Of a stretch of DNA of 64,000 nucleotides, positions 1 through 64,000 are shown piece by piece. The stretch is from Ruminococcus sp. GTDB lineage: Bacteria; Bacillota; Clostridia; Oscillospirales; Acutalibacteraceae. The notes beneath the pieces are model-generated. The model searched no databases. It saw only the letters and a program-made list of their open reading frames with translations, and was not told the origin of the DNA. Positions within the stretch are counted from its first letter, which is position 1, and each line of letters starts with the position of its first letter. The stretch covers positions 2,837-66,836 of the forward strand of contig JAMPDR010000002.1 of assembly GCA_023665555.1 (NCBI GenBank), in the 5' to 3' direction. Made by a program: the position numbers and the translations under genes.

Positions 1-1
1 G

Positions 2-3000
2 TCTGCAGTAGATGATGATGTTGAAGGCACATGGCATATTACAAACAGAATGGGTCTTTACAAATCATTTGCAGCTCTCATGGGACCGCTTTCAGCAATT
101 CTTGCTGTTTTATTGACAGGTGAAGGAAAGTCAGTTAACGGTGCACTCGGCGGTATTGATATTTCAATTACAATCAATAACGCAGGTGACGCACTTTATG
201 ACAGACTCTTTGTTCCTCTTTATACACTTCTTGGCATCGATAATTTCCACACAAAAGCAGAAATTTTTGATGCAACAGAAACCGGAACAGTAGCAGGTGA
301 CTGTAAAGCTATTGTTGGTAAGAATCTTCCGAGCAATGATTATAGATACGGTGTTCTTCTTTGGGACTACATTCTCGGACCAATCATGGATTGGCTTGAA
401 AACGAACTGTTCGTTAACCCGATTCAGACTATCCTTAATATACTTCCGAATTTGCTCGGAATGCTCGAATATGACCAGCTTCTTCCGAAACTCAACAATC
501 TCGCAGTAAGTATCAGCGTTTTGGGTATAAGTGTTTATACTCTTAACGTTTCAGAAATCGTTCTTCCTCTTCTTGAACAGAACGGTATTAACCTTAACGG
601 CGGTATTAAGGGTATCCTTGCATCACTTCTCACTGCAAAGGCAACAACATCTTATCCGGGTATTGGTACAGGTGTTCTTATGGCAACCGAAACGGATGCA
701 ACAGGTGCGAAAGTTGCAAGCAAAACCCGTGCAGCAACCTATTCTTATGGCGGAAGAACCTATTGGTTCACCAATATTGGTTTGCTGACGCAGACGCTTT
801 ATACAGCATTGGGTGACGGAGTACTAACATGGCTGTTTACCGATCCTGATACGAAAAATAATACAATTTCAAATGGTGCTGAAGGCGTATGTCCGCTTAC
901 TTTGCCTGTTAACAGATTCATGGCGGCAGGTACAGTTAAAGAAACACAATTCAAAACCGGTTACGCGTCAAATGATACATCATCGCAAACACTCACTTTC
1001 TACGACATTAAGGTTGATCCCGGCGACAGCTTGCTGACATTGTTCCGCTGGTTGCTGGATGACGGTACACTGTATATCATCAAACCTCTTCTCGATGGTA
1101 TTATTGCACCAAGTGATGACGGCACAAGTATTCTTGACACTGTTTTCCCGATTCTTGACGGTCAGGCAGACACTCTTATGGCAGTTCTTATCTGCTTGCT
1201 CAACGAATATAATGTTGGCTATATTGAATATAGCGACCCTGTTAAGGCTGGCGATTTCATCCGCCTTGGCTATCTCGGCTCAGGAAATACACCTCAGTTT
1301 GTACTCGGCAAGTATCTTGAAGAAACACTTGCAGATACAGGTATTGCCGGAACAACAAATGCAACGGAGGCTCAGAAACTTGCAAAAGCAGATTTGGCTG
1401 TTGAAAACATTGATAAGATCATCAACTCACTTCTCCCGATGATCGTTTCTCTGCTTTCAGATATCCTTGATCAGTATGGTTTCGGCGAGGTTGCAACTCA
1501 GGTTAAAAACGGCGAACTTACAACAATTCCGCAGATTCTTTCTGCAATCTTCATTGATAATGACTTCCTCAACATCGTTATGGGTCTGCTTGTAGGTACA
1601 GGCGAAACCAAAGAGGACGGCACTGTTGATAACGGTTTGCTCGGCGGCTTACTCGGCGATCCCGACAGTATTATCACAAGACTTCTCGGCTCACTTGCAG
1701 AATTCGGAATTGACATTACACCTAAGGGATTCTATAATGCAGCAATCTCAGGTGCAGGCAGTGACACTAACATTGCAAGATGGCTTGCACGTCAGGCTGC
1801 AAAGCACAACAACATCACTGTTTCAGCAAACGTAAATGTATCTCCGAGTCTTACACAGAAAAAAGTTCAGGAATATCTCGGTGAAATGACATGGGGTGAC
1901 ATCAAGTTTGAAGAAGGCTTTAGATGGTTCAATGAAAATTCGGATATAAGAACCAACCTTTCTAACTTCTTTAACTTCCTCATGCACCTTCTCACTCCGC
2001 TCAATCCTCTTCTTTCACTTCTCCTTTGCGGCGAAGATATTACACTTGCAGATGAGCTTACGATTCGCGGTAATGAAGGTTACTCACGTGCAATCGTTCC
2101 GATTCTTGAAGCATTCGGACTTAATGACGCTTGCATGTATCAGGACGAATTCAATCAATATGTATTTGGTTCAACAACCGTTAATAAGAACGGCAACAGA
2201 TTTGCAACAATGATCAAATCTCCGCTTGAACCGCTGTTCAACGCAATTACCAATCTCCTTCTCGGTAGTGGAACTGACAAGGGCTTGCTTGATGCACCCG
2301 TTAGCGTTCTTCTTGCAAAACTTCCGAACATTGCATATTTCCTTTATGAATATGAAACAACGGATAAGAATGGTAATGTAACAACAACTAACAACCTTTC
2401 AATTGCAATTCAGAACCTCATTGCACCGGTTCTTCAATTGCTCGACATCGTTGATCCTATCCTTTCAAGAGTAATTAATCTTGACATCGGCGGTATGCTT
2501 GATGAATTCCTTGATATGGAAAAGATGCTTAACAACCTGCTTTCAGGACTTCTCAACAATTCCGGTGAAGATGACAGCGAAATTGTTGTTACACATCTTC
2601 TTGACTTCGGCCGCATTGCAGCTGATTCAGCATCAACAGTTGTCACAGGCGCAGCATCAAAGCGTGCACGTAACGCAACATTCACAATCTTCAACGGAAG
2701 TGCCGGTAAAACACTTATCACACTTCTTCGTAATATCGTATCCCCTGACCTAGCTGTTATGGCAGGCGAACTCATCGAAGGCCTTATAAACCGTAATGGT
2801 CCGCAGAATGCTGAAGAAGTTGAATCTATGGAAAGAATCCAGAAGATTATCAACAGCATTGTTAAGAACCTTAACGACAGCGGTCTTGATGGCGCAGCAA
2901 AAATCGATATTATCACAGGTATTCTTATTGACCTTCTTACAGACTATACTCCTGGTGCAAAGATCGAATATTTCTATGAGAAGATGAATTATGCTGATTC

Positions 3001-6000
3001 TCAGCTTCAGAGCCTTAAAGAAGAAGCAATCAATGAATATCAGATCAAGCACTCAGGTTATGACTGGGAATCAACAAAAGATAAGTTTACAAAGGATAAA
3101 GTTGAAGATGCAATTGAAAACATCGACTATGTAATTCAGAAAGCTGTTCCTGATGTAATCGCGGCTCTCATGGATGAAGGTGTTCTCAATCTTCCTCTTG
3201 AAGTTGATTACACAACAGGCTCAGGTCTTTGGGCACTTGTTCAGTCAATCGTCAACAACAATCTCTTCAAAGACGATATGATGACAACGATTGCAAACCT
3301 CTTTATCGGTTTGCTCGGCTCTGGCAATGCTTCAACTATCGATATGGTTCTCAGCATTGTTAAGGCTGCCGGTTTCGACATCACAACAGGAGCATTCCTT
3401 TATAAGTCAGACGGAAAAACTCCGACAGCACTTTACAGTTATATGATGTATGGTTTCGATGCCGGAACTGCAAGCATCAACAGCAATGGTGTTGCAACTG
3501 TTCGTAAGAACGGCGAGCCGATGGAACTCACATGGTCTGCAATTTATGAAAACCATGCTGAAGCAGCATATAAATATGATGAGGACGGCAATCTTGTTCT
3601 TGATAAGGACGGTAACGCAGTTCTTGCAGTTGAACAAACAACAAATGAAGCAGGCGAAACTGTTGACAAGACAGAAGATATCCTTGACGAAAACGGAGAG
3701 GTTATCGGAACAAAACCTGTATATGCAAAACAACTTATCGCATCAGGTTATGATCGTGTAATGGATGGCAGCAATTATGTCTACACTTACACTGATGAAA
3801 CAGGTGCTGAAAAAGAATATAAATCTGAATATGCTCAACTTAAGCAGTTCACCGTTGGCGAAGGCGACGATGCTAAGACATATAGTCTTAAAGCTAAGTA
3901 TGATACAACCAAGGCAAACTGGTCATGGGGTGTTGATGCAGTAACAGGCAACAGTGTTCAGAACACATTTGCGAACAAGAAAGAAAAATTCCTCGATGAT
4001 GTTTGGGAAGTACTTTCACCGTTTGCACCGCTGTTCTCAATGCTTCTTGCAGGCGACGGACTGAAACTCTTCAATGGCGGACTTAACCTTGAAGGCGGCC
4101 TTGGATATGAGAACGTATTCCTTCCGCTCCTCAATGCATTCGGACTTGATGCAATACTTGACTATGTAAACACAGCGGTAGATGTTGACGGCAACAAAAT
4201 TGCCGATACACTCAACGAAGGCAAAGCTGAAAAGGATAAACTTCCGACATCACTTATGTCACCGGCTGAGTACTATAGCCATGTATATAAAGACGGAAAG
4301 CTTGATAAAGATGGCATGGGCGACGCAGTTAAGATTATCATTAACTACGTATTCAACTTCCTTGAGATTCTTCTCACCTGCCCGGTTTCAACACTTTCAA
4401 CAGCTCTTCCGACACTCGCCTACTTTATCTACGGCGACGGTCTGACCACATTGGTTTCTAACCTCCTCATTCCGATTACAACACTCACAGACAGACTTAA
4501 GGAAATTATTAACCTCGACCTTAATGCACTTGGTGCAGGTCTTGTTGATATGCTTGCTACAGGTTCATGGGAATCATTCCAGGAAGCTTTGCAGAGTTAT
4601 GTAACAGTTGACGAGGAAACAGGCGACGTTATCGTTAATGAAATTGAAGCAAAATCATTTACTGATTCACTTCTTTCATTCATTGGTTCAATTGAATTCG
4701 ACCTTTCAGGTATTCTTGCTCCGAAAGATGTTGAAATCACAGAAGAAAACAAAGCAGAATATATGCACAGCCTTGTTCTATTCCTCGACCCCGATGCAGA
4801 AGCAGAAGCTAAAGCTTTCATAGCTGAAGAAAAGACTGATGAAGCACGCAAGGTTCGCGGTGATGCTGTTAAGAATTTCTTCAAGTCAATTGCTGCTCTC
4901 GGCGATCCGATTGAAGGCGGCGAACGCGTTGCAATCGACAACAAGGGTCAGGTTAAAGTAAGCAAAGCAGAAATTCTGATGTTTATCCTCGATTTCGCAT
5001 TCCAGAACACAACACTTAAAGAGGTGCTCGGCGGAGTTCTCGGATATGACATTTCAGATGAAAACGGTGACGATGCTGAACTTCTTGATCAGATTATCAC
5101 AAACGTATTCAACAACCCGGATGTACTTGTTGAAGTTATCGTAGATCTTTTAACAACTTATAATGTTAAAGATCAGATCAAAGTAAACTACACACCAATC
5201 GAAAGAGAAACTCATGCTGAATTCTATGAAGATGCAGGTTACACCGAAGACGATATTATCGAAGCAGTCCAGAAGGGCGAAGATGTTTCTGAACTTTCAC
5301 GTATCAAGACATCTGCTGCAATCGATAACCTCGATAAACTTGTAGGTACAATTCTCAACCTCTTCAAAGAGCAGCTTACAACACAGGATGATCCTGCAAC
5401 ACCTGATAAAGATGAAACAGGTCTTCTTGCTAAGATTGGTCTTACCGCAAACGATGATATTACACTCAAAGCAGCTGTTGACGCACTTCTTAAGAATTTC
5501 CTTTACAAGGATGAAACACTCAACAGTTTGATGAGCATGCTTGTCAATGCTCTTGGCTCAGACAGCATGTCACAAATGGTTAACATCATTGTTAGTATTC
5601 TTGAAGGCGCAGGCTACTCACTTACTCCGCAAACATTCGCTAATAACGTTCCGGCTCTTAAGGACATTATCGGCGATGCTAAAAAATGGAGTCAGGTTGC
5701 AAATGCTAACCTTGAATTCGTTTACAGTTATAAAGACGGTGAAAACACTGTAAATCTTTATAGCAAAAACGAAAACGAAACAGAAATCGACGGCCATGCA
5801 GTAACTCCGGTTTACAAGCAGGCAACAGATAAGGATGGCAACGCACTTTGGGAAGATGAAGATCAGACGATCCCGACTTACTCAACCACACGTGAAAAAT
5901 CAGCTCGTATCCATGCAACATGGAACATCACAAATCGTGAAGAGTTTATCAACACAGTATGGTCACTCATTAAGCCGCTTGCAAGCATCTTCGAAGTTCT

Positions 6001-9000
6001 TCTCACCGGCGGAAACCTCACAATTTATGAAAAAGTCAACATCCGCGGACTCAAGGGATATGACGGTGTTATTCTTCCGCTCTTCAATGCCCTTGCAATC
6101 AGCAAACTCAACTATGCTAAGAAAGACGCAGACGGCAACGCAGTTCCGTATCTGACAACTTTCTATGACACATATGAAAAGTTTGATGAGGCTGTTTATG
6201 GCGCAGACGGTGTAAGAGGAAATGATGATGACAATCTTAAACTTCTCATCACCACACTTACAGATGCAATCTTCGCATTTGTTGATTCACTCTGCGACAG
6301 ACCTATTTCAACAATCGCAACAATTCTCCCGTATCTTGCTCACTTTATTGAAAGTGATGGACTTGATGTTATTCTTGAAAATCTTCTTGCTCCGGTAACT
6401 ACAATTACTGAAAAGATCAGCGTAATTTATAACATTGATCTTCTTAAGATGCTCAAGGATATGCTTAGAAATCTTGTTAAATCTTCAAATGCTGAAGCCG
6501 GTGCTTCAACTGTCAGCTATGACGATCCGTCAATGCAGGCAGCCCCGGTTGCAATGATTGCAGCATATGCACTTAACATTATTGAAGAAAATGAAACAGG
6601 CATTTCTGATGGTTCAACAACTCTCACAGAGTCATTCATGCAAAATGCAGTTGCTCCTGCACTTAATGATGAACTCGAACCGCAAAAAGAAGAAGCACAT
6701 GATGCTGACTTCAAGTTTGTTGATATCATTTTCGATATTATTGCAAACGTCCAGATTAACGGAGTTGCACTTTCATCAATCGTAAGTGATACACTCTTCA
6801 CAGACCTTGCTTCATGCGCATGGTTGCCCGAACATGACGGTCTTCCTGCAAGCTATGTTCTTGAAGTAACAATCAATGACGACAGACGCAGTGGTACAAT
6901 TGATAGAATTGAAGCTGCACAGTATACTGTTGACCGTGAAACAGTACTTCTCAAAGTACTTGACTGGGTAGTATTCAATGACGGTGTTCGCGATCTCGTA
7001 GGCGGTCTTATCGGTGCTGACTTCAGCCAGATGGCAGACCTTACAGAGGAAGATCAGAACTATCTGCTTACAGTACTTCTCTTCGGTGTATTTGAAGATG
7101 CAACAGCAGTTGAAAGACTCGTTATCGATCTCCTTTCATGGTATAAGGTTGAATATAATCCGCTTAGAACAGATAAGGATTACACAGAATTCGAACATGC
7201 AACACCGATTGATTATGAAGAAATCGGTATTGACAAGACACAGCTTGAAAAACTTCCTGAAGACCTTGACTCACTTGTTTCAGCAATTGTTCCGGCAGTT
7301 ATGAACTTCCTCCCGGAAGGTGCACTCGGCTCAATCAAGCTTGAAGGCACATCAATGGAAGACATTGTTCACAACCTTGTTGTCGGACTGCTCGCTGACA
7401 GCACTGAAACAGTTGATGGTAAAGAAGTTATCAAGGAAGGTTATGCAACAACAATCGTTGCACTGCTTGTTAACCTTCTTGGCGGAAACGAAACAATCGG
7501 AACAATTCTTCCGCTTATCAAAGAAATTGCTCCCGGTGTTGATGTTACACTTGCATACTTCAAACAAGCATCTCCGGCATTTGCTGAATACTTCAAAGAT
7601 TGTGACACATGGGCTGACGCTTATGAAGCACATAAAGTAAAGGTTAAGTATGATGCAGAAACAGCAACTAAGGATGAAAACGGTGACCCGATTGTTCCTG
7701 CTCAGGATAAGGATGGCTACATCTATAACACTGCTGCTCCCGTATATGTACTTGATGAGGACGGTAATAAAGTTCCTGCAACAACAGACAGTGCAACTGT
7801 TAAGGTTGGCGAAACAACTTATTACACATCAGCAGGCACAGGTGATGTAATCGAAGGTGCATATGTTGTTAAGACAGATGCCAACGGTATTGTATATGAA
7901 TATCAGTATGAAGTTAAGCTTGAAAATGCTGATAGCTTCGGCATCAAGTCTTATAACGATGTTCTCGCACTTCTCGGCGATATCCTTACTCCGTTTGCTC
8001 CTGTTCTCAGATTGCTCCTCACAGAAGACAACCTCGTTCTTCTTGATGGTATCACAATTACAGCAGGTGACGGCTACGACAGATTCATTGTTCCTCTCTT
8101 CGAGGTATTCGGTGTTCCTGGTGTAACCGACAAGAATTCACTTAAAGATCTTGATGATGGTGAATTTGTTGATAAGGTTATTGCTGACATCAACTCAATC
8201 ATCACAATGATTGTTACATCACCGATTCAAACAATCGTTGATGCACTTCCGCAACTGATGTTCTATATCTACTCTGAGGGTCTTGCACAGGGTATTGAGC
8301 AATTCATTGCTCCGGCAATCACTCTTGTTGATATGGTTAACGACATTACTGCGAAGAAAGTTAAGGCAGAAGGCAAAGAATTTGTTGCACTTGACATCTA
8401 CGGACTTATTACTGATCTTATCAATGATAAAGTAATGGTACCGCTTGATCTTGAACCCATTTCAGATCTCTATGGTCTTATCAATGCATTCCTTACAGCT
8501 GATGGTCTTGAAAATCTTCTTGCAAAAGCAATTGCAAAGACCGAAGCTGATAAGAATACCACAATCGACCTCGGATTTGATATTCACGGTCTGTTCAAGA
8601 TGATCATTGCAAAATGTTGCACAATCGGCGACGTTGAAACTGTTCGCTACTTCGGTGCAGAAACACATCAGAATGGTACACGTACTGTTAAGGGTGTAAC
8701 TGCAAACCGTGCAGACACCATTATCCAGATTATCTGTGAAACAATTCTCGGCGGCGATATGATCAAGAACCTTCTTAACTCGTTCGGTGTTAACACAGAA
8801 GGCACAATTGACACAATTCTCGCAGCTATCACAGGTCCGGAAAATAAATATGTTCTCATTAAAGTACTTCTCAAGTACTTCAACGAATATGACGTTGAAA
8901 CAATGCTCATGGAGTATCTCTCATTTGAAAAGGTAGATTATATCTATAATGAGTATGTATCCGGCACAGCATTCTCACAACGTAAACTCAGACGCGCAAT

Positions 9001-12000
9001 CAAGAAGTTTGACGGTTCAGTTATGAACGCAATTCCGGGACTCATTCCGCTTCTTGAAGAAAACGAAACATTCGCAGCTCTTCTCAATAAGATTGGCGGC
9101 TATAACGGCCAGAGCCTTAAAGACCTTGTTCATGAGATTCTTGAAGCATATGCATTCAATGATCAGATGATGAGCACAATCACAGGTCTACTTGTAGGTC
9201 TTCTTGGCAGCGATGATCTCGGTGCAACACTTTCAACAGTACTTCCTCTTGTTGATAACATTGTTGGTATCGACCTTACCCCGGCAGGATTCGCTGAAAA
9301 GACATCGTCAACAGCTCTTGCGGCATATCTCAATGAAGCTATAGCTGCTGCTCCGAAGACTGATAAGGTTCTCGATGAAAACGGCGCTCCTGTTCTTGAT
9401 GAAGACGGTAATGAAACTACAGCCGAACATGTTGTTACATGGTCTGACATTGCTGACTACTATGAATATTATGAATACATTTATAATGTAGTAACAGAGA
9501 ACAAGACCACTAATGACAATGGCGAAGAAGTTATAACCTATTCATATGAAACCGTTTCAATGTACAGCAAGGATGCTGACCTTGGCGGAACAGCTGTTGA
9601 AGGTGTAGACGGTAAGACATGGTTCGCATATGAACAGGCAAAGGATGAAGACGGAAATCTCCTTTGGAAAGATGAAGCTAATGGTATCCCGAAAGCAGCA
9701 ACTGTTGAAGATGCCGACGGCAATACAACAAAGGTAAGACGCACAGTTGTTAACTATCGCAACGCTGATGAAAATGCTTATAACTGGGGTATTGATTCAG
9801 CCAGCGGCTTTGAGGCCAAGAAAGATGCATTCATTGATATCATTGCAGGTGTTGTAACACCGCTCGAACCAATTCTCAACTTCTTGCTTCGCGGCGACGA
9901 CATCGGTATCCTTAAAGATGAAAATAACTCAAATGCAGTTCTCACCCTCAAAGGTAATGAAGGATATGAAAACGCAATTTATCCGTTGCTCCGCGGTCTT
10001 GGACTTGATCAGATTGATTCAACAGTTCTTGTGGCTCCTGAGATTTATAACAAATCAAGCGGTGCAATGACACTCACAGCAATCACAGATGCAATCTTCC
10101 TCGCTGTTGATACATTGTGTGACAAACCTATTGAGTTCTTGCTCACTCTTCTTCCGTCACTTTCATACTTCATTGCAAGTAACGGTATCCAGCTTGTACT
10201 CAACAATCTTCTTTCACCTGTCCTTTCACTCCTCGACCTTGCTTCACCGATTGTTGGCTCTCTTATTGAAGATCTCATCGGTAAGAACCTCAGCCCGATC
10301 ATCGGCAACTACATGCCGCCGGAATCAGGTAAAGAGGTAACAAAGGAAAATGAAGACGGTACAGTTGAAACCTATAAGACTTATACAATTGATGAAATTA
10401 CAGGTATTGCCGGTGAAAACGGTTCAAACCTTGTAAGAATTGTTAACGAACTTGTTGGAGGTCTGCTCATCAAGAATTCGGAAAACGGCGAAGAAGCAGG
10501 TATTATCCAGATTCTTCCTGAGGATGTATTCGAATCATATGCTGAGCACACAATCACAGTAAGTTCACACAATAAGGATTCAAAATGGTATTACTGGTAT
10601 CAGGATGCACAGGGCAATATCGTTAAGATTGCCGCTGACGATTACAACTACAATAATATTAGAGCTGACATTATTGAAAGCCGCTATGTTGTTGATCACT
10701 TCTCAGTTGATATCGCAGATTCACTTGTATTCCTTCTTGATGCAGTTCTTTCTGAAGACCTTCTCAGAGTAATTGCAGATCTTGCTAAGGCAGATTTGAC
10801 AGATGATACAAACATCATTTCAGGTGTTATCAACAACCTTATCGATAACAGCGGTAAGGACGGCGGACTTAACGGACTCATCGTTTCTAACATTATCACG
10901 GCTCTCTTCGAAGGCTATGAAGTAAGTTATGCTAAACTCAACGGTAAGTATATTGAAACTAACCATGATGCTTATGACAAACTTTCACAAGAGCAGAAAA
11001 ATGAAGTTGTTAAGATTCCGGGCAAACTTGACACAGTAATCAGCGAGGCAATTCCTGTTCTTCTTCCGATTCTTAAGGATGCACTTGCAACAAATGAAAC
11101 AGATATCGTTAAGACTATAGTTTCAGCAGTTGAAAGTTATACAGAGGCGCTCGGTGAAAATGAAAAGGCATCACTCAATGGTTTTGTATATGCATTGCTT
11201 GGTGATCTTGCATTCTCAAATGATGTTGTTAACTCACTCGTATCACTTGTTGTCAACCTCCTTGGCAGCCAGGATATTATCAACACAATTCTTCCGATAG
11301 TTGCAGCAGTAGGTATCGATCTCACACCGCAGGGTTACCTTGCAAAGATCGTAGACAGCTATGACGAAAACGATGTTCGTGTTAAGGCATTCAAAGATAT
11401 TATCGGAGATGCAAAGACATGGAAAGACGTTGTTGCAAACAACACATCTTATGAATACACCTACACAACTACAGATGCGGAAGAAAACGAAACAACAGTC
11501 ACCTACTTCGGTGCTAAGAACCTTGACAATGCAAATATTGACGGTGAAAACGTTGAACTCACCAAAGTTATGCAGTATGCTTACACATATGTAACTAAGG
11601 ATGCTGACGATAAAGACGTAACAGTAACTGTATTCAAGGATAAAGATAACGAAACAGAATACAAGGACGGCGACAAGACATATGCTCTTACACGTGTTGC
11701 TGATAAGGACGTTCAGAAATCTGAACTTCAACTTGTAGCTGACTTCGGTGTAAAAGATAAGGACACATTTGTTTCGGCTCTTGCAGCTCTCCTTAACCCG
11801 CTCTTTGAAGTGCTCCAGGTTGTTCTTCAGGGCAAGACACTCACCTTGTTCAGATCAGCTGACGGCACATATAAGCCGGTTGATGCTGATGATGACAGCC
11901 GTGACGGCACTGAACTTGGCAGCGGTTATGTTGAAATCCGCGGTGTAAACGGTTATGATCAGGCACTTATGCCGCTTCTCGATGCACTCGGAATTCCGCA

Positions 12001-15000
12001 GAGCGAAGCACACAAGGATGATATCCTTTCAGTTAAGGAATTCAATGAAATCACAAGCATTGATGTAATGCTCAAATATGTTGTTGATGTTGTATTCATG
12101 ATCGTTGACGATCTTACAACTCAGCCGATTCAGTTCCTTTCACACAACCTTGCATCACTTGTATACTTCCTTGCAAATGATGGTTTGTATAACCTTGTTG
12201 ATGCAATCCTCCAGCTTGTAAACTCAATCTTGGCAATGACCGATCCGCTCTATAAGCAGAACGGCATCAGAATCCAGCTTGATATTCTTAAGCTTGAAGG
12301 TGAAAAAGGACTTCTCGCAACAATTAACAATCTTCTTGCAAGCACAGGCATTGAAATTACAGTTGATATGCTCTTCGACCTTGCAGGCAGAATGGGTGAA
12401 TTCAAGACTATCGACAGCAAGAGAACAACTGCTGACAGTGCACTCGTTGACAGTCAGGGTAACTATGTTGACGCTAACGGCGATAAACTTGATGCAGATA
12501 AGATTCTCGGCGGAAAGATAACAACAATTGTCGGTGAAGATAAATACTTCCTCACAGGACTGCTTGACTTCATTCGCGGCGGCGATGTACTCGGTAAGCT
12601 TGTTGACGCTGACACACTCGACGGAATCCTTAAGGATATCGTTAAAAGTATTACAGGAACTGACGCAGTAAGCAATGTTGTAAACATTCTCATCAAACTC
12701 TTCAACAAATATCTTGTTGGATATCTTGCAATTGAAGACAGAGATCTCACAACACTTACAAAGACAGTAATTGACTACAGCAAACGTACTGTAACTAAAG
12801 ATGAAACAACCAATGCGATTGCTACTCTTGATTCACTCATCGGTGCAGTTACTAATATGTTAGGTGTCGGCACACTTGACGAACTGCTTTCAAATTATCT
12901 CTATACAGATGATATCGTTAATGCGCTAATTGGTCTTCTTATTGGCCTGCTCGGCGGTCTTGACAGCAAGCTGTTCGACACAATTGAAACAGTTCTCGGT
13001 TATGTCAAAGATATCATCGGAATAGACATCCAGATTTCACCTGAATACTATGCAACACTTTCTGACGAATTCGCAGAATTCATCGGCGATGCAAAGACAT
13101 GGAAAGAAGTTGCAGATCAGTATACTAAGTATGGTTACACTTATGTGGATGGCGAAGACGCTAAGGGCAATCCTAACAAAGTTGAGTATTATTCAACTGA
13201 AGCTGATTTGACTGAAGCCGAAATTGACGGAAAGAAAGTTGAACTTTCAAAACTCTTCAGCTATGCTTACACTTATGTAACCGGAACAGATGATAATGGT
13301 GAAGATATCGTCACAACAGTTTCATATAATGTTGATGATAAGAAAACTATTAAAGTTGGCGACAAAGAATATGATCTTGTTCGTGACGAAAAGAATGACG
13401 CACGTGTAACGGATATAATCTGTGACTATGCATGGGGTGTTAGTGCTGCAGGCGAAGGTGCAGCTAATAAGACAGCATCTCTTAACGCTAAGTCAGAAAA
13501 GCTTGTTGAAATTATTACAAATCTCCTCAAGCCGTTTGATCCGATTCTTGAACTCATTCTCGCAGGCGGCACATATGACTTTGCAACAAATGGTCAATAT
13601 GGTGACTCACTCGGTGCATTCAAAGAAATCAATATCATGGGCGGCAGCGGTTACAACTATGCAATTATTCCTCTTCTTGAAACATTGGGAATTGATGCTA
13701 TAGACCAGCATGCTTATGAAGAAACTATCAAGACACAGGGTACACTCGGCTATATCCTCAATGCTCTTCTCAGCAAGGTTAACACAGTCATTGAAGAGCC
13801 GATAACCTTCATCCTCGGTCTTATTGCAAATCTTGCATACACCGTAAGTAAGGATGGTCTGACAAAGATTATATCTAACCTCATCGCTCCAATAAGCGAA
13901 TTGCTCAAAGCTATCTCAGGTGTACTTCCGATTTCAATTACAGTTGATCTCAGAGGTATCGTTGAAAGCGATAAAGAAGTTCTCAACTTCTATATGGGCA
14001 GCGATGTTAAGAAAAATCATGCTGACATCGGTGTTAAGATAGACCTTGATGCATTGTCACTTGAAAACTTTGTTAACATTGTTATCAAGACATATGCAAG
14101 CGGCCTTGATATCGAATTCAACACTCTTGAAATTGCTAAGTTTGCAGCAGCAACAGATGCTGACGGCAAGATCATTATCAAGGATTCTGCTGTTGACAAA
14201 CTTTGGGATGCATGCACAGGCACACCGGGACACAACATCTCAGGCGATCCGGCTGATACACTCATCGGACTTACTGAAATGATCCTCACACCGGAAAACA
14301 TTGATGCAGTTCTTAAGATGCTCAATGTTGACCTGTCAACACTTCCGGAAGAACTTACAGACATCATTAATAAAGCTATTGACAATCCGTCACTTCTCGT
14401 TGACGCAATCATCAAACTTCTCAACGGCGGTATTGATGTTAAAAACATTCAGATGCTCTATAAGTATCTCGGTTCTGAGTCATATGATTACAAGGATGAA
14501 ACAGGTGAACGTAAGTCAACCGTTGCATCAGCAATCGCAAAACTTGATAAGATTCTAGGTAATGCGGTTCCGCAGGTAATCGAAATTCTTGCAGGTATGG
14601 ATGAACCGATTACACTCATTAAGGACATCTATGACGGACTTAATGCTCAAGACAAGAAAGCTACACTTGAAAATATCGTTAACTATGTACTTAATGATAT
14701 GGTATTCAACGACGATATGCTCAACACAATTATGGGACTTCTTGTAGGTCTGCTCGGCGGTCTTGATGCAAGCACACTCGACACGATTTCAGGCATTGTT
14801 AAGCAGATAGTTAACATTGACCTTACACCGGCAGGAATCGCAGCTGTTTCAGCAGCAAATAGCGATGGGAAGATTGCAGCATTCATCAACAGCTTTGCTG
14901 ATGATAAGGGCAATATGCCGACATGGACAGAACTCGCAAAGGCAAACACCAAATACGAGTACACCTATGAAACCGGTGAAAAGAATGATAAGGATGAACC

Positions 15001-18000
15001 CATTAAGGCAACTTACTACGGTAAGAAGGGTGAAACCGAAATTGAAATTGACGGAACCCAATATGCACTTACCCCGGTATTCGCAGAGATAAAGGATGCT
15101 GACGGTAATGTAACCGGTTACGCTAAGGATCAGACAACCAAGGTTGTTCTCGAATACACATGGGGCGTAAATGACAAGGATAGTTTCCTGTCAGTAGTTT
15201 ATGAACTCACAGCAGTATTCGGTAGCTTACTTGACTTCCTGTTCAGAGGCAAGGATATCACAATTCTTGTTGACGGACTCAAGCTTAAGGGTGCAAACAG
15301 CTATGATAACGCAATCGTTCCGCTTGGTAAAGCACTTGGTATTAACGGTCTTAAATCAGGCAACCAGCTTGCAACGGCAAACGATATGCTTAAAGAAGTT
15401 ATCAATGGCATCTTCGGTCTTGTTGAAGACATCGAAAAGGCTCCGCTTCAAACAATTCTTAAAGTTCTCGGTTCTGCATCGTTCTTCATTGCAAACAACG
15501 GTGTTGAAACAACACTCAACAGTCTAATCAGCCCGATCACAAGTCTTCTCAAAGTTGTTGACGGTATCGTATCACTCGATGACATCAGCGCAATCATGAA
15601 GAACTATTTGGGCATCGGACTCAACGACATCACAGGTATTGCTGGTGAACACGGCGAAAAGCTTGTTACTCTCATCAATAACACTATCGCTAACCTGAAA
15701 CTTGTAGGTCCTGACGGCGAAACATTCATTACTAACGTTCTTGATGAAAATCTCTTCGTTGACCTTAGCAAGTATGCAGTTAAGGTTCATGACACAACAA
15801 CCGAAGGCGAAGTTACAAACGATTGGGATGTTGATTCAACTGACGTTCTGATGTATTTGCTTAAGACTGTATTCTCAGATAGCCTTCTTGATCTCATCTG
15901 CTCAATCGCTAAGATGGATTCAACACAGGGTGTTGGCGCAGTCATTAAGGGACTCGCAGGTAAGCAGGATGAAGTTGTTGATATCATCATCATGCTTCTT
16001 ACAGAATACGCTGTTAAATACAGCAAGATTAAGCAACAGCCAATCACAAAGATTGATGTTACACCGAAAGATCCGCTTACAGATGAAAACATCGAAAAGG
16101 CGCTTGCAGCTATTGACGGACTCATCCCGGCAGTTCTCGGCTTGGTTATGGGTGACGGTTCTTCGCTTGAATCACTCATCAATAACCTCCTCAAGGATGC
16201 AGATCTCGGCAACCTCATCATGAATATGCTTGTTCCGGTTCTTGCAAGTCTTGATATTGACGCAATCCTCGATTACGTTGCAAAACTTACTAACATCAAA
16301 CTCGACATTTCACCTGAAGCATTTGCAAAGAGTGATAAGTTCGGCAGTGAACTGAAGAACTTCATCGGCAATGCAAAGACATGGAAAGAAGTCGAAACAA
16401 AATATGCACAGTATGTCTACACTTACAATACTTCAACAGACGCTGACAAACCGAACGTTGTTGAGTATTATAGTAAAAATGCTGATGAAACAACAATCAA
16501 AGTCGGCACTGAGATATACACACTCACACCTGTTTTTGAAGAAGATAATACAACTCGTGTTAAGAAAATGCACAGCACATTCGATTGGAAACTCAATGAT
16601 CTTAACGCAATTGTAAATCTCGCAAGTGATATTCTTGCACCGCTCGACATCATCTTCAAAGTTATCCTTGCAGGCGATCAGATTATCGTTCTCGAGGATA
16701 CCAAGGAAGACGGAAAGCGCGGCGACGATATAAGAATCTATGGCGGCAACGGCTACAACTATGCAATCATTCCGCTTCTTGAAGCATTTGGTGTTTCACC
16801 GCTCACACAGGAAGATTATGATGCAAGAGTTGAGGCTGAAGGTTCATCAATCAAATACATCCTTGACACGATCGTTAAGTTTGTAACTGACCTTCTTGAC
16901 GCTCCGGTTCAAACACTTCTTGAAAAACTCGCAAATCTCTTCTACTTCATTGGTTCAGACGGTATCAACACAATCGCTGCAAACCTCCTTGCTCCGGTTA
17001 ATATCCTGATTGAAGAAGTAGACGACGTATTCCCGCTCGCAATTACAATTGACCTTGATGAAGTTGGTAAGACTGACGGTAAGATCATTGCAACCTATCT
17101 CGGTGAAGAACATCCGGGGGTTGCAGCCGGTATCACAATTGATGTTAAGGCAGCAAAACTTTCAGAACTTATTAACTCACTCATCAGTTCTATCAAGATT
17201 GGCGACACAGAAATCAAACTTTCACTTGACCTTGATTGGAATAAGATTGCCGCAATGATGGCAAAAGCAGACACAACTGATCCGGAAGGTAAACGTGTTG
17301 TAACAGTTGAAACAAAACAGGTTTATACAATCGGCTCAATAACAAATGCAACTGATAGCGACTACATCAATATCGTGGGCGACAAGGTTGATACATTTGT
17401 AGCACTTCTCCAGGTAATTCTTACTCAGGATAACACTGAGGGTATTGCAAAACTTATCAAGTCACTTATTCCATCAGATCTTGATCCGAAGATTGCAGAC
17501 ATTATCAATGATGTTCTCAACGATCCGGATGCAATTGAAAAACTTATCGGTATTGTTGTTCTCATTCTTACAGGTGAATACGATGTAATCGATGACGGTG
17601 AATTCGTATACAAAGTACTTAAGGCTCTTACCTCCGAGTACGACAACATGACCGGTCTTAACTCAGCAATTACTAAGTTTGATAAGATGGTTGGCAGAGC
17701 AGTTCCGCAGATTATTGCAATGCTTGCCGACACCAGCAAGGACGAAGCAGATTGGGGAATCCTCGAACAGATTGCTTCCGGTATTAAGGATAACCCGACG
17801 CTTGACGGTATTGTTGACTGGTTCCTTTCAGAAAAGGTATTTACTGAGGAAACATTTGAAAAACTTATCATAGCAGTTCTTCCGACAATGGCAAATATGC
17901 TTACTGCGGACCTCACAAAGACAATCAATGATCTCCTCGGCATTGACTTTGCACCGCAGGCATTTGCTAAGGCAACACTTAAGAGCGGAACAAAGACAAA

Positions 18001-21000
18001 TAAATTTGTTAAGTTCGTCGGAGATGCTGAAACATGGGCAGATGTTCTTGCTGCACGTGCAGTAGAAAAGACTGAATTCAAGGATGGCAAGGAAACCACC
18101 GTTTACGAACTCAAAGAATTTAATTGGGGTGTAACAGATAAGGATAGCTTCATTTCAAAACTTATCCAGGTAATCTCACCGCTTGAAAAAGTTCTTTCAT
18201 TCGTACTCATGGGTACAGACCTTGAATTCGAAATCCCCGGCATCAAACTCAACGGCGGCGAAGGCTATAAGAATGCAATCAACCCGCTCATGAAAGCGCT
18301 CGGTCTTGAAGACCTCGGCGGTACACTCAAATCTGCATCAACAGGAACAGAAGCATTAAGCAACATCGTTGACTATGTATTCGTAATTGTTAATGCAATC
18401 TGTGAAGCACCGATTACAACAGTTCTTAAAGTTGTCGGTAACCTCAGCTACTTCATTGCTAACAACAATGTTGAAAACCTTATTAAGAACCTCACTGCTC
18501 CGATTCTCGGAATAGTAGATCGTGCATCTTCACTTATCTCAAGAGATCAGATCGACTCTCTGCTTAAGGGCTTAATCGGTCTTGGACTTACAGATATTAT
18601 TGAAATCGGCAATAATAAGGGTGAAAAACTTGTTAACCTCATCAATGATCTGCTCAAGGGCTTCATTGTTAAGGATCAGAATGGTAATGAGGTTTACACA
18701 ATCAACGCACTTCCTGATGACTTCTTCGAAAAACTTGCTCAGTATGCAATCCGTAATGACCTGCCGGAAGGCGCACAGGTTGGCGACGATGCAGAAAAAT
18801 GGCATGTTGACACAGCAGAAGTATTGATGTACGTACTTTCAACAGTACTTAACGAAAACTTCCTTAAGACTCTCTTCAAGATGGTTGGACTTGATACATC
18901 AGAAGGAATCGGCGAAACACTCCTGTCGATGGCAGGCAAGGAAAATTCTCTTGCAGACATTCTCCTTATGCTCCTTGAAAATTACACAGTTTCTTATAAG
19001 AGAATCAAGCAGGCAGATCTTGAACCTGAAAACGCACCATACTTCGGCGGACTCGACAAGACAAATACAACAGCTGCTATCAAGACACTTGATCCGTTGC
19101 TTGTAAGTGTCCTCGGTATCCTCGGTGTTGGCAACCTCGAAGACCTTATTGATGGTCTTATCTCAGGCGCAGACCTTCCAAACATGATAATGAATCTTCT
19201 TGTTCCGGTTCTTTCCGGTCTTGATATCGACGCAATCCTCGGATATGTAAATGAACTTACAAATCTCGGTATTTCAAGTATTGCACCGACCGCATTTAAT
19301 GATAAGTTCGGCAGTGAGTTGAAGAACTTCATCGGTGATGCAAAGACATGGAAAGATGTTGAAAGTCAGTACTTGCAGTATGTATATACTTACAACACTG
19401 CTAAGGAAGGCGAAGAAGAGAAGCTGGTCAACTACTATAGTGAAAAAGACAATGAAACAACCGTAACAATCGGCGAAGGTGCAAATGCCGTAACCTATGA
19501 CCTTACACGCGTAATGATACAGGCAGTTGGTACTGACGGTAAACCGCTCTATGAAGAGGATGGTAAAACTCCGATTTACAGCACAACTGAACAGAAGATG
19601 GAAATGCATAGTGTATATGACTGGAAAGTCAATACAAAGGGCGACCTTGCAAACCTTGTTTGTGACCTTCTCGCTCCGTTCGATGTAGTCTTCCAGGTAC
19701 TTCTCAGCGGTAAACAGATCATCGCAATAGAAGATAAGTCAGGCGAACGCGCTGACATCAGAATTAACGGTGGCTATGGCTACAACTACGCAATCATCCC
19801 GCTGCTTGAAGCATTCGGTGTTGCACCGCTTTCACAGGCAGACTATGATGCAAGAGTTAAAGAAGATGGTTCATCACTCAAATATATTCTTGATGTTCTC
19901 TTCAACGAAATCGACGCAATCCTTGCATCACCGGTTGAACAGATTCTTTCAAGAGTAGCAAACATCTTCTACTTCATCGGTTCAGACGGCATCAGCAACA
20001 TAGCTGAAAACCTTCTCGCACCGGTTAACGAGTTACTCAAAGCAGTTGATAATTTGTATCCGATAGCAATCAGCATTGACCTTGCTGTTAAGGATACAAA
20101 GGACATTGTTAAGACGTATCTCGGTACTGACCATAAGGATGTACCGGCAGGTATTTCAATCAATGTTTCCGGTAAGGCTCTCAGCGACTTCATCAACGGA
20201 TTTATCAGTGATATCAATATCAACGGCACAAAACTCAGCCTCAGCCTTGACCTTGATTGGAACAAGCTGGCAGCTAAGATGGCTAAGACAAACGCTGACG
20301 GAACAATTGCTTATATCGGTACGGCTCAGGCTTATACCTATGGCGAATGTGACGACGGTAAGGAACTTAAGAATATCTCAGGCGATGCTGCGGACGCTTT
20401 GGTAACAATTCTCGATGCAGTTCTCACAAGAGATAACTGTAAGAACATCAAGGATCTTGTTGATGGATTGCTTGCAGGTGCAGAACTTCCTGAGTCAATC
20501 AAGAAGCTTGTTAACGACATTCTCAGCGATCCGAACTCAATTAAGAATCTTGTTGCAGCAGTAATCCTTGTTCTCACTGGCGGCTATGAAGTTAATAACC
20601 TTGACTTCGTCTTCAAGTTCCTCGGAACAATTGATTACAACGTAGATGGTCTTGATAATGCAATCAAGAGCCTTGATAAGATCGTACTCGCAGCAGTACC
20701 TGTTATCATTGATATGCTTGCAGACACGACTAAACCTGAAGCAGAACAAAGCTTCATTGATAAACTTGCAGCAGGTCTTGAGAAGGACGGCAAGGCAGTA
20801 ACTCTTGAAAATATTGTTGATTATCTCCTCGGTTCAATGGTATTCACCAATGACATGATGGCAACGATCACTTCAGCAATTGTTAACGCTCTTGCAGGAT
20901 TCCTCACAGCTGACCTTGCATCAACAATTGATTCACTCATCGGTGTCAACCTTGCTCCAACAGCATTTGCAGAAACCAGCGGCAATAAGGCTCTCAAGAA

Positions 21001-24000
21001 GTATGTAAATGTAACGCCTGCAGACGCAGAAGTCGGTGTGACATGGGCAGACGTTCTTAAGGCACATCAGAATACTGATGCTGACGGTAATGTAACAATT
21101 GATCCGATATTCACAAATGCGGGCTCGAAGGACGGCTTTATCGGCGATGTTCTTGACATGCTCCTTCCGCTTGAAAACATCCTTGCATTCTTGCTCACAG
21201 GTAAGAACCTTGAACTCTCGGTTGAAGGTAACGAATTGCTTACACTTACAGCAGGCGATGCATACAATAAGTCACTTCTTCCGCTCATCCTTAAAGGTCT
21301 TGGACTTAAAGAACTTGGCGCTGAAGAAAAGGCAGCAGACACTGCAAACGAAGCAATCGGCAACATTGTTGAGTATGTATTCAAACTTGTTGAAGAACTT
21401 GAAAAGGCTCCGTTCTCAACAATCATCACGGTTGTTGCAAATCTCAGCTTCTTCATTGCAAACAATGATGTTTCAGTTGCAATCAACAACCTTGTTGCTC
21501 CTGTACTCGGCATCCTTGATGCACTTGACAGTGTAATCTCAAGAGAACAGATTGACGATCTCCTTAAGAGTTTCATCAACCTTGGACTTACAGATATCAT
21601 CAATATTGCCGACAACCAGGGTGCAAACCTCATTAACCTTATTAACGGATTCCTCGGTGAGATTGAAATCACTGACGATGAAGGAAATCAGATTTATGTT
21701 CTCAACGCTCTTCCTGCTGACTTCTTTGTAAATCTTGCCAAGGCGGCAATCAGAATTGACGACCCGATAGGCAATCTCAGAGTTGGTGAAGATGTTATAG
21801 ACTGGCACACTGAGAAGGACGACGCAATCATGTATGTCCTTGCAACAGTACTCAATAAGGACTTCCTTGAAATCCTTTGCCAGCTTCTGAACCAGGATCC
21901 GAACGGTGATCTCGGACAGATTATCATCTCACTTGCAGGCAGAGAAGAAGACCTTGTGGCAGTAATTCTTAAGCTGCTCAATAAGTATCTTGTTGAATAC
22001 AAAGCATACAAAGTACCTGAACTCGACAAGATCAATATTAAGTATTCAAGTGATCAGACACATGCTCAATTGAATGATGCACTTTCAAACATTGACAGTC
22101 TGATTCCGGCAGTCCTCTCACTCATTGGTCAGGATGCTGAAACTCTCGGCGATATCGTATATCCGCTCTTTGTTAAGGATGATATTGCTAACCTGCTTGT
22201 AAGTACAATTGTCAACCTTCTTGCAGGCTTGCCGTCAGATACAATTGACCAGGTAATGGGTTATGTAAATGAATTGACAAACCTTAAGAACCTTGACATC
22301 TCACCGAAGGCATTCGCAGATGCTAAGTTCGGCAGTAAGCTTGGATTGTACATCGGCAATGCTAAGACATGGGCTGATGTTTGGGAAGCTCACAGCGAAG
22401 AAACAACTGATGCTGATGGAAATACAACAAGAGTAGCAACAGCTTACAATTGGGGTATCAATACAACATCAGACCTCGTAAATCTTGTTTGTGATATGCT
22501 CCTTCCGCTTGATGATATTCTCGCACTTCTGCTCATGGGTGGAACTGAGAGAGCAGCTTTCGAAGCAGACGGAACACACAACGGCAAGAAGATCACCGCA
22601 TTCGATGAAATCAATGTTCTCGGCGGTAACGGTTACAACTACGCAGTAATTCCTCTCCTTGAGTTGCTCGGCGTCAAGAACGTTCTGACTCAGGCTCAGT
22701 ATGAGGCATATGTAAAGGCAAACCACGGCAGCACACTCAAGTATGTTCTCGATGCACTCTTCACAAGAGTTGATGAAATACTCAACGCTCCGATTGCAAA
22801 CGTACTTGACTTGATTGCAAACCTTGCATACGTAATCGGTAATGACAGCGTTGAAACAATAGTTGCAAACCTTCTTGCTCCGGTCAACAACCTCATCGAA
22901 GCAGTTGATCGCCTGTTCCCGATTTCAATCTCAATCAACATTGCAAACATCGGAACAGAAAATGATATCGTTAAGACCTATCTTGGTCAGTCGCATCCGG
23001 GTGTTGATGCAGGTATCGCAATTGCTCTTAAGGGCAGCGACATCAATGCATTGCTCAGCAACGTAATTGGCGGCATTGAAGTTAACGGCGCACCTCTCGG
23101 CTTGAATCTCAACCTCAACTGGCTTGAGATTGCGGCTAAGGGCGCAGCTGCTGACGGAACAAAGATTAAACTGAGTAACTCTAAGCTTGATACCAAGTAT
23201 GACATCTATAACGGCAGTGACTACAAGAATGCAGTCGGCGACCGCGGTGACAGCTTCGTAGCGCTTCTTGAAGCTATCCTCACAAAGGATAACCTTGATG
23301 CAATTCTTAAAGCACTCGGTCAGGACGGCGGATTCGGCGAACCGATTGATTCAATCATCGACGCAATCATCAAGGATCCGGCAAAGATTATCGACGTACT
23401 GCTTTCACTTCTCGGTAACGGTAAGGTAAGCTATGTACCGATTCAGAACAGAAGAATCAAGACTCAGCACTTTGATTATTCATCATACTTACTGCTTACT
23501 GAGGCTAACGCAGATATAATCGCAGAAAATCTTGACGGACTTATCACTGATATTCTCGTTAAGGCTAACCTCGGTTCAATTAAGGATCTTGTTGCTACGA
23601 ACTTTATCACAAATGAATCACTTAACAAGTTGCTTGATTTGTTAGTACCTGTACTTGGCGGCGAAACAGTTAACGATGTACTTGTTGCACTTGCCGGCTT
23701 TGCGGAAAATAACGATGTTGGCACAGACCTTGACTTCACTGTTGGCAGCTTCTATAAGAAGTTCATTGACAACAGAGATTACAACAACAAGAAGGGTGTT
23801 AACATTAAACCGGCGGCAGATATCCTTAAGAAAGCAGTTGATAAGAACGGCACATGGGCAGACGTTGGCTCATTTGCAGGAACAAACTGGGGATTTGAAG
23901 ACGGCGATATCAAGAGCTTCGCAAGAGCACTTGCAGATATCCTCAAGCCGCTCAACAGTGTTCTTGAACTTCTCCTCATGGGCGAAGGCAAAGAACTCAA

Positions 24001-25084
24001 CATCCTTGACATTCTGAAGCTTGGCGGCGGAAACGGCTATGATTATGCAATCATCCCGCTCCTTGAGGCATTCGGCATCGAAGCTAAGGACATCAAGACA
24101 TTTGATGAATACAAAGCAAGCGTTGAAAAGGATGATTCAGAACTTCTTGGTTATATCCTTGAGAAGATCGCAATCTTCGCTGACCAACTCCTTGATAAAC
24201 CTGTTGACACACTTCTTACGATACTTCCGAATGTTGCATACTTCATTTCTAACGAAGGTGTATACCTTGTAGTAAGAAATCTCGTTGCACCTATCTTCGC
24301 AATCGTTGATGTATTTGCTCAGGCATATGGAATTGATATCGCCGGCATGCTTAACATTTCCAAGCTGCTTCACAATATCAATATCGGACTTGATATACTT
24401 GGTGCAAAGTTCAATATCACGATTCCTGAAATCGACTTCTTGAAACTCGCACAGCAGGGCGGTTCATCAACTAAGGAAGTTGACACAGCTCGCTCATATG
24501 CAGCCGGCTCATACAATGTTCCGACAGATCCGTTTGTGGTTCGTAAGGATACTCCGAATAAGCTTACACAGACATACGTTGTATCCGATAAGGGCGATAC
24601 GCTTACACTTGTTCTCACATGGTTGCTTGAAATGTTTGGTGACCAGGACAACAGAGATGGAATTGTTAACTGGCTTGCAGATGTATTCATGCTTTCAAGC
24701 GGTGCAAAACAAGTACTTGCTTACGGTATCAACTCAATGTTCGATGTATGCACGAAATATGATGTACCCGATATCATCGTTGCATCATTGTTCGAAATCT
24801 TCGGAATCGGTATCAGAATCGACACCGCATTCTCCGGTGACGTTCAGAAACTCCAGAAGATTTGGGAAGATATCTTCGATGCTCTCGGTTCAAACGAATA
24901 TTGTGTATACTGCGGTATTGCTAAGGTAATGGAAGAGTTGACAGGAACATGGAACAAGACCATCGGTAGTTCGGATGACTATCATGATGCAGTTGACGAG
25001 GCTGGCGAAACCCTCAACTGGTTCCAGAGATTCTTCCAGAAGATCAAGGAATTCTTCCAGAAGATATTCAGCATCTTCAAGTAA
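2..25084 (+). CDS. Giant repetitive protein, at least 8344 aa (5' end outside window; the frame is already open from nt 2). About 15 tandem paralogous modules. Function unknown.
   Basis: Uninterrupted ORF of 25 kb in AT-rich DNA, with no comparable ORF in any other frame. Recurrent motifs: (D/N)AKTW(K/A)DV, YTY/EYYS, NWGV, L..LL.PL...LL.G, G(N)GY(N/D)YAI(I/V)PLLEAFG(V/L), YFI(A/G)(S/N)(D/N)G and NLLAPV..LL. Ends with the unique tail ...NEYCVYCGIAKV...NWFQRFFQKIKEFFQKIFSIFK, followed by a rho-independent terminator. Confidence 0.85.
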   Translation, partial: SAVDDDVEGTWHITNRMGLYKSFAALMGPLSAILAVLLTGEGKSVNGALGGIDISITINNAGDALYDRLFVPLYTLLGIDNFHTKAEIFDATETGTVAGDCKAIVGKNLPSNDYRYGVLLWDYILGPIMDWLENELFVNPIQTILNILPNLLGMLEYDQLLPKLNNLAVSISVLGISVYTLNVSEIVLPLLEQNGINLNGGIKGILASLLTAKATTSYPGIGTGVLMATETDATGAKVASKTRAATYSYGGRTYWFTNIGLLTQTLYTALGDGVLTWLFTDPDTKNNTISNGAEGVCPLTLPVNRFMAAGTVKETQFKTGYASNDTSSQTLTFYDIKVDPGDSLLTLFRWLLDDGTLYIIKPLLDGIIAPSDDGTSILDTVFPILDGQADTLMAVLICLLNEYNVGYIEYSDPVKAGDFIRLGYLGSGNTPQFVLGKYLEETLADTGIAGTTNATEAQKLAKADLAVENIDKIINSLLPMIVSLLSDILDQYGFGEVATQVKNGELTTIPQILSAIFIDNDFLNIVMGLLVGTGETKEDGTVDNGLLGGLLGDPDSIITRLLGSLAEFGIDITPKGFYNAAISGAGSDTNIARWLARQAAKHNNITVSANVNVSPSLTQKKVQEYLGEMTWGDIKFEEGFRWFNENSDIRTNLSNFFNFLMHLLTPLNPLLSLLLCGEDITLADELTIRGNEGYSRAIVPILEAFGLNDACMYQDEFNQYVFGSTTVNKNGNRFATMIKSPLEPLFNAITNLLLGSGTDKGLLDAPVSVLLAKLPNIAYFLYEYETTDKNGNVTTTNNLSIAIQNLIAPVLQLLDIVDPILSRVINLDIGGMLDEFLDMEKMLNNLLSGLLNNSGEDDSEIVVTHLLDFGRIAADSASTVVTGAASKRARNATFTIFNGSAGKTLITLLRNIVSPDLAVMAGELIEGLINRNGPQNAEEVESMERIQKIINSIVKNLNDSGLDGAAKIDIITGILIDLLTDYTPGAKIEYFYEKMNYADSQLQSLKEEAINEYQIKHSGYDWESTKDKFTKDKVEDAIENIDYVIQKAVPDVIAALMDEGVLNLPLEVDYTTGSGLWALVQSIVNNNLFKDDMMTTIANLFIGLLGSGNASTIDMVLSIVKAAGFDITTGAFLYKSDGKTPTALYSYMMYGFDAGTASINSNGVATVRKNGEPMELTWSAIYENHAEAAYKYDEDGNLVLDKDGNAVLAVEQTTNEAGETVDKTEDILDENGEVIGTKPVYAKQLIASGYDRVMDGSNYVYTYTDETGAEKEYKSEYAQLKQFTVGEGDDAKTYSLKAKYDTTKANWSWGVDAVTGNSVQNTFANKKEKFLDDVWEVLSPFAPLFSMLLAGDGLKLFNGGLNLEGGLGYENVFLPLLNAFGLDAILDYVNTAVDVDGNKIADTLNEGKAEKDKLPTSLMSPAEYYSHVYKDGKLDKDGMGDAVKIIINYVFNFLEILLTCPVSTLSTALPTLAYFIYGDGLTTLVSNLLIPITTLTDRLKEIINLDLNALGAGLVDMLATGSWESFQEALQSYVTVDEETGDVIVNEIEAKSFTDSLLSFIGSIEFDLSGILAPKDVEITEENKAEYMHSLVLFLDPDAEAEAKAFIAEEKTDEARKVRGDAVKNFFKSIAALGDPIEGGERVAIDNKGQVKVSKAEILMFILDFAFQNTTLKEVLGGVLGYDISDENGDDAELLDQIITNVFNNPDVLVEVIVDLLTTYNVKDQIKVNYTPIERETHAEFYEDAGYTEDDIIEAVQKGEDVSELSRIKTSAAIDNLDKLVGTILNLFKEQLTTQDDPATPDKDETGLLAKIGLTANDDITLKAAVDALLKNFLYKDETLNSLMSMLVNALGSDSMSQMVNIIVSILEGAGYSLTPQTFANNVPALKDIIGDAKKWSQVANANLEFVYSYKDGENTVNLYSKNENETEIDGHAVTPVYKQATDKDGNALWEDEDQTIPTYSTTREKSARIHATWNITNREEFINTVWSLIKPLASIFEVLLTGGNLTIYEKVNIRGLKGYDGVILPLFNALAISKLNYAKKDADGNAVPYLTTFYDTYEKFDEAVYGADGVRGNDDDNLKLLITTLTDAIFAFVDSLCDRPISTIATILPYLAHFIESDGLDVILENLLAPVTTITEKISVIYNIDLLKMLKDMLRNLVKSSNAEAGASTVSYDDPSMQAAPVAMIAAYALNIIEENETGISDGSTTLTESFMQNAVAPALNDELEPQKEEAHDADFKFVDIIFDIIANVQINGVALSSIVSDTLFTDLASCAWLPEHDGLPASYVLEVTINDDRRSGTIDRIEAAQYTVDRETVLLKVLDWVVFNDGVRDLVGGLIGADFSQMADLTEEDQNYLLTVLLFGVFEDATAVERLVIDLLSWYKVEYNPLRTDKDYTEFEHATPIDYEEIGIDKTQLEKLPEDLDSLVSAIVPAVMNFLPEGALGSIKLEGTSMEDIVHNLVVGLLADSTETVDGKEVIKEGYATTIVALLVNLLGGNETIGTILPLIKEIAPGVDVTLAYFKQASPAFAEYFKDCDTWADAYEAHKVKVKYDAETATKDENGDPIVPAQDKDGYIYNTAAPVYVLDEDGNKVPATTDSATVKVGETTYYTSAGTGDVIEGAYVVKTDANGIVYEYQYEVKLENADSFGIKSYNDVLALLGDILTPFAPVLRLLLTEDNLVLLDGITITAGDGYDRFIVPLFEVFGVPGVTDKNSLKDLDDGEFVDKVIADINSIITMIVTSPIQTIVDALPQLMFYIYSEGLAQGIEQFIAPAITLVDMVNDITAKKVKAEGKEFVALDIYGLITDLINDKVMVPLDLEPISDLYGLINAFLTADGLENLLAKAIAKTEADKNTTIDLGFDIHGLFKMIIAKCCTIGDVETVRYFGAETHQNGTRTVKGVTANRADTIIQIICETILGGDMIKNLLNSFGVNTEGTIDTILAAITGPENKYVLIKVLLKYFNEYDVETMLMEYLSFEKVDYIYNEYVSGTAFSQRKLRRAIKKFDGSVMNAIPGLIPLLEENETFAALLNKIGGYNGQSLKDLVHEILEAYAFNDQMMSTITGLLVGLLGSDDLGATLSTVLPLVDNIVGIDLTPAGFAEKTSSTALAAYLNEAIAAAPKTDKVLDENGAPVLDEDGNETTAEHVVTWSDIADYYEYYEYIYNVVTENKTTNDNGEEVITYSYETVSMYSKDADLGGTAVEGVDGKTWFAYEQAKDEDGNLLWKDEANGIPKAATVEDADGNTTKVRRTVVNYRNADENAYNWGIDSASGFEAKKDAFIDIIAGVVTPLEPILNFLLRGDDIGILKDENNSNAVLTLKGNEGYENAIYPLLRGLGLDQIDSTVLVAPEIYNKSSGAMTLTAITDAIFLAVDTLCDKPIEFLLTLLPSLSYFIASNGIQLVLNNLLSPVLSLLDLASPIVGSLIEDLIGKNLSPIIGNYMPPESGKEVTKENEDGTVETYKTYTIDEITGIAGENGSNLVRIVNELVGGLLIKNSENGEEAGIIQILPEDVFESYAEHTITVSSHNKDSKWYYWYQDAQGNIVKIAADDYNYNNIRADIIESRYVVDHFSVDIADSLVFLLDAVLSEDLLRVIADLAKADLTDDTNIISGVINNLIDNSGKDGGLNGLIVSNIITALFEGYEVSYAKLNGKYIETNHDAYDKLSQEQKNEVVKIPGKLDTVISEAIPVLLPILKDALATNETDIVKTIVSAVESYTEALGENEKASLNGFVYALLGDLAFSNDVVNSLVSLVVNLLGSQDIINTILPIVAAVGIDLTPQGYLAKIVDSYDENDVRVKAFKDIIGDAKTWKDVVANNTSYEYTYTTTDAEENETTVTYFGAKNLDNANIDGENVELTKVMQYAYTYVTKDADDKDVTVTVFKDKDNETEYKDGDKTYALTRVADKDVQKSELQLVADFGVKDKDTFVSALAALLNPLFEVLQVVLQGKTLTLFRSADGTYKPVDADDDSRDGTELGSGYVEIRGVNGYDQALMPLLDALGIPQSEAHKDDILSVKEFNEITSIDVMLKYVVDVVFMIVDDLTTQPIQFLSHNLASLVYFLANDGLYNLVDAILQLVNSILAMTDPLYKQNGIRIQLDILKLEGEKGLLATINNLLASTGIEITVDMLFDLAGRMGEFKTIDSKRTTADSALVDSQGNYVDANGDKLDADKILGGKITTIVGEDKYFLTGLLDFIRGGDVLGKLVDADTLDGILKDIVKSITGTDAVSNVVNILIKLFNKYLVGYLAIEDRDLTTLTKTVIDYSKRTVTKDETTNAIATLDSLIGAVTNMLGVGTLDELLSNYLYTDDIVNALIGLLIGLLGGLDSKLFDTIETVLGYVKDIIGIDIQISPEYYATLSDEFAEFIGDAKTWKEVADQYTKYGYTYVDGEDAKGNPNKVEYYSTEADLTEAEIDGKKVELSKLFSYAYTYVTGTDDNGEDIVTTVSYNVDDKKTIKVGDKEYDLVRDEKNDARVTDIICDYAWGVSAAGEGAANKTASLNAKSEKLVEIITNLLKPFDPILELILAGGTYDFATNGQYGDSLGAFKEINIMGGSGYNYAIIPLLETLGIDAIDQHAYEETIKTQGTLGYILNALLSKVNTVIEEPITFILGLIANLAYTVSKDGLTKIISNLIAPISELLKAISGVLPISITVDLRGIVESDKEVLNFYMGSDVKKNHADIGVKIDLDALSLENFVNIVIKTYASGLDIEFNTLEIAKFAAATDADGKIIIKDSAVDKLWDACTGTPGHNISGDPADTLIGLTEMILTPENIDAVLKMLNVDLSTLPEELTDIINKAIDNPSLLVDAIIKLLNGGIDVKNIQMLYKYLGSESYDYKDETGERKSTVASAIAKLDKILGNAVPQVIEILAGMDEPITLIKDIYDGLNAQDKKATLENIVNYVLNDMVFNDDMLNTIMGLLVGLLGGLDASTLDTISGIVKQIVNIDLTPAGIAAVSAANSDGKIAAFINSFADDKGNMPTWTELAKANTKYEYTYETGEKNDKDEPIKATYYGKKGETEIEIDGTQYALTPVFAEIKDADGNVTGYAKDQTTKVVLEYTWGVNDKDSFLSVVYELTAVFGSLLDFLFRGKDITILVDGLKLKGANSYDNAIVPLGKALGINGLKSGNQLATANDMLKEVINGIFGLVEDIEKAPLQTILKVLGSASFFIANNGVETTLNSLISPITSLLKVVDGIVSLDDISAIMKNYLGIGLNDITGIAGEHGEKLVTLINNTIANLKLVGPDGETFITNVLDENLFVDLSKYAVKVHDTTTEGEVTNDWDVDSTDVLMYLLKTVFSDSLLDLICSIAKMDSTQGVGAVIKGLAGKQDEVVDIIIMLLTEYAVKYSKIKQQPITKIDVTPKDPLTDENIEKALAAIDGLIPAVLGLVMGDGSSLESLINNLLKDADLGNLIMNMLVPVLASLDIDAILDYVAKLTNIKLDISPEAFAKSDKFGSELKNFIGNAKTWKEVETKYAQYVYTYNTSTDADKPNVVEYYSKNADETTIKVGTEIYTLTPVFEEDNTTRVKKMHSTFDWKLNDLNAIVNLASDILAPLDIIFKVILAGDQIIVLEDTKEDGKRGDDIRIYGGNGYNYAIIPLLEAFGVSPLTQEDYDARVEAEGSSIKYILDTIVKFVTDLLDAPVQTLLEKLANLFYFIGSDGINTIAANLLAPVNILIEEVDDVFPLAITIDLDEVGKTDGKIIATYLGEEHPGVAAGITIDVKAAKLSELINSLISSIKIGDTEIKLSLDLDWNKIAAMMAKADTTDPEGKRVVTVETKQVYTIGSITNATDSDYINIVGDKVDTFVALLQVILTQDNTEGIAKLIKSLIPSDLDPKIADIINDVLNDPDAIEKLIGIVVLILTGEYDVIDDGEFVYKVLKALTSEYDNMTGLNSAITKFDKMVGRAVPQIIAMLADTSKDEADWGILEQIASGIKDNPTLDGIVDWFLSEKVFTEETFEKLIIAVLPTMANMLTADLTKTINDLLGIDFAPQAFAKATLKSGTKTNKFVKFVGDAETWADVLAARAVEKTEFKDGKETTVYELKEFNWGVTDKDSFISKLIQVISPLEKVLSFVLMGTDLEFEIPGIKLNGGEGYKNAINPLMKALGLEDLGGTLKSASTGTEALSNIVDYVFVIVNAICEAPITTVLKVVGNLSYFIANNNVENLIKNLTAPILGIVDRASSLISRDQIDSLLKGLIGLGLTDIIEIGNNKGEKLVNLINDLLKGFIVKDQNGNEVYTINALPDDFFEKLAQYAIRNDLPEGAQVGDDAEKWHVDTAEVLMYVLSTVLNENFLKTLFKMVGLDTSEGIGETLLSMAGKENSLADILLMLLENYTVSYKRIKQADLEPENAPYFGGLDKTNTTAAIKTLDPLLVSVLGILGVGNLEDLIDGLISGADLPNMIMNLLVPVLSGLDIDAILGYVNELTNLGISSIAPTAFNDKFGSELKNFIGDAKTWKDVESQYLQYVYTYNTAKEGEEEKLVNYYSEKDNETTVTIGEGANAVTYDLTRVMIQAVGTDGKPLYEEDGKTPIYSTTEQKMEMHSVYDWKVNTKGDLANLVCDLLAPFDVVFQVLLSGKQIIAIEDKSGERADIRINGGYGYNYAIIPLLEAFGVAPLSQADYDARVKEDGSSLKYILDVLFNEIDAILASPVEQILSRVANIFYFIGSDGISNIAENLLAPVNELLKAVDNLYPIAISIDLAVKDTKDIVKTYLGTDHKDVPAGISINVSGKALSDFINGFISDININGTKLSLSLDLDWNKLAAKMAKTNADGTIAYIGTAQAYTYGECDDGKELKNISGDAADALVTILDAVLTRDNCKNIKDLVDGLLAGAELPESIKKLVNDILSDPNSIKNLVAAVILVLTGGYEVNNLDFVFKFLGTIDYNVDGLDNAIKSLDKIVLAAVPVIIDMLADTTKPEAEQSFIDKLAAGLEKDGKAVTLENIVDYLLGSMVFTNDMMATITSAIVNALAGFLTADLASTIDSLIGVNLAPTAFAETSGNKALKKYVNVTPADAEVGVTWADVLKAHQNTDADGNVTIDPIFTNAGSKDGFIGDVLDMLLPLENILAFLLTGKNLELSVEGNELLTLTAGDAYNKSLLPLILKGLGLKELGAEEKAADTANEAIGNIVEYVFKLVEELEKAPFSTIITVVANLSFFIANNDVSVAINNLVAPVLGILDALDSVISREQIDDLLKSFINLGLTDIINIADNQGANLINLINGFLGEIEITDDEGNQIYVLNALPADFFVNLAKAAIRIDDPIGNLRVGEDVIDWHTEKDDAIMYVLATVLNKDFLEILCQLLNQDPNGDLGQIIISLAGREEDLVAVILKLLNKYLVEYKAYKVPELDKINIKYSSDQTHAQLNDALSNIDSLIPAVLSLIGQDAETLGDIVYPLFVKDDIANLLVSTIVNLLAGLPSDTIDQVMGYVNELTNLKNLDISPKAFADAKFGSKLGLYIGNAKTWADVWEAHSEETTDADGNTTRVATAYNWGINTTSDLVNLVCDMLLPLDDILALLLMGGTERAAFEADGTHNGKKITAFDEINVLGGNGYNYAVIPLLELLGVKNVLTQAQYEAYVKANHGSTLKYVLDALFTRVDEILNAPIANVLDLIANLAYVIGNDSVETIVANLLAPVNNLIEAVDRLFPISISINIANIGTENDIVKTYLGQSHPGVDAGIAIALKGSDINALLSNVIGGIEVNGAPLGLNLNLNWLEIAAKGAAADGTKIKLSNSKLDTKYDIYNGSDYKNAVGDRGDSFVALLEAILTKDNLDAILKALGQDGGFGEPIDSIIDAIIKDPAKIIDVLLSLLGNGKVSYVPIQNRRIKTQHFDYSSYLLLTEANADIIAENLDGLITDILVKANLGSIKDLVATNFITNESLNKLLDLLVPVLGGETVNDVLVALAGFAENNDVGTDLDFTVGSFYKKFIDNRDYNNKKGVNIKPAADILKKAVDKNGTWADVGSFAGTNWGFEDGDIKSFARALADILKPLNSVLELLLMGEGKELNILDILKLGGGNGYDYAIIPLLEAFGIEAKDIKTFDEYKASVEKDDSELLGYILEKIAIFADQLLDKPVDTLLTILPNVAYFISNEGVYLVVRNLVAPIFAIVDVFAQAYGIDIAGMLNISKLLHNINIGLDILGAKFNITIPEIDFLKLAQQGGSSTKEVDTARSYAAGSYNVPTDPFVVRKDTPNKLTQTYVVSDKGDTLTLVLTWLLEMFGDQDNRDGIVNWLADVFMLSSGAKQVLAYGINSMFDVCTKYDVPDIIVASLFEIFGIGIRIDTAFSGDVQKLQKIWEDIFDALGSNEYCVYCGIAKVMEELTGTWNKTIGSSDDYHDAVDEAGETLNWFQRFFQKIKEFFQKIFSIFK
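13096..16377 (+). repeat. Super-repeat 1 (an A+B module pair, about 3.3 kb) inside the giant gene
   Basis: A-module starts at FIGDAKTWKEV (about nt 13096). B-module starts at MPTWTEL (about 14921). GYNYAIIPLLE motif at about 13640 and KGANSYDNAIVPLGKALG at about 15290. Confidence 0.7.
16378..19344 (+). repeat. Super-repeat 2 (A+B, about 2.97 kb)
   Basis: NAKTWKEV at 16378 and AETWADV at 18033. GGNGYNYAIIPLLEAFGV at about 16740 and NGGEGYKNAINPLMKALGL at about 18250. About 75-80% nucleotide identity to the neighbouring units by eye. Confidence 0.7.
19345..22356 (+). repeat. Super-repeat 3 (A+B, about 3.0 kb)
   Basis: DAKTWKDV at 19345 and VTWADV at 21041. GGYGYNYAIIPLLEAFGV at about 19770 and TAGDAYNKSLLPLILKGLGL at about 21250. 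Confidence 0.7.
22357..25084 (+). repeat. Super-repeat 4 (A+B-like, terminal) plus the unique C-terminal cap
   Basis: NAKTWADV at 22357 and GTWADV at 23853. GGNGYNYAVIPLLELLGV at about 22625 and GGGNGYDYAIIPLLEAFGI at about 24020. Non-repetitive sequence from about 24420 to the stop codon. Confidence 0.65.
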
Positions 25085-25109
25085 GTCAAAACAATCGGTG
25101 AAAACCGTA

Positions 25110-25146
25110 CCCCCGGCTCGAAAGAGTCGGGGGATTTTGTCTATTT
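25110..25146 (+). terminator. Rho-independent terminator of the giant gene
   Basis: Hairpin CCCCCGGCTC-GAAA-GAGTCGGGGG followed by ATTTTGTCTATTT. Confidence 0.7.
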
Positions 25147-25152
25147 GCATAT

Positions 25153-25187
25153 AAAAAAGCCATCTGTTGAGTGACAGATGGCTTTTG
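25153..25187. terminator. Bidirectional terminator shared by the convergent giant gene and the TIR-LRR gene
   Basis: A-tract, then GCCATCTGT-TGAGTG-ACAGATGGC, then TTTTG. It lies between the two convergent stop codons at 25084 and 25206. Confidence 0.7.
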
Positions 25188-25205
25188 ACGATGTTTATTA
25201 AAAGA

Positions 25206-26948
25206 TTATAATTCTTCAAACGGATTGCCGTGTTTCATGGCATATTTATGAGCGCGTGAACCTTTAGGCGCAATGATTGTTGCTGTTTCAGGAATTCCAA
25301 TTCGTTTGACATTTAAGTCCCGATTGTATATTTTTATACGTTTCAAGCCCAATCCTTCAAAAAATGTATCTTTAGCAATAGTTGTAACACTAGCAGGGAT
25401 GATTATTTCTTTGAGGAGTGGACAACCCCAAAATGCCCATTTTTCAATAGTTGTAACATTGTCAGATATTTTTATGCTTGCAAGATTATAACAACCATTG
25501 AATGCAGACTCACGAATACTTGTAACGCCATTAGGTATGTTTATGCTTGTAAGACTTTGACAATTAAAAAATACAACTTTACCGATACTTGTAACACCAT
25601 TAGGTATGTTTATACTTGTGAGGCTTTGACAATTAAAAAATGCAAAATCGCCTATATTAGTAACGCTATCAGGCATGTTTATATTTATAAGATCAGTGCA
25701 ATCAGCAAATACTAAACTCTCAATACTAGTAACGTTATCAGGTATGTTTATACTTGTAAGGCTATTACAACCATTAAATGCAGACTCACCGATACTTGTA
25801 ACGCTATTAGGAATATTAATACTTTTAAGACTGGTGCATTTTTGAAATGCATGCCCGCCAATAACTGCAATGCTATCAGGGAGAGATACGCTGACAAGAT
25901 TACTACATTCACTAAAAGCGGAAGCACCGATACTTCCTACACCAAAATCGATTGTAACTTTTTTGATGTGTTGCCGCACATTGCGCCAAGATGGTGTAAC
26001 ATACATCCCACCGCGGCCGGTAATAACAAGTTCACCGTCCTCATAAAGTCCCCATTTAAGATTAGGACCGCAACTGCCTGTAGCGATAATTTTAATGACT
26101 TCTTCTTCAACTGTTTTTGGTGGTTCTTCTTTAGTTTCAGAAGGAGCATTTTCCTTTTCCATAGAAGAAGGTTCAGTGGCTTTCTCTTCCGCTTTATCAA
26201 TAGCAGTATCTTCAACTGAATTTTCAGTTTCTTCGATAATTTTATCAACGACAAAATTAATGATTTCTTCATCAACTATTTTAGGTGGTTCTTCTTTGGT
26301 TTCAGACGGAGCATTTTCCTTTTCTATAGAAGAAGGTTCTGTGAATTTTTCTTCCGTCTTTTCAGTATCGGTATCTTCAATAAGATTTGCAGACTCGTTA
26401 ATATTTTTATCAGTGACAAAATCAGTGATTTCTTCAACAACTTTCTTGTTATCAAGATTATCTTTCAGTTCAATTTTACTGTTAATATCATTTTTAATAG
26501 CATTTTCATCCTTTTTCGGCTCTGTAGTATCTTCCTTTTCAGTTACACCGGTATAAGCAATAACAGCCTGTAAAATCTTTCTGATTTCATCCGATGATTC
26601 ATCAACTTCACGCACTGGGATAATTTGCTTGTTGTGAATGTAAAAGAAAAATGAATCATTCAGCATGACATCTTCAAGCTGAACCGTTATTATTGATTTT
26701 CTGAAAGTGAGAGCAGCAAGTTCAACTTCGCTGTCAACGGCCTCTGATTCTTGGGAATCATTAGTCAACAATAAGACAAAGCAACTGCACTCTCTTATTG
26801 CTTTGGTGATAACAGCGGCATATTTATTTCCTGCGGGTATATCATACGGCGCCATCCATGTGTCAATTTTATTCTTTATAAATAGATTTCTTATAGCATC
26901 TGCCGATGCCTGATTCTTCGTACTGTAACTTATAAATGCATATCCCAT
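25206..26948 (-). CDS. TIR-domain protein fused to a K/E-rich repeat linker and a BspA-type leucine-rich-repeat (LRR_5-like) array. No signal peptide.
   Basis: N-terminus MGYAFISYSTKNQ...W...CFVLLLTNDSQES...EL fits the bacterial TIR pattern. C-terminal half contains GSCGPNLKWGLYEDGELVITG followed by at least 8 repeats of IP(D/N)(S/G)VTSIG(E/D)xAFxxCxSLTSINIP. Confidence 0.8.
   Translation of the reverse strand: MGYAFISYSTKNQASADAIRNLFIKNKIDTWMAPYDIPAGNKYAAVITKAIRECSCFVLLLTNDSQESEAVDSEVELAALTFRKSIITVQLEDVMLNDSFFFYIHNKQIIPVREVDESSDEIRKILQAVIAYTGVTEKEDTTEPKKDENAIKNDINSKIELKDNLDNKKVVEEITDFVTDKNINESANLIEDTDTEKTEEKFTEPSSIEKENAPSETKEEPPKIVDEEIINFVVDKIIEETENSVEDTAIDKAEEKATEPSSMEKENAPSETKEEPPKTVEEEVIKIIATGSCGPNLKWGLYEDGELVITGRGGMYVTPSWRNVRQHIKKVTIDFGVGSIGASAFSECSNLVSVSLPDSIAVIGGHAFQKCTSLKSINIPNSVTSIGESAFNGCNSLTSINIPDNVTSIESLVFADCTDLININMPDSVTNIGDFAFFNCQSLTSINIPNGVTSIGKVVFFNCQSLTSINIPNGVTSIRESAFNGCYNLASIKISDNVTTIEKWAFWGCPLLKEIIIPASVTTIAKDTFFEGLGLKRIKIYNRDLNVKRIGIPETATIIAPKGSRAHKYAMKHGNPFEEL
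26098..26460. repeat. Tandem duplication of about 180 bp (two copies) inside the TIR-LRR linker
   Basis: Near-identical DNA blocks encoding TEPSS(I/M)EKENAPSETKEEPPK(I/T)V(D/E)EE. Confidence 0.75.
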
Positions 26949-27180
26949 TTTTTATAATTCTCCTATTTTACTACTGTTAATTGTATTATATAATTATCGT
27001 TTTGTCAATAAAAGGTGATGTATAAGAAAAAATGTTCAGCAGTTTAACTTGTAAAAAAATACGCTGACACATTCTGTTGCTAATTAATCGTAAATATTGC
27101 CTGTCTATATAATATATAATTTGTAAAGTCGCGATAAATAGGGGGCATTAGAAAACCAATAAATTATCTTTAATATATAA

Positions 27181-28365
27181 TTAAACTTTTTTATTGTTAT
27201 TTATCCTGCTCATCATCAAAACAAGTATTATCGGAAAGACCACCGCAAAAATTAACCCTTTGCTCAAATCGTCACCAAATATGCTTGTTATATATCCCAC
27301 TGCGGCAGGACCTGTTGCACAGCCGAGGTCGCCGAAAAGCGCAAGTAGTGCAAACATTGCTGTACCGCCCTGCGGAATTTGTTTTGTTGCAAGGCTGAAT
27401 GTTCCCGGCCACATAACACCGACCGAAAAGCCGCAAACTCCGCATCCGATGAGTGCAATAAGCGGCGAGGGTGAAAGCGAGGAAAGCAGATAGCTGATTA
27501 TGCAAAGCGAAGCTGAAATAAGCATGAATGTTTTCAGAGAAACTTTTTCACTGAGTTTGGCATACATCACACGCGCAATTCCCATCAAAGCTGCGAACAT
27601 GCAAGGTCCGAGTAGATCTCCCGTTGTTTTTGAAACGTTCAGCGCTGATTCTGCAAAAGCGGATGCCCATTGGCTCATTGCAAGTTCGCATGCACCGGCA
27701 CAGAACATGATCACAGCACAGACAAGGAATATTTTCGTCTTGAACAATTCTTTGATACCTGCGCCTTTGAACTCATCAAGAATTTTTGGAAACGGCACAG
27801 CAAGCAAATAGAACGCATTAATAAACGGAATAATTGCCCACAAAGCTGAAAGTGTGCGCCAGTGTTCAATGCCGATGAAAGTGAAAAACAATGTTGACAG
27901 TGCAACAACGCTCATCTGACCCCAACAGTAAAACGAATGGAGCAGACTCATTGAAGCTGATTTGTTGTCAGTCGGACACGCTTCAACAAGCGGACTTATG
28001 ATAACTTCGATCAGTCCGCTGCCTGTTGCGTAAATTATAATTGAGATGATAACGGCGAAGTACGCGTTCGGCAGAATAAACGGAAGATTTCCAAGGCAGA
28101 CAAGACCTGCCGCGGCAAGAAAATGAGCCGCAACAATGCATTTTCTATAGCCGATTTTATCAATGAAACCAGCTGAACAAAGGTCAATAATCAGCTGAAC
28201 AGCGAAATTTATAATAATTAACAAGGATATTTGTCGATAGGAAAAGCTGAAGCTATGTTGGAAAGTGAGAAATAGAAGCGGTGCGAAATTGTTGATAATC
28301 GCTTGCACAAAGTATCCCGTGTAGCTTGCAAAAATTGTATGTTTAAAATTTGTCCTTATGCTCAT
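27181..28365 (-). CDS. MFS transporter
   Basis: About 12 hydrophobic segments. The likely start is MSIRTNFKHTIFASYTGYF. The longer ORF reaching 28455 would overlap the upstream gene. Confidence 0.7.
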   Translation of the reverse strand: MSIRTNFKHTIFASYTGYFVQAIINNFAPLLFLTFQHSFSFSYRQISLLIIINFAVQLIIDLCSAGFIDKIGYRKCIVAAHFLAAAGLVCLGNLPFILPNAYFAVIISIIIYATGSGLIEVIISPLVEACPTDNKSASMSLLHSFYCWGQMSVVALSTLFFTFIGIEHWRTLSALWAIIPFINAFYLLAVPFPKILDEFKGAGIKELFKTKIFLVCAVIMFCAGACELAMSQWASAFAESALNVSKTTGDLLGPCMFAALMGIARVMYAKLSEKVSLKTFMLISASLCIISYLLSSLSPSPLIALIGCGVCGFSVGVMWPGTFSLATKQIPQGGTAMFALLALFGDLGCATGPAAVGYITSIFGDDLSKGLIFAVVFPIILVLMMSRINNNKKV

Positions 28366-28381
28366 ATGAAATACTGCCTTT

Positions 28382-29155
28382 CTATGACCGGTGATTGCTG
28401 TTTTTGATGGCATCCAAAACTGCCATGCCTTTTTTAGCCTGCGAATATTCATCATGATGATTAATTTTGTATCTTTTGCCGTTCATCACAAAATTTGAGC
28501 CTGTTTGATGAAAATCAAATTCAACGTTGTATTTATCGCATGTTTCTTTTATGTGCTGCACCCAATTGAAATTACATTCACGTGCATTTTTATATGATTC
28601 ACCGCCAACCGATACCATTGATATCTCACCGTTTGCAAGATATGCACTGAAATCTATATCTTCAAGAATCGGTGCGGCGAAAATATATTTTCGTTTAGCT
28701 TTGATGTTTAGCAGAATCGGTAGGCGCTCATCGGCTTTTTTCTGCGTTTCGCAGCTGACGGCAATGCGCACATTGTCATATCCATCACCCCAATCGCTCG
28801 GCAGACATTGCTCAAACCGATTGATACGTTTGGTGCAAATCAAAAAATTAACGTCACTTCTTTGTTTAATGATTTTCCATGCGTCATTTCTCCAGTTGTC
28901 AGCCTCTTCAATAAAAAAGTCAGATGTGAAACATGTTGCAATTTCAGTGCCCGGACGAATCTTAAAATTACCGCTCCTGTCTTTTTTTAGCGGGAGATTG
29001 AAATTAGTCTTGGAACGTGTAACAACAGAAGCATCCTTTTGACGGATGCCGTCAAGATAATAAACATAGCAGTTCTGACATCCCGGACTGCACTTATGAC
29101 AGCCGTGCCACGGATTCCAAAGCATTGTTACACCGCCTTCGATGGAGATTTTCAT
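28382..29155 (-). CDS. DUF5131 / phage Gp37-Gp68 family protein
   Basis: N-terminal WNPWHGCHKCSPGCQNCY motif, typical of the PF07505 family. Confidence 0.7.
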   Translation of the reverse strand: MKISIEGGVTMLWNPWHGCHKCSPGCQNCYVYYLDGIRQKDASVVTRSKTNFNLPLKKDRSGNFKIRPGTEIATCFTSDFFIEEADNWRNDAWKIIKQRSDVNFLICTKRINRFEQCLPSDWGDGYDNVRIAVSCETQKKADERLPILLNIKAKRKYIFAAPILEDIDFSAYLANGEISMVSVGGESYKNARECNFNWVQHIKETCDKYNVEFDFHQTGSNFVMNGKRYKINHHDEYSQAKKGMAVLDAIKNSNHRS

Positions 29156-29328
29156 CCTAACATTGTATCATAAAAACCGAATTTTGTCAGCACGATATAA
29201 AAATATATGGGAGTGTCCAAAACACAAATTAAACTCGCGTTTTGGACACTCCTTAAAATATGCGGGCAGGATTTTTCGTTTCTTATGAATCCTACCCGCA
29301 TATTTAAAAATCAATTATTGTCGGTTTC

Positions 29329-30462
29329 TTAATCTTCTTTATAAGTATAACCTTTTACGGCCGGGAACTGCTCTTTACCGTAACCCATTATGCGCGCAAT
29401 TTGAACGCTTATCTGGCGGTTTTCAACAACTTCTCCATCGGTAAAACCTGCATCGGTTGCCGAAACAAAAACAGGAACATCGGCAGTTGAATGGTTTTCA
29501 GTTGTGTAGTAATATTCGTCCTTATCGGCATCATATTTGATTCCGCCTGTTTCGTGGTCGGCTGTGATAACAACAAGAGTGTCGCCGTCTTTTTCGGCAA
29601 AATCAAGTGCAGCTTTGATTGCTTCGTCAAATGCCATAACATTCATTGTTGCACCGTCAAAGTTGTTCTTATGTGAAAACTTATCAATGCATGCGCCCTC
29701 AATCATGAGAAAGAAGCCGTCCTCGTCAGTGTTGAGCAATTCAATTGCTTTGTTTGTCATATCCGCAAGTGACGGTGAATCAAAATCATTTGTGCAATTT
29801 TTAACAGATTCAACATCGAATTGAGCAAATGAACGGCTGCCCGGTTCAAGCTGTATCATTTCTGTTTTTGTTGTAATGTATGTAAAGCCGTTTTCAGCTG
29901 TGTTCTTTTCGTTGATACTGTCAGATTTACAGCCCCAAATTAAATCAAGGTCGCTTTTAAGCTGATCGCTGCTGATGTCTTTTTCAAACTGACGTGCAAG
30001 CGAATGAGCTGAGAATGAAGCAGGAGTTGCGCCGCTTGTTTTGTCAGTTGTTACCACACCTGCTGCCTTGCCGTTGTTTTTAGCAAGTTCAGTAAGTGAA
30101 ATCGGAACTCTTGTGTCAGCCGGTGCAAACGGATAAAAGGGGAATCTTGCAACCGAGTTATCCCAAATGCGCACACCGCAAGCGAGTGCAGAACCGCCTG
30201 CCGCACTGTCAGTATAATCAAGAATGAATGATCTTGTGTCTGACTTTGCATGAACAGGCATAGTGTCCATGGTGAGAGTTGTGTTATATTTTTGTCTTGT
30301 GACTGCAAGGGTGTTTTCGCCCATTCCGTCACCAATCATAAGGATAACGTTTTTATACTGGCGGTATTCATCACTGACATTGTTGCCGAGTCCGATTGCA
30401 CAATAAAGCGCAAAGAAAACAGCGATTGAAAATGAAACAATTTTTTTGAGTGTCGTTGTCAT
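29329..30462 (-). CDS. Secreted alkaline phosphatase family protein
   Basis: Signal peptide. Motifs MIGDGMGE, DSAAGGSA (active-site Ser context) and VVITADHETGG. Confidence 0.75.
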   Translation of the reverse strand: MTTTLKKIVSFSIAVFFALYCAIGLGNNVSDEYRQYKNVILMIGDGMGENTLAVTRQKYNTTLTMDTMPVHAKSDTRSFILDYTDSAAGGSALACGVRIWDNSVARFPFYPFAPADTRVPISLTELAKNNGKAAGVVTTDKTSGATPASFSAHSLARQFEKDISSDQLKSDLDLIWGCKSDSINEKNTAENGFTYITTKTEMIQLEPGSRSFAQFDVESVKNCTNDFDSPSLADMTNKAIELLNTDEDGFFLMIEGACIDKFSHKNNFDGATMNVMAFDEAIKAALDFAEKDGDTLVVITADHETGGIKYDADKDEYYYTTENHSTADVPVFVSATDAGFTDGEVVENRQISVQIARIMGYGKEQFPAVKGYTYKED

Positions 30463-30703
30463 GATTATTTATTACGATTCAGAATGTATTAGCTGATTTA
30501 GCCGTCTGCTCGCCCTTTCTCACACTTAATATTATACAGAGTTTATGTAAAATTTTCAAGTGGGTGCGGCGGGTTGTGTGGAAAAAGTAAAAATAGTTTC
30601 ACTGTTTTATTTAATTCATCTGATTGACTTTTGTCGATTGTAACTGTACAATAAAATAAAGGAATTCTGAATCAATCAGAACTTACTGAATACGAAGAAA
30701 GGC

Positions 30704-31516
30704 ATGGAGATTATTATGATAAGCGGAAAAACAATTGTGCTGACAGGCTGCAACAGCGGCATTGGTCTTGAGGCGCTGAAACTGTTGGTTAAGGGAGATA
30801 ACCGTATTCTTGCCGTTGATAAGAACATAGATAAAATTGCCGGTTTTACATCGGAAAAAGTGATACCGATGCAAATTGATGTTTCGTCAAAAGAGGCTGT
30901 GGATGAGATTTTCAGCACTGCAATAGACAAACTCGGTTCAATCGATATTTTTTATGCAAATGCAGGCTATCCATATTATGAGGAATTCAACTATGTTGAC
31001 TGGGAAAGAGTTGAAAAGATGTTTGAAACTAACGTTTTTTCGCCGATTTATTCCTATCAAAAATATGCTGAATATCTCAACGGAAGAAACGGAGTTTTTG
31101 CCGTGACAGTGTCTGCAATCGGAAAGATGGCAATGCCCGGATTTACAGTTTACTCAGCGTCAAAGTTTGCCATGGAGGGCTTTCAGCAGGGTCTAAGGCT
31201 TGAACTGCCGAAAAATATTCAGCTTACATGTCTTTATCCTGTTGCGACAAACACTAACTTTTTTAAGGCAGCAAATGAAATTGAATTTAAAAAGCCGTTT
31301 CCTGTTCAGCAGCCTGATGTTGTTGCAAGGAAGATGATTGACGGAATCGAAAAAGGCAAAAAAACAGTTAGTCCGTGCGGACTTTTCGGCTTTGCAACAC
31401 AGCTTATGAAATTTGCGCCGTTTGTCAGAAATATATATTGGGGTCTTGAAAAAAGAAAATTCAATGATTTCAAACTGAGGGCACACCAAATCAATGAAAA
31501 GGAGCTTACAAAATGA
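30704..31516 (+). CDS. SDR family short-chain dehydrogenase/reductase
   Basis: TGCNSGIG nucleotide-binding motif and YSASK catalytic motif. Confidence 0.8.
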   Translation: MEIIMISGKTIVLTGCNSGIGLEALKLLVKGDNRILAVDKNIDKIAGFTSEKVIPMQIDVSSKEAVDEIFSTAIDKLGSIDIFYANAGYPYYEEFNYVDWERVEKMFETNVFSPIYSYQKYAEYLNGRNGVFAVTVSAIGKMAMPGFTVYSASKFAMEGFQQGLRLELPKNIQLTCLYPVATNTNFFKAANEIEFKKPFPVQQPDVVARKMIDGIEKGKKTVSPCGLFGFATQLMKFAPFVRNIYWGLEKRKFNDFKLRAHQINEKELTK

Positions 31517-33576
31517 GCAGTTCAATTTTAGCTGAGCCGATGAAAATCGGTTCATGTGAAATAAAAAACAGAATCGTTATGCCGCCGATGCTTATGGGAT
31601 TCGGTCAGTTTGATGGTACTCCCACAGAAAAAATGATGGACTACTATGAAGAGCGCGCCAAGGGCGGTGCAGGACTCATTATGACGGAAATAACACGTGT
31701 TAACGATCAAACAGGTTCAGCGGCTTTTGCTCAGCTTGCAGTAAGTCACGATTATCACATTGAACCGCTCAGAGAGTTTGCAAAACGCATACATAAGCAT
31801 GGCGCAAAATTTTTTGTTCAGCTGCATCATCCCGGCAGACAGAATGTCGGCCTTTTGGTTGGTACTGTGCCGTTGAGCATAAAAATGGAAAAGCTGACAA
31901 AGGGCGGTTACGGCAAGATTCTTTATAAGTTGACCCCGGCTGTAGGACCGACACTTTTAAAGCATGATATTGTTCCGAGCAGTGTCGCTCCATCAAAATG
32001 TGCTCCTGCATATTTTGCAGGCGGAAGAGTTCGTGAATTGAGATATAAAGAGATAAAGCAGCTTGAAAGACAGTTTATAGACGGAGCAATTCGTGTTCAA
32101 AAGGCAGGTTGCGACGGTGTTGAACTTCATGCTTCTCACGGATATCTTCTTCAGCAATTTATATCACCCGTTACCAATAAAAGAACAGATGAATACGGTG
32201 GTTCGCTTGAAAACAGAATGAGATTCATTCGCAATATTTTGCAGGGAATCAAAGCCGAGTGCGGAAAGGATTTTCCGGTTATCGTTCGCCTTACCGCAGA
32301 TGAATGTTATGCCATGATTGGTGAACCCGGCAAGGGATATGACCTTTCAACCGGTATTGAAATTGCGAAAAAACTTGAGGAATACGGTGCTGACGCAATT
32401 GATGTTTCAAGCGCAGGATATGATACTTTCAACTATTGGCTTGAACCGGTTTCGTTTGAACCCGGTTGGAGAAAATACATGGCGAAAGCAATTAAAGAGA
32501 ATGTTTCAATTCCCGTGCTTGCCGCGAATCTTATCCGTTCACCTGAACAGGCAGAACAACAGATCAATGACGGCATACAGGATTTTGTTTGTCTTGGCAG
32601 ACCGCAGATCGCAGATCCGTATTGGGCGGAAAAAGCAATCAACGGCGGTAATATCAGAAGATGTATATGTTGCCTGAACTGCATTGAATCTATGCAGAAT
32701 AATGCATACATCGGCTCACACGGCGAGTGCAGTGTGAATCCGTTTGTCGGACATGAAAAAGAACAGCTTAAATCTGACGGAAACGGCAGAAAGGTTGTTG
32801 TTATCGGCGCAGGCCCTGCTGGACTGACAGCGGCAAATATTCTTGCACAAAGAAAGTTTGATGTTACCGTATTTGAAAAAAGCGGCAAAATTGGCGGTCA
32901 GCTTGTTCTTGCGTCTGCACCGCCGAAAAAAGATAAAACAGCTTGGTTTATTGAAGATATCAAAAAGGATTGCGATAACAACGGTGTTAAAATAGTACTT
33001 GAAACCGAAGTGACGGAACAGATGATAGCGGATATGAAACCGTACGCAGTGATAGTTGCGGCCGGCAGCAGTCCTGTTAAGCCGAAGTTCAGCGGTGAGT
33101 ATGATGAAAACTCTGTGGTAACAAGCGAAGATATTCTCAGCGGAAGAGTTCAGCTTGAAAATAAAAAAGTTGCCCTTATCGGCTCAGGCATGACCGGTCT
33201 TGAAACAGCGCATCTGCTGACCGAAAACGGCTGTAAGATAACGATTATAGAAATGGCCGACGAACTTGCACCTGGCACATGGATGCAGCATAAAGATGAC
33301 GTGATACCGCAACTTGAAAAAGCAGGAACAAAATTTAAAACGCAGGAAAAGCTTTGCGAAATAGGAAAAGGTTTTGTAAAAACGCAGAACACCAAAACGA
33401 AAAAATTTACCCTTATCAACTGTGACTGCGTAGTTCTCTCTCTCGGTTCAAGGCCGAATAAAAATGTTGCCGAGCAGTTTGCAAAATTTAACCCGATCAT
33501 TATCGGAGATTGTAACAAGGTTGGAAAAATTGCAGATGCAACAAAAGCTGCGTATAATGCTGCAATGAGAATTTAA
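31513..33576 (+). CDS. Old-yellow-enzyme-like NADH:flavin oxidoreductase fused to an FAD/NAD(P)-binding domain (2,4-dienoyl-CoA reductase-like)
   Basis: OYE motifs (MPPM, HASHGYLLQQFISP, a 4-Cys segment CICCLNC) and VVVIGAGPAGLTAA. Start overlaps the SDR stop (ATGA). Confidence 0.8.
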   Translation: MSSSILAEPMKIGSCEIKNRIVMPPMLMGFGQFDGTPTEKMMDYYEERAKGGAGLIMTEITRVNDQTGSAAFAQLAVSHDYHIEPLREFAKRIHKHGAKFFVQLHHPGRQNVGLLVGTVPLSIKMEKLTKGGYGKILYKLTPAVGPTLLKHDIVPSSVAPSKCAPAYFAGGRVRELRYKEIKQLERQFIDGAIRVQKAGCDGVELHASHGYLLQQFISPVTNKRTDEYGGSLENRMRFIRNILQGIKAECGKDFPVIVRLTADECYAMIGEPGKGYDLSTGIEIAKKLEEYGADAIDVSSAGYDTFNYWLEPVSFEPGWRKYMAKAIKENVSIPVLAANLIRSPEQAEQQINDGIQDFVCLGRPQIADPYWAEKAINGGNIRRCICCLNCIESMQNNAYIGSHGECSVNPFVGHEKEQLKSDGNGRKVVVIGAGPAGLTAANILAQRKFDVTVFEKSGKIGGQLVLASAPPKKDKTAWFIEDIKKDCDNNGVKIVLETEVTEQMIADMKPYAVIVAAGSSPVKPKFSGEYDENSVVTSEDILSGRVQLENKKVALIGSGMTGLETAHLLTENGCKITIIEMADELAPGTWMQHKDDVIPQLEKAGTKFKTQEKLCEIGKGFVKTQNTKTKKFTLINCDCVVLSLGSRPNKNVAEQFAKFNPIIIGDCNKVGKIADATKAAYNAAMRI

Positions 33577-33667
33577 ACGTGATTAAATAATGCGTAGTTC
33601 GTAATGCGTAATGCGTAATTGCGAGGAAGATGGTACAATTCGTAAGATTTAGTCCGCAGAATAAGAT

Positions 33668-33702
33668 TGATACGATTTCGTAGGGTCGACCCCATGTGGT
33701 CG
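33668..33702. repeat. REP-like palindromic element
   Basis: GTAGGGTCGACCCCATGTGGTCGACCTGAAC. Same architecture as the elements at 62.6-62.8 kb. Confidence 0.5.
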
Positions 33703-34403
33703 ACCTGAACCTTACCGCTTGTACTATTTTCAAATAAATGACAAATAAAACCAATCTCCCAATAAGACTACAAGTAAAGACAGCCGACAAAGCCCCGACT
33801 GTTTTGAATCTCTATGGTTATTATGGTGAACAGTCTTACCGTAGTCGCACGTATTTCGTCATTATTGTACGGCATCCAAAGGACATGGGATTTAGTACAA
33901 TCTTATCTGTAGCAAATTACGGTGAAAATCGGAACGATTTTTCGCCGTTTTTTGCGTACGTCAGAGTTTCTTTTTGGTTACTTTTTCTGAACGCAGAAAA
34001 AGTAATTGCCCGTCAGTGCAAGCACAGGTAATAAGTAAAAGGTAATAGTGAAGAAGTGCGGTCGCGAATAAGATTGTTACAATATGAAAATTTTCATCCG
34101 CAGAGAAAAGCAAAAATTTAAAATTTTAATCTAGAAAATTAACAGTTACAACATTTTGCGGACTCAAACTTAATAATAGGTATGAATCTTATACGCATAT
34201 TTTTCATTGTCATAAGCAATAAAATCATTTTGCATTTACCCTTGACTATTTTTGTCGGATATATTATTATTACTATTGTATATTTTTGCAAGACACGAAA
34301 CAGTCGCATGATAAGCGCGGCCTGTTTATCACACCTTGTTTGACTGCGTCAAGGTATAATGTGATTAATTGATTTTTGCAGTCGGAAAGGTTATGAAGTT
34401 ATT

Positions 34404-35783
34404 ATGCAGAACACAGAAAAAACAATGGAAAAAATTGTTAACCTTTGCAAAAGCAGAGGCTATGTATATCCCGGCAGTGAAATTTACGGCGGACTTTCAA
34501 ACTCATGGGACTACGGCCCTCTCGGTGTTGAATTCAAGAACAATGTTAAAAGAGCATGGTGGAAAAAGTTTGTTCAGGAAAACCCGTATAATGTAGGTCT
34601 TGACTCTGCAATTCTTATGAATCCGCAGGTTTGGGTTGCAAGCGGACATGTGGTCGGTTTCTCAGATCCTCTTATGGACTGCAAGGAGTGCAAAACCCGT
34701 CACCGTGCGGATAAACTTATTGAAGATACAGGTGTAAACCCGGCAGGTTGGTCATTTGAGGAGATGTCAAATTACATTAAAGAGAATAACATCCCTTGCC
34801 CGGATTGCGGTGCATGCAACTTCACTGATATCCGCAAGTTCAACCTCATGTTTAAGACTTTCCAAGGTGTTACAGAGGATGCAAAAAATGAACTCTATCT
34901 TCGCCCCGAAACAGCACAGGGTATTTTCGTAAACTTCCCGAATATCCAGAGAACCACAAGAAGAAAGGTTCCGTTCGGTGTTTGCCAAATCGGTAAATCT
35001 TTCAGAAACGAAATCACTCCGGGCAACTTCATTTTCCGTATCCGTGAATTTGAACAGATGGAACTTGAATTTTTCTGCAAACCCGGAACAGAACTTGAAT
35101 GGTTTGCCTATTGGAAAGAATATTGCAAGCAGTTCCTTTTGAATCTCGGAATTAAAGAGGAAAATCTTAAGTTGCGTGACCATGAGCAAAAAGAACTTTC
35201 TCACTATTCAAATGCAACAACTGACTTTGAATTCCTCTTCCCGTTTGGTTGGGGTGAACTTTGGGGTGTTGCAAGCAGAACAGATTTTGACCTCACCGCT
35301 CATCAGACAACTTCAGGCAAGAGCCTTGAATATTTTGATCCGACAACTAATGAGAAATATCTTCCCTATGTTGTTGAGCCGTCACTCGGTGCAGACCGTG
35401 CGGCACTTGCATTTCTTGTTGATGCATATGACGAAGAGGTTGTTGACGCTGAAAAGAATGACACAAGAGTTGTTCTAAGACTTCATCCTGCCCTCGCTCC
35501 TTATAAAGCAGCGATTCTTCCGCTTTCGAAGAAACTTAACGATCAGGCAACCGAGGTTTATCACATGCTTCAGAAGAAGTTCAACGTTGAATATGACGAT
35601 GCAGGTTCAATCGGTAAGAGATATCGCCGTCAGGACGAAATCGGTACACCGTTCTGCATCACATATGACTTTGACAGCGTTGAGGATGGTTGTGTAACAG
35701 TTCGCGACCGTGACACAATGGAACAGATTCGTATGCCGATTGACAAACTTGCGGCTTATATTGAAGAAAAGCTGGAGTTTTAA
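34404..35783 (+). CDS. glyQS: Glycine--tRNA ligase (single-chain alpha2 type)
   Basis: [37 protein letters not shown]-terminus and class II aminoacyl-tRNA synthetase motifs. About 459 aa. Confidence 0.9.
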
Positions 35784-35797
35784 ATAAAAATATAAGT

Positions 35798-35842
35798 AAC
35801 ACCTGCGCGCTCAGATCAATGAAGCGTGCAGGTGTTATTTCA
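35798..35842 (+). terminator. Rho-independent terminator after glyQS
   Basis: AACACCTGCGCGC...GCGTGCAGGTGTT hairpin followed by ATTTCAT. Confidence 0.55.
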
Positions 35843-35899
35843 TGACTAAAGATACAAAAAAGAATGTTCATAACTCGAATCCGTTATGAACACTCGATA

Positions 35900-35984
35900 T
35901 GGTGCGAGAGACGGGACTTGAACCCGTACGAGTCGCCCCACACGCCCCTCAAACGTGCGCGTCTGCCGATTCCGCCACTCTCGC
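35900..35984 (-). tRNA. tRNA-Leu (anticodon GAG), CCA encoded
   Basis: Reverse complement folds as acceptor GCGAGAG/CTCTCGC. Anticodon stem CACGT/GCGTG, loop TTGAGGG. Long variable arm. T-arm GGGTTCAAGTCCC. Confidence 0.85.
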
Positions 35985-36207
35985 ATATTTAACTTGTTCT
36001 CACAAGTGCTTATATACTATATCACTATTTTCGTTTGTTGTCAATAGTTTTTTGAAGTTTTTTCCAGTTTTTTCCACCTTATTTTGCGCCGCAGTAGACA
36101 AAGAAAAGAGATTACGAAAAACAAGAAATGGTATGGTGTATTTGCAACGAAAAGACGACAAATGCTGAAATCGTAGCAGTTCTCTGCCGAAATCCGTTGC
36201 TATTTGG

Positions 36208-36225
36208 CACATAATGTGGTATAAT
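36208..36225 (+). promoter_or_regulatory. Candidate C-box operator overlapping an extended -10 promoter upstream of the C gene
   Basis: 11-bp palindrome CACATAATGTG immediately followed by TGGTATAAT (TGnTATAAT). Confidence 0.45.
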
Positions 36226-36277
36226 GCGGATTAGTGATATAATGTACTTATTATAACTATTTATGAGGTATAATAAA

Positions 36278-36496
36278 ATGGCCGCAAGCTATAAAAAATT
36301 GTTCAAGCTTCTGATCGACCGTGACATGAAAAAGAAAGAACTCGCCGAAAAAGCTGGTATCAGTATTGCTACCATTACTAAAATGGGCAAGGACGGCGCC
36401 GCTGTCAGCAGTGATATTTTTGTAAAAATATGTACAGCGCTCGGATGCGCAATGGACGATATTGTGGAAATCATACCCGAGAAGGAGGAAAACTGA
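36278..36496 (+). CDS. HTH (XRE/Cro-type) controller protein of the R-M system
   Basis: MAASYKKLFKLLIDRDMKKKELAEKAGISIATITKMGKDG is an HTH domain. GAGG ribosome-binding site 9 nt upstream. Located directly upstream of the MTase. Confidence 0.7.
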   Translation: MAASYKKLFKLLIDRDMKKKELAEKAGISIATITKMGKDGAAVSSDIFVKICTALGCAMDDIVEIIPEKEEN

Positions 36497-36497
36497 A

Positions 36498-37565
36498 ATG
36501 AAAACATTTAAGTTAGGCGAATTGTTCTGCGGTCCCGGTGGAATTGCGTGTGGTGCACTGCGGGCAAAAAGCGATGATGGTTCCTTCACCATTGAGCATG
36601 CTTGGGCGAATGATTATGATGCAGACACATGTGAAACATATCGCAAGAACATCTGCCCCGAATCGCCCGAAACAGTACATTGTGGCGATGTGCGTGAATT
36701 AGATATTCAGAAGCTTGGAAAAATCACGGCCTTCTGCTATGGGTTTCCGTGCAACAGCTTCTCTAATGTTGGTAAACACCAAGGTTTTGAAAACGAGAAG
36801 TTTGGGCAACTCTACTGGTACGGTATCGAAGTGCTTAAAACATATCGCCCAAAGTGGTTTGTTGCAGAAAATGTATCAGGAATACGTTCTGCTGGTTCAG
36901 GTGATTTTGAAATAATCCTAAACGATATGCGAGCGGCTGGTTATAAATTGAACGTTCACCTATACAAAGCGGAAGAATATGGTGTTCCGCAAACAAGACA
37001 TAGAGTAATCATTGTTGGAATTCACGAGGATGAATCTGTGAAATACAGAGTTCCCGATCCTGCGGTGTATGCTAAGTGCGATGTAACCGCGAGAACCGCG
37101 TTGGCTAACATTCCTGATAATGCTCCCAACAATGAAGTAAGAAAACTCGCTGATAAGGTTGTTAGAAGACTGTCATATATTAAGCCCGGTGAAAATGTAT
37201 GGCAAGCAGAAGAAAGACTCGGTGAAGATTTCCCAGGCGAATTAAAAATCCATACAAAAACCAAGATCAGTCAAATCTATCGTAAACTTGATCCCGACAA
37301 GCCAGCCTATACTGTAACAGCAGCGGGTGGCGGTGGTACATTTATGTATCATTGGACAGATCGAGAACTGACAAACAGAGAAAGAGCTAGAATACAAACC
37401 TTCCCCGATTACTATGAGTTTGTAGGCAACTATAGCAGTGTGAGAAAACAGATCGGCATGGCTGTACCGTGCAAATTATCTGAAATCGTCATAACTGCTG
37501 TATTGAACGTCTTTGCAGGAATTGATTATCCTTGGATTAAAGCCAACTTGGAGGAAGATGAATGA
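36498..37565 (+). CDS. DNA (cytosine-5)-methyltransferase 1
   Basis: Motif I FCGPGG, motif IV GFPCNSFS, motif VI FVAENV, motif X RKQIGMAVP. GGAGG ribosome-binding site. Confidence 0.85.
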   Translation: MKTFKLGELFCGPGGIACGALRAKSDDGSFTIEHAWANDYDADTCETYRKNICPESPETVHCGDVRELDIQKLGKITAFCYGFPCNSFSNVGKHQGFENEKFGQLYWYGIEVLKTYRPKWFVAENVSGIRSAGSGDFEIILNDMRAAGYKLNVHLYKAEEYGVPQTRHRVIIVGIHEDESVKYRVPDPAVYAKCDVTARTALANIPDNAPNNEVRKLADKVVRRLSYIKPGENVWQAEERLGEDFPGELKIHTKTKISQIYRKLDPDKPAYTVTAAGGGGTFMYHWTDRELTNRERARIQTFPDYYEFVGNYSSVRKQIGMAVPCKLSEIVITAVLNVFAGIDYPWIKANLEEDE

Positions 37566-38641
37566 TTCCAAAAATTGATAAGATTACTGGAAATCCGACT
37601 TTTATTACGTCGGATTTCGATGAACCTGTTTTATATACGCCTGCGAGAACTGAGTTTTCGCAACCTTGTTCGTCTTTGAAGATTGTTACTGCTTTTACAG
37701 ATTGTGATCGAATATCGACGCATATGATCAAACTTGCGGAAGGCATGAAAAACAGCCGTCTGATTAAAGGTCTGTCGGTTGAAATCATACTTGGCATGAC
37801 CAAATCCAGCCTCTCTCAGAAAAAGCACGAAGATATCTGTCGTATGATTCGATTTCTTAATGCATCCAAAGGGATGCCAAAAATCTCTTGCAGATATATT
37901 TGCCAAGGTTCAGAAGTGCATTCGAAAGTGTATATTTGGACATCTCCAGATGAGCGTGTAGGAGATATGCCCTATATCGCTTTCTGTGGTTCTTTGAATT
38001 ATACTATGAACGCTTTTTACAAGCGCAGAGAGTCTGTCAGCATGTGTAACTCTCTTGAGGCGTATTGGTATTATAAGAATCTTCTGCCCGATACAATTGA
38101 TTGTTTTGATCCTTCAGTTTCTGAAAAATTGAAGAATGTTATCAACAATACAGCAGAAAATTTTGTTGAGCCAGATAACTCTGAAAAAGATTATCTCGTT
38201 TACGATAAGGAAACGCCAGTCGATACGCTCAATGTTTCTCTTTTGCGAGCGGACGGCAGTGATACAGGATACGGCTCGGGTATCAACTGGGGCATCCGTA
38301 AAAATGGAACGAAGCGCGATCAGAACCAAGCCTATATTCCGTATAATCATAAAGATAAAAAGGCAGGCTTTTTCCCAGATAGAGAGCATCCCGATGATGA
38401 AAACTGCCCGATGTTTAAGGTCATCACCAAAGATTTTGGCTCTTTCCATATGCGAATGGCACAGCAAGGCAACAAAGCTTTGCACAGCGTAGAAAGTAAC
38501 GCAATTTTGGGTGAATGGATTCGTAAAAGAATTGGTGCGCCTGCAGGCGGTTATGTTACTAAACAAATGCTGGAACTGTACGGAAAAACGTATGTTACTT
38601 TCAGAAAATATGATGATGGAACATATCTTTTGGATTTTTAA
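37562..38641 (+). CDS. Candidate restriction endonuclease (called by position only)
   Basis: 359-aa ORF translationally coupled to MTase 1 (ATGA overlap) and sandwiched between two m5C MTases. No motif recognisable by eye. Confidence 0.4.
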   Translation: MIPKIDKITGNPTFITSDFDEPVLYTPARTEFSQPCSSLKIVTAFTDCDRISTHMIKLAEGMKNSRLIKGLSVEIILGMTKSSLSQKKHEDICRMIRFLNASKGMPKISCRYICQGSEVHSKVYIWTSPDERVGDMPYIAFCGSLNYTMNAFYKRRESVSMCNSLEAYWYYKNLLPDTIDCFDPSVSEKLKNVINNTAENFVEPDNSEKDYLVYDKETPVDTLNVSLLRADGSDTGYGSGINWGIRKNGTKRDQNQAYIPYNHKDKKAGFFPDREHPDDENCPMFKVITKDFGSFHMRMAQQGNKALHSVESNAILGEWIRKRIGAPAGGYVTKQMLELYGKTYVTFRKYDDGTYLLDF

Positions 38642-38662
38642 TCTTTGAATGGGGGACAAGTT

Positions 38663-39604
38663 ATGCCGAGTGTATGTAGTTTGTTTAGCGGAATAGGTGG
38701 AATCGATCTTGGTTTTATACAAGCTGGATTCGACATCGCATGGGCAAATGAAATAGATGTCGCCGCTTGCAGAACCTATCGTCATAATTTTCCAAACGCC
38801 AATCTTATTGAAGGCGATATAAAGAGGATTTCAACTTCTGATATTCCAGACTTTGATGTGTTGACGGCAGGCTTTCCTTGCCAACCGTTTTCCATTGCAG
38901 GACTTCAAAAAGGATTTGAAGACCGAGACGGGAACTTGTTTTTTGAAATAACGAGAGTTATTGACGCTAAAAGACCGAAAGTGGTTTTCTTGGAAAATGT
39001 TCCGAACTTAATGGAACATAATGACGGCAAAACTTTTCTTGTAATATTCAACAGTTTAGCACAGTTTGGATACACCGTGTATTATAGAGTTCTTGCATCC
39101 AATGATTACGGTAATCTCCCGCAAATACGAAAGCGTATTTATATCGTTGCAATTCGTGAAGATATGGGCAATCGTCTATACCAATATCCAGAGCCGATAG
39201 AACTCACTTTGAAATCCAGTGACATTATCAATCGCTCTGCAAAGCAACACGACATTTATTACTACACAGAAGGCAAAATGTATGATCGATTAGTTGCACA
39301 CATGAAGGATCACAAAGCAATTTATAGAATAACTGACACAGAAGTACGCTGGACGAAGAATCAAATGTGTCCGACTCTTACCGCCAATATGGGAACACAC
39401 AAAGATAGAGTGCATGTTGTGTGGGACGATTACGGAATACGAAAGATTACATTGAGAGAAGGTCTGGACTTTCAAGGTTTTCCGAAAGAGTTTTATTTTC
39501 CGAATACAATAACTATTGATGATGCGTATAAGCAGATCGGAAACTCTGTTTGTGTACCTGTTATTAAAAGAATAGCGACTGAAATAAGGGAATTAGTAAC
39601 GTGA
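38663..39604 (+). CDS. DNA (cytosine-5)-methyltransferase 2
   Basis: Motif I LFSGIGG, motif IV GFPCQPFSIAG, motif VI VVFLENVPNL, motif X KQIGNSVCVP. An alternative ATG at 38645 is possible. Confidence 0.85.
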   Translation: MPSVCSLFSGIGGIDLGFIQAGFDIAWANEIDVAACRTYRHNFPNANLIEGDIKRISTSDIPDFDVLTAGFPCQPFSIAGLQKGFEDRDGNLFFEITRVIDAKRPKVVFLENVPNLMEHNDGKTFLVIFNSLAQFGYTVYYRVLASNDYGNLPQIRKRIYIVAIREDMGNRLYQYPEPIELTLKSSDIINRSAKQHDIYYYTEGKMYDRLVAHMKDHKAIYRITDTEVRWTKNQMCPTLTANMGTHKDRVHVVWDDYGIRKITLREGLDFQGFPKEFYFPNTITIDDAYKQIGNSVCVPVIKRIATEIRELVT

Positions 39605-39605
39605 A

Positions 39606-39800
39606 ATGCAGGAAAGCAGGTGTCTCAGATTTATGGATCGACATACGCCTGAACAAAGGCGCAAGAATATGCAGGCAATAAAAAATAAAGATTCTGAAAT
39701 TGAGATTCTGTTAAGGAAAGGGATTTGGAGTCTAGGTCTGAGATACAGAAAGAATGTAAATAAAGTATTCGGAAAGCCTGCGGTATTCGGGCAGACCGAC
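39606..39800 (+). pseudogene. vsr: Truncated very-short-patch repair endonuclease (vsr), N-terminal 60 aa only
   Basis: MDRHTPEQRRKNMQAIKNKDSEIEILLRKGIWSLGLRYRKN...GKPAVF matches the Vsr N-terminus. The catalytic FVHGCFWHGH region is absent in all frames downstream. Confidence 0.55.
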
Positions 39801-40205
39801 AATATCGAGCGGAGGGGATACTTCATAAAGGGATACATATTCACGGATAGAGTTTGCCGCATCACTGATGGAAACAAGCGCTGACCGATAGCTGTCTCTG
39901 ATCTGCCCGTCCTGATTCCAATACAATTTATTCTTTTTGCCTGCAATGCCGAGTGGGATTCCGTTTGCAAATATATGAAGCTTTCCGCTTTCATCGTCCA
40001 TTTGCCCCGTGCAATGGAATTTGGGCAACTGCCGTAGTAACTCGCGCTGATAAATTGTCATTTTCTTTTTCCTTTCAGATTTTAATATTTTATCGGTAAA
40101 CGGATGCTTTACGATGATGGGACTGTGCGGAGTTGTTTCTATATCCAGAGTCAAAAATGTTTGCATCAATTCTTTTATGCCTAGCATATCGGTTTGTTTT
40201 TTCAT
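39732..40205 (-). CDS. Hypothetical protein X-prime, paralogous to 42213..42968 over its first 40 codons
   Basis: Shares FLTLDIETTPHSPIIVKHPFTD and about 110 bp of coding DNA plus about 200 bp of upstream leader with gene X, then diverges. The 3' end overlaps the vsr remnant and may be fortuitous. Confidence 0.4.
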   Translation of the reverse strand: MKKQTDMLGIKELMQTFLTLDIETTPHSPIIVKHPFTDKILKSERKKKMTIYQRELLRQLPKFHCTGQMDDESGKLHIFANGIPLGIAGKKNKLYWNQDGQIRDSYRSALVSISDAANSIREYVSLYEVSPPLDIVGLPEYRRLSEYFIYILSVSQT

Positions 40206-40428
40206 TCTGTCAGCTCCTTTCGGGCAATAAAAAAGACAGATAGATTTTTACTTCTATCTGCCTGATTTGGTTGATATTCTGTTGTCGTGAGAGTTCGAAA
40301 TATTCCGGAAAGAGAAAATAGCTTTTTATCTACGGAATTAACTCTCGAAAAAAATGTCGTCTAAAACGACAAAACCCCCGATAAAATCGAGGGTTTCGGA
40401 GACAACAAAGATATGTCTCTTGATGTCT
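40040..40428. repeat. Imperfect direct repeat, left copy (gene 5' end plus hairpin-rich leader)
   Basis: About 80-90% identical to 42780..43166 by eye, including the hairpins GCAGATAGA...TCTATCTGC and GCCCCGAT..ATCGGGGC and a terminal TGTCTCTTGATG. Confidence 0.65.
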
Positions 40429-40535
40429 AATCACTATAAAAAAGATATTTTCGGCGTTTCGGTGTGCAGATTTGAACTCTCACCGATAATCTCTTGAGTT
40501 TTCAATTTCGGTGGCGGCTGTGGTTAGCCGCTTTT

Positions 40536-41264
40536 TTAGTTGAGAGGTTCAGTTACTTCAAGTCCGCCGACGAATACCACCTTTATCGTTTCTTTGGATT
40601 CTACGATTACGCATTCAAGTATCTGTCGGATGATTTGGTTGTCATAAGTCATCGGATGATTTTTCAGTCCGTCGAGTATGGTATAAATCTCATCGAGCCG
40701 GGACTTTGCATTTTCACGCTTTTGTCTGGAAGCGCCGATTTGTTCAAGCTGTCCGAGCAGCTTGTTTTTTTCGTTCATAAGTTCTGTTGCTTTGCTATCG
40801 TCGAAGGTATCGGCCGCCTGTGCGGATACCGCTTGCAGCATGGCTTTGAATTCTGCGTCGATCTCAGCGATCCGTATTTGTATGTCGAGACTTTTATCCT
40901 CTGTTTCTTCGGTGTCAAGTCCCATACCGATGTGCAGTTTAAGAGTTTTCAGCACCTCGGTGTTTTGCTTGCATTTCTTGATCATCTTGTTGAATTCATC
41001 GCGCTTTTTGATGCTTGTTCCGGTGATTCCCTTATCGGCATAGATTCCGACCAGCGTCCATTTCGGTTCGCTTTGAATTCGCTCGGTGTAGTGCTTGACC
41101 TGTACTTCGTAGCTGTTAAGCTGTTCTTCCTGCTTGGTGGACATGCGGCAGTAAGCCGCTACCCGAAGCTGTCGGTATTCTTTCTTTAGCTGCTTGGCTG
41201 TGTCAATAGTCGGCTGTATTTTGCGTACTATTTTCGCAGGCTGTTGTACTGCTGTTGATTCCAT
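40536..41264 (-). pseudogene. Large serine recombinase remnant (catalytic-domain N-terminus joined to coiled-coil/C-terminal tail, internal deletion)
   Basis: [22 protein letters not shown]...YADKGITG is the resolvase catalytic N-terminus. It then jumps to a coiled-coil and a typical tail ...[26 protein letters not shown]. The rest of the catalytic domain and the recombinase domain are missing. Confidence 0.6.
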
Positions 41265-42117
41265 CGCTTTGCTCCTTTCCGATTTGCTGACCGTTTGTTA
41301 ATGTAAGGATAACCGAGCCGTTCTCGCAGAGCCGAAGCTCGCTGACGGTTCTGCCGAATAGCTCGCCTGAAAAATCGGAAAGCGGACTCGCATTTGCAAA
41401 GTCCGCTTTCAATCGCTTGGCTATATACACTGCATTGTCAATGTTCTCATATTTGAGAGAGACACTCTGCAGCAGTTGTTTTCTTAATGTTTCCTTTTGG
41501 ATGGAGTAGCCTTCGAGGGTTCTGCCGATCTCGTTATTCATCCTGCGAAGCTCTGTGCTTGGTTCCTGCACTGCGGGATTTGGTATGTGTATTCCTTCAG
41601 ATTCGGCAATGACTCTATTCAGAAGCTCGGTGATCGCTCTGAGCAGTTCTTCATCAGATACGGCAATCAGCTTCCGGCAGTCATCCTTTTTGCAAATCCA
41701 TCGCTGACCGCTTTTAACTCGTCTGTCACTGCGGCGATGCATTTCACTTCCGCAGACAGGGCATCTGACGAGTACGGTGATCTGAAAGATATCCGCTTTC
41801 CGATCTACACTTTTCTGCGTGTTTCGCGCATCTTTGATTTCCTGAACGGCGTCATATGTTTCCTGTGTGATGATTGCAGGATAGGTGTCGTTTCCGAGAT
41901 ACCGTTCATTTTCAAGAATATGCTTGAGCCTCGCTTTGTTCCATCCGATGATGCCGGGCATGAATTCGATGCTTTGTGCGTTGAGTTCGGCTGCGATATT
42001 CAGCAGGGACTTGCCCGATAAGTAGCTGTCGTAAATCTCTGTGACGATTGTCTGCTCCTGCGGTTGAATGGCTATGTTGCCTTTTTCGAAGCAGTATCCG
42101 TATGGCAGGTTCTTCAC
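41203..42117 (-). pseudogene. Large serine recombinase remnant (recombinase domain, zinc ribbon, coiled-coil and tail; no catalytic domain). GTG start.
   Basis: PYGYCFEKGNIAIQPQEQ...GKSL..IA..LN recombinase domain. RCPVCGSEMHRR...WICKKDDC zinc ribbon. C-terminal tail ...[16 protein letters not shown]. Upstream, in another frame, lies an excisionase-like HTH start MEYISVSEASEQWNVTKRWVQRLCEE (42187). Confidence 0.6.
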
Positions 42118-42212
42118 ATAATCTCTGCACCCATCGCTTTGTTACATTCCATTGCTCCGATGCTTCGGAAACTGATATATATTCCATAGGACACCTCCAC
42201 AGTATAATGCGC

Positions 42213-42968
42213 TTACGATGATTTCTGCACCTTCCTTGCTTGCTCCTGATATTCGGTTATATTCATCAAATACTTCGGATCGACAACGATTTCCGATTCG
42301 TTTCTGCCGTTGAACAGAGCATAGATATGAGCTTTTTCAATCTGCGCCTCATAGACCGTCCCGTCCTCATCGAATCTCTTTGCAAACCACTCGGCGGTGT
42401 CGGGATTCAGCGTCCATGACAGAGCCTTCACATTGTCTGCGTTATATGAGGTAATGCCTCTGTAGACGGTCAGCGTATCATCCAAACCCTGAAACTGCTT
42501 GTATTCGTCCTCATCCATAAGACTGGCGGGATCAGCTTGCCGGAAAAGACGAACAAATTCTGCCGTCGTAAAATTCGGATCGTTGTGCGGCGCTTCTGTC
42601 TCCGTCCATACATCCGAGAGAATTTCGGAAAAGTCTTTCTGCGACAGATACGGCTCGGCATATTTCAGAAAGACCATTCGGTATGGTTTTGTGAGAAACA
42701 TAAAAATGTGATGCGGAGCAGTACATTTGCTGATGTAAGTTTTCATCTGTTCTCGCCATCGGAGCAGGGCATTTTCATCTTCCAACAGATTCGACGAGTA
42801 ATCTTTGCCTTTAAATCCTACGAACACCGTATCCGTAAACGGATGCTTTACGATAATGGGACTGTGCGGAGTTGTTTCTATATCCAAAGTCAAAAAGTTT
42901 GCGCCAATTCTTTTATGCTTAACATATCGGTTTGCGCTTTCATTTGACCACATCCTTTCGTGCAACAA
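42213..42968 (-). CDS. Hypothetical protein X (251 aa)
   Basis: Contains LDIETTPHSPII, which loosely resembles a DEDD exonuclease Exo-I motif. Its start is frame-shifted relative to the paralogue by a 1-nt indel. Confidence 0.5.
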   Translation of the reverse strand: MLHERMWSNESANRYVKHKRIGANFLTLDIETTPHSPIIVKHPFTDTVFVGFKGKDYSSNLLEDENALLRWREQMKTYISKCTAPHHIFMFLTKPYRMVFLKYAEPYLSQKDFSEILSDVWTETEAPHNDPNFTTAEFVRLFRQADPASLMDEDEYKQFQGLDDTLTVYRGITSYNADNVKALSWTLNPDTAEWFAKRFDEDGTVYEAQIEKAHIYALFNGRNESEIVVDPKYLMNITEYQEQARKVQKSS

Positions 42969-43166
42969 AAAAGCAGATAGATTTTTTCTTCTATCTGCCT
43001 GTTCTTGCTGTTATTCTGTTTTCGTGAGAGTTCAAACCATTCCGCAAAGGGAAAATAGCCTTTTTATATCTACGGAATTGACTCTTGAAAAAATGCCGCC
43101 TAAAACGGCGAAAGCCCCGATTTTATCGGGGCTTTCGGGGACAATATCTTTTTTATTGTCTCTTGA
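42780..43166. repeat. Imperfect direct repeat, right copy, abutting tRNA-Pro
   Basis: See the left copy. It ends immediately before the tRNA-Pro 3' end at 43167. Confidence 0.65.
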
Positions 43167-43243
43167 TGGTCGAGGCGACAGGACTTGAACCTGCGGCATC
43201 TTGCTCCCAAAGCAAGCACTCTACCAAACTGAGCTACGCCTCG
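43167..43243 (-). tRNA. tRNA-Pro (anticodon TGG), CCA encoded
   Basis: Reverse complement CGAGGCGTAGCTCAGTTTGGTAGAGTGCTTGCTTTGGGAGCAAG...GGTTCAAGTCCTGTCGCCTCGACCA. Anticodon loop TTTGGGA. Confidence 0.9.
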
Positions 43244-43344
43244 TTATTTAATTGTAAAACCACTGATTTTCACAGTGCAAGAAATTATAACCTATTTTTA
43301 TGAATTTGTCAACTGTAAAATTCAAAAGACTTTCCAAAACAACC

Positions 43345-43785
43345 TCAATTAGTCGTTATTGATTCTTCAAGTATACGTGCTGCTTCATATATCTTCTCTG
43401 CACACGGTCTGACTTTGTAATATTCCTCGGTTCTCGCTTCGGGTATCGGGGATTGCTTTGCAGTTTTGTCTAAACCTAAAAGTTCACGGCAAATGATTGA
43501 ACCACTTTCTGCTTTGAAAGTGTCGGCAAACTGCTGAATTTTAGTATATGATGTTGCCCTGTCTGATGCGTTTTCACCGCTGTAAAGCGCACCGAGAACC
43601 ATGGCAGATGCGCTGACTGCTCCGCAGACTTCTCTCATTCTGCCAACACCGCCTCCGAGTCCAATGGATAACCTTTTTGCTGTTAATTCATCAATACCGA
43701 TAATGTCGGCGAACGCAATAAGCACTGATTGTGAACAATTGCAGCCACTCAAAAAATATTCTTTTGCCTTGTCTGCACGTGACAT
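43345..43785 (-). CDS. C_GCAxxG_C_C family protein
   Basis: CNCSQSVL and CGAVSAS motifs spaced as in the PF09719 family. Confidence 0.6.
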   Translation of the reverse strand: MSRADKAKEYFLSGCNCSQSVLIAFADIIGIDELTAKRLSIGLGGGVGRMREVCGAVSASAMVLGALYSGENASDRATSYTKIQQFADTFKAESGSIICRELLGLDKTAKQSPIPEARTEEYYKVRPCAEKIYEAARILEESITTN

Positions 43786-43848
43786 TGATTTACCTCCGCA
43801 TAAAGAAATTGCCTGTCTGCTTATATGACAGGCTTGTTTTGGGCTCGA

Positions 43849-44424
43849 TTATATTTTCTCAAACTGCGTTTTGCTGATTTCTTTTCCAATTATATCGATT
43901 GCCAAATTCCAAACAGTTTCGCCAGCTAATATAACACTTTCGTTGCTCTTTTTTACTGAGCACAGCATGGCAAATGCCTCACCGATATTTTTTGAGATAT
44001 CTCCGCCTTTTTTCAGCGCAAGATAGTAGAACGTGAATGCAGCACCGTCGGAGATGTTTTTAAAAAATCCCGGAGAAAGCTTTTCCAAGGAATTATAAAG
44101 TGAACTGATTGCGGTTGTTGCAAGCTGTTCGGTAGGCACTTTGATTTGCAGACTCGATTCCGCGGCAAAAACAAGAAGCACCTTGATTTGATAAAGTATA
44201 TCCTGTGCAAGAAACTTCGGTGCCAGAACATCTTTGAGATCGACCACAAGTGCATCGCCGTCAAGTGACGGTGTGATGGTTGCAAGTCTTGTTCCGAGTT
44301 CACGCGCTTTTTGAAGATTTCCGTTTGCACGATGGAGATTCATTTTCTCAAAAGCGGCTGCAATACTTGCCGATGTGTTGATATCCATGCCTTTGCTGTA
44401 GATTTTCATGTCGTTATCAAACAT
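43849..44424 (-). CDS. Hypothetical protein
   Basis: 191-aa ORF in an operon-like arrangement with its neighbours. No recognisable motif. Confidence 0.45.
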   Translation of the reverse strand: MFDNDMKIYSKGMDINTSASIAAAFEKMNLHRANGNLQKARELGTRLATITPSLDGDALVVDLKDVLAPKFLAQDILYQIKVLLVFAAESSLQIKVPTEQLATTAISSLYNSLEKLSPGFFKNISDGAAFTFYYLALKKGGDISKNIGEAFAMLCSVKKSNESVILAGETVWNLAIDIIGKEISKTQFEKI

Positions 44425-44451
44425 TGCACAGCCACCTTTCTGATTGATATG

Positions 44452-45348
44452 TTATGCTTTGTTTTTCTCAAGCTTTTTCTGTTTGCGATGCATTTTTGCT
44501 TTATAATTCATAAGTTCTTCAACACAATCTTCGGGAGGACCGTAATCGCCGAGCCTTATCGGATATGCATTATATCCGCCGTGGAAGTCACTTCCACCCG
44601 TCATGAGCAGCTTATGCTTTTTGGCAACACCTTTGAGATATTCCTGCTGTTCCGGTGTGTTTTCCGGATGCCAAACTTCAACACCGTCAAGACCGAGTTC
44701 AATAAGCTCATCCAGCAACTCGAAGTTGTCATAAAAACCGGGGTGAGCAAGGACGGCGATACCTCCGGCTTCATGAATGGCTTCAAGGGTTTCTTCCGGT
44801 GAAGTATATGTAGTATTTACAAGTATGTTATCAGGACTACTCTTTTTGAAAAGAGTGTCAAAAAGTTCACCGAAAATTGTTGTTGTATATCCGCTTTCGA
44901 GAAGCGCCTGCATGATATGCTGCTTGAAAATATTGGTTGATCCTGTGGCACACTTTACGATAAATTCCGCAGAAATCGGGAATTTTTCAGCCGCTCTCAC
45001 CGCCATAACCTTACCTGCGGCTTTGCGCAGGGTTGAGTTCTTTTTGCAAAGACCTTCAAGTCTTTCGGGTGTATCAGGATAATAGCAAAGCATATGAGCC
45101 TTAGACTTCCTTTTCTTATCTGTGCAGGTCAGTTCAACGGCAGGTATAACGTTAATTCCGAAACGTTTACCGATAATTTGTGCTCTGACAGTTCCTGCAA
45201 GGCAGTCATGGTCTGTTATGGCAAGAGTTTTTATTCCGCTTTTTCGCGCAAGTTGAATGATGTCGTCAATACCCATTGTGCCATCTGAAAGTTTTGTGTG
45301 ACAATGTAAATCTGCAATCAAAATTATTCCTCTTTCCCTCTGTATCAT
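44452..45348 (-). CDS. PHP-domain metal-dependent phosphoesterase
   Basis: ADLHCHTKLSDG...ITDHD motifs, as in the TrpH/YciV family. Confidence 0.75.
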   Translation of the reverse strand: MIQRERGIILIADLHCHTKLSDGTMGIDDIIQLARKSGIKTLAITDHDCLAGTVRAQIIGKRFGINVIPAVELTCTDKKRKSKAHMLCYYPDTPERLEGLCKKNSTLRKAAGKVMAVRAAEKFPISAEFIVKCATGSTNIFKQHIMQALLESGYTTTIFGELFDTLFKKSSPDNILVNTTYTSPEETLEAIHEAGGIAVLAHPGFYDNFELLDELIELGLDGVEVWHPENTPEQQEYLKGVAKKHKLLMTGGSDFHGGYNAYPIRLGDYGPPEDCVEELMNYKAKMHRKQKKLEKNKA

Positions 45349-45888
45349 CTGGTTATGCTGCGGTTAAATAAACCCCATATACAACGCAACATAAAACATT
45401 GTAGTAATATGAAACTACAACAAAAAAAGACAAAATAACGCTATGTTAATATCATTTCAATTATACTATTAATTTTTGTTTTTTTCAAGCCTATTTGACA
45501 AAATAAAAGTATAAAAATTAAAATTGGAATTAAGCATTTCGATTTCAATTTTGTAGTAAGCGTTCCCTGTTTGTTTTCAATATGCGATTGAGTCAGCACA
45601 TTCAGTAAGATTGATCCCGCACATTAAATTTTTAATGTAACTTCGGAGATCATTATGGAAATTCCGAAGATTTATCCGGGGCACGTTGCTACTTGTTGTT
45701 CCGATGATACTTATTTGTGACTTTTTTATTCGAAAAGTCAAAAAAACAATTAATAAATTGTCAGAAAAATGATAAAGATACTGATAATAAAGCTTAAAGG
45801 AAAGCGGCGTCAAAGTAATTTGATACTGCTTTCCTTTAATATAATCTGTTTTTGCAAACATGATCTTTTATACCATATTTTTAAATGA

Positions 45889-46608
45889 TCACCAATTTGT
45901 TTCGTCACTTAAAATTTCGTCAAATATTTTCACCATGACCTCAGTCAGACACGCTTCTGCGCGGTTATTCATTTCGGGGTAATCATCCTTTGCAGTGTCG
46001 TCTGCGTCATCACTTATTTTTCGGACTGAAAGCATCGGTACATCGCTTTTTTTGCATACCGCGGCAATAGCGGCTGTTTCCATATCGAACGCTGTCAATT
46101 CAAACAGCTGCTTGAACAATTGTTTTTTTTCGCTGTCTGCAAGAAAAATGTCGCCTGTTCCAAGTCTGCCGCTTTTCATGCCATCAATTTTTTTTGCATA
46201 TGACAGAAGTTTTGCATCAGAATAATGTATATATTCCTCACCATCCGGTTTTATCGCAAGATCATAACCGATTGCACGAAGGTCAAAGTCACATTCAATA
46301 TAGCTTTCACCTGCAACAAAATCCTCCCGCTTAACACCGCTGATTGCACCGGACAAACCTGCGTTGAGAATCCAGTCAACATGATTTTCCGCAATGAGAA
46401 AAGCGGTTGATGCGGCAGCGTTGACTTTACCGACTCCACATTCAACAGCGACAATTTCAAGTTCTTTGTCATCATTTACCATGGTAAATTTAACAGTGTT
46501 GTTCCCGCGCGATACACCTTCTACCGCACCTTTCTGCTTTTTAGCATAGTTAAGAAAAGGAGCGTACTCCATTGAATCTGCAAATAAAATTCCGACAGTT
46601 TTTTTCAT
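45889..46608 (-). CDS. mtnN: 5'-methylthioadenosine/S-adenosylhomocysteine nucleosidase
   Basis: VECGVGKVNAAAST and FDMETAAIAAVC motifs. About 239 aa. Confidence 0.8.
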   Translation of the reverse strand: MKKTVGILFADSMEYAPFLNYAKKQKGAVEGVSRGNNTVKFTMVNDDKELEIVAVECGVGKVNAAASTAFLIAENHVDWILNAGLSGAISGVKREDFVAGESYIECDFDLRAIGYDLAIKPDGEEYIHYSDAKLLSYAKKIDGMKSGRLGTGDIFLADSEKKQLFKQLFELTAFDMETAAIAAVCKKSDVPMLSVRKISDDADDTAKDDYPEMNNRAEACLTEVMVKIFDEILSDETNW

Positions 46609-46836
46609 AGTTAAAATTCCTCACTTCTTTGTGTTATAAAAAATCGGGTTTAATTTTCAATGCTTATATTATATTCCATTTTTTGTGTTGCTGTCAATGA
46701 CCTTAATTTTGCATAAACTATCATTGAGAGATTTTTCTCATGCTTACGCAGTGCTTGTTATTGGTGGCGCAAGCCCACGGGGAGCCAATTCTGCTTTCAG
46801 CCGACACTGCTTGTTATGCCTTTGCCGATAAAATCT

Positions 46837-46871
46837 ATCTATCGGCAAAGGCATTAAGTTTGTATTTTATG
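46837..46871. terminator. Strong 13-bp-stem hairpin (terminator-like)
   Basis: GCCTTTGCCGATA-AAATCTATC-TATCGGCAAAGGC followed by ATTAAGTTTGTATTTT. Confidence 0.5.
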
Positions 46872-46956
46872 TAATTTTTTATTAAATGTATTGCACAAAT
46901 TAAAAAACATTGTTATAATTAGTTAAGAAACTTTTTTTGAAAGAAGGTATTACATA

Positions 46957-47289
46957 ATGAAAAGCTGCAAAAAACTTATAGCTTTGGTTCTTGCCGTACT
47001 TATGTCTTTTTCAATTTTAGTATGCGCTGCCGGAGCAGAAGGCACAGTGGAAGCAAGTCCAAGCGTTGTTCAGTCCTATGTTTATCCCACAATTGAAACA
47101 GAACCCGATCCTGATATGATCAGCACTATTTACTCTGAATACACCAGTGAATTGAGCGGAATCGGCGAAGGTGTTAGTGAGATCTCAGGTGTGTTCTCAA
47201 CAATACTGAAGATGTTTTCTGATATGTTTGACAAAATCTATAAGGCACTTCAGACCATTTCGGACCTTTTCTACAGCAAGGCAAAATAA
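46957..47289 (+). CDS. Small secreted protein (110 aa) with signal peptide and amphipathic C-terminus
   Basis: MKSCKKLIALVLAVLMSFSILVCAAGAEG signal peptide. C-terminal ...ILKMFSDMFDKIYKALQTISDLFYSKAK. Confidence 0.5.
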   Translation: MKSCKKLIALVLAVLMSFSILVCAAGAEGTVEASPSVVQSYVYPTIETEPDPDMISTIYSEYTSELSGIGEGVSEISGVFSTILKMFSDMFDKIYKALQTISDLFYSKAK

Positions 47290-47671
47290 AAACAAAATTA
47301 CACAGTCTAAGCAGAGGAGTATTTTTGTACTCCTCTACTTTTTATATAAACTAAAATATTTTAATAATCTGTGAATAAATTTATAATAATGCCGTATTTT
47401 ATACATATTGAATAAAATATAATGCACAAAATTAGTTATAAATTATTTGATTTTTTGTATAAAATATGGTAAAATAATTATGCTTTAGTTTTAAGACAGT
47501 CTTGCATGAGCCGATTCGGTAATAATATAAATCGTTCTTTATGCATATTGTCTTCATATACTGTTTATGTAGGATAAAAGCATGGGACAACCGTATGCAG
47601 CTGTCCCGATATTAAATGAACCGCACGAAAAAATCTTATTGTTCGTCATTTGGTTCAAGGAGGTTATTAAA

Positions 47672-49741
47672 ATGAAATCTTACAGCGCTGAAAATATCAG
47701 AAACATAGCAATCGCAGGCCATACCGGTAAAGGCAAAACAACCCTTGCCGAAGCTATGCTCAACATTGCAGGGGCATCAGACAGACTCGGACGTGTTAAG
47801 GAAGGTAACACAGTAATGGATTTTGATGCTGAAGAGAAAAAGCGCCGCTGCTCTTTTTCAACAGCTTTAGCATCGCTTGAATGGAGAGATACAAAAATCA
47901 ATCTTCTTGATACTCCCGGTAAATTTGATTTTGAGGGCGGTGTTTGCGAAGCAATGCGTGCCGTTGAATGTGCACTGATTGTCAACTCGGCAGGTTCATC
48001 TTTCGATGTAGGAACTGAAAAGGCAATCAAAGCTGCCGATGCAAGAGGTATCGCAAAGTTTTTTGCAATCACAAAAATTGACGGTGACAACCGTAATTTC
48101 TATAAAACATTTGAGTCTTTCAAAGCGGTTATCGGAACAAAGCTTTGCCCCGTTGTTGTTCCATATATGGTTGACGGAAAACCCAAGGCATATGTAAATC
48201 TTTGCTCCAACAAGGCATTTGAATATGTGAACGGAAAACCTGTGAGCGTTGAAGTTCCGTCTGACGCACAAATTGACGAAATGAAAGACGTACTCATGGA
48301 AGCTGTTGCATCAGTTGATGATGACCTTATGATGAAATTTTTTGACGGTACACCGCTTACCAAAGAAGAAATCATTGACGGCTTGACAAAGGGTGTTGAA
48401 CAGGGTGAGATTTATCCCGTTTATGCATGCTCAGGATATAACCTTGACGGTGTTGATATGCTGCTTGATGCGATTGTATATTCCGCACCGAACCCTGCAA
48501 ACGCAAAACCGGAAACCGCAAAAGACGCAAATGACAATGATGTTAAAATCAAATGTGATCCTAACGGTCCTACGGCGGCAATCTGCTTCAAAACAGTTGC
48601 AGACCCGTTTGTTGGTAAGATGTCCTTCTTCAAAGTGCTTTCGGGCAAACTGGCAATTGACGTTCCTGCGTATAATTCAAGAAACGGCGAAACTCTCAGA
48701 ATGGGCAAACTTGTTGCAGTCAAGGGCGGTAAGCAGGAAGAAGTCGCTCAAATTTCAGCAGGTGATATCGGTGTTGTAACAAAACTTTCTGGTTTTGCAA
48801 CAGGCGATACACTTTGCAGTCCTAAGCAGGTGGTAACCCTTGATAAGGTTAAGTTCCCTGCACCGTCGCTTTCAATGGCAATCGTTGTCAAAAAGAAAGG
48901 CGAAGAAGATAAAGTCGCATCAGGACTTCGCAAAATTATGGATGAAGACCCAACCATGTCGTTCACGTCAAACGAGGAAACAAGAGAAATGATCCTTTCC
49001 GGTTTAGGCGATTTGCACATGGAAATCATAACAGCAAAGCTGAAATCGAAATTTGGCGTTGAAATCGACCTTAAAGTCCCGAAAGTTGCATACAGAGAAG
49101 CTATCAGAAAGAGTTGTCAGGTTCAAGGCAGACATAAAAAACAATCAGGCGGTTCAGGTCAGTTCGGTGATGTTTGGATTCGCTTTGAACCGCACGACGG
49201 TGATGAGTTGATTTTTGAAACAGAAGTTGTCGGCGGTTCAGTTCCGAAAAACTACTTCCCGGCTGTTGAAAAAGGACTTCAAGAGGCAATCCGCAAAGGT
49301 CCGCTTGCAGGATATCCCGTTGTTGGTTTGAAAGCAGTGCTTTATGACGGATCATACCACCCTGTTGACTCAAACGATATGGCTTTCCGCACAGCGGCAA
49401 AAATTGCATATAAAAACGGCATGGCACAGGCTAACCCTGTTATCCTCGAACCGATTGGCGAACTTAAAGTTTATGTTCCCGATGCAAATCTCGGCGACAT
49501 TATGGGCGATGTAACCAAGCGCAGAGGACGTGTTCTCGGCATGGGAGCAGCAGATGAACCAAAAATGCAGGAACTTGTTGCAGAAGTTCCGCTTGCAGAA
49601 ATGGGTGACTTCTCAACTTCACTTCGCTCAACAACAGCAGGCAGAGGATATTTCACGCTGAACTTTGCAAGATACGAAGATGCTCCAACCAATGTTGCAC
49701 AAAAGGTTATCGAAGAAGCAAAGGCCGAAGCTGAAGAATAA
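47672..49741 (+). CDS. EF-G-like translational GTPase paralogue with non-canonical G motifs
   Basis: G1 motif AGHTGKGKTT and switch II DTPGKFDF (His replaced by Lys). EF-G domains II-V are recognisable. AAGGAGG ribosome-binding site before the ATG at 47672. Confidence 0.75.
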   Translation: MKSYSAENIRNIAIAGHTGKGKTTLAEAMLNIAGASDRLGRVKEGNTVMDFDAEEKKRRCSFSTALASLEWRDTKINLLDTPGKFDFEGGVCEAMRAVECALIVNSAGSSFDVGTEKAIKAADARGIAKFFAITKIDGDNRNFYKTFESFKAVIGTKLCPVVVPYMVDGKPKAYVNLCSNKAFEYVNGKPVSVEVPSDAQIDEMKDVLMEAVASVDDDLMMKFFDGTPLTKEEIIDGLTKGVEQGEIYPVYACSGYNLDGVDMLLDAIVYSAPNPANAKPETAKDANDNDVKIKCDPNGPTAAICFKTVADPFVGKMSFFKVLSGKLAIDVPAYNSRNGETLRMGKLVAVKGGKQEEVAQISAGDIGVVTKLSGFATGDTLCSPKQVVTLDKVKFPAPSLSMAIVVKKKGEEDKVASGLRKIMDEDPTMSFTSNEETREMILSGLGDLHMEIITAKLKSKFGVEIDLKVPKVAYREAIRKSCQVQGRHKKQSGGSGQFGDVWIRFEPHDGDELIFETEVVGGSVPKNYFPAVEKGLQEAIRKGPLAGYPVVGLKAVLYDGSYHPVDSNDMAFRTAAKIAYKNGMAQANPVILEPIGELKVYVPDANLGDIMGDVTKRRGRVLGMGAADEPKMQELVAEVPLAEMGDFSTSLRSTTAGRGYFTLNFARYEDAPTNVAQKVIEEAKAEAEE

Positions 49742-49759
49742 GAATAACTAAATAGATTG

Positions 49760-49800
49760 ACCGAGCAAATCATTTCGACTTGCTCGGTTTTGTTGTGTGT
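49760..49800. terminator. Terminator between the EF-G-like gene and the convergent GH2 gene
   Basis: CCGAGCAA-ATCATTTCGACT-TGCTCGG followed by TTTTGTTG. Confidence 0.6.
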
Positions 49801-49803
49801 GAA

Positions 49804-52188
49804 TTAATTAAACGTATAATAAAAGTAATTGCCGATATTCAGCGGCTTAAGCCTGTAGAAAAATCTGAATAGCTTTTTCTTTATACCTGACTTTTTAAAT
49901 TCAATGATGTTTGCGCATGTAACAGTAAATTTGCTTGGCATATGACTGAAACTAACGGTTCTTTTCTCTCCGGGAGTCAGCGAAAAATAGTTGTCACTCG
50001 GTATCTCATCGCTGTCAATGAACACGTTATAAGCAAAGTTATCACTTTCAAGCGTCAGATTATTGCCGTCAACCGTAGTTTTTATGTTAGCTTTTTTTAA
50101 ATTCAGCTTGTGCGGCGCTGTAAATATCTCGGTGATAACTTCACCGTTAAAGTAAAGCTGTAAAACAGATTTCTTGCTTACTTCAACCGTATCCACAACT
50201 TTAAAACTGTTTGGCTGAATATTCACGTTGTATTGCTTGGTATAGTCAGGATTAAACAGTTTCAGCTTCAGTGTTGTGTTGACTTCAGCAAGCGTGTCAT
50301 TGTGGGCAAAAATAATCACTCTGCCTTTTTCTTTTTTGCAGCTGAAAGTAACAGGCGCAAAAAATTCTCTTGCTTTATATTGCAGTGCCTTGGGAATTCC
50401 TTCAAAATCAACAGACGACCAGCTGGGACAATTCCAAACATCATTATATTGCCAGAAGATTGAACCGTTGCAGCGCCCTTTGTTTTGTCTGAAATGAATC
50501 GTGGCATTTTTGATGCACTCTGCTTGAACGATTCCGGTGAGATACGGCAAAACCTCAAAAGATTTTGGGAAATCAAACATTTCGGTTAAGTAGAACAGCA
50601 TCTTTTCATTACCACCGATACATTTTTGATGCCGATTGAACGATGCAGATTTAATATCGTATTCTTCCGGCGATGCGAAAGTTTTGATTGCTCTCATTGA
50701 CGGAAGAGATTCCAATCCGAATTCAGATAAAAATCTTGAATATCTCGTTGTGTAATAATCAAGCTTTTTTAGTCCGTGCCAAACACTCCACATGTGAGTA
50801 TCGCCGACATCATCGCTTGAATAATTCTTAAACGGCTCACTTCCGACAGGAGAGGTCGGTATATATGAAACATCGGTTATATCCTTGATGAAGTCCGGGA
50901 GTGTATGATAAAAGAACTCCACATATGACTTCATAAGTTTTGTTGTTTTCGGAAGATACGAGAACATAACTTCAATTTCATTGTTGCCGCACCATAGCGC
51001 AAGACTCGGATGCATTGTCAGACGCTGAACATTTTTCTCAACCTCGCGAAGAACATTTTCGGTAAAATCCGATTCATAAAACGGATACATCAAACATGCA
51101 AAACAAAAATCCTGCCACACGAGAATACCTCTTTCATCGCATTGATTCATAAAATACTCGCTCGCATAGCTGCCGCCGCCCCAAACTCTGATGATGTTGA
51201 AGTTAGACTTCTGAGCAAGGTCAAGATAATAATCTACGGTATTGTTGTCGCTATCCTCATAAATTGCGGAAAACGGAATCAGATTGCCGCCCTTGGCGAA
51301 TACCTTTTCGCCGTTGAGCACAAAGCAAAAATTGCTACCGTATTCATCCTCGGACACGTCAAGATAAAGTGAGCGCAGGCCGATTTTCTTTTCCGCTCTG
51401 TCCTCATCATTTTCAAACACAACAGTATACAGCGGCTGATTTTCCTTTTGCGACATCTCATATGTATACCACAGTTCGGGATTATCAACTGTGAATGTAT
51501 TGTTTTCACTGATATCGGCAGTACTTCCGTCGGGACAAATCAGATATATCCTGTCAGCATTATCTGCCGACACCGTAATAACTGACTGTTCCTTGGTTGT
51601 GTTTTGCGAAACTTTGATATTTTCAATTCTTCTGTTGAAACATTTCAGCTTAATGAAATCGGTCACTGCACAATACGGCACACACGGACCCCAGTCCCAG
51701 CCGAAATGACATGCAGGTTTTCTCAAATATGCAATACCGTCCACACCGTTGTTGTTTTTCGGCAGCGGATTTTCATTTTGCTTTGCGGTAACATATTTAA
51801 CAGCCGAAGCAAAATGAAGGAGAATATGGTTGATGCCGGCTCGAAGATAAGATTTGACGTCAATATCGATCGGAACAAAAGCATTGTTGCTTTCGAACAC
51901 CTTTTCACCGTTTATATAACAAGTACAAAGCGTATCAAGTCCGCCACAGCAAAGATGAATGTATGCACTGCTGAGTTCACAATCAGCCAATTCAAAATCA
52001 CGTGAAAACTCAATGTCGTTTTCGCCTGTGGCAATACCCTCTTTTTCATCGCCGGAAATCAGCGGATTCCGGATTGCATTGTTTCTGATGAGATTACCGA
52101 AGTCGCTACCGGGAATTATCGCATCATATTGCGCATTATCTGTGCAGTTTTTCATTCGCCATGTTCCTGCAAGGTTTATCTCCGTCAT
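49804..52188 (-). CDS. Glycoside hydrolase family 2 (beta-mannosidase-like), cytoplasmic
   Basis: 794 aa. N-terminal sugar-binding-like region, then a central TIM-barrel-like region with WQDF and NE motifs. No signal peptide. Confidence 0.65.
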   Translation of the reverse strand: MTEINLAGTWRMKNCTDNAQYDAIIPGSDFGNLIRNNAIRNPLISGDEKEGIATGENDIEFSRDFELADCELSSAYIHLCCGGLDTLCTCYINGEKVFESNNAFVPIDIDVKSYLRAGINHILLHFASAVKYVTAKQNENPLPKNNNGVDGIAYLRKPACHFGWDWGPCVPYCAVTDFIKLKCFNRRIENIKVSQNTTKEQSVITVSADNADRIYLICPDGSTADISENNTFTVDNPELWYTYEMSQKENQPLYTVVFENDEDRAEKKIGLRSLYLDVSEDEYGSNFCFVLNGEKVFAKGGNLIPFSAIYEDSDNNTVDYYLDLAQKSNFNIIRVWGGGSYASEYFMNQCDERGILVWQDFCFACLMYPFYESDFTENVLREVEKNVQRLTMHPSLALWCGNNEIEVMFSYLPKTTKLMKSYVEFFYHTLPDFIKDITDVSYIPTSPVGSEPFKNYSSDDVGDTHMWSVWHGLKKLDYYTTRYSRFLSEFGLESLPSMRAIKTFASPEEYDIKSASFNRHQKCIGGNEKMLFYLTEMFDFPKSFEVLPYLTGIVQAECIKNATIHFRQNKGRCNGSIFWQYNDVWNCPSWSSVDFEGIPKALQYKAREFFAPVTFSCKKEKGRVIIFAHNDTLAEVNTTLKLKLFNPDYTKQYNVNIQPNSFKVVDTVEVSKKSVLQLYFNGEVITEIFTAPHKLNLKKANIKTTVDGNNLTLESDNFAYNVFIDSDEIPSDNYFSLTPGEKRTVSFSHMPSKFTVTCANIIEFKKSGIKKKLFRFFYRLKPLNIGNYFYYTFN

Positions 52189-52253
52189 TAAATTATTCCT
52201 CCTTATTCAGTACAAGTTTCTTCGCAATCTAAGAAGATGATAATATTGATTGC

Positions 52254-54932
52254 TTAAAAATTGAAAGATATTGTTTGAGGTTCTTTTGCTTTGAAAGATA
52301 TTGTACGTTCATCTCCAGAAAGGCCGCAGGAAACCTTGATATCCTGCTCAATATCAGAAGTAATTTTAACGGTTGCCGTACCCTTGACAACGTCCCATTC
52401 AAGTGAATCCACAGTTGCCCTGGTGCGTGACTTGATGCCTGTGATTGTGCCTTTATCAAAGCCGCTGTTCAAAAGTGCAGGCAAAATTTCAATTTCGCCG
52501 TTATTCGAATAAACAAGGCTTTCGTTAATTATACCGAGATAGCCGATTGAAAAATCTGTGCAATAGGCGCTTCTTGCGTTCATGTGATGGTTAGTCATCA
52601 ATGAATTGTAATAAATCTTGCTTGACATCAGTTCAGCAAGCGCAGCAGTTAAACCATCTCTGTCTTTAAGCCTTGCACAAATCAACGATCTGTGAACCAG
52701 TGCATGGCTTGCTTCGTTTTCGCTTTCGCGGTTCACGATTGCCTGCTCACATGCCGCTTTTAGTTCTTCATCGTTCTGTGTTTCAAACAGCGGCCACACA
52801 CCGTAAAGATGGCTTAAATGTCTGTGTTCATTGTTTTCGTCGAATGCAGTTGTTGCCCATTCTTTGAGCGCACCTGTTTCATCATAAAGATACGGCGGCA
52901 GTTTATCAAGCATAGCCTGCCATTTTGATGTATCAGCATCAGGCATCACCTGCTTTGAAATGTCAATCAGCATGTTAAGATTATCTCTGCATGCGGCAAT
53001 ATCTATCGCACAGTTTGCATCTGACGGACTCGCATAGTTTGACGGATTGTTTTCCGGAGAGTAACTCGGCAAGATACAATATGTTTCGCCGTCATTAAGC
53101 TGTGTCTTACCCTTTTCATAGTGAATACCGCCGTCTTTATCGGTGTAGTATTCGGGTGTCATGAGTTGGCTCCAATAGTTGGCAGATTTTATCAGCAGCG
53201 GCAGAAGTATGTCCTCACGAAGTTTAAGATGTCCGCGATCGGTGATTGTTTTGATATCATCATCCGTCAGATCTTCTTCTGTAAGAGAAAGCACTGACTT
53301 AAGAGCGGTTAAGTCAAATTCATCGCTTAGCGGAATGTCTATGTTTCCATAGCACTGCAAAGTTTCATAAAGCGGCTGAAGCATCCATGATGCGCCTGCG
53401 TTCCAATATCTGAACGGATACGGATAGCAGGTTTCAGTGATTACCGCCTTATCACCGTCAGAATTGACAGGTGCCTGAATTGCATCGGTAAATCCGTGGG
53501 TTGCATATGCATTTTCCTCCCAATCCGGCAGTTGACGAAGAATAAAATATGTATATCCGATGGGTGAGGATTCGATGTTGCCCGTGTTCATCGATGAGGT
53601 TTGCAGATTAACATTAGCGTCCATAGTATATTTACTGCCCCAGCCGGTGTTCCATTCGCCGGTCCACATGCCGTAAAGTCGGCTTGTTGAATATCCGCTA
53701 CAACAAAGATACGCATATCTTCCTGCATAGTATGCTCGTTGAGCAAGAGCAGAATTCACCTCTTTGCTGTGCTTTTGTGTTTTAATGAGGCTTTCATTAG
53801 ATTTTGTATTATCATCGCCAAGCGTGAGAGTAACAGCATCAAACTGCGGCTGATAAATTGCAAGATGATTTTCAAGAGCCTTATCATAATCAAAGCCAAG
53901 TTCAGTTGAATATTTATCTGCAACAGCTTTGACTGTATTATAAAGTTTATCAACAAGAGCATATGAGGTCTGACTTTCAAATTCCGCATAAGTGCCCATG
54001 CTATGCGTTCTGTCTGATGCGGTTATAAGATAAACTGCGTCCGCATCGGTAATTCTTATACCGTTGTTATCGCCGCAGAACTGTGTTTCATCGGTATTCT
54101 TTTCAAGCAAAACTTTTTCCTTCGTACCGCCAACAGTCACAACATATGAAAGTGTTGCATATCCGCCGTTTTTAAGTTCGCTGTTTTCATAATCGGGATA
54201 GTGAGCAACAAGTGCAATCGAAGAAGCAGAATCATCCGCAAGCTTTTTATATTTAAGATTGACTTCATCGCTGCTGCCGAAGTTTGCAAGAGTTGAGATA
54301 TCATCGAAAGAAAGGGTGGTATTGATTTTTGCGTTACCGTCAACAGAGTCAAGTTTGGTAATAACAACCGAATCAGCCATTGAAGTAAAAGATTTTCTTT
54401 CCCATTTGCCGCTTTTGTCGGTATAGTAAATGCCTACCTGCGAAGTTTCATAATCGGTATAGCGAACATAATCGTATGCTCCGCTACCATCGAAATCAAG
54501 TCGTAACTGACCGCCCGGATGATAGCGATAAACATCGTCGTAACTTGCATTATCGGTTATATCCTCACCCTTTACAATTGCCTGCTTGACAGTTTCAAGT
54601 TCATCAAATGTTTCAGGGCAATAGCGAACGTTTTCATTCGGCATAATGAAATGCATATTCTGAAAAATAAATGTATCCGAATACGGTGAGCCGCTTTCAA
54701 CAAAACCCTGCAATCCGTTACCGGATACCATACCATGGCGCCAACTATCAGTTTTATTTTTCTTCACCGCGGAAAGTTCTTCAAAACTTTCGCTGTAAGA
54801 AATCTTGCTCAAATCAGTAAAAAGTTCATCAACCTTAGTGCTTGATTCATTGTTGTTTCCGCAGGCAGTAACAGTGCAAACAAGCGAACCGCAGAGAATC
54901 AGACCGAGAAATCGTTTAATAGAGTTTTTCAT
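52254..54932 (-). CDS. Large secreted lipoprotein, probably a glycoside hydrolase (GH95-like is tentative)
   Basis: Lipoprotein signal MKNSIKRFLGLILCGSLVCTVTAC. 892 aa. Contains an RHLSHLYGVWP segment reminiscent of GH95. Co-located with the GH2 gene. Confidence 0.5.
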   Translation of the reverse strand: MKNSIKRFLGLILCGSLVCTVTACGNNNESSTKVDELFTDLSKISYSESFEELSAVKKNKTDSWRHGMVSGNGLQGFVESGSPYSDTFIFQNMHFIMPNENVRYCPETFDELETVKQAIVKGEDITDNASYDDVYRYHPGGQLRLDFDGSGAYDYVRYTDYETSQVGIYYTDKSGKWERKSFTSMADSVVITKLDSVDGNAKINTTLSFDDISTLANFGSSDEVNLKYKKLADDSASSIALVAHYPDYENSELKNGGYATLSYVVTVGGTKEKVLLEKNTDETQFCGDNNGIRITDADAVYLITASDRTHSMGTYAEFESQTSYALVDKLYNTVKAVADKYSTELGFDYDKALENHLAIYQPQFDAVTLTLGDDNTKSNESLIKTQKHSKEVNSALAQRAYYAGRYAYLCCSGYSTSRLYGMWTGEWNTGWGSKYTMDANVNLQTSSMNTGNIESSPIGYTYFILRQLPDWEENAYATHGFTDAIQAPVNSDGDKAVITETCYPYPFRYWNAGASWMLQPLYETLQCYGNIDIPLSDEFDLTALKSVLSLTEEDLTDDDIKTITDRGHLKLREDILLPLLIKSANYWSQLMTPEYYTDKDGGIHYEKGKTQLNDGETYCILPSYSPENNPSNYASPSDANCAIDIAACRDNLNMLIDISKQVMPDADTSKWQAMLDKLPPYLYDETGALKEWATTAFDENNEHRHLSHLYGVWPLFETQNDEELKAACEQAIVNRESENEASHALVHRSLICARLKDRDGLTAALAELMSSKIYYNSLMTNHHMNARSAYCTDFSIGYLGIINESLVYSNNGEIEILPALLNSGFDKGTITGIKSRTRATVDSLEWDVVKGTATVKITSDIEQDIKVSCGLSGDERTISFKAKEPQTISFNF

Positions 54933-55155
54933 TTTTAATCACCTCGATGAGATTATATCATAACCGAAACAAAAAATCATCATTAAATTGAGAATAGTTT
55001 AATCATATGATGATTTTCAGTTTACTGTTTTCGAAGTGGATGCAAAATAAAAAAAGTTCGAAATGGGTATTACACCATCGTCGAACTTTTGATATGTATT
55101 TAATTGTTAAATATTACAGAATACCGAGAACACATTTTCAAATCGCACCGATTTA

Positions 55156-55620
55156 TTATGCTTCTGATTTTAATATATCCAGAGTTTTGAAGTCTTGTTT
55201 TCCGCCAAAGAACTTATCTAACACAGCTAAAAAAACTTCATTGTGATCACAGGCATTGGCAAATAATGTCATACACGATTTCAACTTCAAATCGTCAGGT
55301 TTATCGAATATCTCTTTTACATTATTAGTATCCAGTTTAAGTAATGCTTCAGAGATTTCTATAAGATTATGATAAAGGTATTCATTATTCAAGTATGCCC
55401 TTGCTTCTTCTGTTCCCTGGATGGCGTAATACTGTGAAAAGGATCTTTTTCCTAAGCCTTTTATTTGAGGAAAAATATACCACATCCAATGATTTTCCTT
55501 TCTGCCGTTCCTGATTTCGGCAAGAGCACATTGATAGTCATTTTTCTGAGCCTGTATGAATCTTTCTAAGTTGAATTGCTGAGTCATGATAATCACCATG
55601 CGATACAGATTATCGCTCAA
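55156..55620 (-). CDS. DUF1810 family protein
   Basis: FNLERFIQAQ...HWMWYIFPQIKGLGKRSFSQYYAI matches the DUF1810 pattern. The real start is probably the internal Met near 55587. Confidence 0.7.
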   Translation of the reverse strand: MSDNLYRMVIIMTQQFNLERFIQAQKNDYQCALAEIRNGRKENHWMWYIFPQIKGLGKRSFSQYYAIQGTEEARAYLNNEYLYHNLIEISEALLKLDTNNVKEIFDKPDDLKLKSCMTLFANACDHNEVFLAVLDKFFGGKQDFKTLDILKSEA

Positions 55621-55757
55621 ATAGAGATGAATATTTTATCTGAGTATCCGTACCGCTACCTCCTTCTAAATTTTATGATTAAATAAAACTATATCTGCCT
55701 ATTTAAATCTCGCAAATAAATTAATAAAAGAAACCACTTTTCCCAAGTGGTTTCTTT

Positions 55758-55834
55758 TGGCGCGCCAGAAGGGACTCGAACCCCTGACCTTTTGGTTCGT
55801 AGCCAAACACTCTATCCGGCTGAGCTACTGGCGC
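55758..55834 (-). tRNA. tRNA-Arg (anticodon ACG), CCA encoded
   Basis: Reverse complement GCGCCAGTAGCTCAGCCGGATAGAGTGTTTGGCTACGAACCAAAAGGTCAGGGGTTCGAGTCCCTTCTGGCGCGCCA. Confidence 0.9.
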
Positions 55835-55954
55835 ATTTCTCATTTGCCCAAGTATATTATCACAAAATAAAAGCAATGTCAAGTTTTTATTTGAAAAAAT
55901 TGCTCAGTCGGTTTATAAATTTGTTTAAAGCTATCTCATATTGCATTTATTTGC

Positions 55955-56134
55955 TTAATTTATATCATAAATTTCTTTGTAATTGTCGCGTTCGGCTTCG
56001 CTGGATGGATCAAACGGAATCAGTCCCGTACATTCCGTTGCAGACATAACCGTGTATCTGTCATAAAGAAAATCATGAATGTCACCGAGATTATATGGAT
56101 CAGTGCCATTTTTCTTTTTGGCTTTTTTGTTCAT
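55955..56134 (-). CDS. Small basic hypothetical protein (59 aa)
   Basis: MNKKAKKKNGTDPYNLGDIHDFLY... AAGGA ribosome-binding site. Below the ORF-track length cutoff. Confidence 0.3.
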   Translation of the reverse strand: MNKKAKKKNGTDPYNLGDIHDFLYDRYTVMSATECTGLIPFDPSSEAERDNYKEIYDIN

Positions 56135-56433
56135 TTTGCTTTATCCTTTCATTATATTACTACATTATTATTTTCTCGTGAAAGTTCTTGTTTACATATG
56201 ACAATTATTAGCTTTTCGGAATTTAGTTGATCGTTGGTAAGTTTTTATGTTGATATTTTGTGCAATATGTGACAAATTTCGTGGAATTTTACAATTTGAT
56301 AAGCTCAATTTTGTGAATGTATAGTGTTGATTTTGGATAAAAAATGGTGTAAATTGTAATAATACTAAGGAGTAGCTGACAATTTCAGTGCATATCGGAA
56401 GCTGCTTCAATTCAAAGAATCGGTGTGATATAC

Positions 56434-57516
56434 ATGAAACAAAATATTATTCGTTCGGCGGTTGCTGCAATGCTTGCCGCCATAATGGTTCTTGGCCTTT
56501 GCTCATGCGGTAAAGCTGAAGTTGAAGAAACAACAACTCAGCCTACAACTGTTGCAACAACAAAAAAGGAAGTGTTGACAGATTATAACCGCCTGACAGG
56601 TATTGATGACCTTTCAGATGCCGCAAAAGGTAAACGACCCGTTGCAATAATGATCAATAACATTAAAGCTTCACTGCCGCAATATGGTATTTCAAAGGCA
56701 GACTTGATGTTTGAAGTGCTTGTTGAGGGCGGTATTACAAGAATGATGGCTGTATACGGTGACTATACGAAGGTGCCGAATGTGTGCTCGGTCAGAAGTT
56801 GTCGTTACTATTTCCCGATTTTTGCCCACGGACTGGATGCAGTTTATTTTTGCTACGGAAGCAATCCGACTCTTGCAACACCAACACTGAAAAGAATCGG
56901 TATTGACTATTTCAATGCGTCCGAAAACAACGAATCGCTGATTTTTGGAAGAGATTCAAACCGTTTAGGTAAATACAGTAAGGAGCACACAGCTTTTGTT
57001 AAAGGTCAGAACATGCCGCAGCTTCTCGATAAATATAAAATCCGTACTGATTACAAGGAAGGCAAGGATAATTACATTTTCAACTTCAGAAAAGAAGGCG
57101 ATTTGAAAGCTCCGTCAAAGAGCAGTTGCGAAACTGTAAGACTCAATTTCTCAAATTCGTATTATTCAACATTTACCTATGACAGCGGTAAAAAGGTTTA
57201 TCTTAAGCAGCACTCAGGAAAGGCTCACATGGATTCCGTTTCCGGTGAGCAGCTTGCATATACAAATGTTTTCGTTCTCGAAACCGATGTATCGCTTTAT
57301 CAAGGCGGTCCGCTCGTTCAGGTCGATTGGAAAGGCGGAACAGGATATTATATTTCCTGCGGCGCAGTCAAAAAAATCAAGTGGTCAAAAAAGAACGAGG
57401 AAGCAGGAATTAAAATTACCGATACTGAGGGCAAGTCAATCAAGGTTAATGCAGGTAAAAGTTATATCGGTGTTATCAACTATGATTCAACAAAAATCAC
57501 CGAAAGCACAAAGTAA
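56434..57516 (+). CDS. DUF3048 (YerB-like) lipoprotein
   Basis: Lipobox LGLCSCG. RPVAIMINN...YGISKADLMFEVLVEGGITRMMAVY is typical of DUF3048. Confidence 0.7.
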   Translation: MKQNIIRSAVAAMLAAIMVLGLCSCGKAEVEETTTQPTTVATTKKEVLTDYNRLTGIDDLSDAAKGKRPVAIMINNIKASLPQYGISKADLMFEVLVEGGITRMMAVYGDYTKVPNVCSVRSCRYYFPIFAHGLDAVYFCYGSNPTLATPTLKRIGIDYFNASENNESLIFGRDSNRLGKYSKEHTAFVKGQNMPQLLDKYKIRTDYKEGKDNYIFNFRKEGDLKAPSKSSCETVRLNFSNSYYSTFTYDSGKKVYLKQHSGKAHMDSVSGEQLAYTNVFVLETDVSLYQGGPLVQVDWKGGTGYYISCGAVKKIKWSKKNEEAGIKITDTEGKSIKVNAGKSYIGVINYDSTKITESTK

Positions 57517-57655
57517 GTTTTGTCCGGTTTATTAACAAATCATTAAACTTTATTTATATTGCTGATTTCGACATAATATTACTTGTAATTATTTAACTGC
57601 CATGCTATAATCCAATTGGTTAGAAGCCAAATATTTCAAAAAGGAGTGCGTAACA

Positions 57656-57802
57656 ATGGCAGCTATTATTAAAGGCATTTCAGATTTCGTTATGAGTTGT
57701 GTTAGATTCATTCAGGATCTCGTAAAGAAGATTCGTAACGGTGACATCTTCGGCGGTGACGAAAGCACAACAGCAGCAGACGCATCAGATGTTGTTGCAT
57801 AA
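57656..57802 (+). CDS. Leaderless 48-aa amphipathic peptide (PSM/bacteriocin-like candidate)
   Basis: AAAGGAGTG ribosome-binding site. MAAIIKGISDFVMSCVRFIQDLVKKIRNGDIFGGDESTTAADASDVVA. Immediately followed by a strong terminator. Confidence 0.5.
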   Translation: MAAIIKGISDFVMSCVRFIQDLVKKIRNGDIFGGDESTTAADASDVVA

Positions 57803-57823
57803 TTAGTTTTTTACAAACATTTA

Positions 57824-57854
57824 GCAGCCGTGGGTAACTACGGCTGCTATTTTT
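57824..57854 (+). terminator. Rho-independent terminator
   Basis: GCAGCCGTGG-GTAA-CTACGGCTGC followed by TATTTTTT. Confidence 0.75.
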
Positions 57855-57892
57855 TATAATGTAATGGTATTAAATAGATGATCAGTACATAC

Positions 57893-58783
57893 TCATATTT
57901 TTTCCTGTCCGTCTATATGCGGAAAGCACATTGTGATATTCAACCCTTTTCCGCTGTTGGAGGCAGTGATGGTTCCGTGATGTTTTTCTGTGATTGCCTT
58001 TGTGATAGATAATCCGATGCCGACGCTGTCTTTGGCAGAATTCTTAGTTCTGTGGAAGCGTGAAAACAGCTTTGGTATCTCGCTTTCGGGAACACCGCCT
58101 CCATTATCCTTGATAACGATTATCAAAAAATTGTTGCTGTTATCAATTTCAACAGTAATTTCGCCGTCTTCGGAGGTATGCTCGCTTGCGTTCTTAATAA
58201 CATTGCCGATTGCTTCACCGAGCCATGAACGGTCACAGCGCATTTCTCCGCTACCCGAAACAGTGTAGTTTTTCTTCGGAAAATTCGGGCGCATTGAAGA
58301 TATACATTCTGTGACAATTGAACTGACTTCATGCATTTGAAAGTTCATTGTATAACTGTCTGACTTGATTTTTTGAAGTTTGAGCAATTTGTGAATCAGC
58401 TTTTCCATTTTGCTTATTAACATAAGTTCTTTTTCAACATGTTCGCTTGGATTTTCACTTTGTTCAAGTTCGCAATAAAGCCGAAGTCCTGCAAGCGGAG
58501 TTTTAAGTTGATGCGAGATATCCGCAATGAAGTCGGTGTTTTCTCTGTCCTTTTCGGCTGAGTTGCTTTTTTCAATGAGCACTTTGTTTTCAAGTTCAAC
58601 AATATTGTTGTGCAAAATTGAAAAAGATCCCTCTTTCGCGCTGTACGGTGTAGACTTTCCTGTTTTTATGAAGGCTTCGATATCTTTTGAAAGTATATTT
58701 ATGCGTTTTTTTGTAGCAAAACAATAAGCAAGACTGATTATCAATATGAGAGATAAAACTGCTATAATTATATATAAAATCAT
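57893..58783 (-). CDS. Sensor histidine kinase (single TM, minimal sensor)
   Basis: H-box HQLKTPLAGL. N, G1 and G2 boxes (NASEHT, DNGGGV, GIGLSI). Confidence 0.85.
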   Translation of the reverse strand: MILYIIIAVLSLILIISLAYCFATKKRINILSKDIEAFIKTGKSTPYSAKEGSFSILHNNIVELENKVLIEKSNSAEKDRENTDFIADISHQLKTPLAGLRLYCELEQSENPSEHVEKELMLISKMEKLIHKLLKLQKIKSDSYTMNFQMHEVSSIVTECISSMRPNFPKKNYTVSGSGEMRCDRSWLGEAIGNVIKNASEHTSEDGEITVEIDNSNNFLIIVIKDNGGGVPESEIPKLFSRFHRTKNSAKDSVGIGLSITKAITEKHHGTITASNSGKGLNITMCFPHIDGQEKI

Positions 58784-58793
58784 CTTGTTTCCC

Positions 58794-59459
58794 TTAACTT
58801 TCCCAGCGGTAACCGATGCCGCGAACCGTAAGTATGTGCTCGCCGCCGATTTTTTCTCTCAATCTGCTGATATGCACGCTGAGAGTGTTGCTGTCGATAA
58901 ATGAGCCGTCATTATCCCATATGCTTTCAAGCAGAGTGTTTCTCCTGACTATAACACCGCCGTTTTTCACAAGTGCCGCAAGTAGCTGAAATTCAGTGGG
59001 TGTAACAAAAATATTTTTATCGTTTTTTCTGACAGTCATTGTACCGAAGTCGATTGATATGTCGCCATATTGAAAAACATTAAGGGCGGTTCTTCTCAAA
59101 AGGGCGCGCACCCTTGAAAGCAGTTCCTGAAGTTTGAACGGTTTTGTAACATAATCGTCACCGCCGCAGTCAAGTCCGCGAACAACCTGAATTTCGTCAT
59201 CGCAGGCGGTCAAAAACAAAACAGGTATATTGTTTCCGCTGCTTCTGACTTTCGCGCAAAAATCGAAACCTGTTCCGTCGGGTAGCATAACATCAAGAAT
59301 TACAAGAGCAAAACCGCCTTGGCATAGCTTTTCGTCTGCCGCTTTGCAGCAAGTCACGCTTTCAACATCATAATCTGCTTTATGCAAAATCTCACACAGT
59401 CCGTCATTGAGAAATTCATCATCTTCAACAACCAAAATTTTTGCGTTCATGTTATTCAC
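58794..59459 (-). CDS. OmpR-family response regulator
   Basis: Receiver domain ILVVEDD...LILDVMLPDGTGFDF. Winged-helix C-terminus. Confidence 0.85.
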   Translation of the reverse strand: MNNMNAKILVVEDDEFLNDGLCEILHKADYDVESVTCCKAADEKLCQGGFALVILDVMLPDGTGFDFCAKVRSSGNNIPVLFLTACDDEIQVVRGLDCGGDDYVTKPFKLQELLSRVRALLRRTALNVFQYGDISIDFGTMTVRKNDKNIFVTPTEFQLLAALVKNGGVIVRRNTLLESIWDNDGSFIDSNTLSVHISRLREKIGGEHILTVRGIGYRWES

Positions 59460-60891
59460 TCACCTTTTGCTCTGATGTGGCACGCTGTTGAAGTTCTTCA
59501 ATCATTTTTTTGTGGTCCTTTTCTTTGAGGTCATAGAAGAACATTGGGATAATGCTTAGCAGACCGCTTATTATTGTTGATATAATCAAAACATTAAAAA
59601 TCGGTGTTCTGATTGAGGCATCAAACAAAACACTGTAGTCTGACTTGAGTCCGTAATGCTCATAAAAGAACGGCAGAATCAACCCGGTCGCTAAACCGGT
59701 TGCCGCGGTAAGCATTGCTCCGAACTGAGTTATAAATCCTTCAAGTCTTGTTCCTGTTTTCCACTGCTGATAGTCAAAAATTTCAGCGGTCATTGAAGAT
59801 GTGAGAACGGTGTCGCCGCCGAGCATCAGCGTTGCAAGATATAAGAACACGAGGAACATGACTTTTGAATCGATCGTCATAATCATGCCGACACAGAAGA
59901 GGATTCTCAGAATGTTTGTTACTATAATGATATTCTTTTTGCTGATTTTCTTCGCCAAAAGCGGTGCAAGCAGCATAAGCGGAACAGAGGCCGTTCCAAT
60001 AATTGTGTTCATAATGCCGAGCATGGTGTCGCTTTTTAACTGATAAACACAGTACCAACCGAGAATCAGACCAATACCATATTTCATACTGCCGCAAACG
60101 GCATATAAATTAATCAGCCAAAAGTATTTGTTTTTGGCAACCTGTTTGATGCCATCTGAAAATTTTACTTTTGCGACGTAATCTTTAGGAACAACAATTT
60201 TTTCTTCGGTATACTTGAAAGTGATAATGCTAAGAGCGATACCTATAATCGAAAAAATAGGGAACAGGATTCTGTAGCTTGTGAAGCTTGTCATACCGCC
60301 GATAAGTGAGGAAAGAATCGGAAGAAGCATGTTGACGATTGATGGACCCAGACTGTAAATAAACATGCTGACAGACAGCAGGCCTGTTCTCTCTTCACTG
60401 TTTGGAGTGAGTACCTGAGCAAGATTGGTGTAGCATTTAGCATACAGGTCTTGAAAAATCATTAAGAAGGCATATACAACACCGATAACTGCTACTTTTG
60501 CCCAATAATTTATACTGTTCGGAATAAATGCCATAAGACAGATTAAAAGCGCGGTGGGAATACCGGTTATCAGCAAATACGGACGAAATTTTCCGTATTT
60601 CGAGTTTGTATTATCGATGAGCATGCTGATGAACGGAGTTTTAATAAGGTTCAGCACACCCATAATCATTCCCAAATATGCTAAATGAGTCGGTTGAATA
60701 CCGTAAGCAGAGCCTATAAGCAGACAGTTTGCCGTCAATCCGACGTAACCGAAAAGTGAATTTATCGTGTTGACACCGATTCCGCCGAAACTGTAAGCAG
60801 CAAATTCTTTGTATGGAATATACTTGCCGTCAGACGGCGTATTCCAATGACTTTTGATTTCACCGGGCAAATTTTTGATTTTTTCAAGCAT
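59452..60891 (-). CDS. GPH-family glycoside/cation symporter (MFS superfamily)
   Basis: 12 TM segments. NTNSKYGKFRPYLL motif, typical of GPH symporters. Overlaps the response-regulator start. Confidence 0.75.
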   Translation of the reverse strand: MLEKIKNLPGEIKSHWNTPSDGKYIPYKEFAAYSFGGIGVNTINSLFGYVGLTANCLLIGSAYGIQPTHLAYLGMIMGVLNLIKTPFISMLIDNTNSKYGKFRPYLLITGIPTALLICLMAFIPNSINYWAKVAVIGVVYAFLMIFQDLYAKCYTNLAQVLTPNSEERTGLLSVSMFIYSLGPSIVNMLLPILSSLIGGMTSFTSYRILFPIFSIIGIALSIITFKYTEEKIVVPKDYVAKVKFSDGIKQVAKNKYFWLINLYAVCGSMKYGIGLILGWYCVYQLKSDTMLGIMNTIIGTASVPLMLLAPLLAKKISKKNIIIVTNILRILFCVGMIMTIDSKVMFLVFLYLATLMLGGDTVLTSSMTAEIFDYQQWKTGTRLEGFITQFGAMLTAATGLATGLILPFFYEHYGLKSDYSVLFDASIRTPIFNVLIISTIISGLLSIIPMFFYDLKEKDHKKMIEELQQRATSEQKVSE

Positions 60892-61060
60892 GGTGACTTC
60901 TCCTTCTCGTATTTTCTTTTGTGTTGATTATAGCAGATGTATGAAGCAAAAGCAAGAAATAAACGAGCTAATGCATTGCAGTAAAAATCACTTCTGCTTG
61001 TCGCTCAGAAGTGATTTTGATTTCTTATTCGCTTTTCGACGATTCACTGGCATGAATTCA

Positions 61061-62314
61061 TTATCCGTGCCATGCGTTGCCGAGTGCCTTTATAAAAGCA
61101 GATTCTTTCATTCCAATCGGTTCAATGATGTTTATATTCATATCTTTTGCTCTTTGTCTGAGATATTTCGCGGCATCATTAAATCCGAGAGCAGAGGCAA
61201 CCAAAATCTTTTTTGCATACTTTCCGCCGAATCTGTTGGCAACAGTGTTGAGTTTATAGAGTTCCTCCATTTTGATTTCCCCATTTTTACATGAAACAAA
61301 AACAGGAACCAGATTGTGCATCATCATTACGTCGATCTCATTTTCGGTATCATAGCCGCCATCATCGGTGTGGATTTCCCCGTCCCAATCAATATAAACG
61401 CCTGTCATAACATCGCTGTACACAGCATTGCCGTTTTTATCCGTTGCAGCCAACGCTCGAAGGTATACGATTAATTCAAGAACCTGCCCTGCTTTTGTCA
61501 GACATTTTTTCACTTGCGGATTTTTATATTCTATAGACAATGTTGTTTCATTTTCGTTAACATATGCCAATCCGTATTTTGCAAGCTGATTGATAATGTT
61601 GTGAATATACACATATGGCTTCTTTTCTTTGAGATTTTTCAAGTTCTCTTTCAATTCTTTCAGAGGTGCAACTGTAGTCAGGTCGTTGTCATCACAGCAA
61701 TATGCTTCTGCAACTTCAAAAACGTTTATTTGGGTGTTCCATGCTCCGGGATTTGTTCCGCTGCAAATGATTTCCCACATGGTTTCGACATCTCGCTTGA
61801 AACTATCCGTTAATATCCAACCATATGTTCCGTTTTCTTTTGTATCCTCAAAAACAACATCACCGCCGAAAGCTTTTATATTTTCAACAACGCTGAGATT
61901 CATCTCAGGTGAGGACAATATTTTATTTCCGTCCCCATCGCAGTCCAGCAGTGTATTGTTGCCGATGTTGAATCTGTGCATTTGTATGTTTTTTTCGGGA
62001 TATTTTTCAAAAACGATTCCCATTGCAACAAGGCATAAGTCTTCACCTCCGGTTAAATCAAAGCAACATTCGCTTTCAGTTTCAACAATTTTGCTTAATA
62101 CCGAAACCAAGTCCGACAGACTGTTTTTGTTGACCAACATAGGAATGAAATCAATCTCCGCACCCTTGCCCAAGAAAAGATTATGATAGCGCTCTGCATG
62201 GACATTCAGCTGTTTTCCGTTGTTCCCCAACAGATAAACCTTGTCAGGAGATGCCGCAATAGACGAGCATATGTTTTCAATCGCATCGTTGTCAAAAAAT
62301 TCAATATAAACCAT
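61061..62314 (-). CDS. Hypothetical protein, possibly a CARF-like Rossmann domain plus a PD-(D/E)xK-like nuclease (DUF1887/Card1-like, tentative)
   Basis: 417 aa. N-terminal DLTGGEDLCLVAMG loop resembles the CARF ligand loop. C-terminal D...ENEIDVMMMH...VFVSCKNG resembles a restriction-endonuclease-fold motif. Confidence 0.3.
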   Translation of the reverse strand: MVYIEFFDNDAIENICSSIAASPDKVYLLGNNGKQLNVHAERYHNLFLGKGAEIDFIPMLVNKNSLSDLVSVLSKIVETESECCFDLTGGEDLCLVAMGIVFEKYPEKNIQMHRFNIGNNTLLDCDGDGNKILSSPEMNLSVVENIKAFGGDVVFEDTKENGTYGWILTDSFKRDVETMWEIICSGTNPGAWNTQINVFEVAEAYCCDDNDLTTVAPLKELKENLKNLKEKKPYVYIHNIINQLAKYGLAYVNENETTLSIEYKNPQVKKCLTKAGQVLELIVYLRALAATDKNGNAVYSDVMTGVYIDWDGEIHTDDGGYDTENEIDVMMMHNLVPVFVSCKNGEIKMEELYKLNTVANRFGGKYAKKILVASALGFNDAAKYLRQRAKDMNINIIEPIGMKESAFIKALGNAWHG

Positions 62315-62654
62315 TTAACAGACCTTCCTTTTGTATACTTCGTATTTTATCCTAAGACGTTGTAATGTGAATTTATTATAATATGAGAAATTGGTTTTGT
62401 CTATATATTTTTTCAGAACTTACAAAAGGTTTTCGGATTATTATGATGCGGGTAAGGTTGTGCTTTATTTATAGAAAGAATCCGCAGAGGGGCTTACGCT
62501 GTTCGCGGCTAAATTATGCTTCGCATAGCTAAATTGCTTATGTAGCTAAATTTGACTGTGTCAAGCGAAATTGCTCACTGCGTTCGCAGCTGTTTTGTCG
62601 ACATACCGTGAATCAAACCAAACGGTTAAATCTATTTTAAAATATAGAACTAAC

Positions 62655-62835
62655 TTGTAGGGACGCCGCTTGCGGCGTCCGCAAAACCTGCTGATTGCAC
62701 ACATTTTAAATTAAACGTATAACTCGTAGGGACGTCCCCGCGTGGACGTCCTGAACAACGACCAATAAAGCACATTTAATAATGTAGATATACACAATTT
62801 TTTAATCCGTCAGCGGACGCAGCAAGCGGCGTCCC
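62655..62835. repeat. Cluster of three REP-like palindromic elements in mixed orientation
   Basis: CTTGTAGGGACGCCGCTTGCGGCGTCCGC (+). CTCGTAGGGACGTCCCCGCGTGGACGTCCTGAAC (+). GCGGACGCAGCAAGCGGCGTCCCTACAGCG (reverse orientation of copy 1). Confidence 0.6.
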
Positions 62836-63089
62836 TACAGCGTAATCTATATTTTCTAATTTGAATTTAGCTTTATTCTGATGGCAAGATTGCGCGGACA
62901 CAATGCGCGCCCCTACTATCCCACACCCCGCACAATTATTCCACTTCATACAAATTTAACAAATTCAAACTTTAATTTTTGGCTACTATTCCAAATTGAA
63001 TGTGGGGGTTGATTATGATAGAATAAGTATGTATAAAATAATAGTTTAGTGTGCCTTTTTTCGGTGCGCTGAACAAGGAGGATTTTTTC

Positions 63090-64000
63090 ATGAAAGCTAA
63101 AAAACACATGAGCAAAAAGCTTTTGGCGCTGCTTTTGTCGTTGCTTATGCTTGTGACTGCCGTTCCTTTGGCGGTTATTCCTGCATCGGCTACGGTGACA
63201 ACTGCGAACGTTGATTTCTATTCAACAGTAACGCAAAGCAGTGGTAATCGCAGCGGTGATAACTATGTTCAGGTTACCAGCGACGGCGCAGCAGGAAATA
63301 CAACGCTCGGCGTTTTGAGATTCAATATTTCATCTTGGCCGGAAACGGTTGTTTCGGCAACTTTGAATTTGAATTGCTCACATGCACCGTCTGTTAACAA
63401 CAGCGCGGTTACTGAAATTTATTCGGCAACAGATCACCTCAATATGCCGACCGGTTCTCCCAGCGCAACCGGCATTTTCGGTGACTGCTTTGATAGTGCA
63501 TACGGAGCAAACAATGCAAATCATTTGGTTAAAACTAAGGCATATTTCGGCCTTGGTGAGCCGATTGCTTCAAAGTTAAACAAAGATCTGCCTGATGCCG
63601 TAAACGACGGCAACAAACAGTACGGCAACTGGGAAGTTGATGTAACTGATGCACTGAATGCAGCAAAAGCAGCAGGACAAAGTGTTCTTCAGCTTATCAT
63701 CACACATCCGACTTCATATGACACTACCGGCAATATTTGGTCAGACGTTAATATCAGACCGAACAACACAACTCTTGTTTACGACGACGGTATAATTCCG
63801 TCAGCTGCCGAAGTTCAATCTGTGAATGCAAATTCACTCAACGGCATCACTGATAAGAGTTTCAGCACAGCTGTTACAACAATTCACGGTAACTTCGCTA
63901 ACGATAGTACATATACCAGCGCAGCTAACTATGCAGAAATTTATAAAAACGTTCTTTATTCATCACCGTCACCTGTGTCTGTTTCAGGTTCTGACGTTGA
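63090..64000 (+). CDS. Secreted protein (signal peptide), 3' end outside window
   Basis: AAGGAGGA ribosome-binding site. MKAKKHMSKKLLALLLSLLMLVTAVPLAVIPASA signal peptide. Open frame to the window end. Confidence 0.7.
   Translation, partial: MKAKKHMSKKLLALLLSLLMLVTAVPLAVIPASATVTTANVDFYSTVTQSSGNRSGDNYVQVTSDGAAGNTTLGVLRFNISSWPETVVSATLNLNCSHAPSVNNSAVTEIYSATDHLNMPTGSPSATGIFGDCFDSAYGANNANHLVKTKAYFGLGEPIASKLNKDLPDAVNDGNKQYGNWEVDVTDALNAAKAAGQSVLQLIITHPTSYDTTGNIWSDVNIRPNNTTLVYDDGIIPSAAEVQSVNANSLNGITDKSFSTAVTTIHGNFANDSTYTSAANYAEIYKNVLYSSPSPVSVSGSDV

What the first reader, a model, noticed from the sequence alone, without database searches (positions are those of the whole stretch)
2..25084. Giant gene of at least 25 kb encoding a modular protein of more than 8344 aa with no recognisable family
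A single ORF covers 39% of the window and continues past its 5' edge. In AT-rich DNA an uninterrupted 25-kb frame cannot arise by chance, so it is genuinely coding. The product contains about 15 paralogous modules of 450-700 aa. Each module carries a conserved DAKTW(K/A)DV-like motif, a Y/T-rich beta-like segment, an NWGV motif, a helical L..LL.PL...LL.G segment, the striking G(N)GYNYAIIPLLEAFG motif and a YFI(A/G)NDG...NLLAPV helical segment. I see no adenylation, ketosynthase or condensation motifs, no YD/RHS repeats, no Ig-like or cadherin-like repeats and no LPXTG anchor, which argues against NRPS/PKS, Rhs toxins or adhesins. The composition is acidic and Leu/Ile-rich with almost no Cys, and is predicted to be largely alpha-solenoid. 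This is a candidate for an undescribed giant scaffold or structural protein family.
Basis: seen in the sequence. Interest (0 to 1): 0.9.

Follow-up and report, generated by a model that had tools for sequence, protein, structure and literature searches.

The report
Megadalton modular surface protein, uncharacterised family
The 25-kb open reading frame is a real, conserved gene of an uncultured gut Clostridia bacterium; it encodes about 1 MDa of protein made of 15 diverged copies of an undescribed module, and relatives indicate it is exported and held at the cell membrane by a cationic amphipathic tail, so it is probably a giant surface fibre whose function is still unknown.

Summary
Frame 2 is open from nt 2 to the stop at 25082-25084: 8360 codons with no stop, against 209-1035 stops in the other five frames. 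It runs off the 5' edge. An identical NCBI MAG contig calls the gene at 9305 aa, about 1.0 MDa.

The protein has 15 paralogous modules of 437-748 aa that are old duplications. The longest exact DNA repeat is 22 nt. Colinear orthologues occur in 56 loci from gut MAGs of Acutalibacteraceae, Oscillospiraceae and Ruminococcaceae. dN/dS against the closest one is 0.18.

Pfam, NCBIfam, PHROGs, PDB sequences and fold searches give no significant match. An exhaustive profile search finds 653 cluster representatives, many of 2000-7700 aa.

Full-length relatives start with a Sec-type signal peptide and a helical N-terminal region of about 870 aa. They end in a cationic amphipathic helix or in a TM helix followed by KKK. 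Small two-module homologues carry sortase-type anchors. The tail of this protein, LNWFQRFFQKIKEFFQKIFSIFK, is its most amphipathic segment and its best-conserved C-terminal block.

Best reading: an exported, membrane-tethered giant surface fibre. It resembles Ebh of Staphylococcus in architecture but is not homologous to it. The "alpha-solenoid" idea is not supported, because the module model is mixed alpha/beta.

The parts
2..25084 (+). 3' 25.1 kb of the giant gene: 8360 codons plus the stop at 25082-25084. The 5' end, about 945 codons, lies upstream of the window.
   Evidence: Searches show the open frame. One search gives a 9305-aa gene call in NCBI contig JAMPBD010000005.1, which is 100% identical to window 15206-25084. 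dN/dS is 0.18 against orthologue L004.
2..1318 (+). Module M1 (aa 1-439). It is the first module of the protein and its N-terminal part is cut by the window edge.
   Evidence: HMM domain covering hmm 145-476. Window aa 5-1200 aligns colinearly with aa 939-2194 of the full-length relative P0011 and aa 935-2169 of P0009.
1319..3274 (+). Module M2 (aa 440-1091)
3275..5518 (+). Module M3 (aa 1092-1839), the longest module, with a large Y/T- and DxDGN-rich beta insert
5519..7447 (+). Module M4 (aa 1840-2482)
7448..9166 (+). Module M5 (aa 2483-3055)
9167..11221 (+). Module M6 (aa 3056-3740)
11222..12910 (+). Module M7 (aa 3741-4303)
12911..14713 (+). Module M8 (aa 4304-4904), A-type
14714..16201 (+). 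Module M9 (aa 4905-5400), B-type
16202..17860 (+). Module M10 (aa 5401-5953), A-type, 52% identical to M12
17861..19171 (+). Module M11 (aa 5954-6390), B-type, no beta insert
19172..20851 (+). Module M12 (aa 6391-6950), A-type. This is the module modelled with AlphaFold2.
   Evidence: pLDDT 73.4, pTM 0.65. No fold match in PDB.
20852..22180 (+). Module M13 (aa 6951-7393), B-type
22181..23638 (+). Module M14 (aa 7394-7879), A-type
23639..25012 (+). Module M15 core plus the C-terminal region before the tail (aa 7880-8337)
25013..25081 (+). C-terminal cationic amphipathic helix LNWFQRFFQKIKEFFQKIFSIFK (aa 8338-8360), the putative membrane anchor
   Evidence: Hydrophobic moment 0.70, the highest of all 23-aa windows in the protein. 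Best-conserved 25-aa block of the last 600 aa across 54 sequences, 0.77 against a mean of 0.47. Near-invariant in more than 50 species. Sister subfamilies have a TM helix plus KKK in its place.
25110..25143 (+). Intrinsic-terminator-like hairpin (10-bp stem, 8 G-C pairs) followed by a T-rich tail, 26 nt after the stop codon
   Evidence: This is a consensus match only.

Best explanation
The gene encodes a Sec-exported fibre of about 1 MDa (9305 aa) on the cell surface of an uncultured gut Oscillospirales bacterium. NCBI labels the MAG 'Ruminococcus sp.' or 'Faecalibacterium sp.'.

Architecture. Most of it is shown here; the N-terminus is inferred from orthologues.
1. A signal peptide.
2. A head of long helical bundles, about 870 aa.
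3. Fifteen diverged copies of a 440-750-aa module of a previously undescribed family. Each module has helical bundles carrying the GYNYAIIPLLEAFG core, and many have a protruding Y/T- and DxDGN-rich beta insert.
4. A short C-terminal cationic, aromatic amphipathic helix.

Proposed mechanism (inferred). The chain is threaded out through SecYEG from the N-terminus. The last segment to emerge, the +5-charged amphipathic helix, partitions in-plane into the anionic outer leaflet of the cytoplasmic membrane. It may also bind teichoic acids. This tethers the otherwise extremely acidic protein (net charge about -615, pI 4.3). The module array would then span the wall and project the helical head outwards.

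The output function is most likely structural or steric: a surface coat, spacer or adhesion fibre. An enzymatic role is unlikely, because no catalytic domain is detectable anywhere in the protein or its relatives.
For: Real, selected gene:
- No stop in 8360 codons, against 209-1035 stops in the other frames.
- dN/dS 0.18 against L004.
- Colinear giant ORFs in all 56 related loci.
- An identical sequence in an independent record.
- The longest exact DNA repeat is 22 nt, and the best module-to-module DNA identity is 69-72%.

Export:
- The window protein aligns colinearly from its residue 5 to residue 939 of P0011 and residue 935 of P0009. Both are complete proteins that begin with MKLxKK plus a hydrophobic stretch plus an AxA-like site, and both end in the same LNWFQ tail.
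- The 945 aa missing from the window equals that N-terminal region.
- N-terminal fragments P0155 and P0160 come from the same MAG assemblies (accession prefixes JBJEOJ, JAFYDS) as the C-terminal loci L010 and L038, and share the consensus MKLGKKVLSCxLAVMMIVTSISVCFTVLAAG.
- 108 of 154 listed family members have a signal-peptide-like N-terminus.

Outside-facing modules:
- The two-module homologues P0003 and P0005 have a signal peptide and a C-terminal NVNTGD + TM + KKK signal. P0005 passes the NCBIfam LPXTG_anchor cutoff, and P0003 weakly matches Rumino_NPXTG.
- 12 subfamily representatives end in a TM helix followed by KKKK, which by the positive-inside rule places the bulk of the protein outside.

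Tail as anchor: highest hydrophobic moment of the protein, best-conserved C-terminal block and charge +5. 72 of the 108 signal-peptide-bearing relatives have such a tail.

Surface-type locus: in three species the gene just upstream is a secreted protein of 1900-2300 aa with a similar tail. One copy has Listeria-Bacteroides repeats.

No catalytic or toxin domain is found.
Against: - The N-terminus of this exact protein was not read. It lies outside the window, and the 9305-aa figure is a gene-caller's product length.
- Signal peptides were judged by eye and by a simple hydrophobicity rule, not by SignalP.
- C-terminal amphipathic helices are best known as cytoplasmic-face membrane-targeting sequences (MinD, FtsA). 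Anchoring of an exported protein by such a helix is not an established mechanism in Gram-positive bacteria.
- There is no expression, localisation or phenotype evidence.
- The structure models are of moderate confidence (pLDDT 73 and 67), so rod geometry is not shown.
- No conserved downstream partner was found.
- The specific function (adhesion, shielding or envelope scaffold) is pure inference by analogy.
Confidence: 0.6

Rival explanations
1. It is a cytoplasmic giant scaffold or cytoskeleton-like protein, tethered to the inner face of the membrane by a C-terminal membrane-targeting amphipathic helix in the manner of MinD or FtsA.
For: The tail is a textbook amphipathic helix (muH 0.70), comparable to or stronger than the FtsA membrane-targeting sequence computed the same way. 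The N-terminus of this protein is not in the window.
Against: Complete colinear relatives carry N-terminal signal peptides. Sister subfamilies end in TM+KKKK with the bulk of the protein outside. Small homologues carry sortase-type sorting signals. An extreme acidic composition and Cys paucity are typical of exported Gram-positive surface proteins; this last point rests on general knowledge.
Confidence: 0.07
2. It is a secreted effector, toxin or bacteriocin-like weapon whose cationic amphipathic C-terminus inserts into target membranes, with the repeats acting as a delivery stalk. This would resemble MARTX, Rhs or large clostridial toxins in concept.
For: It is giant and probably exported. 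The cationic amphipathic aromatic helix resembles membrane-active peptides. The gene lies next to a TIR-LRR gene.
Against: No toxin, peptidase, glycosyltransferase, Rhs/YD or RTX domains are found. The C-terminus is nearly invariant across more than 50 species rather than polymorphic. No conserved immunity-like or secretion partner lies downstream. The tail is interchangeable with a plain TM anchor in sister subfamilies. There is strong purifying selection along the whole length.
Confidence: 0.08
3. It is a structural component of another envelope-associated layer rather than a vegetative-cell fibre, for example a spore appendage or exosporium, an S-layer-like coat or an intercellular matrix.
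For: Export and tethering signals are as in the best explanation. Many Oscillospirales sporulate (general knowledge). Nothing here fixes when the gene is expressed.
Against: No SLH, CWB2, collagen-like or known spore-coat domains are found. There are no sporulation genes adjacent in the window. This is a variant of the best explanation rather than a contradiction of it.
Confidence: 0.2
4. It is an assembly artefact: collapsed or expanded repeats, a chimeric join, or a decaying pseudogene.
For: The source is a metagenome-assembled genome. A related ENA scaffold (L002) shows the gene broken into several ORFs.
Against: The longest exact DNA repeat is 22 nt, and modules are at most 72% identical at DNA level. 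A second record is 100% identical over 9.9 kb. L004 is colinear at 74% nt identity over 12.5 kb. 56 loci from independent studies have intact frames. dN/dS is 0.18.
Confidence: 0.01

Closest known systems
Ebh / Embp giant surface proteins of Staphylococcus (about 1.1 MDa)
   Same: Size class of about 1 MDa. N-terminal secretion signal. A long array of largely helical repeat modules. Attachment through a C-terminal membrane element rather than LPXTG/sortase: Ebh has a signal sequence and a TM domain and lacks LPXTG (PMC4856396). Ebh is a ~1.1 MDa surface protein that acts sterically in a size-dependent manner (PMC6548404).
   Different: No sequence or profile similarity: no FIVAR, GA or DUF1542 Pfam hits. 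The modules are four to five times larger (440-750 aa against about 126 aa, the latter from general knowledge) and are mixed alpha/beta. The anchor here is an amphipathic helix, not a TM segment. The host is an anaerobic gut commensal of the Clostridia.
Family members found here: P0009 (7632 aa), P0011 (5829 aa) and the two-module proteins P0003, P0004 and P0005 (about 850-890 aa)
   Same: True homologues. They share the module core (GYxxAIIPLLEALG ... LPNLAYF ... NLLAP) and the signal peptide. P0009 and P0011 share the same head region and the LNWFQ tail.
   Different: They have fewer modules (2-13 against 15). P0003 and P0005 use an NVNTGD sortase-type signal, and P0004 uses a TM anchor. Where a source gives a name it is 'hypothetical protein'; most carry no name at all.
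Other giant proteins reported from Oscillospiraceae and Clostridia: the RCC1-type giants (West-Roberts et al., bioRxiv 10.1101/2023.11.21.568195) and the giant proteins of 'Hodor' megaplasmids (bioRxiv 10.64898/2026.02.21.707213)
   Same: Giant, repetitive, predicted extracellular proteins of gut Clostridia.
   Different: Those proteins are built of Pfam-recognisable domains: RCC1 beta-propellers, Listeria-Bacteroides repeats, dockerins and S-layer or MBG domains. This protein matches no Pfam model.
MinD / FtsA C-terminal membrane-targeting amphipathic helices
   Same: A short C-terminal amphipathic helix with a basic polar face.
   Different: Those act on the cytoplasmic face of non-exported proteins. 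Here the relatives carry signal peptides, and the tail is longer and very rich in Phe and Trp.

Membership tests
New module family defined here (working name: GYNYAIIPLLE-module giant proteins) | Repeated module with the core L..LL.PL...LL.G / G.GY..AI.PLLEALG / P(V/I).T...LPN..YF / NLL.P | tested here: met
   15 copies are detected by the iterated HMM. The alignment has invariant Y204, P210, P254 and G377. The profile finds 653 representatives, 368 of them at E<=1e-30.
New module family defined here (working name: GYNYAIIPLLE-module giant proteins) | N-terminal Sec-type signal peptide followed by a non-module head of about 800-1300 aa | not testable with these tools
   The N-terminus lies outside the window. 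The feature is met in colinear relatives P0009 and P0011, in fragments P0155-P0160 and in 108 of 154 listed members. The 945 aa missing from the window fits this region.
New module family defined here (working name: GYNYAIIPLLE-module giant proteins) | C-terminal membrane element: a cationic amphipathic helix, or a TM helix plus a basic cluster | tested here: met
   Tail muH is 0.70, the maximum for the protein. It is conserved in 54 sequences.
Ebh/Embp-type giant staphylococcal surface proteins | FIVAR / GA / DUF1542 repeat domains | tested here: not met
   No Pfam hit at E<=0.01 over the whole protein.
Ebh/Embp-type giant staphylococcal surface proteins | C-terminal transmembrane anchor | tested here: not met
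   The last 60 aa contain no hydrophobic TM stretch. There is an amphipathic helix instead. TM anchors do occur in sister subfamilies.
Sortase-anchored (LPXTG-type) adhesins | C-terminal LPXTG-like motif plus hydrophobic segment plus basic tail | tested here: not met
   No NCBIfam LPXTG_anchor or NPXTG hit on the giant, and the C-terminus was read directly. The small homologue P0005 passes LPXTG_anchor at 17.0 against a cutoff of 15.9.
NRPS / PKS megasynthases | Adenylation, condensation, ketosynthase and carrier domains | tested here: not met
   No Pfam or NCBIfam hits.
Rhs/YD, RTX/MARTX and large clostridial toxins | YD/Rhs repeats, RTX nonapeptides, glucosyltransferase or cysteine-protease domains | tested here: not met
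   No Pfam or NCBIfam hits. The C-terminus is not polymorphic.
Cellulosome / amylosome scaffoldins | Cohesin and dockerin modules | tested here: not met
   No Pfam hits.
Oscillospiraceae RCC1-type giant proteins (West-Roberts et al. 2023) | Tandem RCC1 (PF00415) repeats along the whole length | tested here: not met
   No PF00415 hit. The paper's description was read.
Phage tail or tape-measure proteins | Match to phage protein families, and a phage gene context | tested here: not met

The most novel reading that the evidence does not exclude
This would be the founding, and so far the largest observed, member of an undescribed class of megadalton envelope fibres of gut Oscillospirales. The class would be built from a module with a fold unrelated to any solved structure. 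It would be attached by a sortase-independent and TM-independent mechanism: a conserved cationic, aromatic amphipathic C-terminal helix. That helix is shared with other large exoproteins of the same genomes, such as the 2000-aa upstream neighbour. If so, it would be a new surface-anchoring signal for Gram-positive bacteria and a major, unstudied determinant of how abundant gut commensals present themselves to host, phage and neighbours.
Probability: 0.35. Interest if true: 0.8.

Novelty: new variant of a known kind. Interest (0 to 1): 0.62.

Why it matters
The hosts are uncultured gut Clostridia of the Acutalibacteraceae/Oscillospiraceae/Ruminococcaceae group, recovered from human and ruminant gut samples. 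A conserved gene of 28 kb is a substantial investment for a bacterial genome, and it is under purifying selection in dozens of species. Even so, neither it nor its 650-plus relatives has a name, a domain model or a structure.

If it is a surface fibre of the order of 100 nm, it would shape adhesion to particles or mucus, phage access, immune recognition and cell-cell spacing.

The C-terminal amphipathic tail recurs on a second large secreted protein in the same locus of related species. It could define a new way of retaining exported proteins on Gram-positive cells.

Practically, the module and tail profiles built here would allow hundreds of 'hypothetical' giant ORFs in gut metagenomes to be annotated.

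Tried and rejected
1. Pfam, NCBIfam and PHROGs scans of the whole protein gave nothing above noise. Pfam on relatives P0028, P0047, P0061 and on N-terminal fragments P0155, P0156, P0157 and P0159 also gave nothing.

2. PDB sequence searches with the protein and with profiles A1 and A3 gave nothing; the best E-values were 0.78 (protein), 0.34 (A1) and 0.27 (A3).

5. The word-indexed protein database returned only 5, 6 and 3 hits. It seems not to hold the giant proteins, so it could not give the taxonomic spread.

6. The first genome scan with the 17-sequence alignment failed for lack of a conserved stretch. It succeeded with alignment A2.

7. A metagenome scan with module 1, meant to recover the upstream end, found no relative.

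8. A search for a conserved downstream partner failed. The most common downstream gene occurs in only 14 of about 50 loci.

9. Literature searches found no description of this family. The two papers on Clostridia giant proteins concern other families.

10. Readings rejected: NRPS/PKS, Rhs or RTX toxins, scaffoldin, phage protein, assembly artefact and alpha-solenoid.
Full report
**1. The observation**

Frame 2 of the + strand is open from nt 2 to the stop at 25082-25084. That is 8360 sense codons. There is no stop between nt 2 and the first ATG at nt 50, so the ORF continues past the 5' edge. The other five frames of the same 25 kb contain 209-1035 stops, and GC is about 42%. The frame cannot be open by chance.

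A terminator-like hairpin at 25110-25133 follows the stop.

The downstream TIR-LRR protein was found by exact match in NCBI contig JAMPBD010000005.1 (GCA_023667005.1). That contig is 100% identical to window 15206-25084, and the giant gene there is called at 9305 aa. The window therefore lacks about 945 N-terminal residues. The full product is about 1.01 MDa with pI 4.3.

The genome is an uncultured MAG. NCBI labels it 'Ruminococcus sp.' or 'Faecalibacterium sp.'.

**2. Module structure**

Self-BLAST and an iterated HMM resolve 15 modules of 437-748 aa. The multiple alignment (A1) shows three parts in each module:
- An N-part of two helices ending in the (D)A(K)TW.(D/E)V motif.
- An optional Y/T-rich beta insert. 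It is large in M3-M10 and M12 and absent in M11 and M13-M15.
- A core carrying W-G, L..LL.PL...LL.G, G.GY.YAIIPLLEA(F/L)G, P(V/I).T...LPN..YFI..(D/N)G and NLLAP.

Exact DAKTW occurs 3 times, GYNYA 4 times, NLLAPV 4 times, NWGV once and YFI[AG]NDG never. The looser patterns are strongly enriched over shuffles.

Modules M8-M14 alternate between two types. A-type is M8, M10, M12 and M14. B-type is M9, M11 and M13. This indicates duplication of a two-module unit.

The duplications are old. The best DNA identity between modules is 69-72%, and the longest exact DNA repeat is 22 nt. Repeat collapse or expansion during assembly is therefore not a concern.

**3. It is a real, conserved gene**

A scan of one genome per GTDB species, using the pattern GY[ND]YA[IV]IPL, returned 128 matches in 56 loci. 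All are MAGs labelled Acutalibacteraceae, Oscillospiraceae, Ruminococcaceae, Clostridia or Eubacteriales. Where the record title names a source, it is a human, cattle, sheep, goat, buffalo or deer gut sample.

In nearly every locus the frame is open from the locus edge, 10 kb upstream of the match, and ends about 6 kb after it. This is the same geometry as in the window.

The closest orthologue, L004, is colinear over 12.5 kb at 74% nt and 74% aa identity. Over 4046 codons dN is 0.18, dS is 0.98 and dN/dS is 0.18.

**4. No known family**

- Pfam-A, NCBIfam and PHROGs give nothing above noise for the whole protein.
- phmmer and profile searches against all PDB sequences give nothing; the best E-values were 0.78 for the protein and 0.34 and 0.27 for the two profiles.
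- An AlphaFold2 model of M12, built with the paralogue alignment, has pLDDT 73 and pTM 0.65. It shows helical bundles interleaved with beta hairpins and sheets, not a solenoid.
- Literature searches found no description. The giant Oscillospiraceae proteins in West-Roberts et al. are RCC1 or beta-propeller types. The giants of 'Hodor' megaplasmids carry S-layer or MBG domains.

**5. The family is large**

An exhaustive HMMER search with profile A1 against 1.84 billion cluster representatives found 653 proteins at E<=1e-3 and 368 at E<=1e-30. Many are 2000-7700 aa with 4-14 module cores. At 9305 aa, the window's protein is longer than any representative listed.

Where NCBI names relatives, they are 'hypothetical protein'.

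**6. Topology signals**

N-terminus:
- Window residues 5-1200 align colinearly with residues 939-2194 of P0011 (43% identity) and 935-2169 of P0009.
- Both are complete proteins. They begin with MKL(G/C)KK, a hydrophobic stretch of about 19 residues and an AxA-like site.
- A non-module region of about 870 aa follows.
- The 945 aa missing from the window matches this region.
- N-terminal fragments from the same MAG assemblies (accession prefixes JBJEOJ, JAFYDS) that supplied the C-terminal loci L010 and L038 share the consensus MKLGKKVLSCxLAVMMIVTSISVCFTVLAAG.

C-terminus:
- The last 23 aa, LNWFQRFFQKIKEFFQKIFSIFK, have the highest helical hydrophobic moment (0.70) of all 23-aa windows in the protein.
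- One face is all Phe, Trp and Ile. The other is Lys, Arg, Gln, Asn, Glu and Ser. Net charge is +5.
- It is almost invariant across more than 50 species whose modules are only 40-55% identical.
- It is the best-conserved block of the last 600 residues, at 0.77 against a mean of 0.47.

Across the family:
- Of 108 representatives with a signal-peptide-like start, 72 end in such an amphipathic helix.
- 12 end in a TM helix followed by KKKK.
- Most of the remaining 24 are aromatic variants of the tail or are truncated.
- The two-module homologues P0003 and P0005 end in NVNTGD + TM + KKK. P0005 passes NCBIfam LPXTG_anchor, and P0003 weakly matches the NPXTG model.

These alternatives put the modules outside the membrane. 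They also suggest that the tail is functionally equivalent to a membrane or wall anchor.

**7. Context**

No downstream neighbour is conserved. In this window the next gene is a convergent TIR + BspA-LRR gene.

Upstream, in three species where the 5' end could be fetched, lies a secreted protein of 1900-2300 aa on the same strand. It has no strong Pfam hits except Listeria-Bacteroides repeats in one copy. It carries a Cys-flanked amphipathic tail, CxCxCH..FWxxIFRFFHKIIKMFTGEFKCC. This hints that the tail is a shared sorting or anchoring device.

**8. Interpretation**

The best-supported reading (confidence about 0.6) is a Sec-exported giant surface fibre tethered at its C-terminus. In architecture it is analogous to staphylococcal Ebh, which has a signal sequence, helical repeats, a C-terminal membrane element and no LPXTG, and which acts sterically in a size-dependent manner (PMC4856396, PMC6548404). 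It is not homologous to Ebh, its modules are much larger and mixed alpha/beta, and its anchor is unusual.

Shown here: gene reality, modularity, conservation, absence of known domains, the amphipathic tail and its conservation, and signal peptides and alternative anchors in relatives.

Inferred: export of this particular protein, in-plane membrane binding of the tail, rod geometry and a structural, adhesive or shielding function.

Rivals:
- A cytoplasmic scaffold with a MinD-like targeting helix. This is disfavoured by the signal peptides and by the TM and sortase variants.
- A toxin or effector. There is no toxin domain, the C-terminus is invariant and no immunity gene is linked.
- A spore or other envelope layer. 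This is not excluded, and is a variant of the best reading.
- An assembly artefact. This is excluded for practical purposes.

**9. Verdict**

The interpretation 'undescribed giant structural family' is largely right, but it needs two corrections. The family is widespread rather than rare. It also carries clear export and anchor signals that make it a surface protein, and it is not demonstrably an alpha-solenoid.

Novelty: a new variant of a known kind, the giant Gram-positive surface proteins. The module family is new and the anchor may be new.

Interest is 0.62. It is limited by the complete absence of functional data. It is raised by the size of the protein, its conservation in gut commensals and the lack of any annotation for it.

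Noticed in passing
window 36462-39604 (+): A type II restriction-modification cassette: a C5 cytosine methyltransferase, an NgoFVII-type PLD-family restriction endonuclease and a second C5 methyltransferase.
   Followed up: no
window 25206-26948 (-): A protein with an N-terminal TIR domain fused to BspA-type leucine-rich repeats, convergent with the giant gene. NCBI names it 'leucine-rich repeat protein'. It could be a defence or signalling protein, and it is not conserved next to the giant gene in other species.
   Followed up: partly
window 40000-44000, including ORF 41203-42117 (-): A large serine-recombinase fragment with Recombinase and Zn-ribbon domains but no catalytic N-domain detected. 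It lies in a stretch with a sharp AT-skew excursion of -0.26. This may be a remnant or boundary of a mobile element next to the R-M cassette.
   Followed up: no
window 61061-62314 (-): A 417-aa protein whose C-terminus matches the Card1-like endonuclease domain exactly at the Pfam cutoff of 26.4 bits. It may be a cyclic-oligonucleotide-responsive effector.
   Followed up: no
L061 2764-9324, L062 3987-9617, L063 2389-9405 (related species, just upstream of the giant gene): A conserved secreted protein of 1900-2300 aa with a Cys-flanked amphipathic C-terminal tail, CxCxCH..FWxxIFRFFHKIIKMFTGEFKCC. One copy has Listeria-Bacteroides repeats. The tail type seems to be shared by several large exoproteins. 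A similar Cys-flanked variant ends family member P0046.
   Followed up: partly
window 2-25081, beta-rich inserts of modules M2-M9, M11, M13 and M14: The motif D-x-[DN]-G-[NDKE] (for example DADGN, DKDGN, DENGE) occurs 21 times against 2.1 expected from shuffles. It could be a calcium-binding or tight-turn motif.
   Followed up: partly
L035 and L047 (both from MAG JAFUQS01, roe deer rectum): Two different contigs of one MAG each carry a complete C-terminal end of a giant family member, with slightly different tails. Either the genome has two paralogous giant genes or the bin is mixed.
   Followed up: no
L002 (ENA scaffold_10653, 9359 nt): A related giant gene appears split into five consecutive same-strand ORFs, and the scaffold holds 28 N bases. 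These are probably assembly or frameshift errors. It shows how such genes get fragmented into anonymous 'proteins' in databases.
   Followed up: no
window 52254-54932 (-), 49804-52188 (-), 59452-60891 (-): GH95 (fucosidase-like) and GH2 glycoside hydrolases, with an MFS_2 sugar transporter about 4.5 kb further on. This fits a glycan-foraging gut bacterium.
   Followed up: no

Follow-up and report, generated by a model that had tools for sequence, protein, structure and literature searches.

The window, i.e. the whole 64,000-nucleotide stretch of DNA analysed here, contains at 25206..26948 of the minus strand a complete gene encoding a soluble protein of 580 aa (plus stop), in which an N-terminal TIR domain, an acidic linker and an array of BspA-type leucine-rich repeats (LRRs) follow one another. 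The gene was delimited from the list of open reading frames, and significant matches to Pfam TIR_2 and LRR_5 in its product bore out the preliminary description, which had placed a TIR domain and an LRR array on one reading frame and had proposed a HMMER comparison with these two families. We hold with middling confidence that the product is a stand-alone cytoplasmic protein combining an LRR sensor with a TIR effector, which lacks an NTPase, would hydrolyse NAD+ and has its closest counterpart in the E. coli TIR-II system.

The protein is identical to the NCBI entry MCM1363507.1, labelled 'leucine-rich repeat protein', and was found on three independent MAG contigs (MCM1363507.1, MCM1391313.1, and MCM1484867.1), so the gene is not an assembly chimera. 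Only these three MAGs carry the exact gene, and the exact product of the neighboring DUF5131 gene is present on the same three contigs and on no others. A ribosome-binding site (AGGAG, 26960..26964, minus strand) was read from the sequence 11 nt 5′ of the ATG. A consensus scan of the 232-bp gap that follows the upstream MFS gene revealed a promoter-like site, TTGACA-17-TACAAT (26980..27008, minus strand), with 11 of 12 positions matched; the match is to the consensus alone, and sites of this kind are no more numerous than expected from shuffles. At the other end, RNA folding located an intrinsic-terminator hairpin with a 13-bp stem followed by a U-tract (25155..25186, minus strand), with a folding energy of −18.9 kcal/mol (z=−6.05) that none of 200 shuffles equaled. 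This hairpin is symmetric and could act on the plus strand too. With its own promoter-like site and its own terminator, the gene appears to be monocistronic. A bidirectional terminator had been proposed as common to this gene and the convergent giant gene; terminators are indeed present between the genes, but as two hairpins instead of one, that of the giant gene lying at 25110-25133 on the plus strand. Furthermore, no adjoining TIR or LRR gene was found in the 23 loci carrying homologs of the giant gene. A functional tie between both genes was rejected on these two grounds, and their pairing is therefore incidental.

The TIR domain comprises aa 1-135 (26544..26948, minus strand), as delimited by the TIR_2 match, the AF2 model, and Foldseek. 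Pfam TIR_2, of the STIR clan, was matched at aa 5-125 (E=1.3e-14, 55.2 bits vs a cutoff of 28), with 120 of the 122 profile positions covered, and a marginal match to ThsB_TIR was also obtained (23.9 bits vs a cutoff of 21.2). Every motif named in the preliminary description as part of a TIR pattern was located: FISYS at aa 5-9, the conserved tryptophan (W31), the CFVLLLT strand at aa 56-62, and the S68..E74 helix. The AF2 model of the domain (pLDDT 90.3) shows five strands and five helices in alternating beta/alpha order, a flavodoxin-like five-strand TIR fold superimposable on solved TIR domains. A Foldseek search with this model returned 91 matches in the PDB at E≤1e-3, the 50 listed all being TIR domains; the top ones were the TIRs of SPARTA (first), AbTir, SARM1, MAL, RPS4, and SpbK, with TMq values of 0.7-0.76, and the adaptor TIRs MAL and MyD88 were both among the structural neighbors. 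A PDB search with the single TIR-domain sequence gave no match, alignment with PDB entries requiring a family profile. The matches to PADLOC models were partial and restricted to this domain, the best being SAVED_TIR (1.9e-9), along with a weak match to ThsB.

Relatives of the TIR cassette were collected through an exhaustive HMMER search, which yielded 143 representatives, all of them from gut or rumen Clostridia. The predicted catalytic glutamate, Glu74 of the alpha-C region (codon 26727..26729, minus strand), is invariant in alignments A1, A2, and A3 and in all 143 representatives, whereas its loss in homologs had been named in the preliminary description as a refuting result, and the family profile aligns it with SARM1 E642 (in the SARM1/TIR-1 'WVHKE' motif) and with the Glu of the Cat1 'WCWDE' motif. 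S68 is likewise invariant, and the BB-loop motif D36-I-P-A-G40 is conserved across the same set. The invariance of these elements in 143 diverged representatives suggests that catalysis has been retained. On the other hand, the window protein lacks the aromatic WxxxE residue: the family alignment places Ala70 (codon 26739..26741, minus strand) at this position, which is Trp in 90-95 of the 143 representatives and Ala in 38, the window protein belonging to the Ala subclade. The Trp of WxxxE stacks on NAD+ and is required for ADPR cyclization, and an aromatic residue occupies this position in all the cyclase TIRs examined (bioRxiv 10.1101/2022.05.07.491051). Replacement of this Trp by Ala abolishes or greatly reduces cyclization and lowers NADase activity, activity being weakened in the AbTir and SARM1 mutants and lost in the L6 and ROQ1 ones (bioRxiv 10.1101/2022.05.07.491051). 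Since the aromatic residue is replaced by Ala70, production of a cADPR isomer or v-cADPR, as contemplated in the preliminary description, is unlikely; judging from the sequence, the substitution argues for plain NAD+ hydrolysis or for weak activity, and it may even mean that NADase activity is low or zero.

The TIR domain is followed by an acidic linker rich in Lys, Pro, and Thr (aa 136-285; 26094..26543, minus strand), with a net charge of −28, which was assigned as disordered from AF2 and composition. AF2 pLDDT values fall below 50 at aa 141-224 and 246-273, and a Pfam scan of aa 136-285 gave no match. Tandem Repeats Finder detected in its DNA a 165-bp (55-aa) tandem duplication (26092..26442; 2.1 copies, 83% matches), two copies of which are visible at the protein level. 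No NTPase family was found in the 580-aa protein in Pfam, NCBIfam, and PADLOC scans, and AF2 predicts disorder between both domains, in line with the earlier view that the NTPase module is missing.

The C-terminal half matches Pfam LRR_5 with E=3e-64 and 215 bits. It starts with an N-terminal cap (aa 286-327, GSCGPNLKWGLYEDGELVITGRGGM...; 25968..26093, minus strand), modeled by AF2 as a beta-hairpin with pLDDT of about 70-90, and continues with nine in-phase BspA-type units of 23 aa (aa 328-534; 25347..25967, minus strand), defined by the LRR_5 match, unit delineation, and AF2. A degenerate tenth unit and a C-terminal cap (aa 535-580), with the stop codon, complete the gene (25206..25346, minus strand), as read from the sequence and from the terminal strand and the helix at 565-572 of the AF2 model. 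The earlier count of at least eight repeats of about 23 aa is thus refined to nine phased units plus a degenerate tenth one and caps. The solenoid was modeled with pLDDT above 90. In the DNA of the array, a period of 69 bp is repeated 4.8 times, and units 3 and 7 are identical in 18 of 23 residues; these near-identical units, together with the linker duplication, point to recent repeat turnover in place. A match to the NCBIfam HupY/LrrG model was partial (92 bits vs an equivalog cutoff of 1250).

Several observations indicate a cytoplasmic location. The ATG at 26948 is preceded two codons 5′ by an in-frame TAA, which rules out a longer N-terminus, and the beta-A strand of the TIR domain begins at the protein start with no hydrophobic N-terminus, in agreement with the signal peptide having been described as absent. 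No TM helix was found in the 580-aa protein, whose maximum 19-residue Kyte-Doolittle hydropathy is 1.47, and neither the window protein nor 19 TIR-LRR relatives contain a signal peptide, a sortase motif, or a wall anchor. These relatives also lack TM helices and nearly all of them have the TIR domain from residue 1; cytoplasmic topology is therefore a property of the family, which speaks against a surface protein with a mis-called start. A topology like that of Toll-like receptors, in which a TM helix separates TIR from LRR, was rejected, as no such helix exists in the window protein or in the 19 relatives.

LRR_5 is the commonest partner among the nearest TIR relatives: TIRs 50-79% identical to that of the window protein are joined to LRR_5 in 24 of the 143 representatives, those checked being also soluble, to Sel1 in 14, FtsK in 10, and Pkinase in 8, and also to TPR, MORN, RCC1, and further domains. 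Further fusions of the cassette involve a DnaA-type ATPase, EF-Tu domain 2, S1, and a Ser/Thr kinase, and LRR fusions are present in both the Trp and the Ala subclades; one is encoded at locus L068 of Bariatricus sp. A word-indexed search with the TIR alone, which retrieved short proteins only, had suggested that the TIR-LRR fusion was unique, an idea refuted by the exhaustive HMMER search. From these sequences, the TIR module is best regarded as a shuffled N-terminal cassette, and one effector combined with variable sensors is a modular pattern typical of immune proteins. When full-length homologs were searched, a set dominated by LRR_5 proteins, a TIR partner appeared only in the identical protein. 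Among the 119 closest LRR relatives, 67 had an N-terminal hydrophobic region, in keeping with the statement that such arrays are usually found on secreted proteins; however, about 35 are soluble Pkinase-LRR_5 proteins, without signal peptide or TM helix, which are the closest soluble LRR relatives and carry a kinase that hits the STK_OB model of PADLOC (2.3e-51). Some full-length LRR homologs are fused to dockerin, SLH, or Fn3. No homolog of the TIR module was found in phage and plasmid collections.

The genomic context was analyzed both in the window and across related loci. The neighbors in the window are housekeeping genes (MFS, DUF5131, alkaline phosphatase, SDR, OYE-type oxidoreductase, and GlyRS), and the defense module closest to the gene is a type II restriction-modification system at 9.5 kb. 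Within 10 kb, neither a ThsA-type gene (SIR2, Macro, or SLOG) nor any other gene that might supply an effector is present. Among 135 flanking genes from 79 related loci, scanned with Pfam and PADLOC without a background control, no clear defense-island enrichment was seen: few flanking genes match PADLOC models and the majority are ordinary metabolic genes. The neighborhood check suggested in the preliminary description thus came out negative in the window and weak across the related loci. The most frequent immediate neighbor of the relatives is another TIR (8 of 135), and tandem TIR arrays occur in some of them, with four TIR genes in loci L005 and L081 and three in L052, from the cultured Brotomerdimonas butyrica; a local phmmer search undercounts these paralogs, retrieving two of the four Pfam-marked TIR genes in L005. 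L005 also encodes a DUF4062-STAND protein and a protein resembling the Card1 endonuclease, and contains small RyR and DUF1292 genes. The gene for another TIR-LRR protein, P0203, is followed 19 nt downstream by a NUDIX gene. Apart from the TIR arrays of some relatives, genomic context gives little support for a role in defense.

Among characterized systems, the E. coli TIR-II proteins (TIR plus TPR) are a validated single-protein anti-phage system that needs the TIR active-site residues, and they are mostly devoid of NTPase, an ATPase being present in only about 30% of them (PMC11350192). The window protein resembles them in having a TIR and a superhelical repeat domain on one polypeptide and no NTPase, and its gene is apparently monocistronic. 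The repeat type differs: TIR-II, from Proteobacteria and experimentally validated, carries TPRs, whereas the window protein carries BspA LRR_5 repeats, lacks the WxxxE Trp, and is known from sequence. According to the E. coli TIR survey (PMC11350192, Nat Commun 2024), bacterial TIR systems seem to be devoid of LRR features. None of the papers found describes a bacterial TIR-BspA-LRR protein, and literature searches on bacterial or phage TIR-LRR, PF13676 with PF13306, PDB 9M0N, and STK_OB gave nothing relevant. The assertion that this is not a described defense architecture therefore stands for the TIR-BspA-LRR combination, but not for the NTPase-less TIR-plus-repeat logic, which is already known: since TIR-II has been validated, the sensor-effector logic is not new, and what is new here is LRR_5 as the putative sensor on a TIR.

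Similarities extend to eukaryotic and other bacterial receptors. Plant TNLs and bacterial STAND proteins (Avs, bNACHT) are also cytoplasmic, with an N-terminal TIR effector and a C-terminal LRR or repeat sensor, and induced TIR proximity is the activation logic expected in both cases; they contain, however, an NB-ARC, NACHT, or STAND NTPase where the window protein has its acidic, disordered linker (about 150 aa), and the LRR of the latter belongs to the 23-aa BspA type and not to that of plant or RI-like LRRs. Animal Toll-like receptors likewise join LRR and TIR with no NTPase, but in the order signal peptide, LRR ectodomain, TM, and cytoplasmic TIR, and they act as scaffolds, whereas the window protein is soluble, has the order TIR-linker-LRR, and keeps the catalytic Glu. 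The TIR fold is homologous, and the catalytic Glu conserved, in Thoeris ThsB, TIR-STING, TIR-SAVED, and SPARTA TIR-APAZ; the window protein differs from them in lacking a ThsA partner as well as a STING, SAVED, or APAZ/Ago sensor, and in having Ala70, from which no cyclase activity is expected. The Pkinase-LRR_5 proteins encoded by gut Clostridia, among them P0072 (760 aa), are similarly soluble, with an N-terminal enzyme and a C-terminal BspA LRR up to 58% identical to that of the window protein, but with a Ser/Thr kinase as effector in place of TIR. Finally, the BspA, LrrA, and HupY adhesins have the LRR_5 repeat family in common with the window protein, which lacks a secretion signal or anchor and bears an N-terminal TIR.

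Altogether, we infer that the LRR array acts as a sensor, that activation occurs through oligomerization, that the protein has enzymatic activity, and that its role is directed against phages or mobile elements. The BspA-type solenoid would be the putative ligand-binding part, most likely for an invader or stress-associated protein, and the long disordered acidic tether would let TIR and LRR move independently. Ligand binding would gather the TIRs into an oligomer, completing a composite active site around Glu74, by analogy with every characterized enzymatic TIR. The assembled TIRs would then hydrolyze NAD+ to ADP-ribose and nicotinamide, plain hydrolysis being expected because the WxxxE Trp is Ala, and NAD+ depletion would lead to growth arrest or abortive infection with no cyclic-ADPR-isomer second messenger.

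Other explanations were considered. A non-enzymatic scaffold or housekeeping regulator, in which the TIR would serve as an oligomerization or adaptor module (cf. MyD88 and MAL) in a Clostridia-specific process unrelated to conflict, is unlikely. Ala70 weakens the NAD+-binding pocket, the adaptor TIRs are among the structural neighbors, most genes nearby are housekeeping ones with few defense matches, and the FtsK, DnaA-type ATPase, and kinase partners could indicate cell-cycle roles; these points are countered by the strict invariance of the catalytic Glu, S68, and the BB-loop motif, and by the partner promiscuity, tandem paralog arrays, and patchy distribution typical of conflict genes rather than of core regulators. 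A Thoeris-like signal generator, whose LRR would sense infection and whose TIR would make a cADPR isomer or related messenger for a separately encoded effector, we regard as highly improbable: the marginal ThsB_TIR match, the weak PADLOC hits to ThsB and SAVED_TIR, the Card1-endonuclease-like, RyR, and DUF1292 genes beside the TIR genes of L005, and the NUDIX gene next to P0203 would fit it, but the aromatic residue common to the cyclase TIRs examined is missing, no effector candidate lies within 10 kb, and the gene is apparently transcribed on its own.

We find it equally hard to credit a factor directed at the host or at neighboring cells, in the manner of Tcp-type TIR virulence proteins or of BspA adhesins, which would leave the cell through lysis or non-classical export so that the LRR binds a host or bacterial surface and the TIR disrupts host TIR signaling or NAD+. 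BspA-type LRRs are classically surface adhesins. Such a role would accord with this, with the secreted appearance of the 67 LRR relatives and the dockerin, SLH, and Fn3 fusions, with the gut origin of the organism, and with a giant neighboring protein that could be a surface protein. Nevertheless, export and anchoring signals are absent here and in the 19 relatives, the cassette is fused to intracellular modules (DnaA-type ATPase, FtsK motor, EF-Tu domain 2, S1, and kinase), and proximity to the giant gene is not conserved.

A broader hypothesis, which is possible although we lean against it, is that gut Clostridia have recruited adhesin BspA LRRs as interchangeable intracellular pattern-recognition modules on at least two classes of effector, TIR and STK_OB-like Ser/Thr kinase, forming NTPase-less innate immune receptors akin to TLRs and NLRs, and that the housekeeping-domain copies joined to some TIRs (DnaA-type ATPase, FtsK, EF-Tu domain 2, and S1) serve as baits for phage proteins in the style of integrated decoys. 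If the stand-alone sensor-effector reading holds true, the window protein would be a bacterial immune receptor built from the two parts of animal Toll-like receptors, in the opposite order, in a soluble protein, and with enzymatic activity retained. The lack of the NTPase switch present in plant TNLs and in Avs/NLR-like proteins would mean that an LRR can gate a TIR directly, and the sensor repertoire of bacterial TIR systems would be extended to LRRs. The natural Trp-to-Ala change at WxxxE provides a ready test of the role of this residue in TIR product specificity. Furthermore, a large unstudied family of uncultured gut and rumen Clostridia, in which TIR is combined with LRR_5, Sel1, FtsK, kinase, and other domains, would be opened to study.

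Search of the 580-aa product of the ORF at 25206-26948 (minus strand) against Pfam-A placed it in both the TIR_2 and LRR_5 domain families, with TIR_2 at residues 5-125 (E=1.3e-14; 55.2 bits vs a gathering cutoff of 28) and a very strong match to BspA-type LRR_5 (E=3e-64, 215 bits). The match to ThsB_TIR was marginal (23.9 bits vs a cutoff of 21.2), PADLOC gave only partial matches restricted to the TIR domain (SAVED_TIR, 1.9e-9; ThsB, 3e-4), and a partial match to NCBIfam HupY/LrrG (92 bits) did not approach the equivalog cutoff of 1250. Three MAG contigs, labelled Faecalibacterium sp. or Ruminococcus sp., carry the identical protein (MCM1363507.1, MCM1391313.1 and MCM1484867.1) under no name other than 'leucine-rich repeat protein', indicating that the TIR-LRR_5 fusion put forward in the preliminary description is not an assembly artefact.

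The start codon of the gene is judged secure from the sequence, with an in-frame TAA two codons 5′ of it and an AGGAG motif 11 nt upstream. This start places the TIR beta-A strand (MGYAFISYS) at the N-terminus, which makes a signal peptide impossible, and the highest 19-residue hydropathy value was 1.47, so no transmembrane helix is present; the soluble topology initially proposed was therefore upheld. The LRR array consists of nine in-phase 23-aa units (residues 328-534), followed by a degenerate tenth unit and bounded by N- and C-caps, with a 69-bp period in the corresponding DNA. Both domains are joined by a linker of ca. 150 aa, rich in Glu, Lys, Pro and Thr (net charge −28), within which a stretch of 165 bp is tandemly duplicated (2.1 copies, 83% matches). 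In the full-length AlphaFold2 model, residues 1-135 and 285-580 were mostly above pLDDT 90, and the linker was predicted to be disordered (pLDDT below 50 at residues 141-224 and 246-273). The isolated TIR domain was modelled with a pLDDT of 90.3, and all 50 matches listed by Foldseek against the PDB were TIR domains (TMq 0.7-0.76), including SPARTA TIR-APAZ, Hydra TRR-2, MAL, AbTir, RPS4, SARM1 and SpbK.

Alignment of TIR representatives revealed that residues E74 and S68 are invariant (143/143) and that the BB-loop motif D-I-P-x-G is conserved. The family profile aligns E74 with the catalytic Glu of SARM1/TIR-1 (WVHKE) and Cat1 (WCWDE), which is thus retained in all of these representatives. 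The Trp position of the WxxxE motif, four residues before E74, is occupied by Trp in 90-95 of the 143 relatives and by Ala in 38 of them, as it is in the window protein (Ala70). Replacement of this Trp by Ala lowers the NADase activity of AbTir (W204A) and its 2′cADPR output from 93% to 24%, makes SARM1 (W638A) less active than the wild type, and inactivates L6 (W131A) and ROQ1 (W82A) (Manik et al., bioRxiv 10.1101/2022.05.07.491051). Given Ala70 and this loss of cyclisation or activity in the mutants, the TIR domain is predicted by homology to yield ADPR and nicotinamide, or to be a weak enzyme, and not to produce a cADPR-isomer signal, so that the cyclic-ADPR signalling suggested at first was not supported.

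A full-length homologue search was dominated by LRR_5 proteins, and a word-indexed search with the TIR domain retrieved only short TIR proteins. An exhaustive HMMER search of 1.84 billion cluster representatives with residues 1-140 recovered 10,775 proteins at a threshold of E<=1e-3, of which 303 reached E<=1e-30. Pfam scanning of 143 of the best 150 representatives, with TIRs mostly 50-79% identical to that of the window protein, showed LRR_5 to be the commonest partner (24/143), followed by Sel1 (14), FtsK/SpoIIIE (10) and Pkinase (8), and further by TPR, DnaA-type ATPase (6), MORN (5), DUF6273, RCC1, S1 and FHA. The closest TIRs (73-79% identity) were joined to DnaA-ATPase plus FtsK, Pkinase, EF-Tu domain 2, TPR, RCC1, MORN or a second TIR. 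This variety of partners, together with the frequency of LRR_5 among them, indicates that the TIR is a mobile N-terminal cassette and that the TIR-LRR_5 architecture is recurrent rather than unique. No transmembrane helix between TIR and LRR was found in any of 19 locally delimited TIR-LRR representatives, and the TIR begins at residue 1 in nearly all of them; the signal peptides on homologues that the preliminary description named as a counter-indication were therefore not borne out. Relatives were located at 79 genome loci, nearly all of them in MAGs and every one in Clostridia of the gut or rumen (Oscillospiraceae, Acutalibacteraceae, Ruminococcus, Lachnospiraceae); no homologues of the TIR module were found in the phage and plasmid collections searched.

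Five homologues (P0183, P0185, P0188, P0192 and P0197), among other representatives, carry near-identical TIR cassettes (73-79% identity) on copies of housekeeping-type domains, namely DnaA-type ATPase plus FtsK, FtsK alpha and motor domains, EF-Tu domain 2 and Ser/Thr kinase; S1 and FHA occur in more distant members. By analogy, such fusions resemble integrated-decoy baits. Another relative, the 182-aa protein P0146 (11 member sequences; 38 kb for the longest contig), has a C-terminal end, ...ISWELLSDGRLYIKGAEN, that resembles the first residues of a BspA N-terminal cap; truncation or a frameshift of a TIR-LRR gene may account for it. The 966-aa LRR_5 protein P0097 starts with MYNIFLCYRR, shows a weak ThsB/TIR-like PADLOC match (3.7e-4) and may represent a second, independent joining of a TIR-like domain to LRR_5.

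Regarding the LRR half, 67 of its 119 closest relatives have an N-terminal hydrophobic region, and many LRR relatives bear dockerin, SLH, Fn3 or cell-wall-binding domains, features indicating secretion. About 35 of the 119 are Pkinase-LRR_5 proteins of 760-1000 aa with neither signal peptide nor transmembrane helix, including the LRRs most similar to those of the window protein (up to 58% identity), so BspA-type arrays are not confined to the surface in these bacteria. These soluble proteins (P0072 and ca. 35 similar ones) start with MQYPLISEY, and the kinase half of P0072 matches the PADLOC model STK_OB (2.3e-51). They appear to be a kinase counterpart of TIR-LRR_5, and the window protein belongs with them among soluble proteins that pair an N-terminal enzyme with a C-terminal LRR_5 array.

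On one side, the TIR-LRR_5 gene faces a convergent giant gene (50-25084, plus strand, running past the window start). The window holds 8344 aa of the giant product, for which JAMPBD010000005.1 gives 9305 aa; it has no Pfam match on record and is made of long, internally repeated modules. The 121-bp gap between the genes contains not the bidirectional terminator originally described but two separate hairpins, one directly 3′ of the giant gene (25110-25133, plus strand) and one terminating the TIR-LRR_5 gene (25155-25186, minus strand; 13-bp stem followed by a U-tract; −18.9 kcal/mol, z=−6). Human-gut metagenomes contain homologues of the C-terminal 400 aa of the giant protein (26-39% identity), most of them about 1800-2500 aa in length. 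None of 23 metagenomic loci with such homologues contained a TIR or LRR gene, so pairing with the giant gene is not conserved and its relevance is unsupported. Beyond the opposite end of the TIR-LRR_5 gene are genes for an MFS transporter, DUF5131, alkaline phosphatase, SDR, an OYE-type oxidoreductase and GlyRS. Starting ca. 9.5 kb from the TIR-LRR_5 gene are a type II restriction-modification module (36462-39604, plus strand), in which two C5 cytosine methylases flank an NgoFVII-like PLD endonuclease, and, after it, a serine recombinase divided between two ORFs that overlap (40536-42117, minus strand; resolvase N-terminal domain, then recombinase and zinc ribbon). The recombinase probably represents the frameshifted remains of a mobile element, and AT skew is strongly negative (−0.26) at 40-42 kb, coinciding with it. 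Judged by gene content, these surroundings are not a clear defence island.

Among 135 genes immediately flanking relatives, the commonest family was TIR_2 (8), then DJ-1/PfpI (5), the rest belonging to diverse housekeeping-type families; only a handful matched PADLOC models at E<=1e-8. These counts, which lack a background control, argue weakly against association with defence islands, and the island context that the preliminary description proposed to check was not borne out. Individual neighbourhoods of the relatives are mixed in character. Low-sensitivity phmmer detected two to four tandem TIR genes at at least 10 of the 79 loci and a nearby RyR gene at at least seven, one fused to TIR (L088 6984-7772). 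TIR paralogues are dense among conflict-type genes in an array of eight same-strand genes (L005; 1-12047 of Logan ERR13971336_2060), which holds homologue P0195 and encodes a Card1-endonuclease-like protein (1011 aa), RyR (92 aa), TIR (400 aa), DUF1292 (99 aa), TIR (270 aa), a DUF4062-STAND NTPase (777 aa) and two TIR-LRR_5 proteins (614 and 715 aa). RyR proteins of about 90-100 aa recur directly 5′ of TIR-clade genes (L008, 250-543; L009, 146-451; L029, L047, L052, L060, L082), and homologue P0260 is encoded immediately 3′ of a small RyR-domain gene. Small DUF1292 genes likewise recur beside TIR-clade genes (L005, L029, L047, L048), and P0152 combines DUF1292 and TIR in one protein. Both small proteins may be regulators or partners. 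The gene for homologue P0238 comes after four large unannotated genes. That for TIR-LRR_5 protein P0203 is surrounded by small metabolic enzymes, with a NUDIX hydrolase gene 19 nt 3′ on the same strand (L002, 10008-10472) and a second NUDIX 2 kb upstream (L002/L003/L004/L012, GCA_017531765.1). Because ADP-ribose-type molecules are NUDIX substrates, the adjacent enzyme may be functionally tied to the TIR product.

The closest validated precedent is E. coli TIR-II, a single TIR-TPR protein whose defence requires the TIR active site and in whose family only about 30% of members have an ATPase (PMC11350192). The window protein is not a TLR (reversed domain order, solubility), an NLR or STAND protein (no NTPase), a Thoeris ThsB (no ThsA partner within 10 kb, position 70 not aromatic) or a BspA-type adhesin (no export signal). 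The searchable literature yielded no account of a bacterial TIR-BspA-LRR protein, in line with its initial presentation as an undescribed architecture, and LRR features seem absent from bacterial TIR systems according to an E. coli survey (PMC11350192). Overall, what the preliminary description observed is confirmed, and its interpretation is supported in part.

The best-supported reading, drawn from homology, is that of a single-protein cytoplasmic sensor-effector, in which the LRR solenoid would bind a ligand and, through the flexible acidic tether to the TIR, ligand-driven clustering would assemble a composite TIR active site able to hydrolyse NAD+; we infer an anti-phage role as well. Ala70 and the housekeeping neighbours would also suit a non-enzymatic scaffold or housekeeping regulator, which we regard as unlikely. 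A Thoeris-like signal generator is a still poorer candidate, with both Ala70 and the lack of a partner effector against it, and it seems equally improbable that the protein is released to act on the host or neighbouring cells, since export signals are absent and the TIR cassette is also fused to clearly intracellular domains. TIR-LRR_5 proteins form a real, recurrent and uncharacterised family that is readily testable.

Follow-up and report, generated by a model that had tools for sequence, protein, structure and literature searches.

A putatively mobile NgoFVII-family restriction-modification cassette with two m5C methylases and no linked ATPase gene in a gut Firmicute

Four tightly packed, co-oriented open reading frames raise the question which kind of nuclease lies between two m5C methyltransferases, and what the second methylase contributes to such a system. 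In the window, i.e. the whole 64-kb stretch of DNA that was analysed, the original prediction recognised a restriction-modification operon starting with a small HTH gene and enclosing a candidate nuclease between two different m5C methyltransferases, and our data agree with this layout. We refer to the four genes as HTH, M1, R (the middle ORF) and M2; a gene remnant follows them:

36278-36496, plus strand: HTH regulator of the Xre/Cro type (HTH_26, VanU-like), 72 aa (Pfam HTH_26, E 1e-15)
36498-37565, plus strand: M1, C5-cytosine DNA methyltransferase, 355 aa (PF00145, E 2e-70, full length)
37562-38641, plus strand: R, NgoFVII-family nuclease, 359 aa (Pfam PF09565, E 7.7e-21; PF20731, E 1.5e-21)
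38663-39604, plus strand: M2, second C5-cytosine DNA methyltransferase, 313 aa (PF00145, E 7.7e-87, full length)
39606 to about 39785, plus strand: truncated vsr (very-short-patch repair endonuclease), covering only positions 1-52 of the 74 in the Pfam Vsr profile

An ATGA overlap, which had been proposed to couple the genes throughout, exists at the M1/R junction alone (37562-37565), whereas HTH and M1 are separated by 1 nt and R and M2 by 21 nt; the gap between M2 and vsr is again 1 nt. Similarity to related loci ends outside approximately 36147-39595, and the cassette is found in unrelated genomic contexts as HTH/M1/R alone, with or without M2. Purifying selection acts on each of the four genes, with dN/dS values from 0.03 to 0.09 (HTH 0.04-0.05, M1 0.03, R 0.03, M2 0.05-0.09). 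We consider it likely that these genes form a mobile, Type II-like restriction-modification cassette belonging to the NgoFVII/NgoAVII/CglI family, with M1 as the cognate methylase, M2 as an accessory one and R as a nuclease that may act autonomously.

The middle ORF was originally regarded as lacking any recognisable motif and as a possible new REase family, neither of which applies. R is a member of the described NgoFVII/NgoAVII nuclease family and combines an NgoFVII PLD nuclease domain (PF09565, RE_NgoFVII) with a B3-like DNA-binding domain (PF20731, RE_NgoFVII_C); some close ones among its 492 homologues are already named “NgoFVII family restriction endonuclease” by NCBI. A match to a non-nuclease family, which would have spoken against an endonuclease, was thus not what emerged. 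The catalytic motifs HxK (H120, K122) and GSxN (G143, S144, N146) are present and their residues invariant in every intact orthologue aligned, and in the broader family alignment A1, G143, H120 and K122 still belong to the nearly invariant positions (at least 90%). Identity to R.NgoAVII is just about 15-29%, and a single-sequence phmmer search gave no match; the A1 profile searched against PDB retrieved R.NgoAVII (4rct) with an E-value of 4.6e-21 over profile positions 18-322 of 325, which is practically the full length. An AF2 model of R (pLDDT 89.9) had its best fold matches in Foldseek with 4rct (1.8e-13) and with BfiI (2c1l, 2.8e-9), and it matched the NgoAVII B3 domain bound to DNA (4rd5) with a TM score of 0.71 (E 7e-7). 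R therefore shares fold and domain order with the Type IIS PLD enzymes BfiI/BmrI, but the A1 profile gave no BfiI match in PDB at E ≤ 1, and membership in this group is not apparent at the sequence level. Moreover, the companion methylases of BfiI are N4-cytosine and not m5C enzymes. The PLD domains of R would pair up in a dimer with a single HxK active site that works without metal, while each B3-like domain would read the site and the cut would fall a few bases to one side.

That the two methylases differ in their variable regions, as had been noted before, is confirmed by 26% identity between them, restricted to the core motifs, with both covering PF00145 in full length. The M2 core is HhaI-like (M.HhaI, E 2.5e-50), the variable region is distinct and HhaI recognition loop 1 is missing. 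The gene immediately 5' of R is M1 in 33 of the 34 related genome loci; the same synteny is seen in other clades, whose R-adjoining methylases are 48-59% identical to M1, and in Neisseria; an m5C methylase directly 5' of R is likewise shared with NgoAVII/CglI (M, R and N/H genes; PDB 4rct/4rd5). Identity to the Neisseria NgoAVII-type methylase amounts to 37% over 347 residues and includes the variable region, which is common to M1 but not to M2. Because of this synteny and the homologous variable region, M1 is the predicted cognate methylase of R. M1 would protect the host by m5C methylation and, like M.NgoAVII and M.CglI, probably modifies the two strands of its short, asymmetric target without a second enzyme.

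The idea of a Type IIS system resembling HgaI, where M1 and M2 would take one strand each of an asymmetric site and both would be needed against R, has several features of the locus on its side: a pair of m5C methylases whose variable regions are unrelated, the short gap between R and M2, purifying selection on M2, a clade in most of which M2 has stayed beside R, and a nuclease family that, as the original prediction supposed for this system, recognises asymmetric sites and cuts beside them (PMC4267653, PMC5737866). Nevertheless, the comparison of loci weakens this assignment of one strand to each methylase, which we now regard as unlikely, and the likeness to HgaI has no backing at the sequence level. 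The conserved unit is M1-R alone, since M2 is present in 14 and absent from 18 of the 32 informative loci, and both methylases are thus not obligatorily inherited together with R. All 18 loci without M2, including close relatives with 87-93% R identity, have an R gene, and across all loci this gene, catalytic residues included, is broken only in L019, which belongs to the 18; many of the loci stem from metagenome bins, where an intact R without M2 is no proof of an active nuclease. Besides, M1 shows the same identity to its relatives with or without M2, and family precedent is one methylase for both strands (M.CglI and M.NgoAVII, GCSGC; PMC4267653). Since M2 is missing from these loci, occurs mostly in one R clade, where it was secondarily lost in places (a 95-nt M2 remnant survives in L014), and leaves M1 identity unaffected, we classify it as a putative optional accessory methylase. 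It would have been gained by one sub-clade and co-transcribed downstream, contributing a second specificity or extra protection. A real need for M2 in this sub-clade would equally explain its tight linkage to R and the strong constraint acting on it, and M2 might there provide strand-specific or overlapping protection. A related possibility, which we hold only tentatively, is that M2 belongs to a separate module docked behind M1-R: either M2 plus Vsr as an orphan methylase/repair pair, or M2 plus a 211-aa PD-(D/E)XK protein, the two making up another small restriction-modification system, with M2 being an orphan in the window. Such a protein follows M2 in the closest relatives (L005-L013, L021), although it matches PDDEXK_5 just marginally (E 7e-6 and 1e-4), and full-length Vsr stands directly after M2 in L001-L004 and L025. 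M2 identity is also out of step with that of M1 and R (85% compared with 98% and 97% in L013), which suggests mosaic exchange. On the other hand, about ten loci have M2 after R with neither a Vsr nor a PD-(D/E)XK gene, and Vsr also comes straight after R in loci without M2 (L032, L033, L046, L052) and is therefore not specific to M2.

A second decision concerns the partner of R. The biochemically characterised family members CglI, NgoAVII and, as reported, BceSIV are all ATP-dependent two-subunit enzymes that need their ATPase subunit (PMC4267653, PMC4267654, PMC5737866), and R.CglI and R.NgoAVII in isolation do not cut DNA (PMC4267653). The ATPase gene stands immediately beside R in CglI (PMC4267653), and in the Neisseria loci examined a Z1 protein of 628-629 aa is encoded immediately after R. 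In contrast, the gene for the DEAD-Z1 ATPase subunit is missing beside R in the cassette: a tblastn search of the 64-kb window and all related loci, with two Z1 ATPases from Neisseria as queries, returned nothing at E ≤ 1, just three short chance-level alignments (E 2.4-3.8); neither the window nor, to a distance of about 10 kb from R, any of over 40 related loci showed a Z1/DEAD homologue; and the neighbourhood tables of the loci looked up contain no annotated Z1 gene adjoining R. On a complete 14-kb plasmid, M and R occur alone. As R lacks a linked DEAD-Z1 ATPase both here and throughout the clade, we infer, against the precedent of the family, that R may cleave autonomously and without ATP or metal. 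It would then cut alone in the manner of BfiI, which has no ATPase partner and cleaves autonomously without metal ions (PMC4081073). The alternative that R depends on a helicase-like ATPase encoded elsewhere in the genome agrees with what is described for CglI, NgoAVII and BceSIV, but appears distinctly improbable to us in view of the Z1-free surroundings of R, of a cassette that travels on its own among unrelated contexts, of the plasmid with M and R alone, and of the immediate proximity of both genes in these Neisseria loci and in CglI.

CglI and NgoAVII cut at GCCGC N7/6-7, and BfiI is a Type IIS enzyme (PMC4267653, PMC5737866). Because R285 of NgoAVII, which reads the central G (PMC4267654), aligns to a His in R, the specificity of R is probably not GCCGC. 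The observed/expected ratio of GCCGC is 1.01-1.02 and hence without under-representation, and the Neisseria control is likewise not depleted. The most under-represented 5-mer around the cassette in relatives is GCAGC/GCTGC, a faint indication that the site may resemble that of BceSIV from Bacillus cereus (GCWGC). According to PMC4267653, citing Xu et al. 2012, BceSIV shares a same-family PLD nuclease and an m5C methylase with our system; it differs in requiring an ATPase subunit and NTP hydrolysis, whereas no such subunit is linked to R. GCAGC/GCWGC as the site of R may thus serve as a faint lead.

In comparison with NgoAVII/CglI, the cassette additionally contains the HTH regulator, the second methylase and the vsr remnant. 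The latter had escaped the original prediction. It is homologous to the complete Vsr of L001 (145 aa) up to residue 60 (GKPAV instead of GKPDI), the open frame continues to 39884 via unrelated sequence, and the catalytic region past the GKPD motif, as found in a full-length Vsr domain, is absent from the remnant. In intact versions, M2 is followed by Vsr or by the small PD-(D/E)XK nuclease, and the vsr gene of the window would have been cut off by a later rearrangement.

For the control of the operon, the region upstream of the HTH gene contains three elements:

36163-36194, plus strand: candidate operator, direct repeat TGCTGAAATC / TGCCGAAATC with 22-nt spacing, directly upstream of the -35 element
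36197-36225, plus strand: sigma-70-type promoter TTGCTA-17 nt-TATAAT with extended -10 (TGn), score 10/12 with TG
36208-36218, no strand: palindrome CACATAATGTG, inside the 17-nt promoter spacer

The 72-aa HTH_26/HTH_3 protein heading the operon starts with an ATG after a GAGG ribosome-binding site (an alternative reading from 36263 would yield 77 aa), and an orthologue of the same length occupies the equivalent position in relatives. A small HTH gene at this place is in line with the claimed C protein, and the classical C-controlled systems (C.PvuII, C.AhdI, C.Esp1396I) share with our cassette a small Xre-type HTH gene as first gene and a conserved repeat block beside the -35 element. However, the protein is VanU/Xre-like and does not match the solved C proteins, and its gene precedes the methylase instead of the nuclease. 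The best match in NCBIfam is VanU (E 1e-19), below the VanU cut-off, and the top match in PDB is the transcriptional regulator 3tyr (E 6e-15); at E ≤ 0.1, no classical or named controller protein was found in PDB, the other matches being just 3f51 (ClgR), 3mlf and 4ghj, all deposited as transcriptional regulators. In sister loci, an HTH_17 domain is fused to M1 in place of the separate HTH gene, which looks more like the N-terminal HTH through which M.SsoII or M.EcoRII regulates its own synthesis. The palindrome CACATAATGTG is present as predicted and lies in the promoter spacer, but its proposed role as C-box is not supported: the window contains 88 palindromes of the same 5+1+5 form, a region of 160 nt has about a 58% chance of holding at least one palindrome (5-bp arms, loop of 0-3 nt), and in relatives the right arm TGTG alone recurs, which matches the -16/extended -10 element. 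By comparison, the repeat block upstream of -35 is kept in the 11 aligned upstream regions of relatives with the same HTH gene (consensus GAAAT-N6-ATTTC-N5-GAAAA), which also retain the -10 element and, within the -35, the TTG. It includes an imperfect inverted repeat GAAAT-N6-AGTTC (36167-36182), and two of the three copies of TGCYGAAATC in the window lie within it. This conserved block is the better operator candidate. We suppose that the single promoter would drive transcription of HTH-M1-R-M2, and that the HTH protein probably autoregulates the operon by binding to the repeat block.

As found, the region adds an NgoFVII-family restriction-modification cassette on a mobile island of a gut Firmicute, which is routine annotation, together with the general caution that two methylases around one nuclease do not alone mean strand-specific modification. 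Beyond that, the cassette presents a nuclease which is under strong purifying selection and moves among genomes with its methylase alone, without an ATPase partner, although all studied members are ATP-dependent. Tentatively, the large gut-Clostridia clade could be a natural ATPase-independent, BfiI-like Type IIS set, whereas the rest of the family is known solely as ATP-dependent R2H2 machines, with a new specificity that may be GCAGC/GCWGC. If R cuts alone, it would offer a useful comparison of why BfiI is autonomous but R.NgoAVII is not, and maybe a new Type IIS reagent. If this applies to the whole clade, the comparison with R.NgoAVII would help to define what makes a PLD-B3 nuclease autonomous, a question left by the NgoAVII structure paper.

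The window carries four co-oriented plus-strand ORFs, bordered by a tRNA-Leu(GAG) gene on one side and a rearranged recombinase region on the other, and the original prediction, which had seen here a C-controlled restriction-modification operon, proved half right. The four-gene operon is largely real, and recognition of asymmetric sites is indeed a property of the nuclease family to which the middle ORF belongs; the points of novelty, namely a nuclease family of a new kind, paired methylases each acting on one strand and a C-box, did not hold up. The features of the region are listed below, with HTH, M1, R and M2 denoting the regulator, the first m5C methylase, the middle ORF and the second m5C methylase.

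35900-35984, minus strand: tRNA-Leu(GAG), just upstream of the cassette
36197-36225, plus strand: sigma-70-type promoter with a good score, TTGCTA-17-TGgTATAAT
36278-36496, plus strand: HTH, 72 aa, from an ATG behind a GAGG ribosome-binding site
36498-37565, plus strand: M1, 355 aa
37562-38641, plus strand: R, 359 aa
38663-39604, plus strand: M2, 313 aa, ATG behind GGGGGA
directly after M2 to about 39785, plus strand: truncated vsr remnant, first ~60 residues of Vsr (Pfam positions 1-52 of 74)
40091-40353 and 42830-43093: two direct repeats of ~270 nt each, 80-96% identical and ~2738 nt apart
40536-42117, minus strand: serine-recombinase pieces between the repeats, out of order
43167-43243: tRNA-Pro, adjoining the repeat/recombinase region

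HTH is likewise called with 72 aa in relatives. The ATGA coupling proposed for the whole operon holds at the M1/R junction only, as gaps of 1 nt and 21 nt separate HTH from M1 and R from M2, respectively, and a further 1 nt lies between M2 and vsr.

The middle ORF, once thought to be motif-free and perhaps a new endonuclease family, is a new, uncharacterised member of the known and already annotated NgoFVII family. It matches both Pfam domains of this family, RE_NgoFVII (the PLD domain, E 7.7e-21) and RE_NgoFVII_C (the B3-like domain, E 1.5e-21). As a single sequence, R found no match in the PDB by phmmer and a profile was required: built from R and 45 representatives at 28-47% identity, this profile matched the R.NgoAVII crystal structure over its full length (4rct, E 4.6e-21); BfiI was not matched in the same PDB search. 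The AlphaFold2 model (mean pLDDT 89.9) has 4rct, BfiI (2c1l) and the NgoAVII B3-DNA complex (4rd5, TM 0.71) as top PDB fold matches, followed at lower rank by Nuc, NucT and Zucchini-type PLD nucleases. The catalytic residues H120 and K122 together with the G143-S144-x-N146 motif are present and invariant across all intact orthologues aligned. Taken together, the domain, profile, fold and motif matches refute the reading as a new family. A word-indexed search detected 492 homologues; when 50%-identity representatives were searched exhaustively, 626 matches at E <= 1e-3 were obtained. The best 120 of the 492 are 74-96% identical and stem mostly from gut and rumen metagenomes, and the named ones among them are annotated as "NgoFVII family restriction endonuclease". 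With a dN/dS of 0.03 against close relatives, R is strongly constrained.

The cognate methylase of R is M1, with M2 as an accessory gene in a single sub-clade, as follows from the synteny of methylase and nuclease, the distribution of M2 and the homology of M1 through its variable region. We compared 34 genome loci with R proteins 63-97% identical, plus metagenome loci; Ruminococcus intestinalis NSJ-71 and Pseudobutyrivibrio ruminis CF1b are examples of genomes in which the clade occurs. In 33 of the 34, the gene immediately before R is an M1 orthologue, with 78-98% identity to the window in loci with M2 versus 74-85% in those without, which we read as the same. Methylase-nuclease pairs recur in more distant R clades, in some cases with Vsr after them, and on a complete 14-kb Bacillus cytotoxicus plasmid. 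The Neisseria loci, retrieved with an R.NgoAVII sequence rebuilt from a printed alignment, show the canonical order of methylase (374 aa), nuclease (345 aa) and Z1-ATPase (629 aa). M1 and this Neisseria methylase share 37% identity over 347 residues, and their homology clearly extends across the variable target-recognition region; the identity of M1 to the methylases adjoining R genes of other clades is 48-59%. M2 shares with the Neisseria methylase only the conserved core motifs (32% identity).

Among the 32 loci of the 34 that have enough sequence to be informative, M2 directly follows R in 14 and is absent from 18, which weakens the case for strand-specific paired methylases; M1-R is the recurring pair. 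When mapped onto a neighbour-joining tree of R, M2 is essentially confined to one clade (R at least 81% identical), with apparent secondary losses in three loci (L014, L018 and L045), the first of which still has 95 nt from the 5' end of M2, and a single outlier (L035). The dN/dS of M2 (0.05-0.09) indicates purifying selection, and M2 is therefore doing something. Its core is M.HhaI-like (E 2.5e-50), and a target prediction from M.HhaI was rejected because the HhaI recognition loop 1 is absent. In one relative without M2 (L019, 1742-2818), R has a premature stop and a 339-aa product (P0077), and may be an inactivated nuclease. A separate arrangement is found in a 49%-identical clade (L047, 2264-7068), where an NgoFVII-family R without an adjoining methylase of its own follows HTH_26, an m5C methylase, a FokI-cleavage-domain protein and Vsr; possibly, two different nucleases have one methylase in common here.

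Concerning the recognition sequence, R285 of NgoAVII makes a bidentate contact to the central G and sets the orientation of the site (PMC4267654). In the profile alignment this residue corresponds to a His of R within a KALH motif conserved in the clade, which makes GCCGC an unlikely site for R. GCCGC is at an O/E of 1.0, and the Neisseria positive control lacks GCCGC depletion, too. The most under-represented 5-mer in the pooled related loci (L001-L046, 447 kb) is GCAGC/GCTGC, with 392 observed versus 671 expected (O/E 0.58); the ratio is low throughout the 13 M2-bearing loci (0.33-0.66), variable in loci without M2 and at 0.71 in the window. This depletion could reflect the target of R, that of M2 or common GCWGC systems of the hosts. 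Because the Neisseria control is undepleted, mild depletion extends to loci of other clades and all Clostridia loci compared carry R, we keep GCAGC/GCWGC as the site of R as a lead only, and a rather doubtful one. The HgaI site GACGC occurs in the window at about its expected frequency (O/E 0.98). The window strongly avoids GTCTC/GAGAC (O/E 0.16), CTGCAG (0.24), CTAG (0.24) and GGCC (0.33), and further GAGCT (0.34), GATC (0.54) and CCGG (0.57). GTCTC was rejected as the site of R, since its avoidance is not common to relatives (0.85); this confinement to the window indicates that further restriction-modification systems, e.g., one of the BsmAI/Alw26I type, are or were probably present in the host.

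HTH belongs to the Xre/HTH_26 family (Pfam), with a VanU-type regulator (NCBIfam, below cut-off) and 3tyr (PDB) as nearest matches; no solved controller protein in the PDB was matched at E <= 0.1. The palindrome CACATAATGTG, formerly proposed as C-box, is located in the promoter spacer, has 88 equivalents within the window and recurs in 11 aligned upstream regions with its right arm alone, so that its role as operator is not supported. This arm, TGTG, corresponds to the -16/extended -10 element, which is frequent in promoters of Gram-positive bacteria. A better operator candidate is a block at 36160-36199, conserved in the same 11 regions and abutting the -35 element on its upstream side, which forms a direct repeat TGCTGAAATC/TGCCGAAATC with 22-nt spacing in the window and reads GAAAT-N6-ATTTC-N5-GAAAA in relatives. 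In several sister loci, M1 itself bears an N-terminally fused HTH_17 domain in place of the separate HTH, which points to autoregulation of a methylase-first operon and not to the classical C-gene-before-R order.

DNA homology between window and relatives is limited to ~36147-39595, and no related locus has flanks in common with the window, which argues for a mobile cassette moving between changing genomic contexts. No att-like repeat of a tRNA end bounding the cassette was found. Downstream, homology of the vsr remnant to the full-length 145-aa Vsr of a related locus ends at GKPAV versus GKPDI, where the cut gene abuts a minus-strand ORF and the repeat-flanked recombinase region. Each repeat holds the promoter and the initial ~38 codons of an ORF that starts with ...FLTLDIETTPHSPIIVKHPFTD, and between them a Recombinase+Zn-ribbon ORF (41203-42117) lies upstream of a Resolvase N-domain ORF (40536-41264), which is the wrong order; beside tRNA-Pro, this region resembles an integrative element that has decayed or been rearranged. 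In relatives with an intact arrangement, the gene after M2 encodes a full-length Vsr (L001-L004, L025), a 211-aa PD-(D/E)XK protein, or neither. The PD-(D/E)XK protein (210-211 aa in the closest relatives: L010, 3687-4322; L005, 12053-12685; L013, 12056-12691) has a marginal PDDEXK_5 match (E 7e-6) and a weak one to the homing endonuclease I-Ssp6803I (2ost); it may be either an analogue of Vsr or another small nuclease that pairs with M2.

The contexts in relatives are often integrase-bearing defence islands, as judged from the defence-type genes next to the cassette. Several relatives carry an OLD-like TOPRIM ATPase and a UvrD-type helicase after it, a Gabija-like pair (L001, 10494-13614; L017, 12104-15854), and others SIR2, reverse-transcriptase-like or Type I HsdR-like genes. 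The window itself includes a giant plus-strand ORF (50-25084, 8344 aa, 39% of its length) and two minus-strand genes. The product of one (25206-26948), 580 aa long, combines an N-terminal TIR domain with BspA-type leucine-rich repeats (Pfam TIR_2 1e-14, LRR_5 3e-64; weak PADLOC SAVED_TIR/ThsB matches) and is possibly a defence or signalling protein. The other (61061-62314) encodes a 417-aa Card1/Csx1-like CARF + PD-(D/E)XK protein (PADLOC CARF4--CARF_PDDEXK 1e-27; Pfam Card1_endonuc).

The characterised relatives CglI and NgoAVII are two-subunit, NTP-dependent enzymes that recognise GCCGC and cleave 6-7 nt downstream, their nuclease subunits do not cleave DNA in isolation, and the ATPase gene immediately follows R (PMC4267653, PMC4267654, PMC5737866), as it does in the Neisseria loci retrieved. 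BceSIV (GCWGC) is likewise reported to be two-subunit and NTP-dependent (PMC4267653). In contrast, the window cassette and its relatives are without a linked Z1 ATPase: two Neisseria Z1 ATPases used as tblastn queries on the 64-kb window and all loci fetched gave no match at E <= 1 and only three short chance-level alignments (E 2.4-3.8), the gene-neighbourhood tables of related loci hold no Z1 protein adjoining R, and the window's large ORFs encode unrelated proteins. A partner encoded elsewhere in the host genome is possible and would keep R in line with the two-subunit enzymes. BfiI, which has the same fold as R, cuts autonomously (PMC4081073). Given that the mobile unit consists of HTH/M1/R(/M2) and that R is strongly constrained, the simplest reading would be that the R clade cleaves autonomously like BfiI. 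The residual interest of the cassette lies in a whole clade free of the ATPase within a family known only as ATP-dependent, and in the specificity of R.
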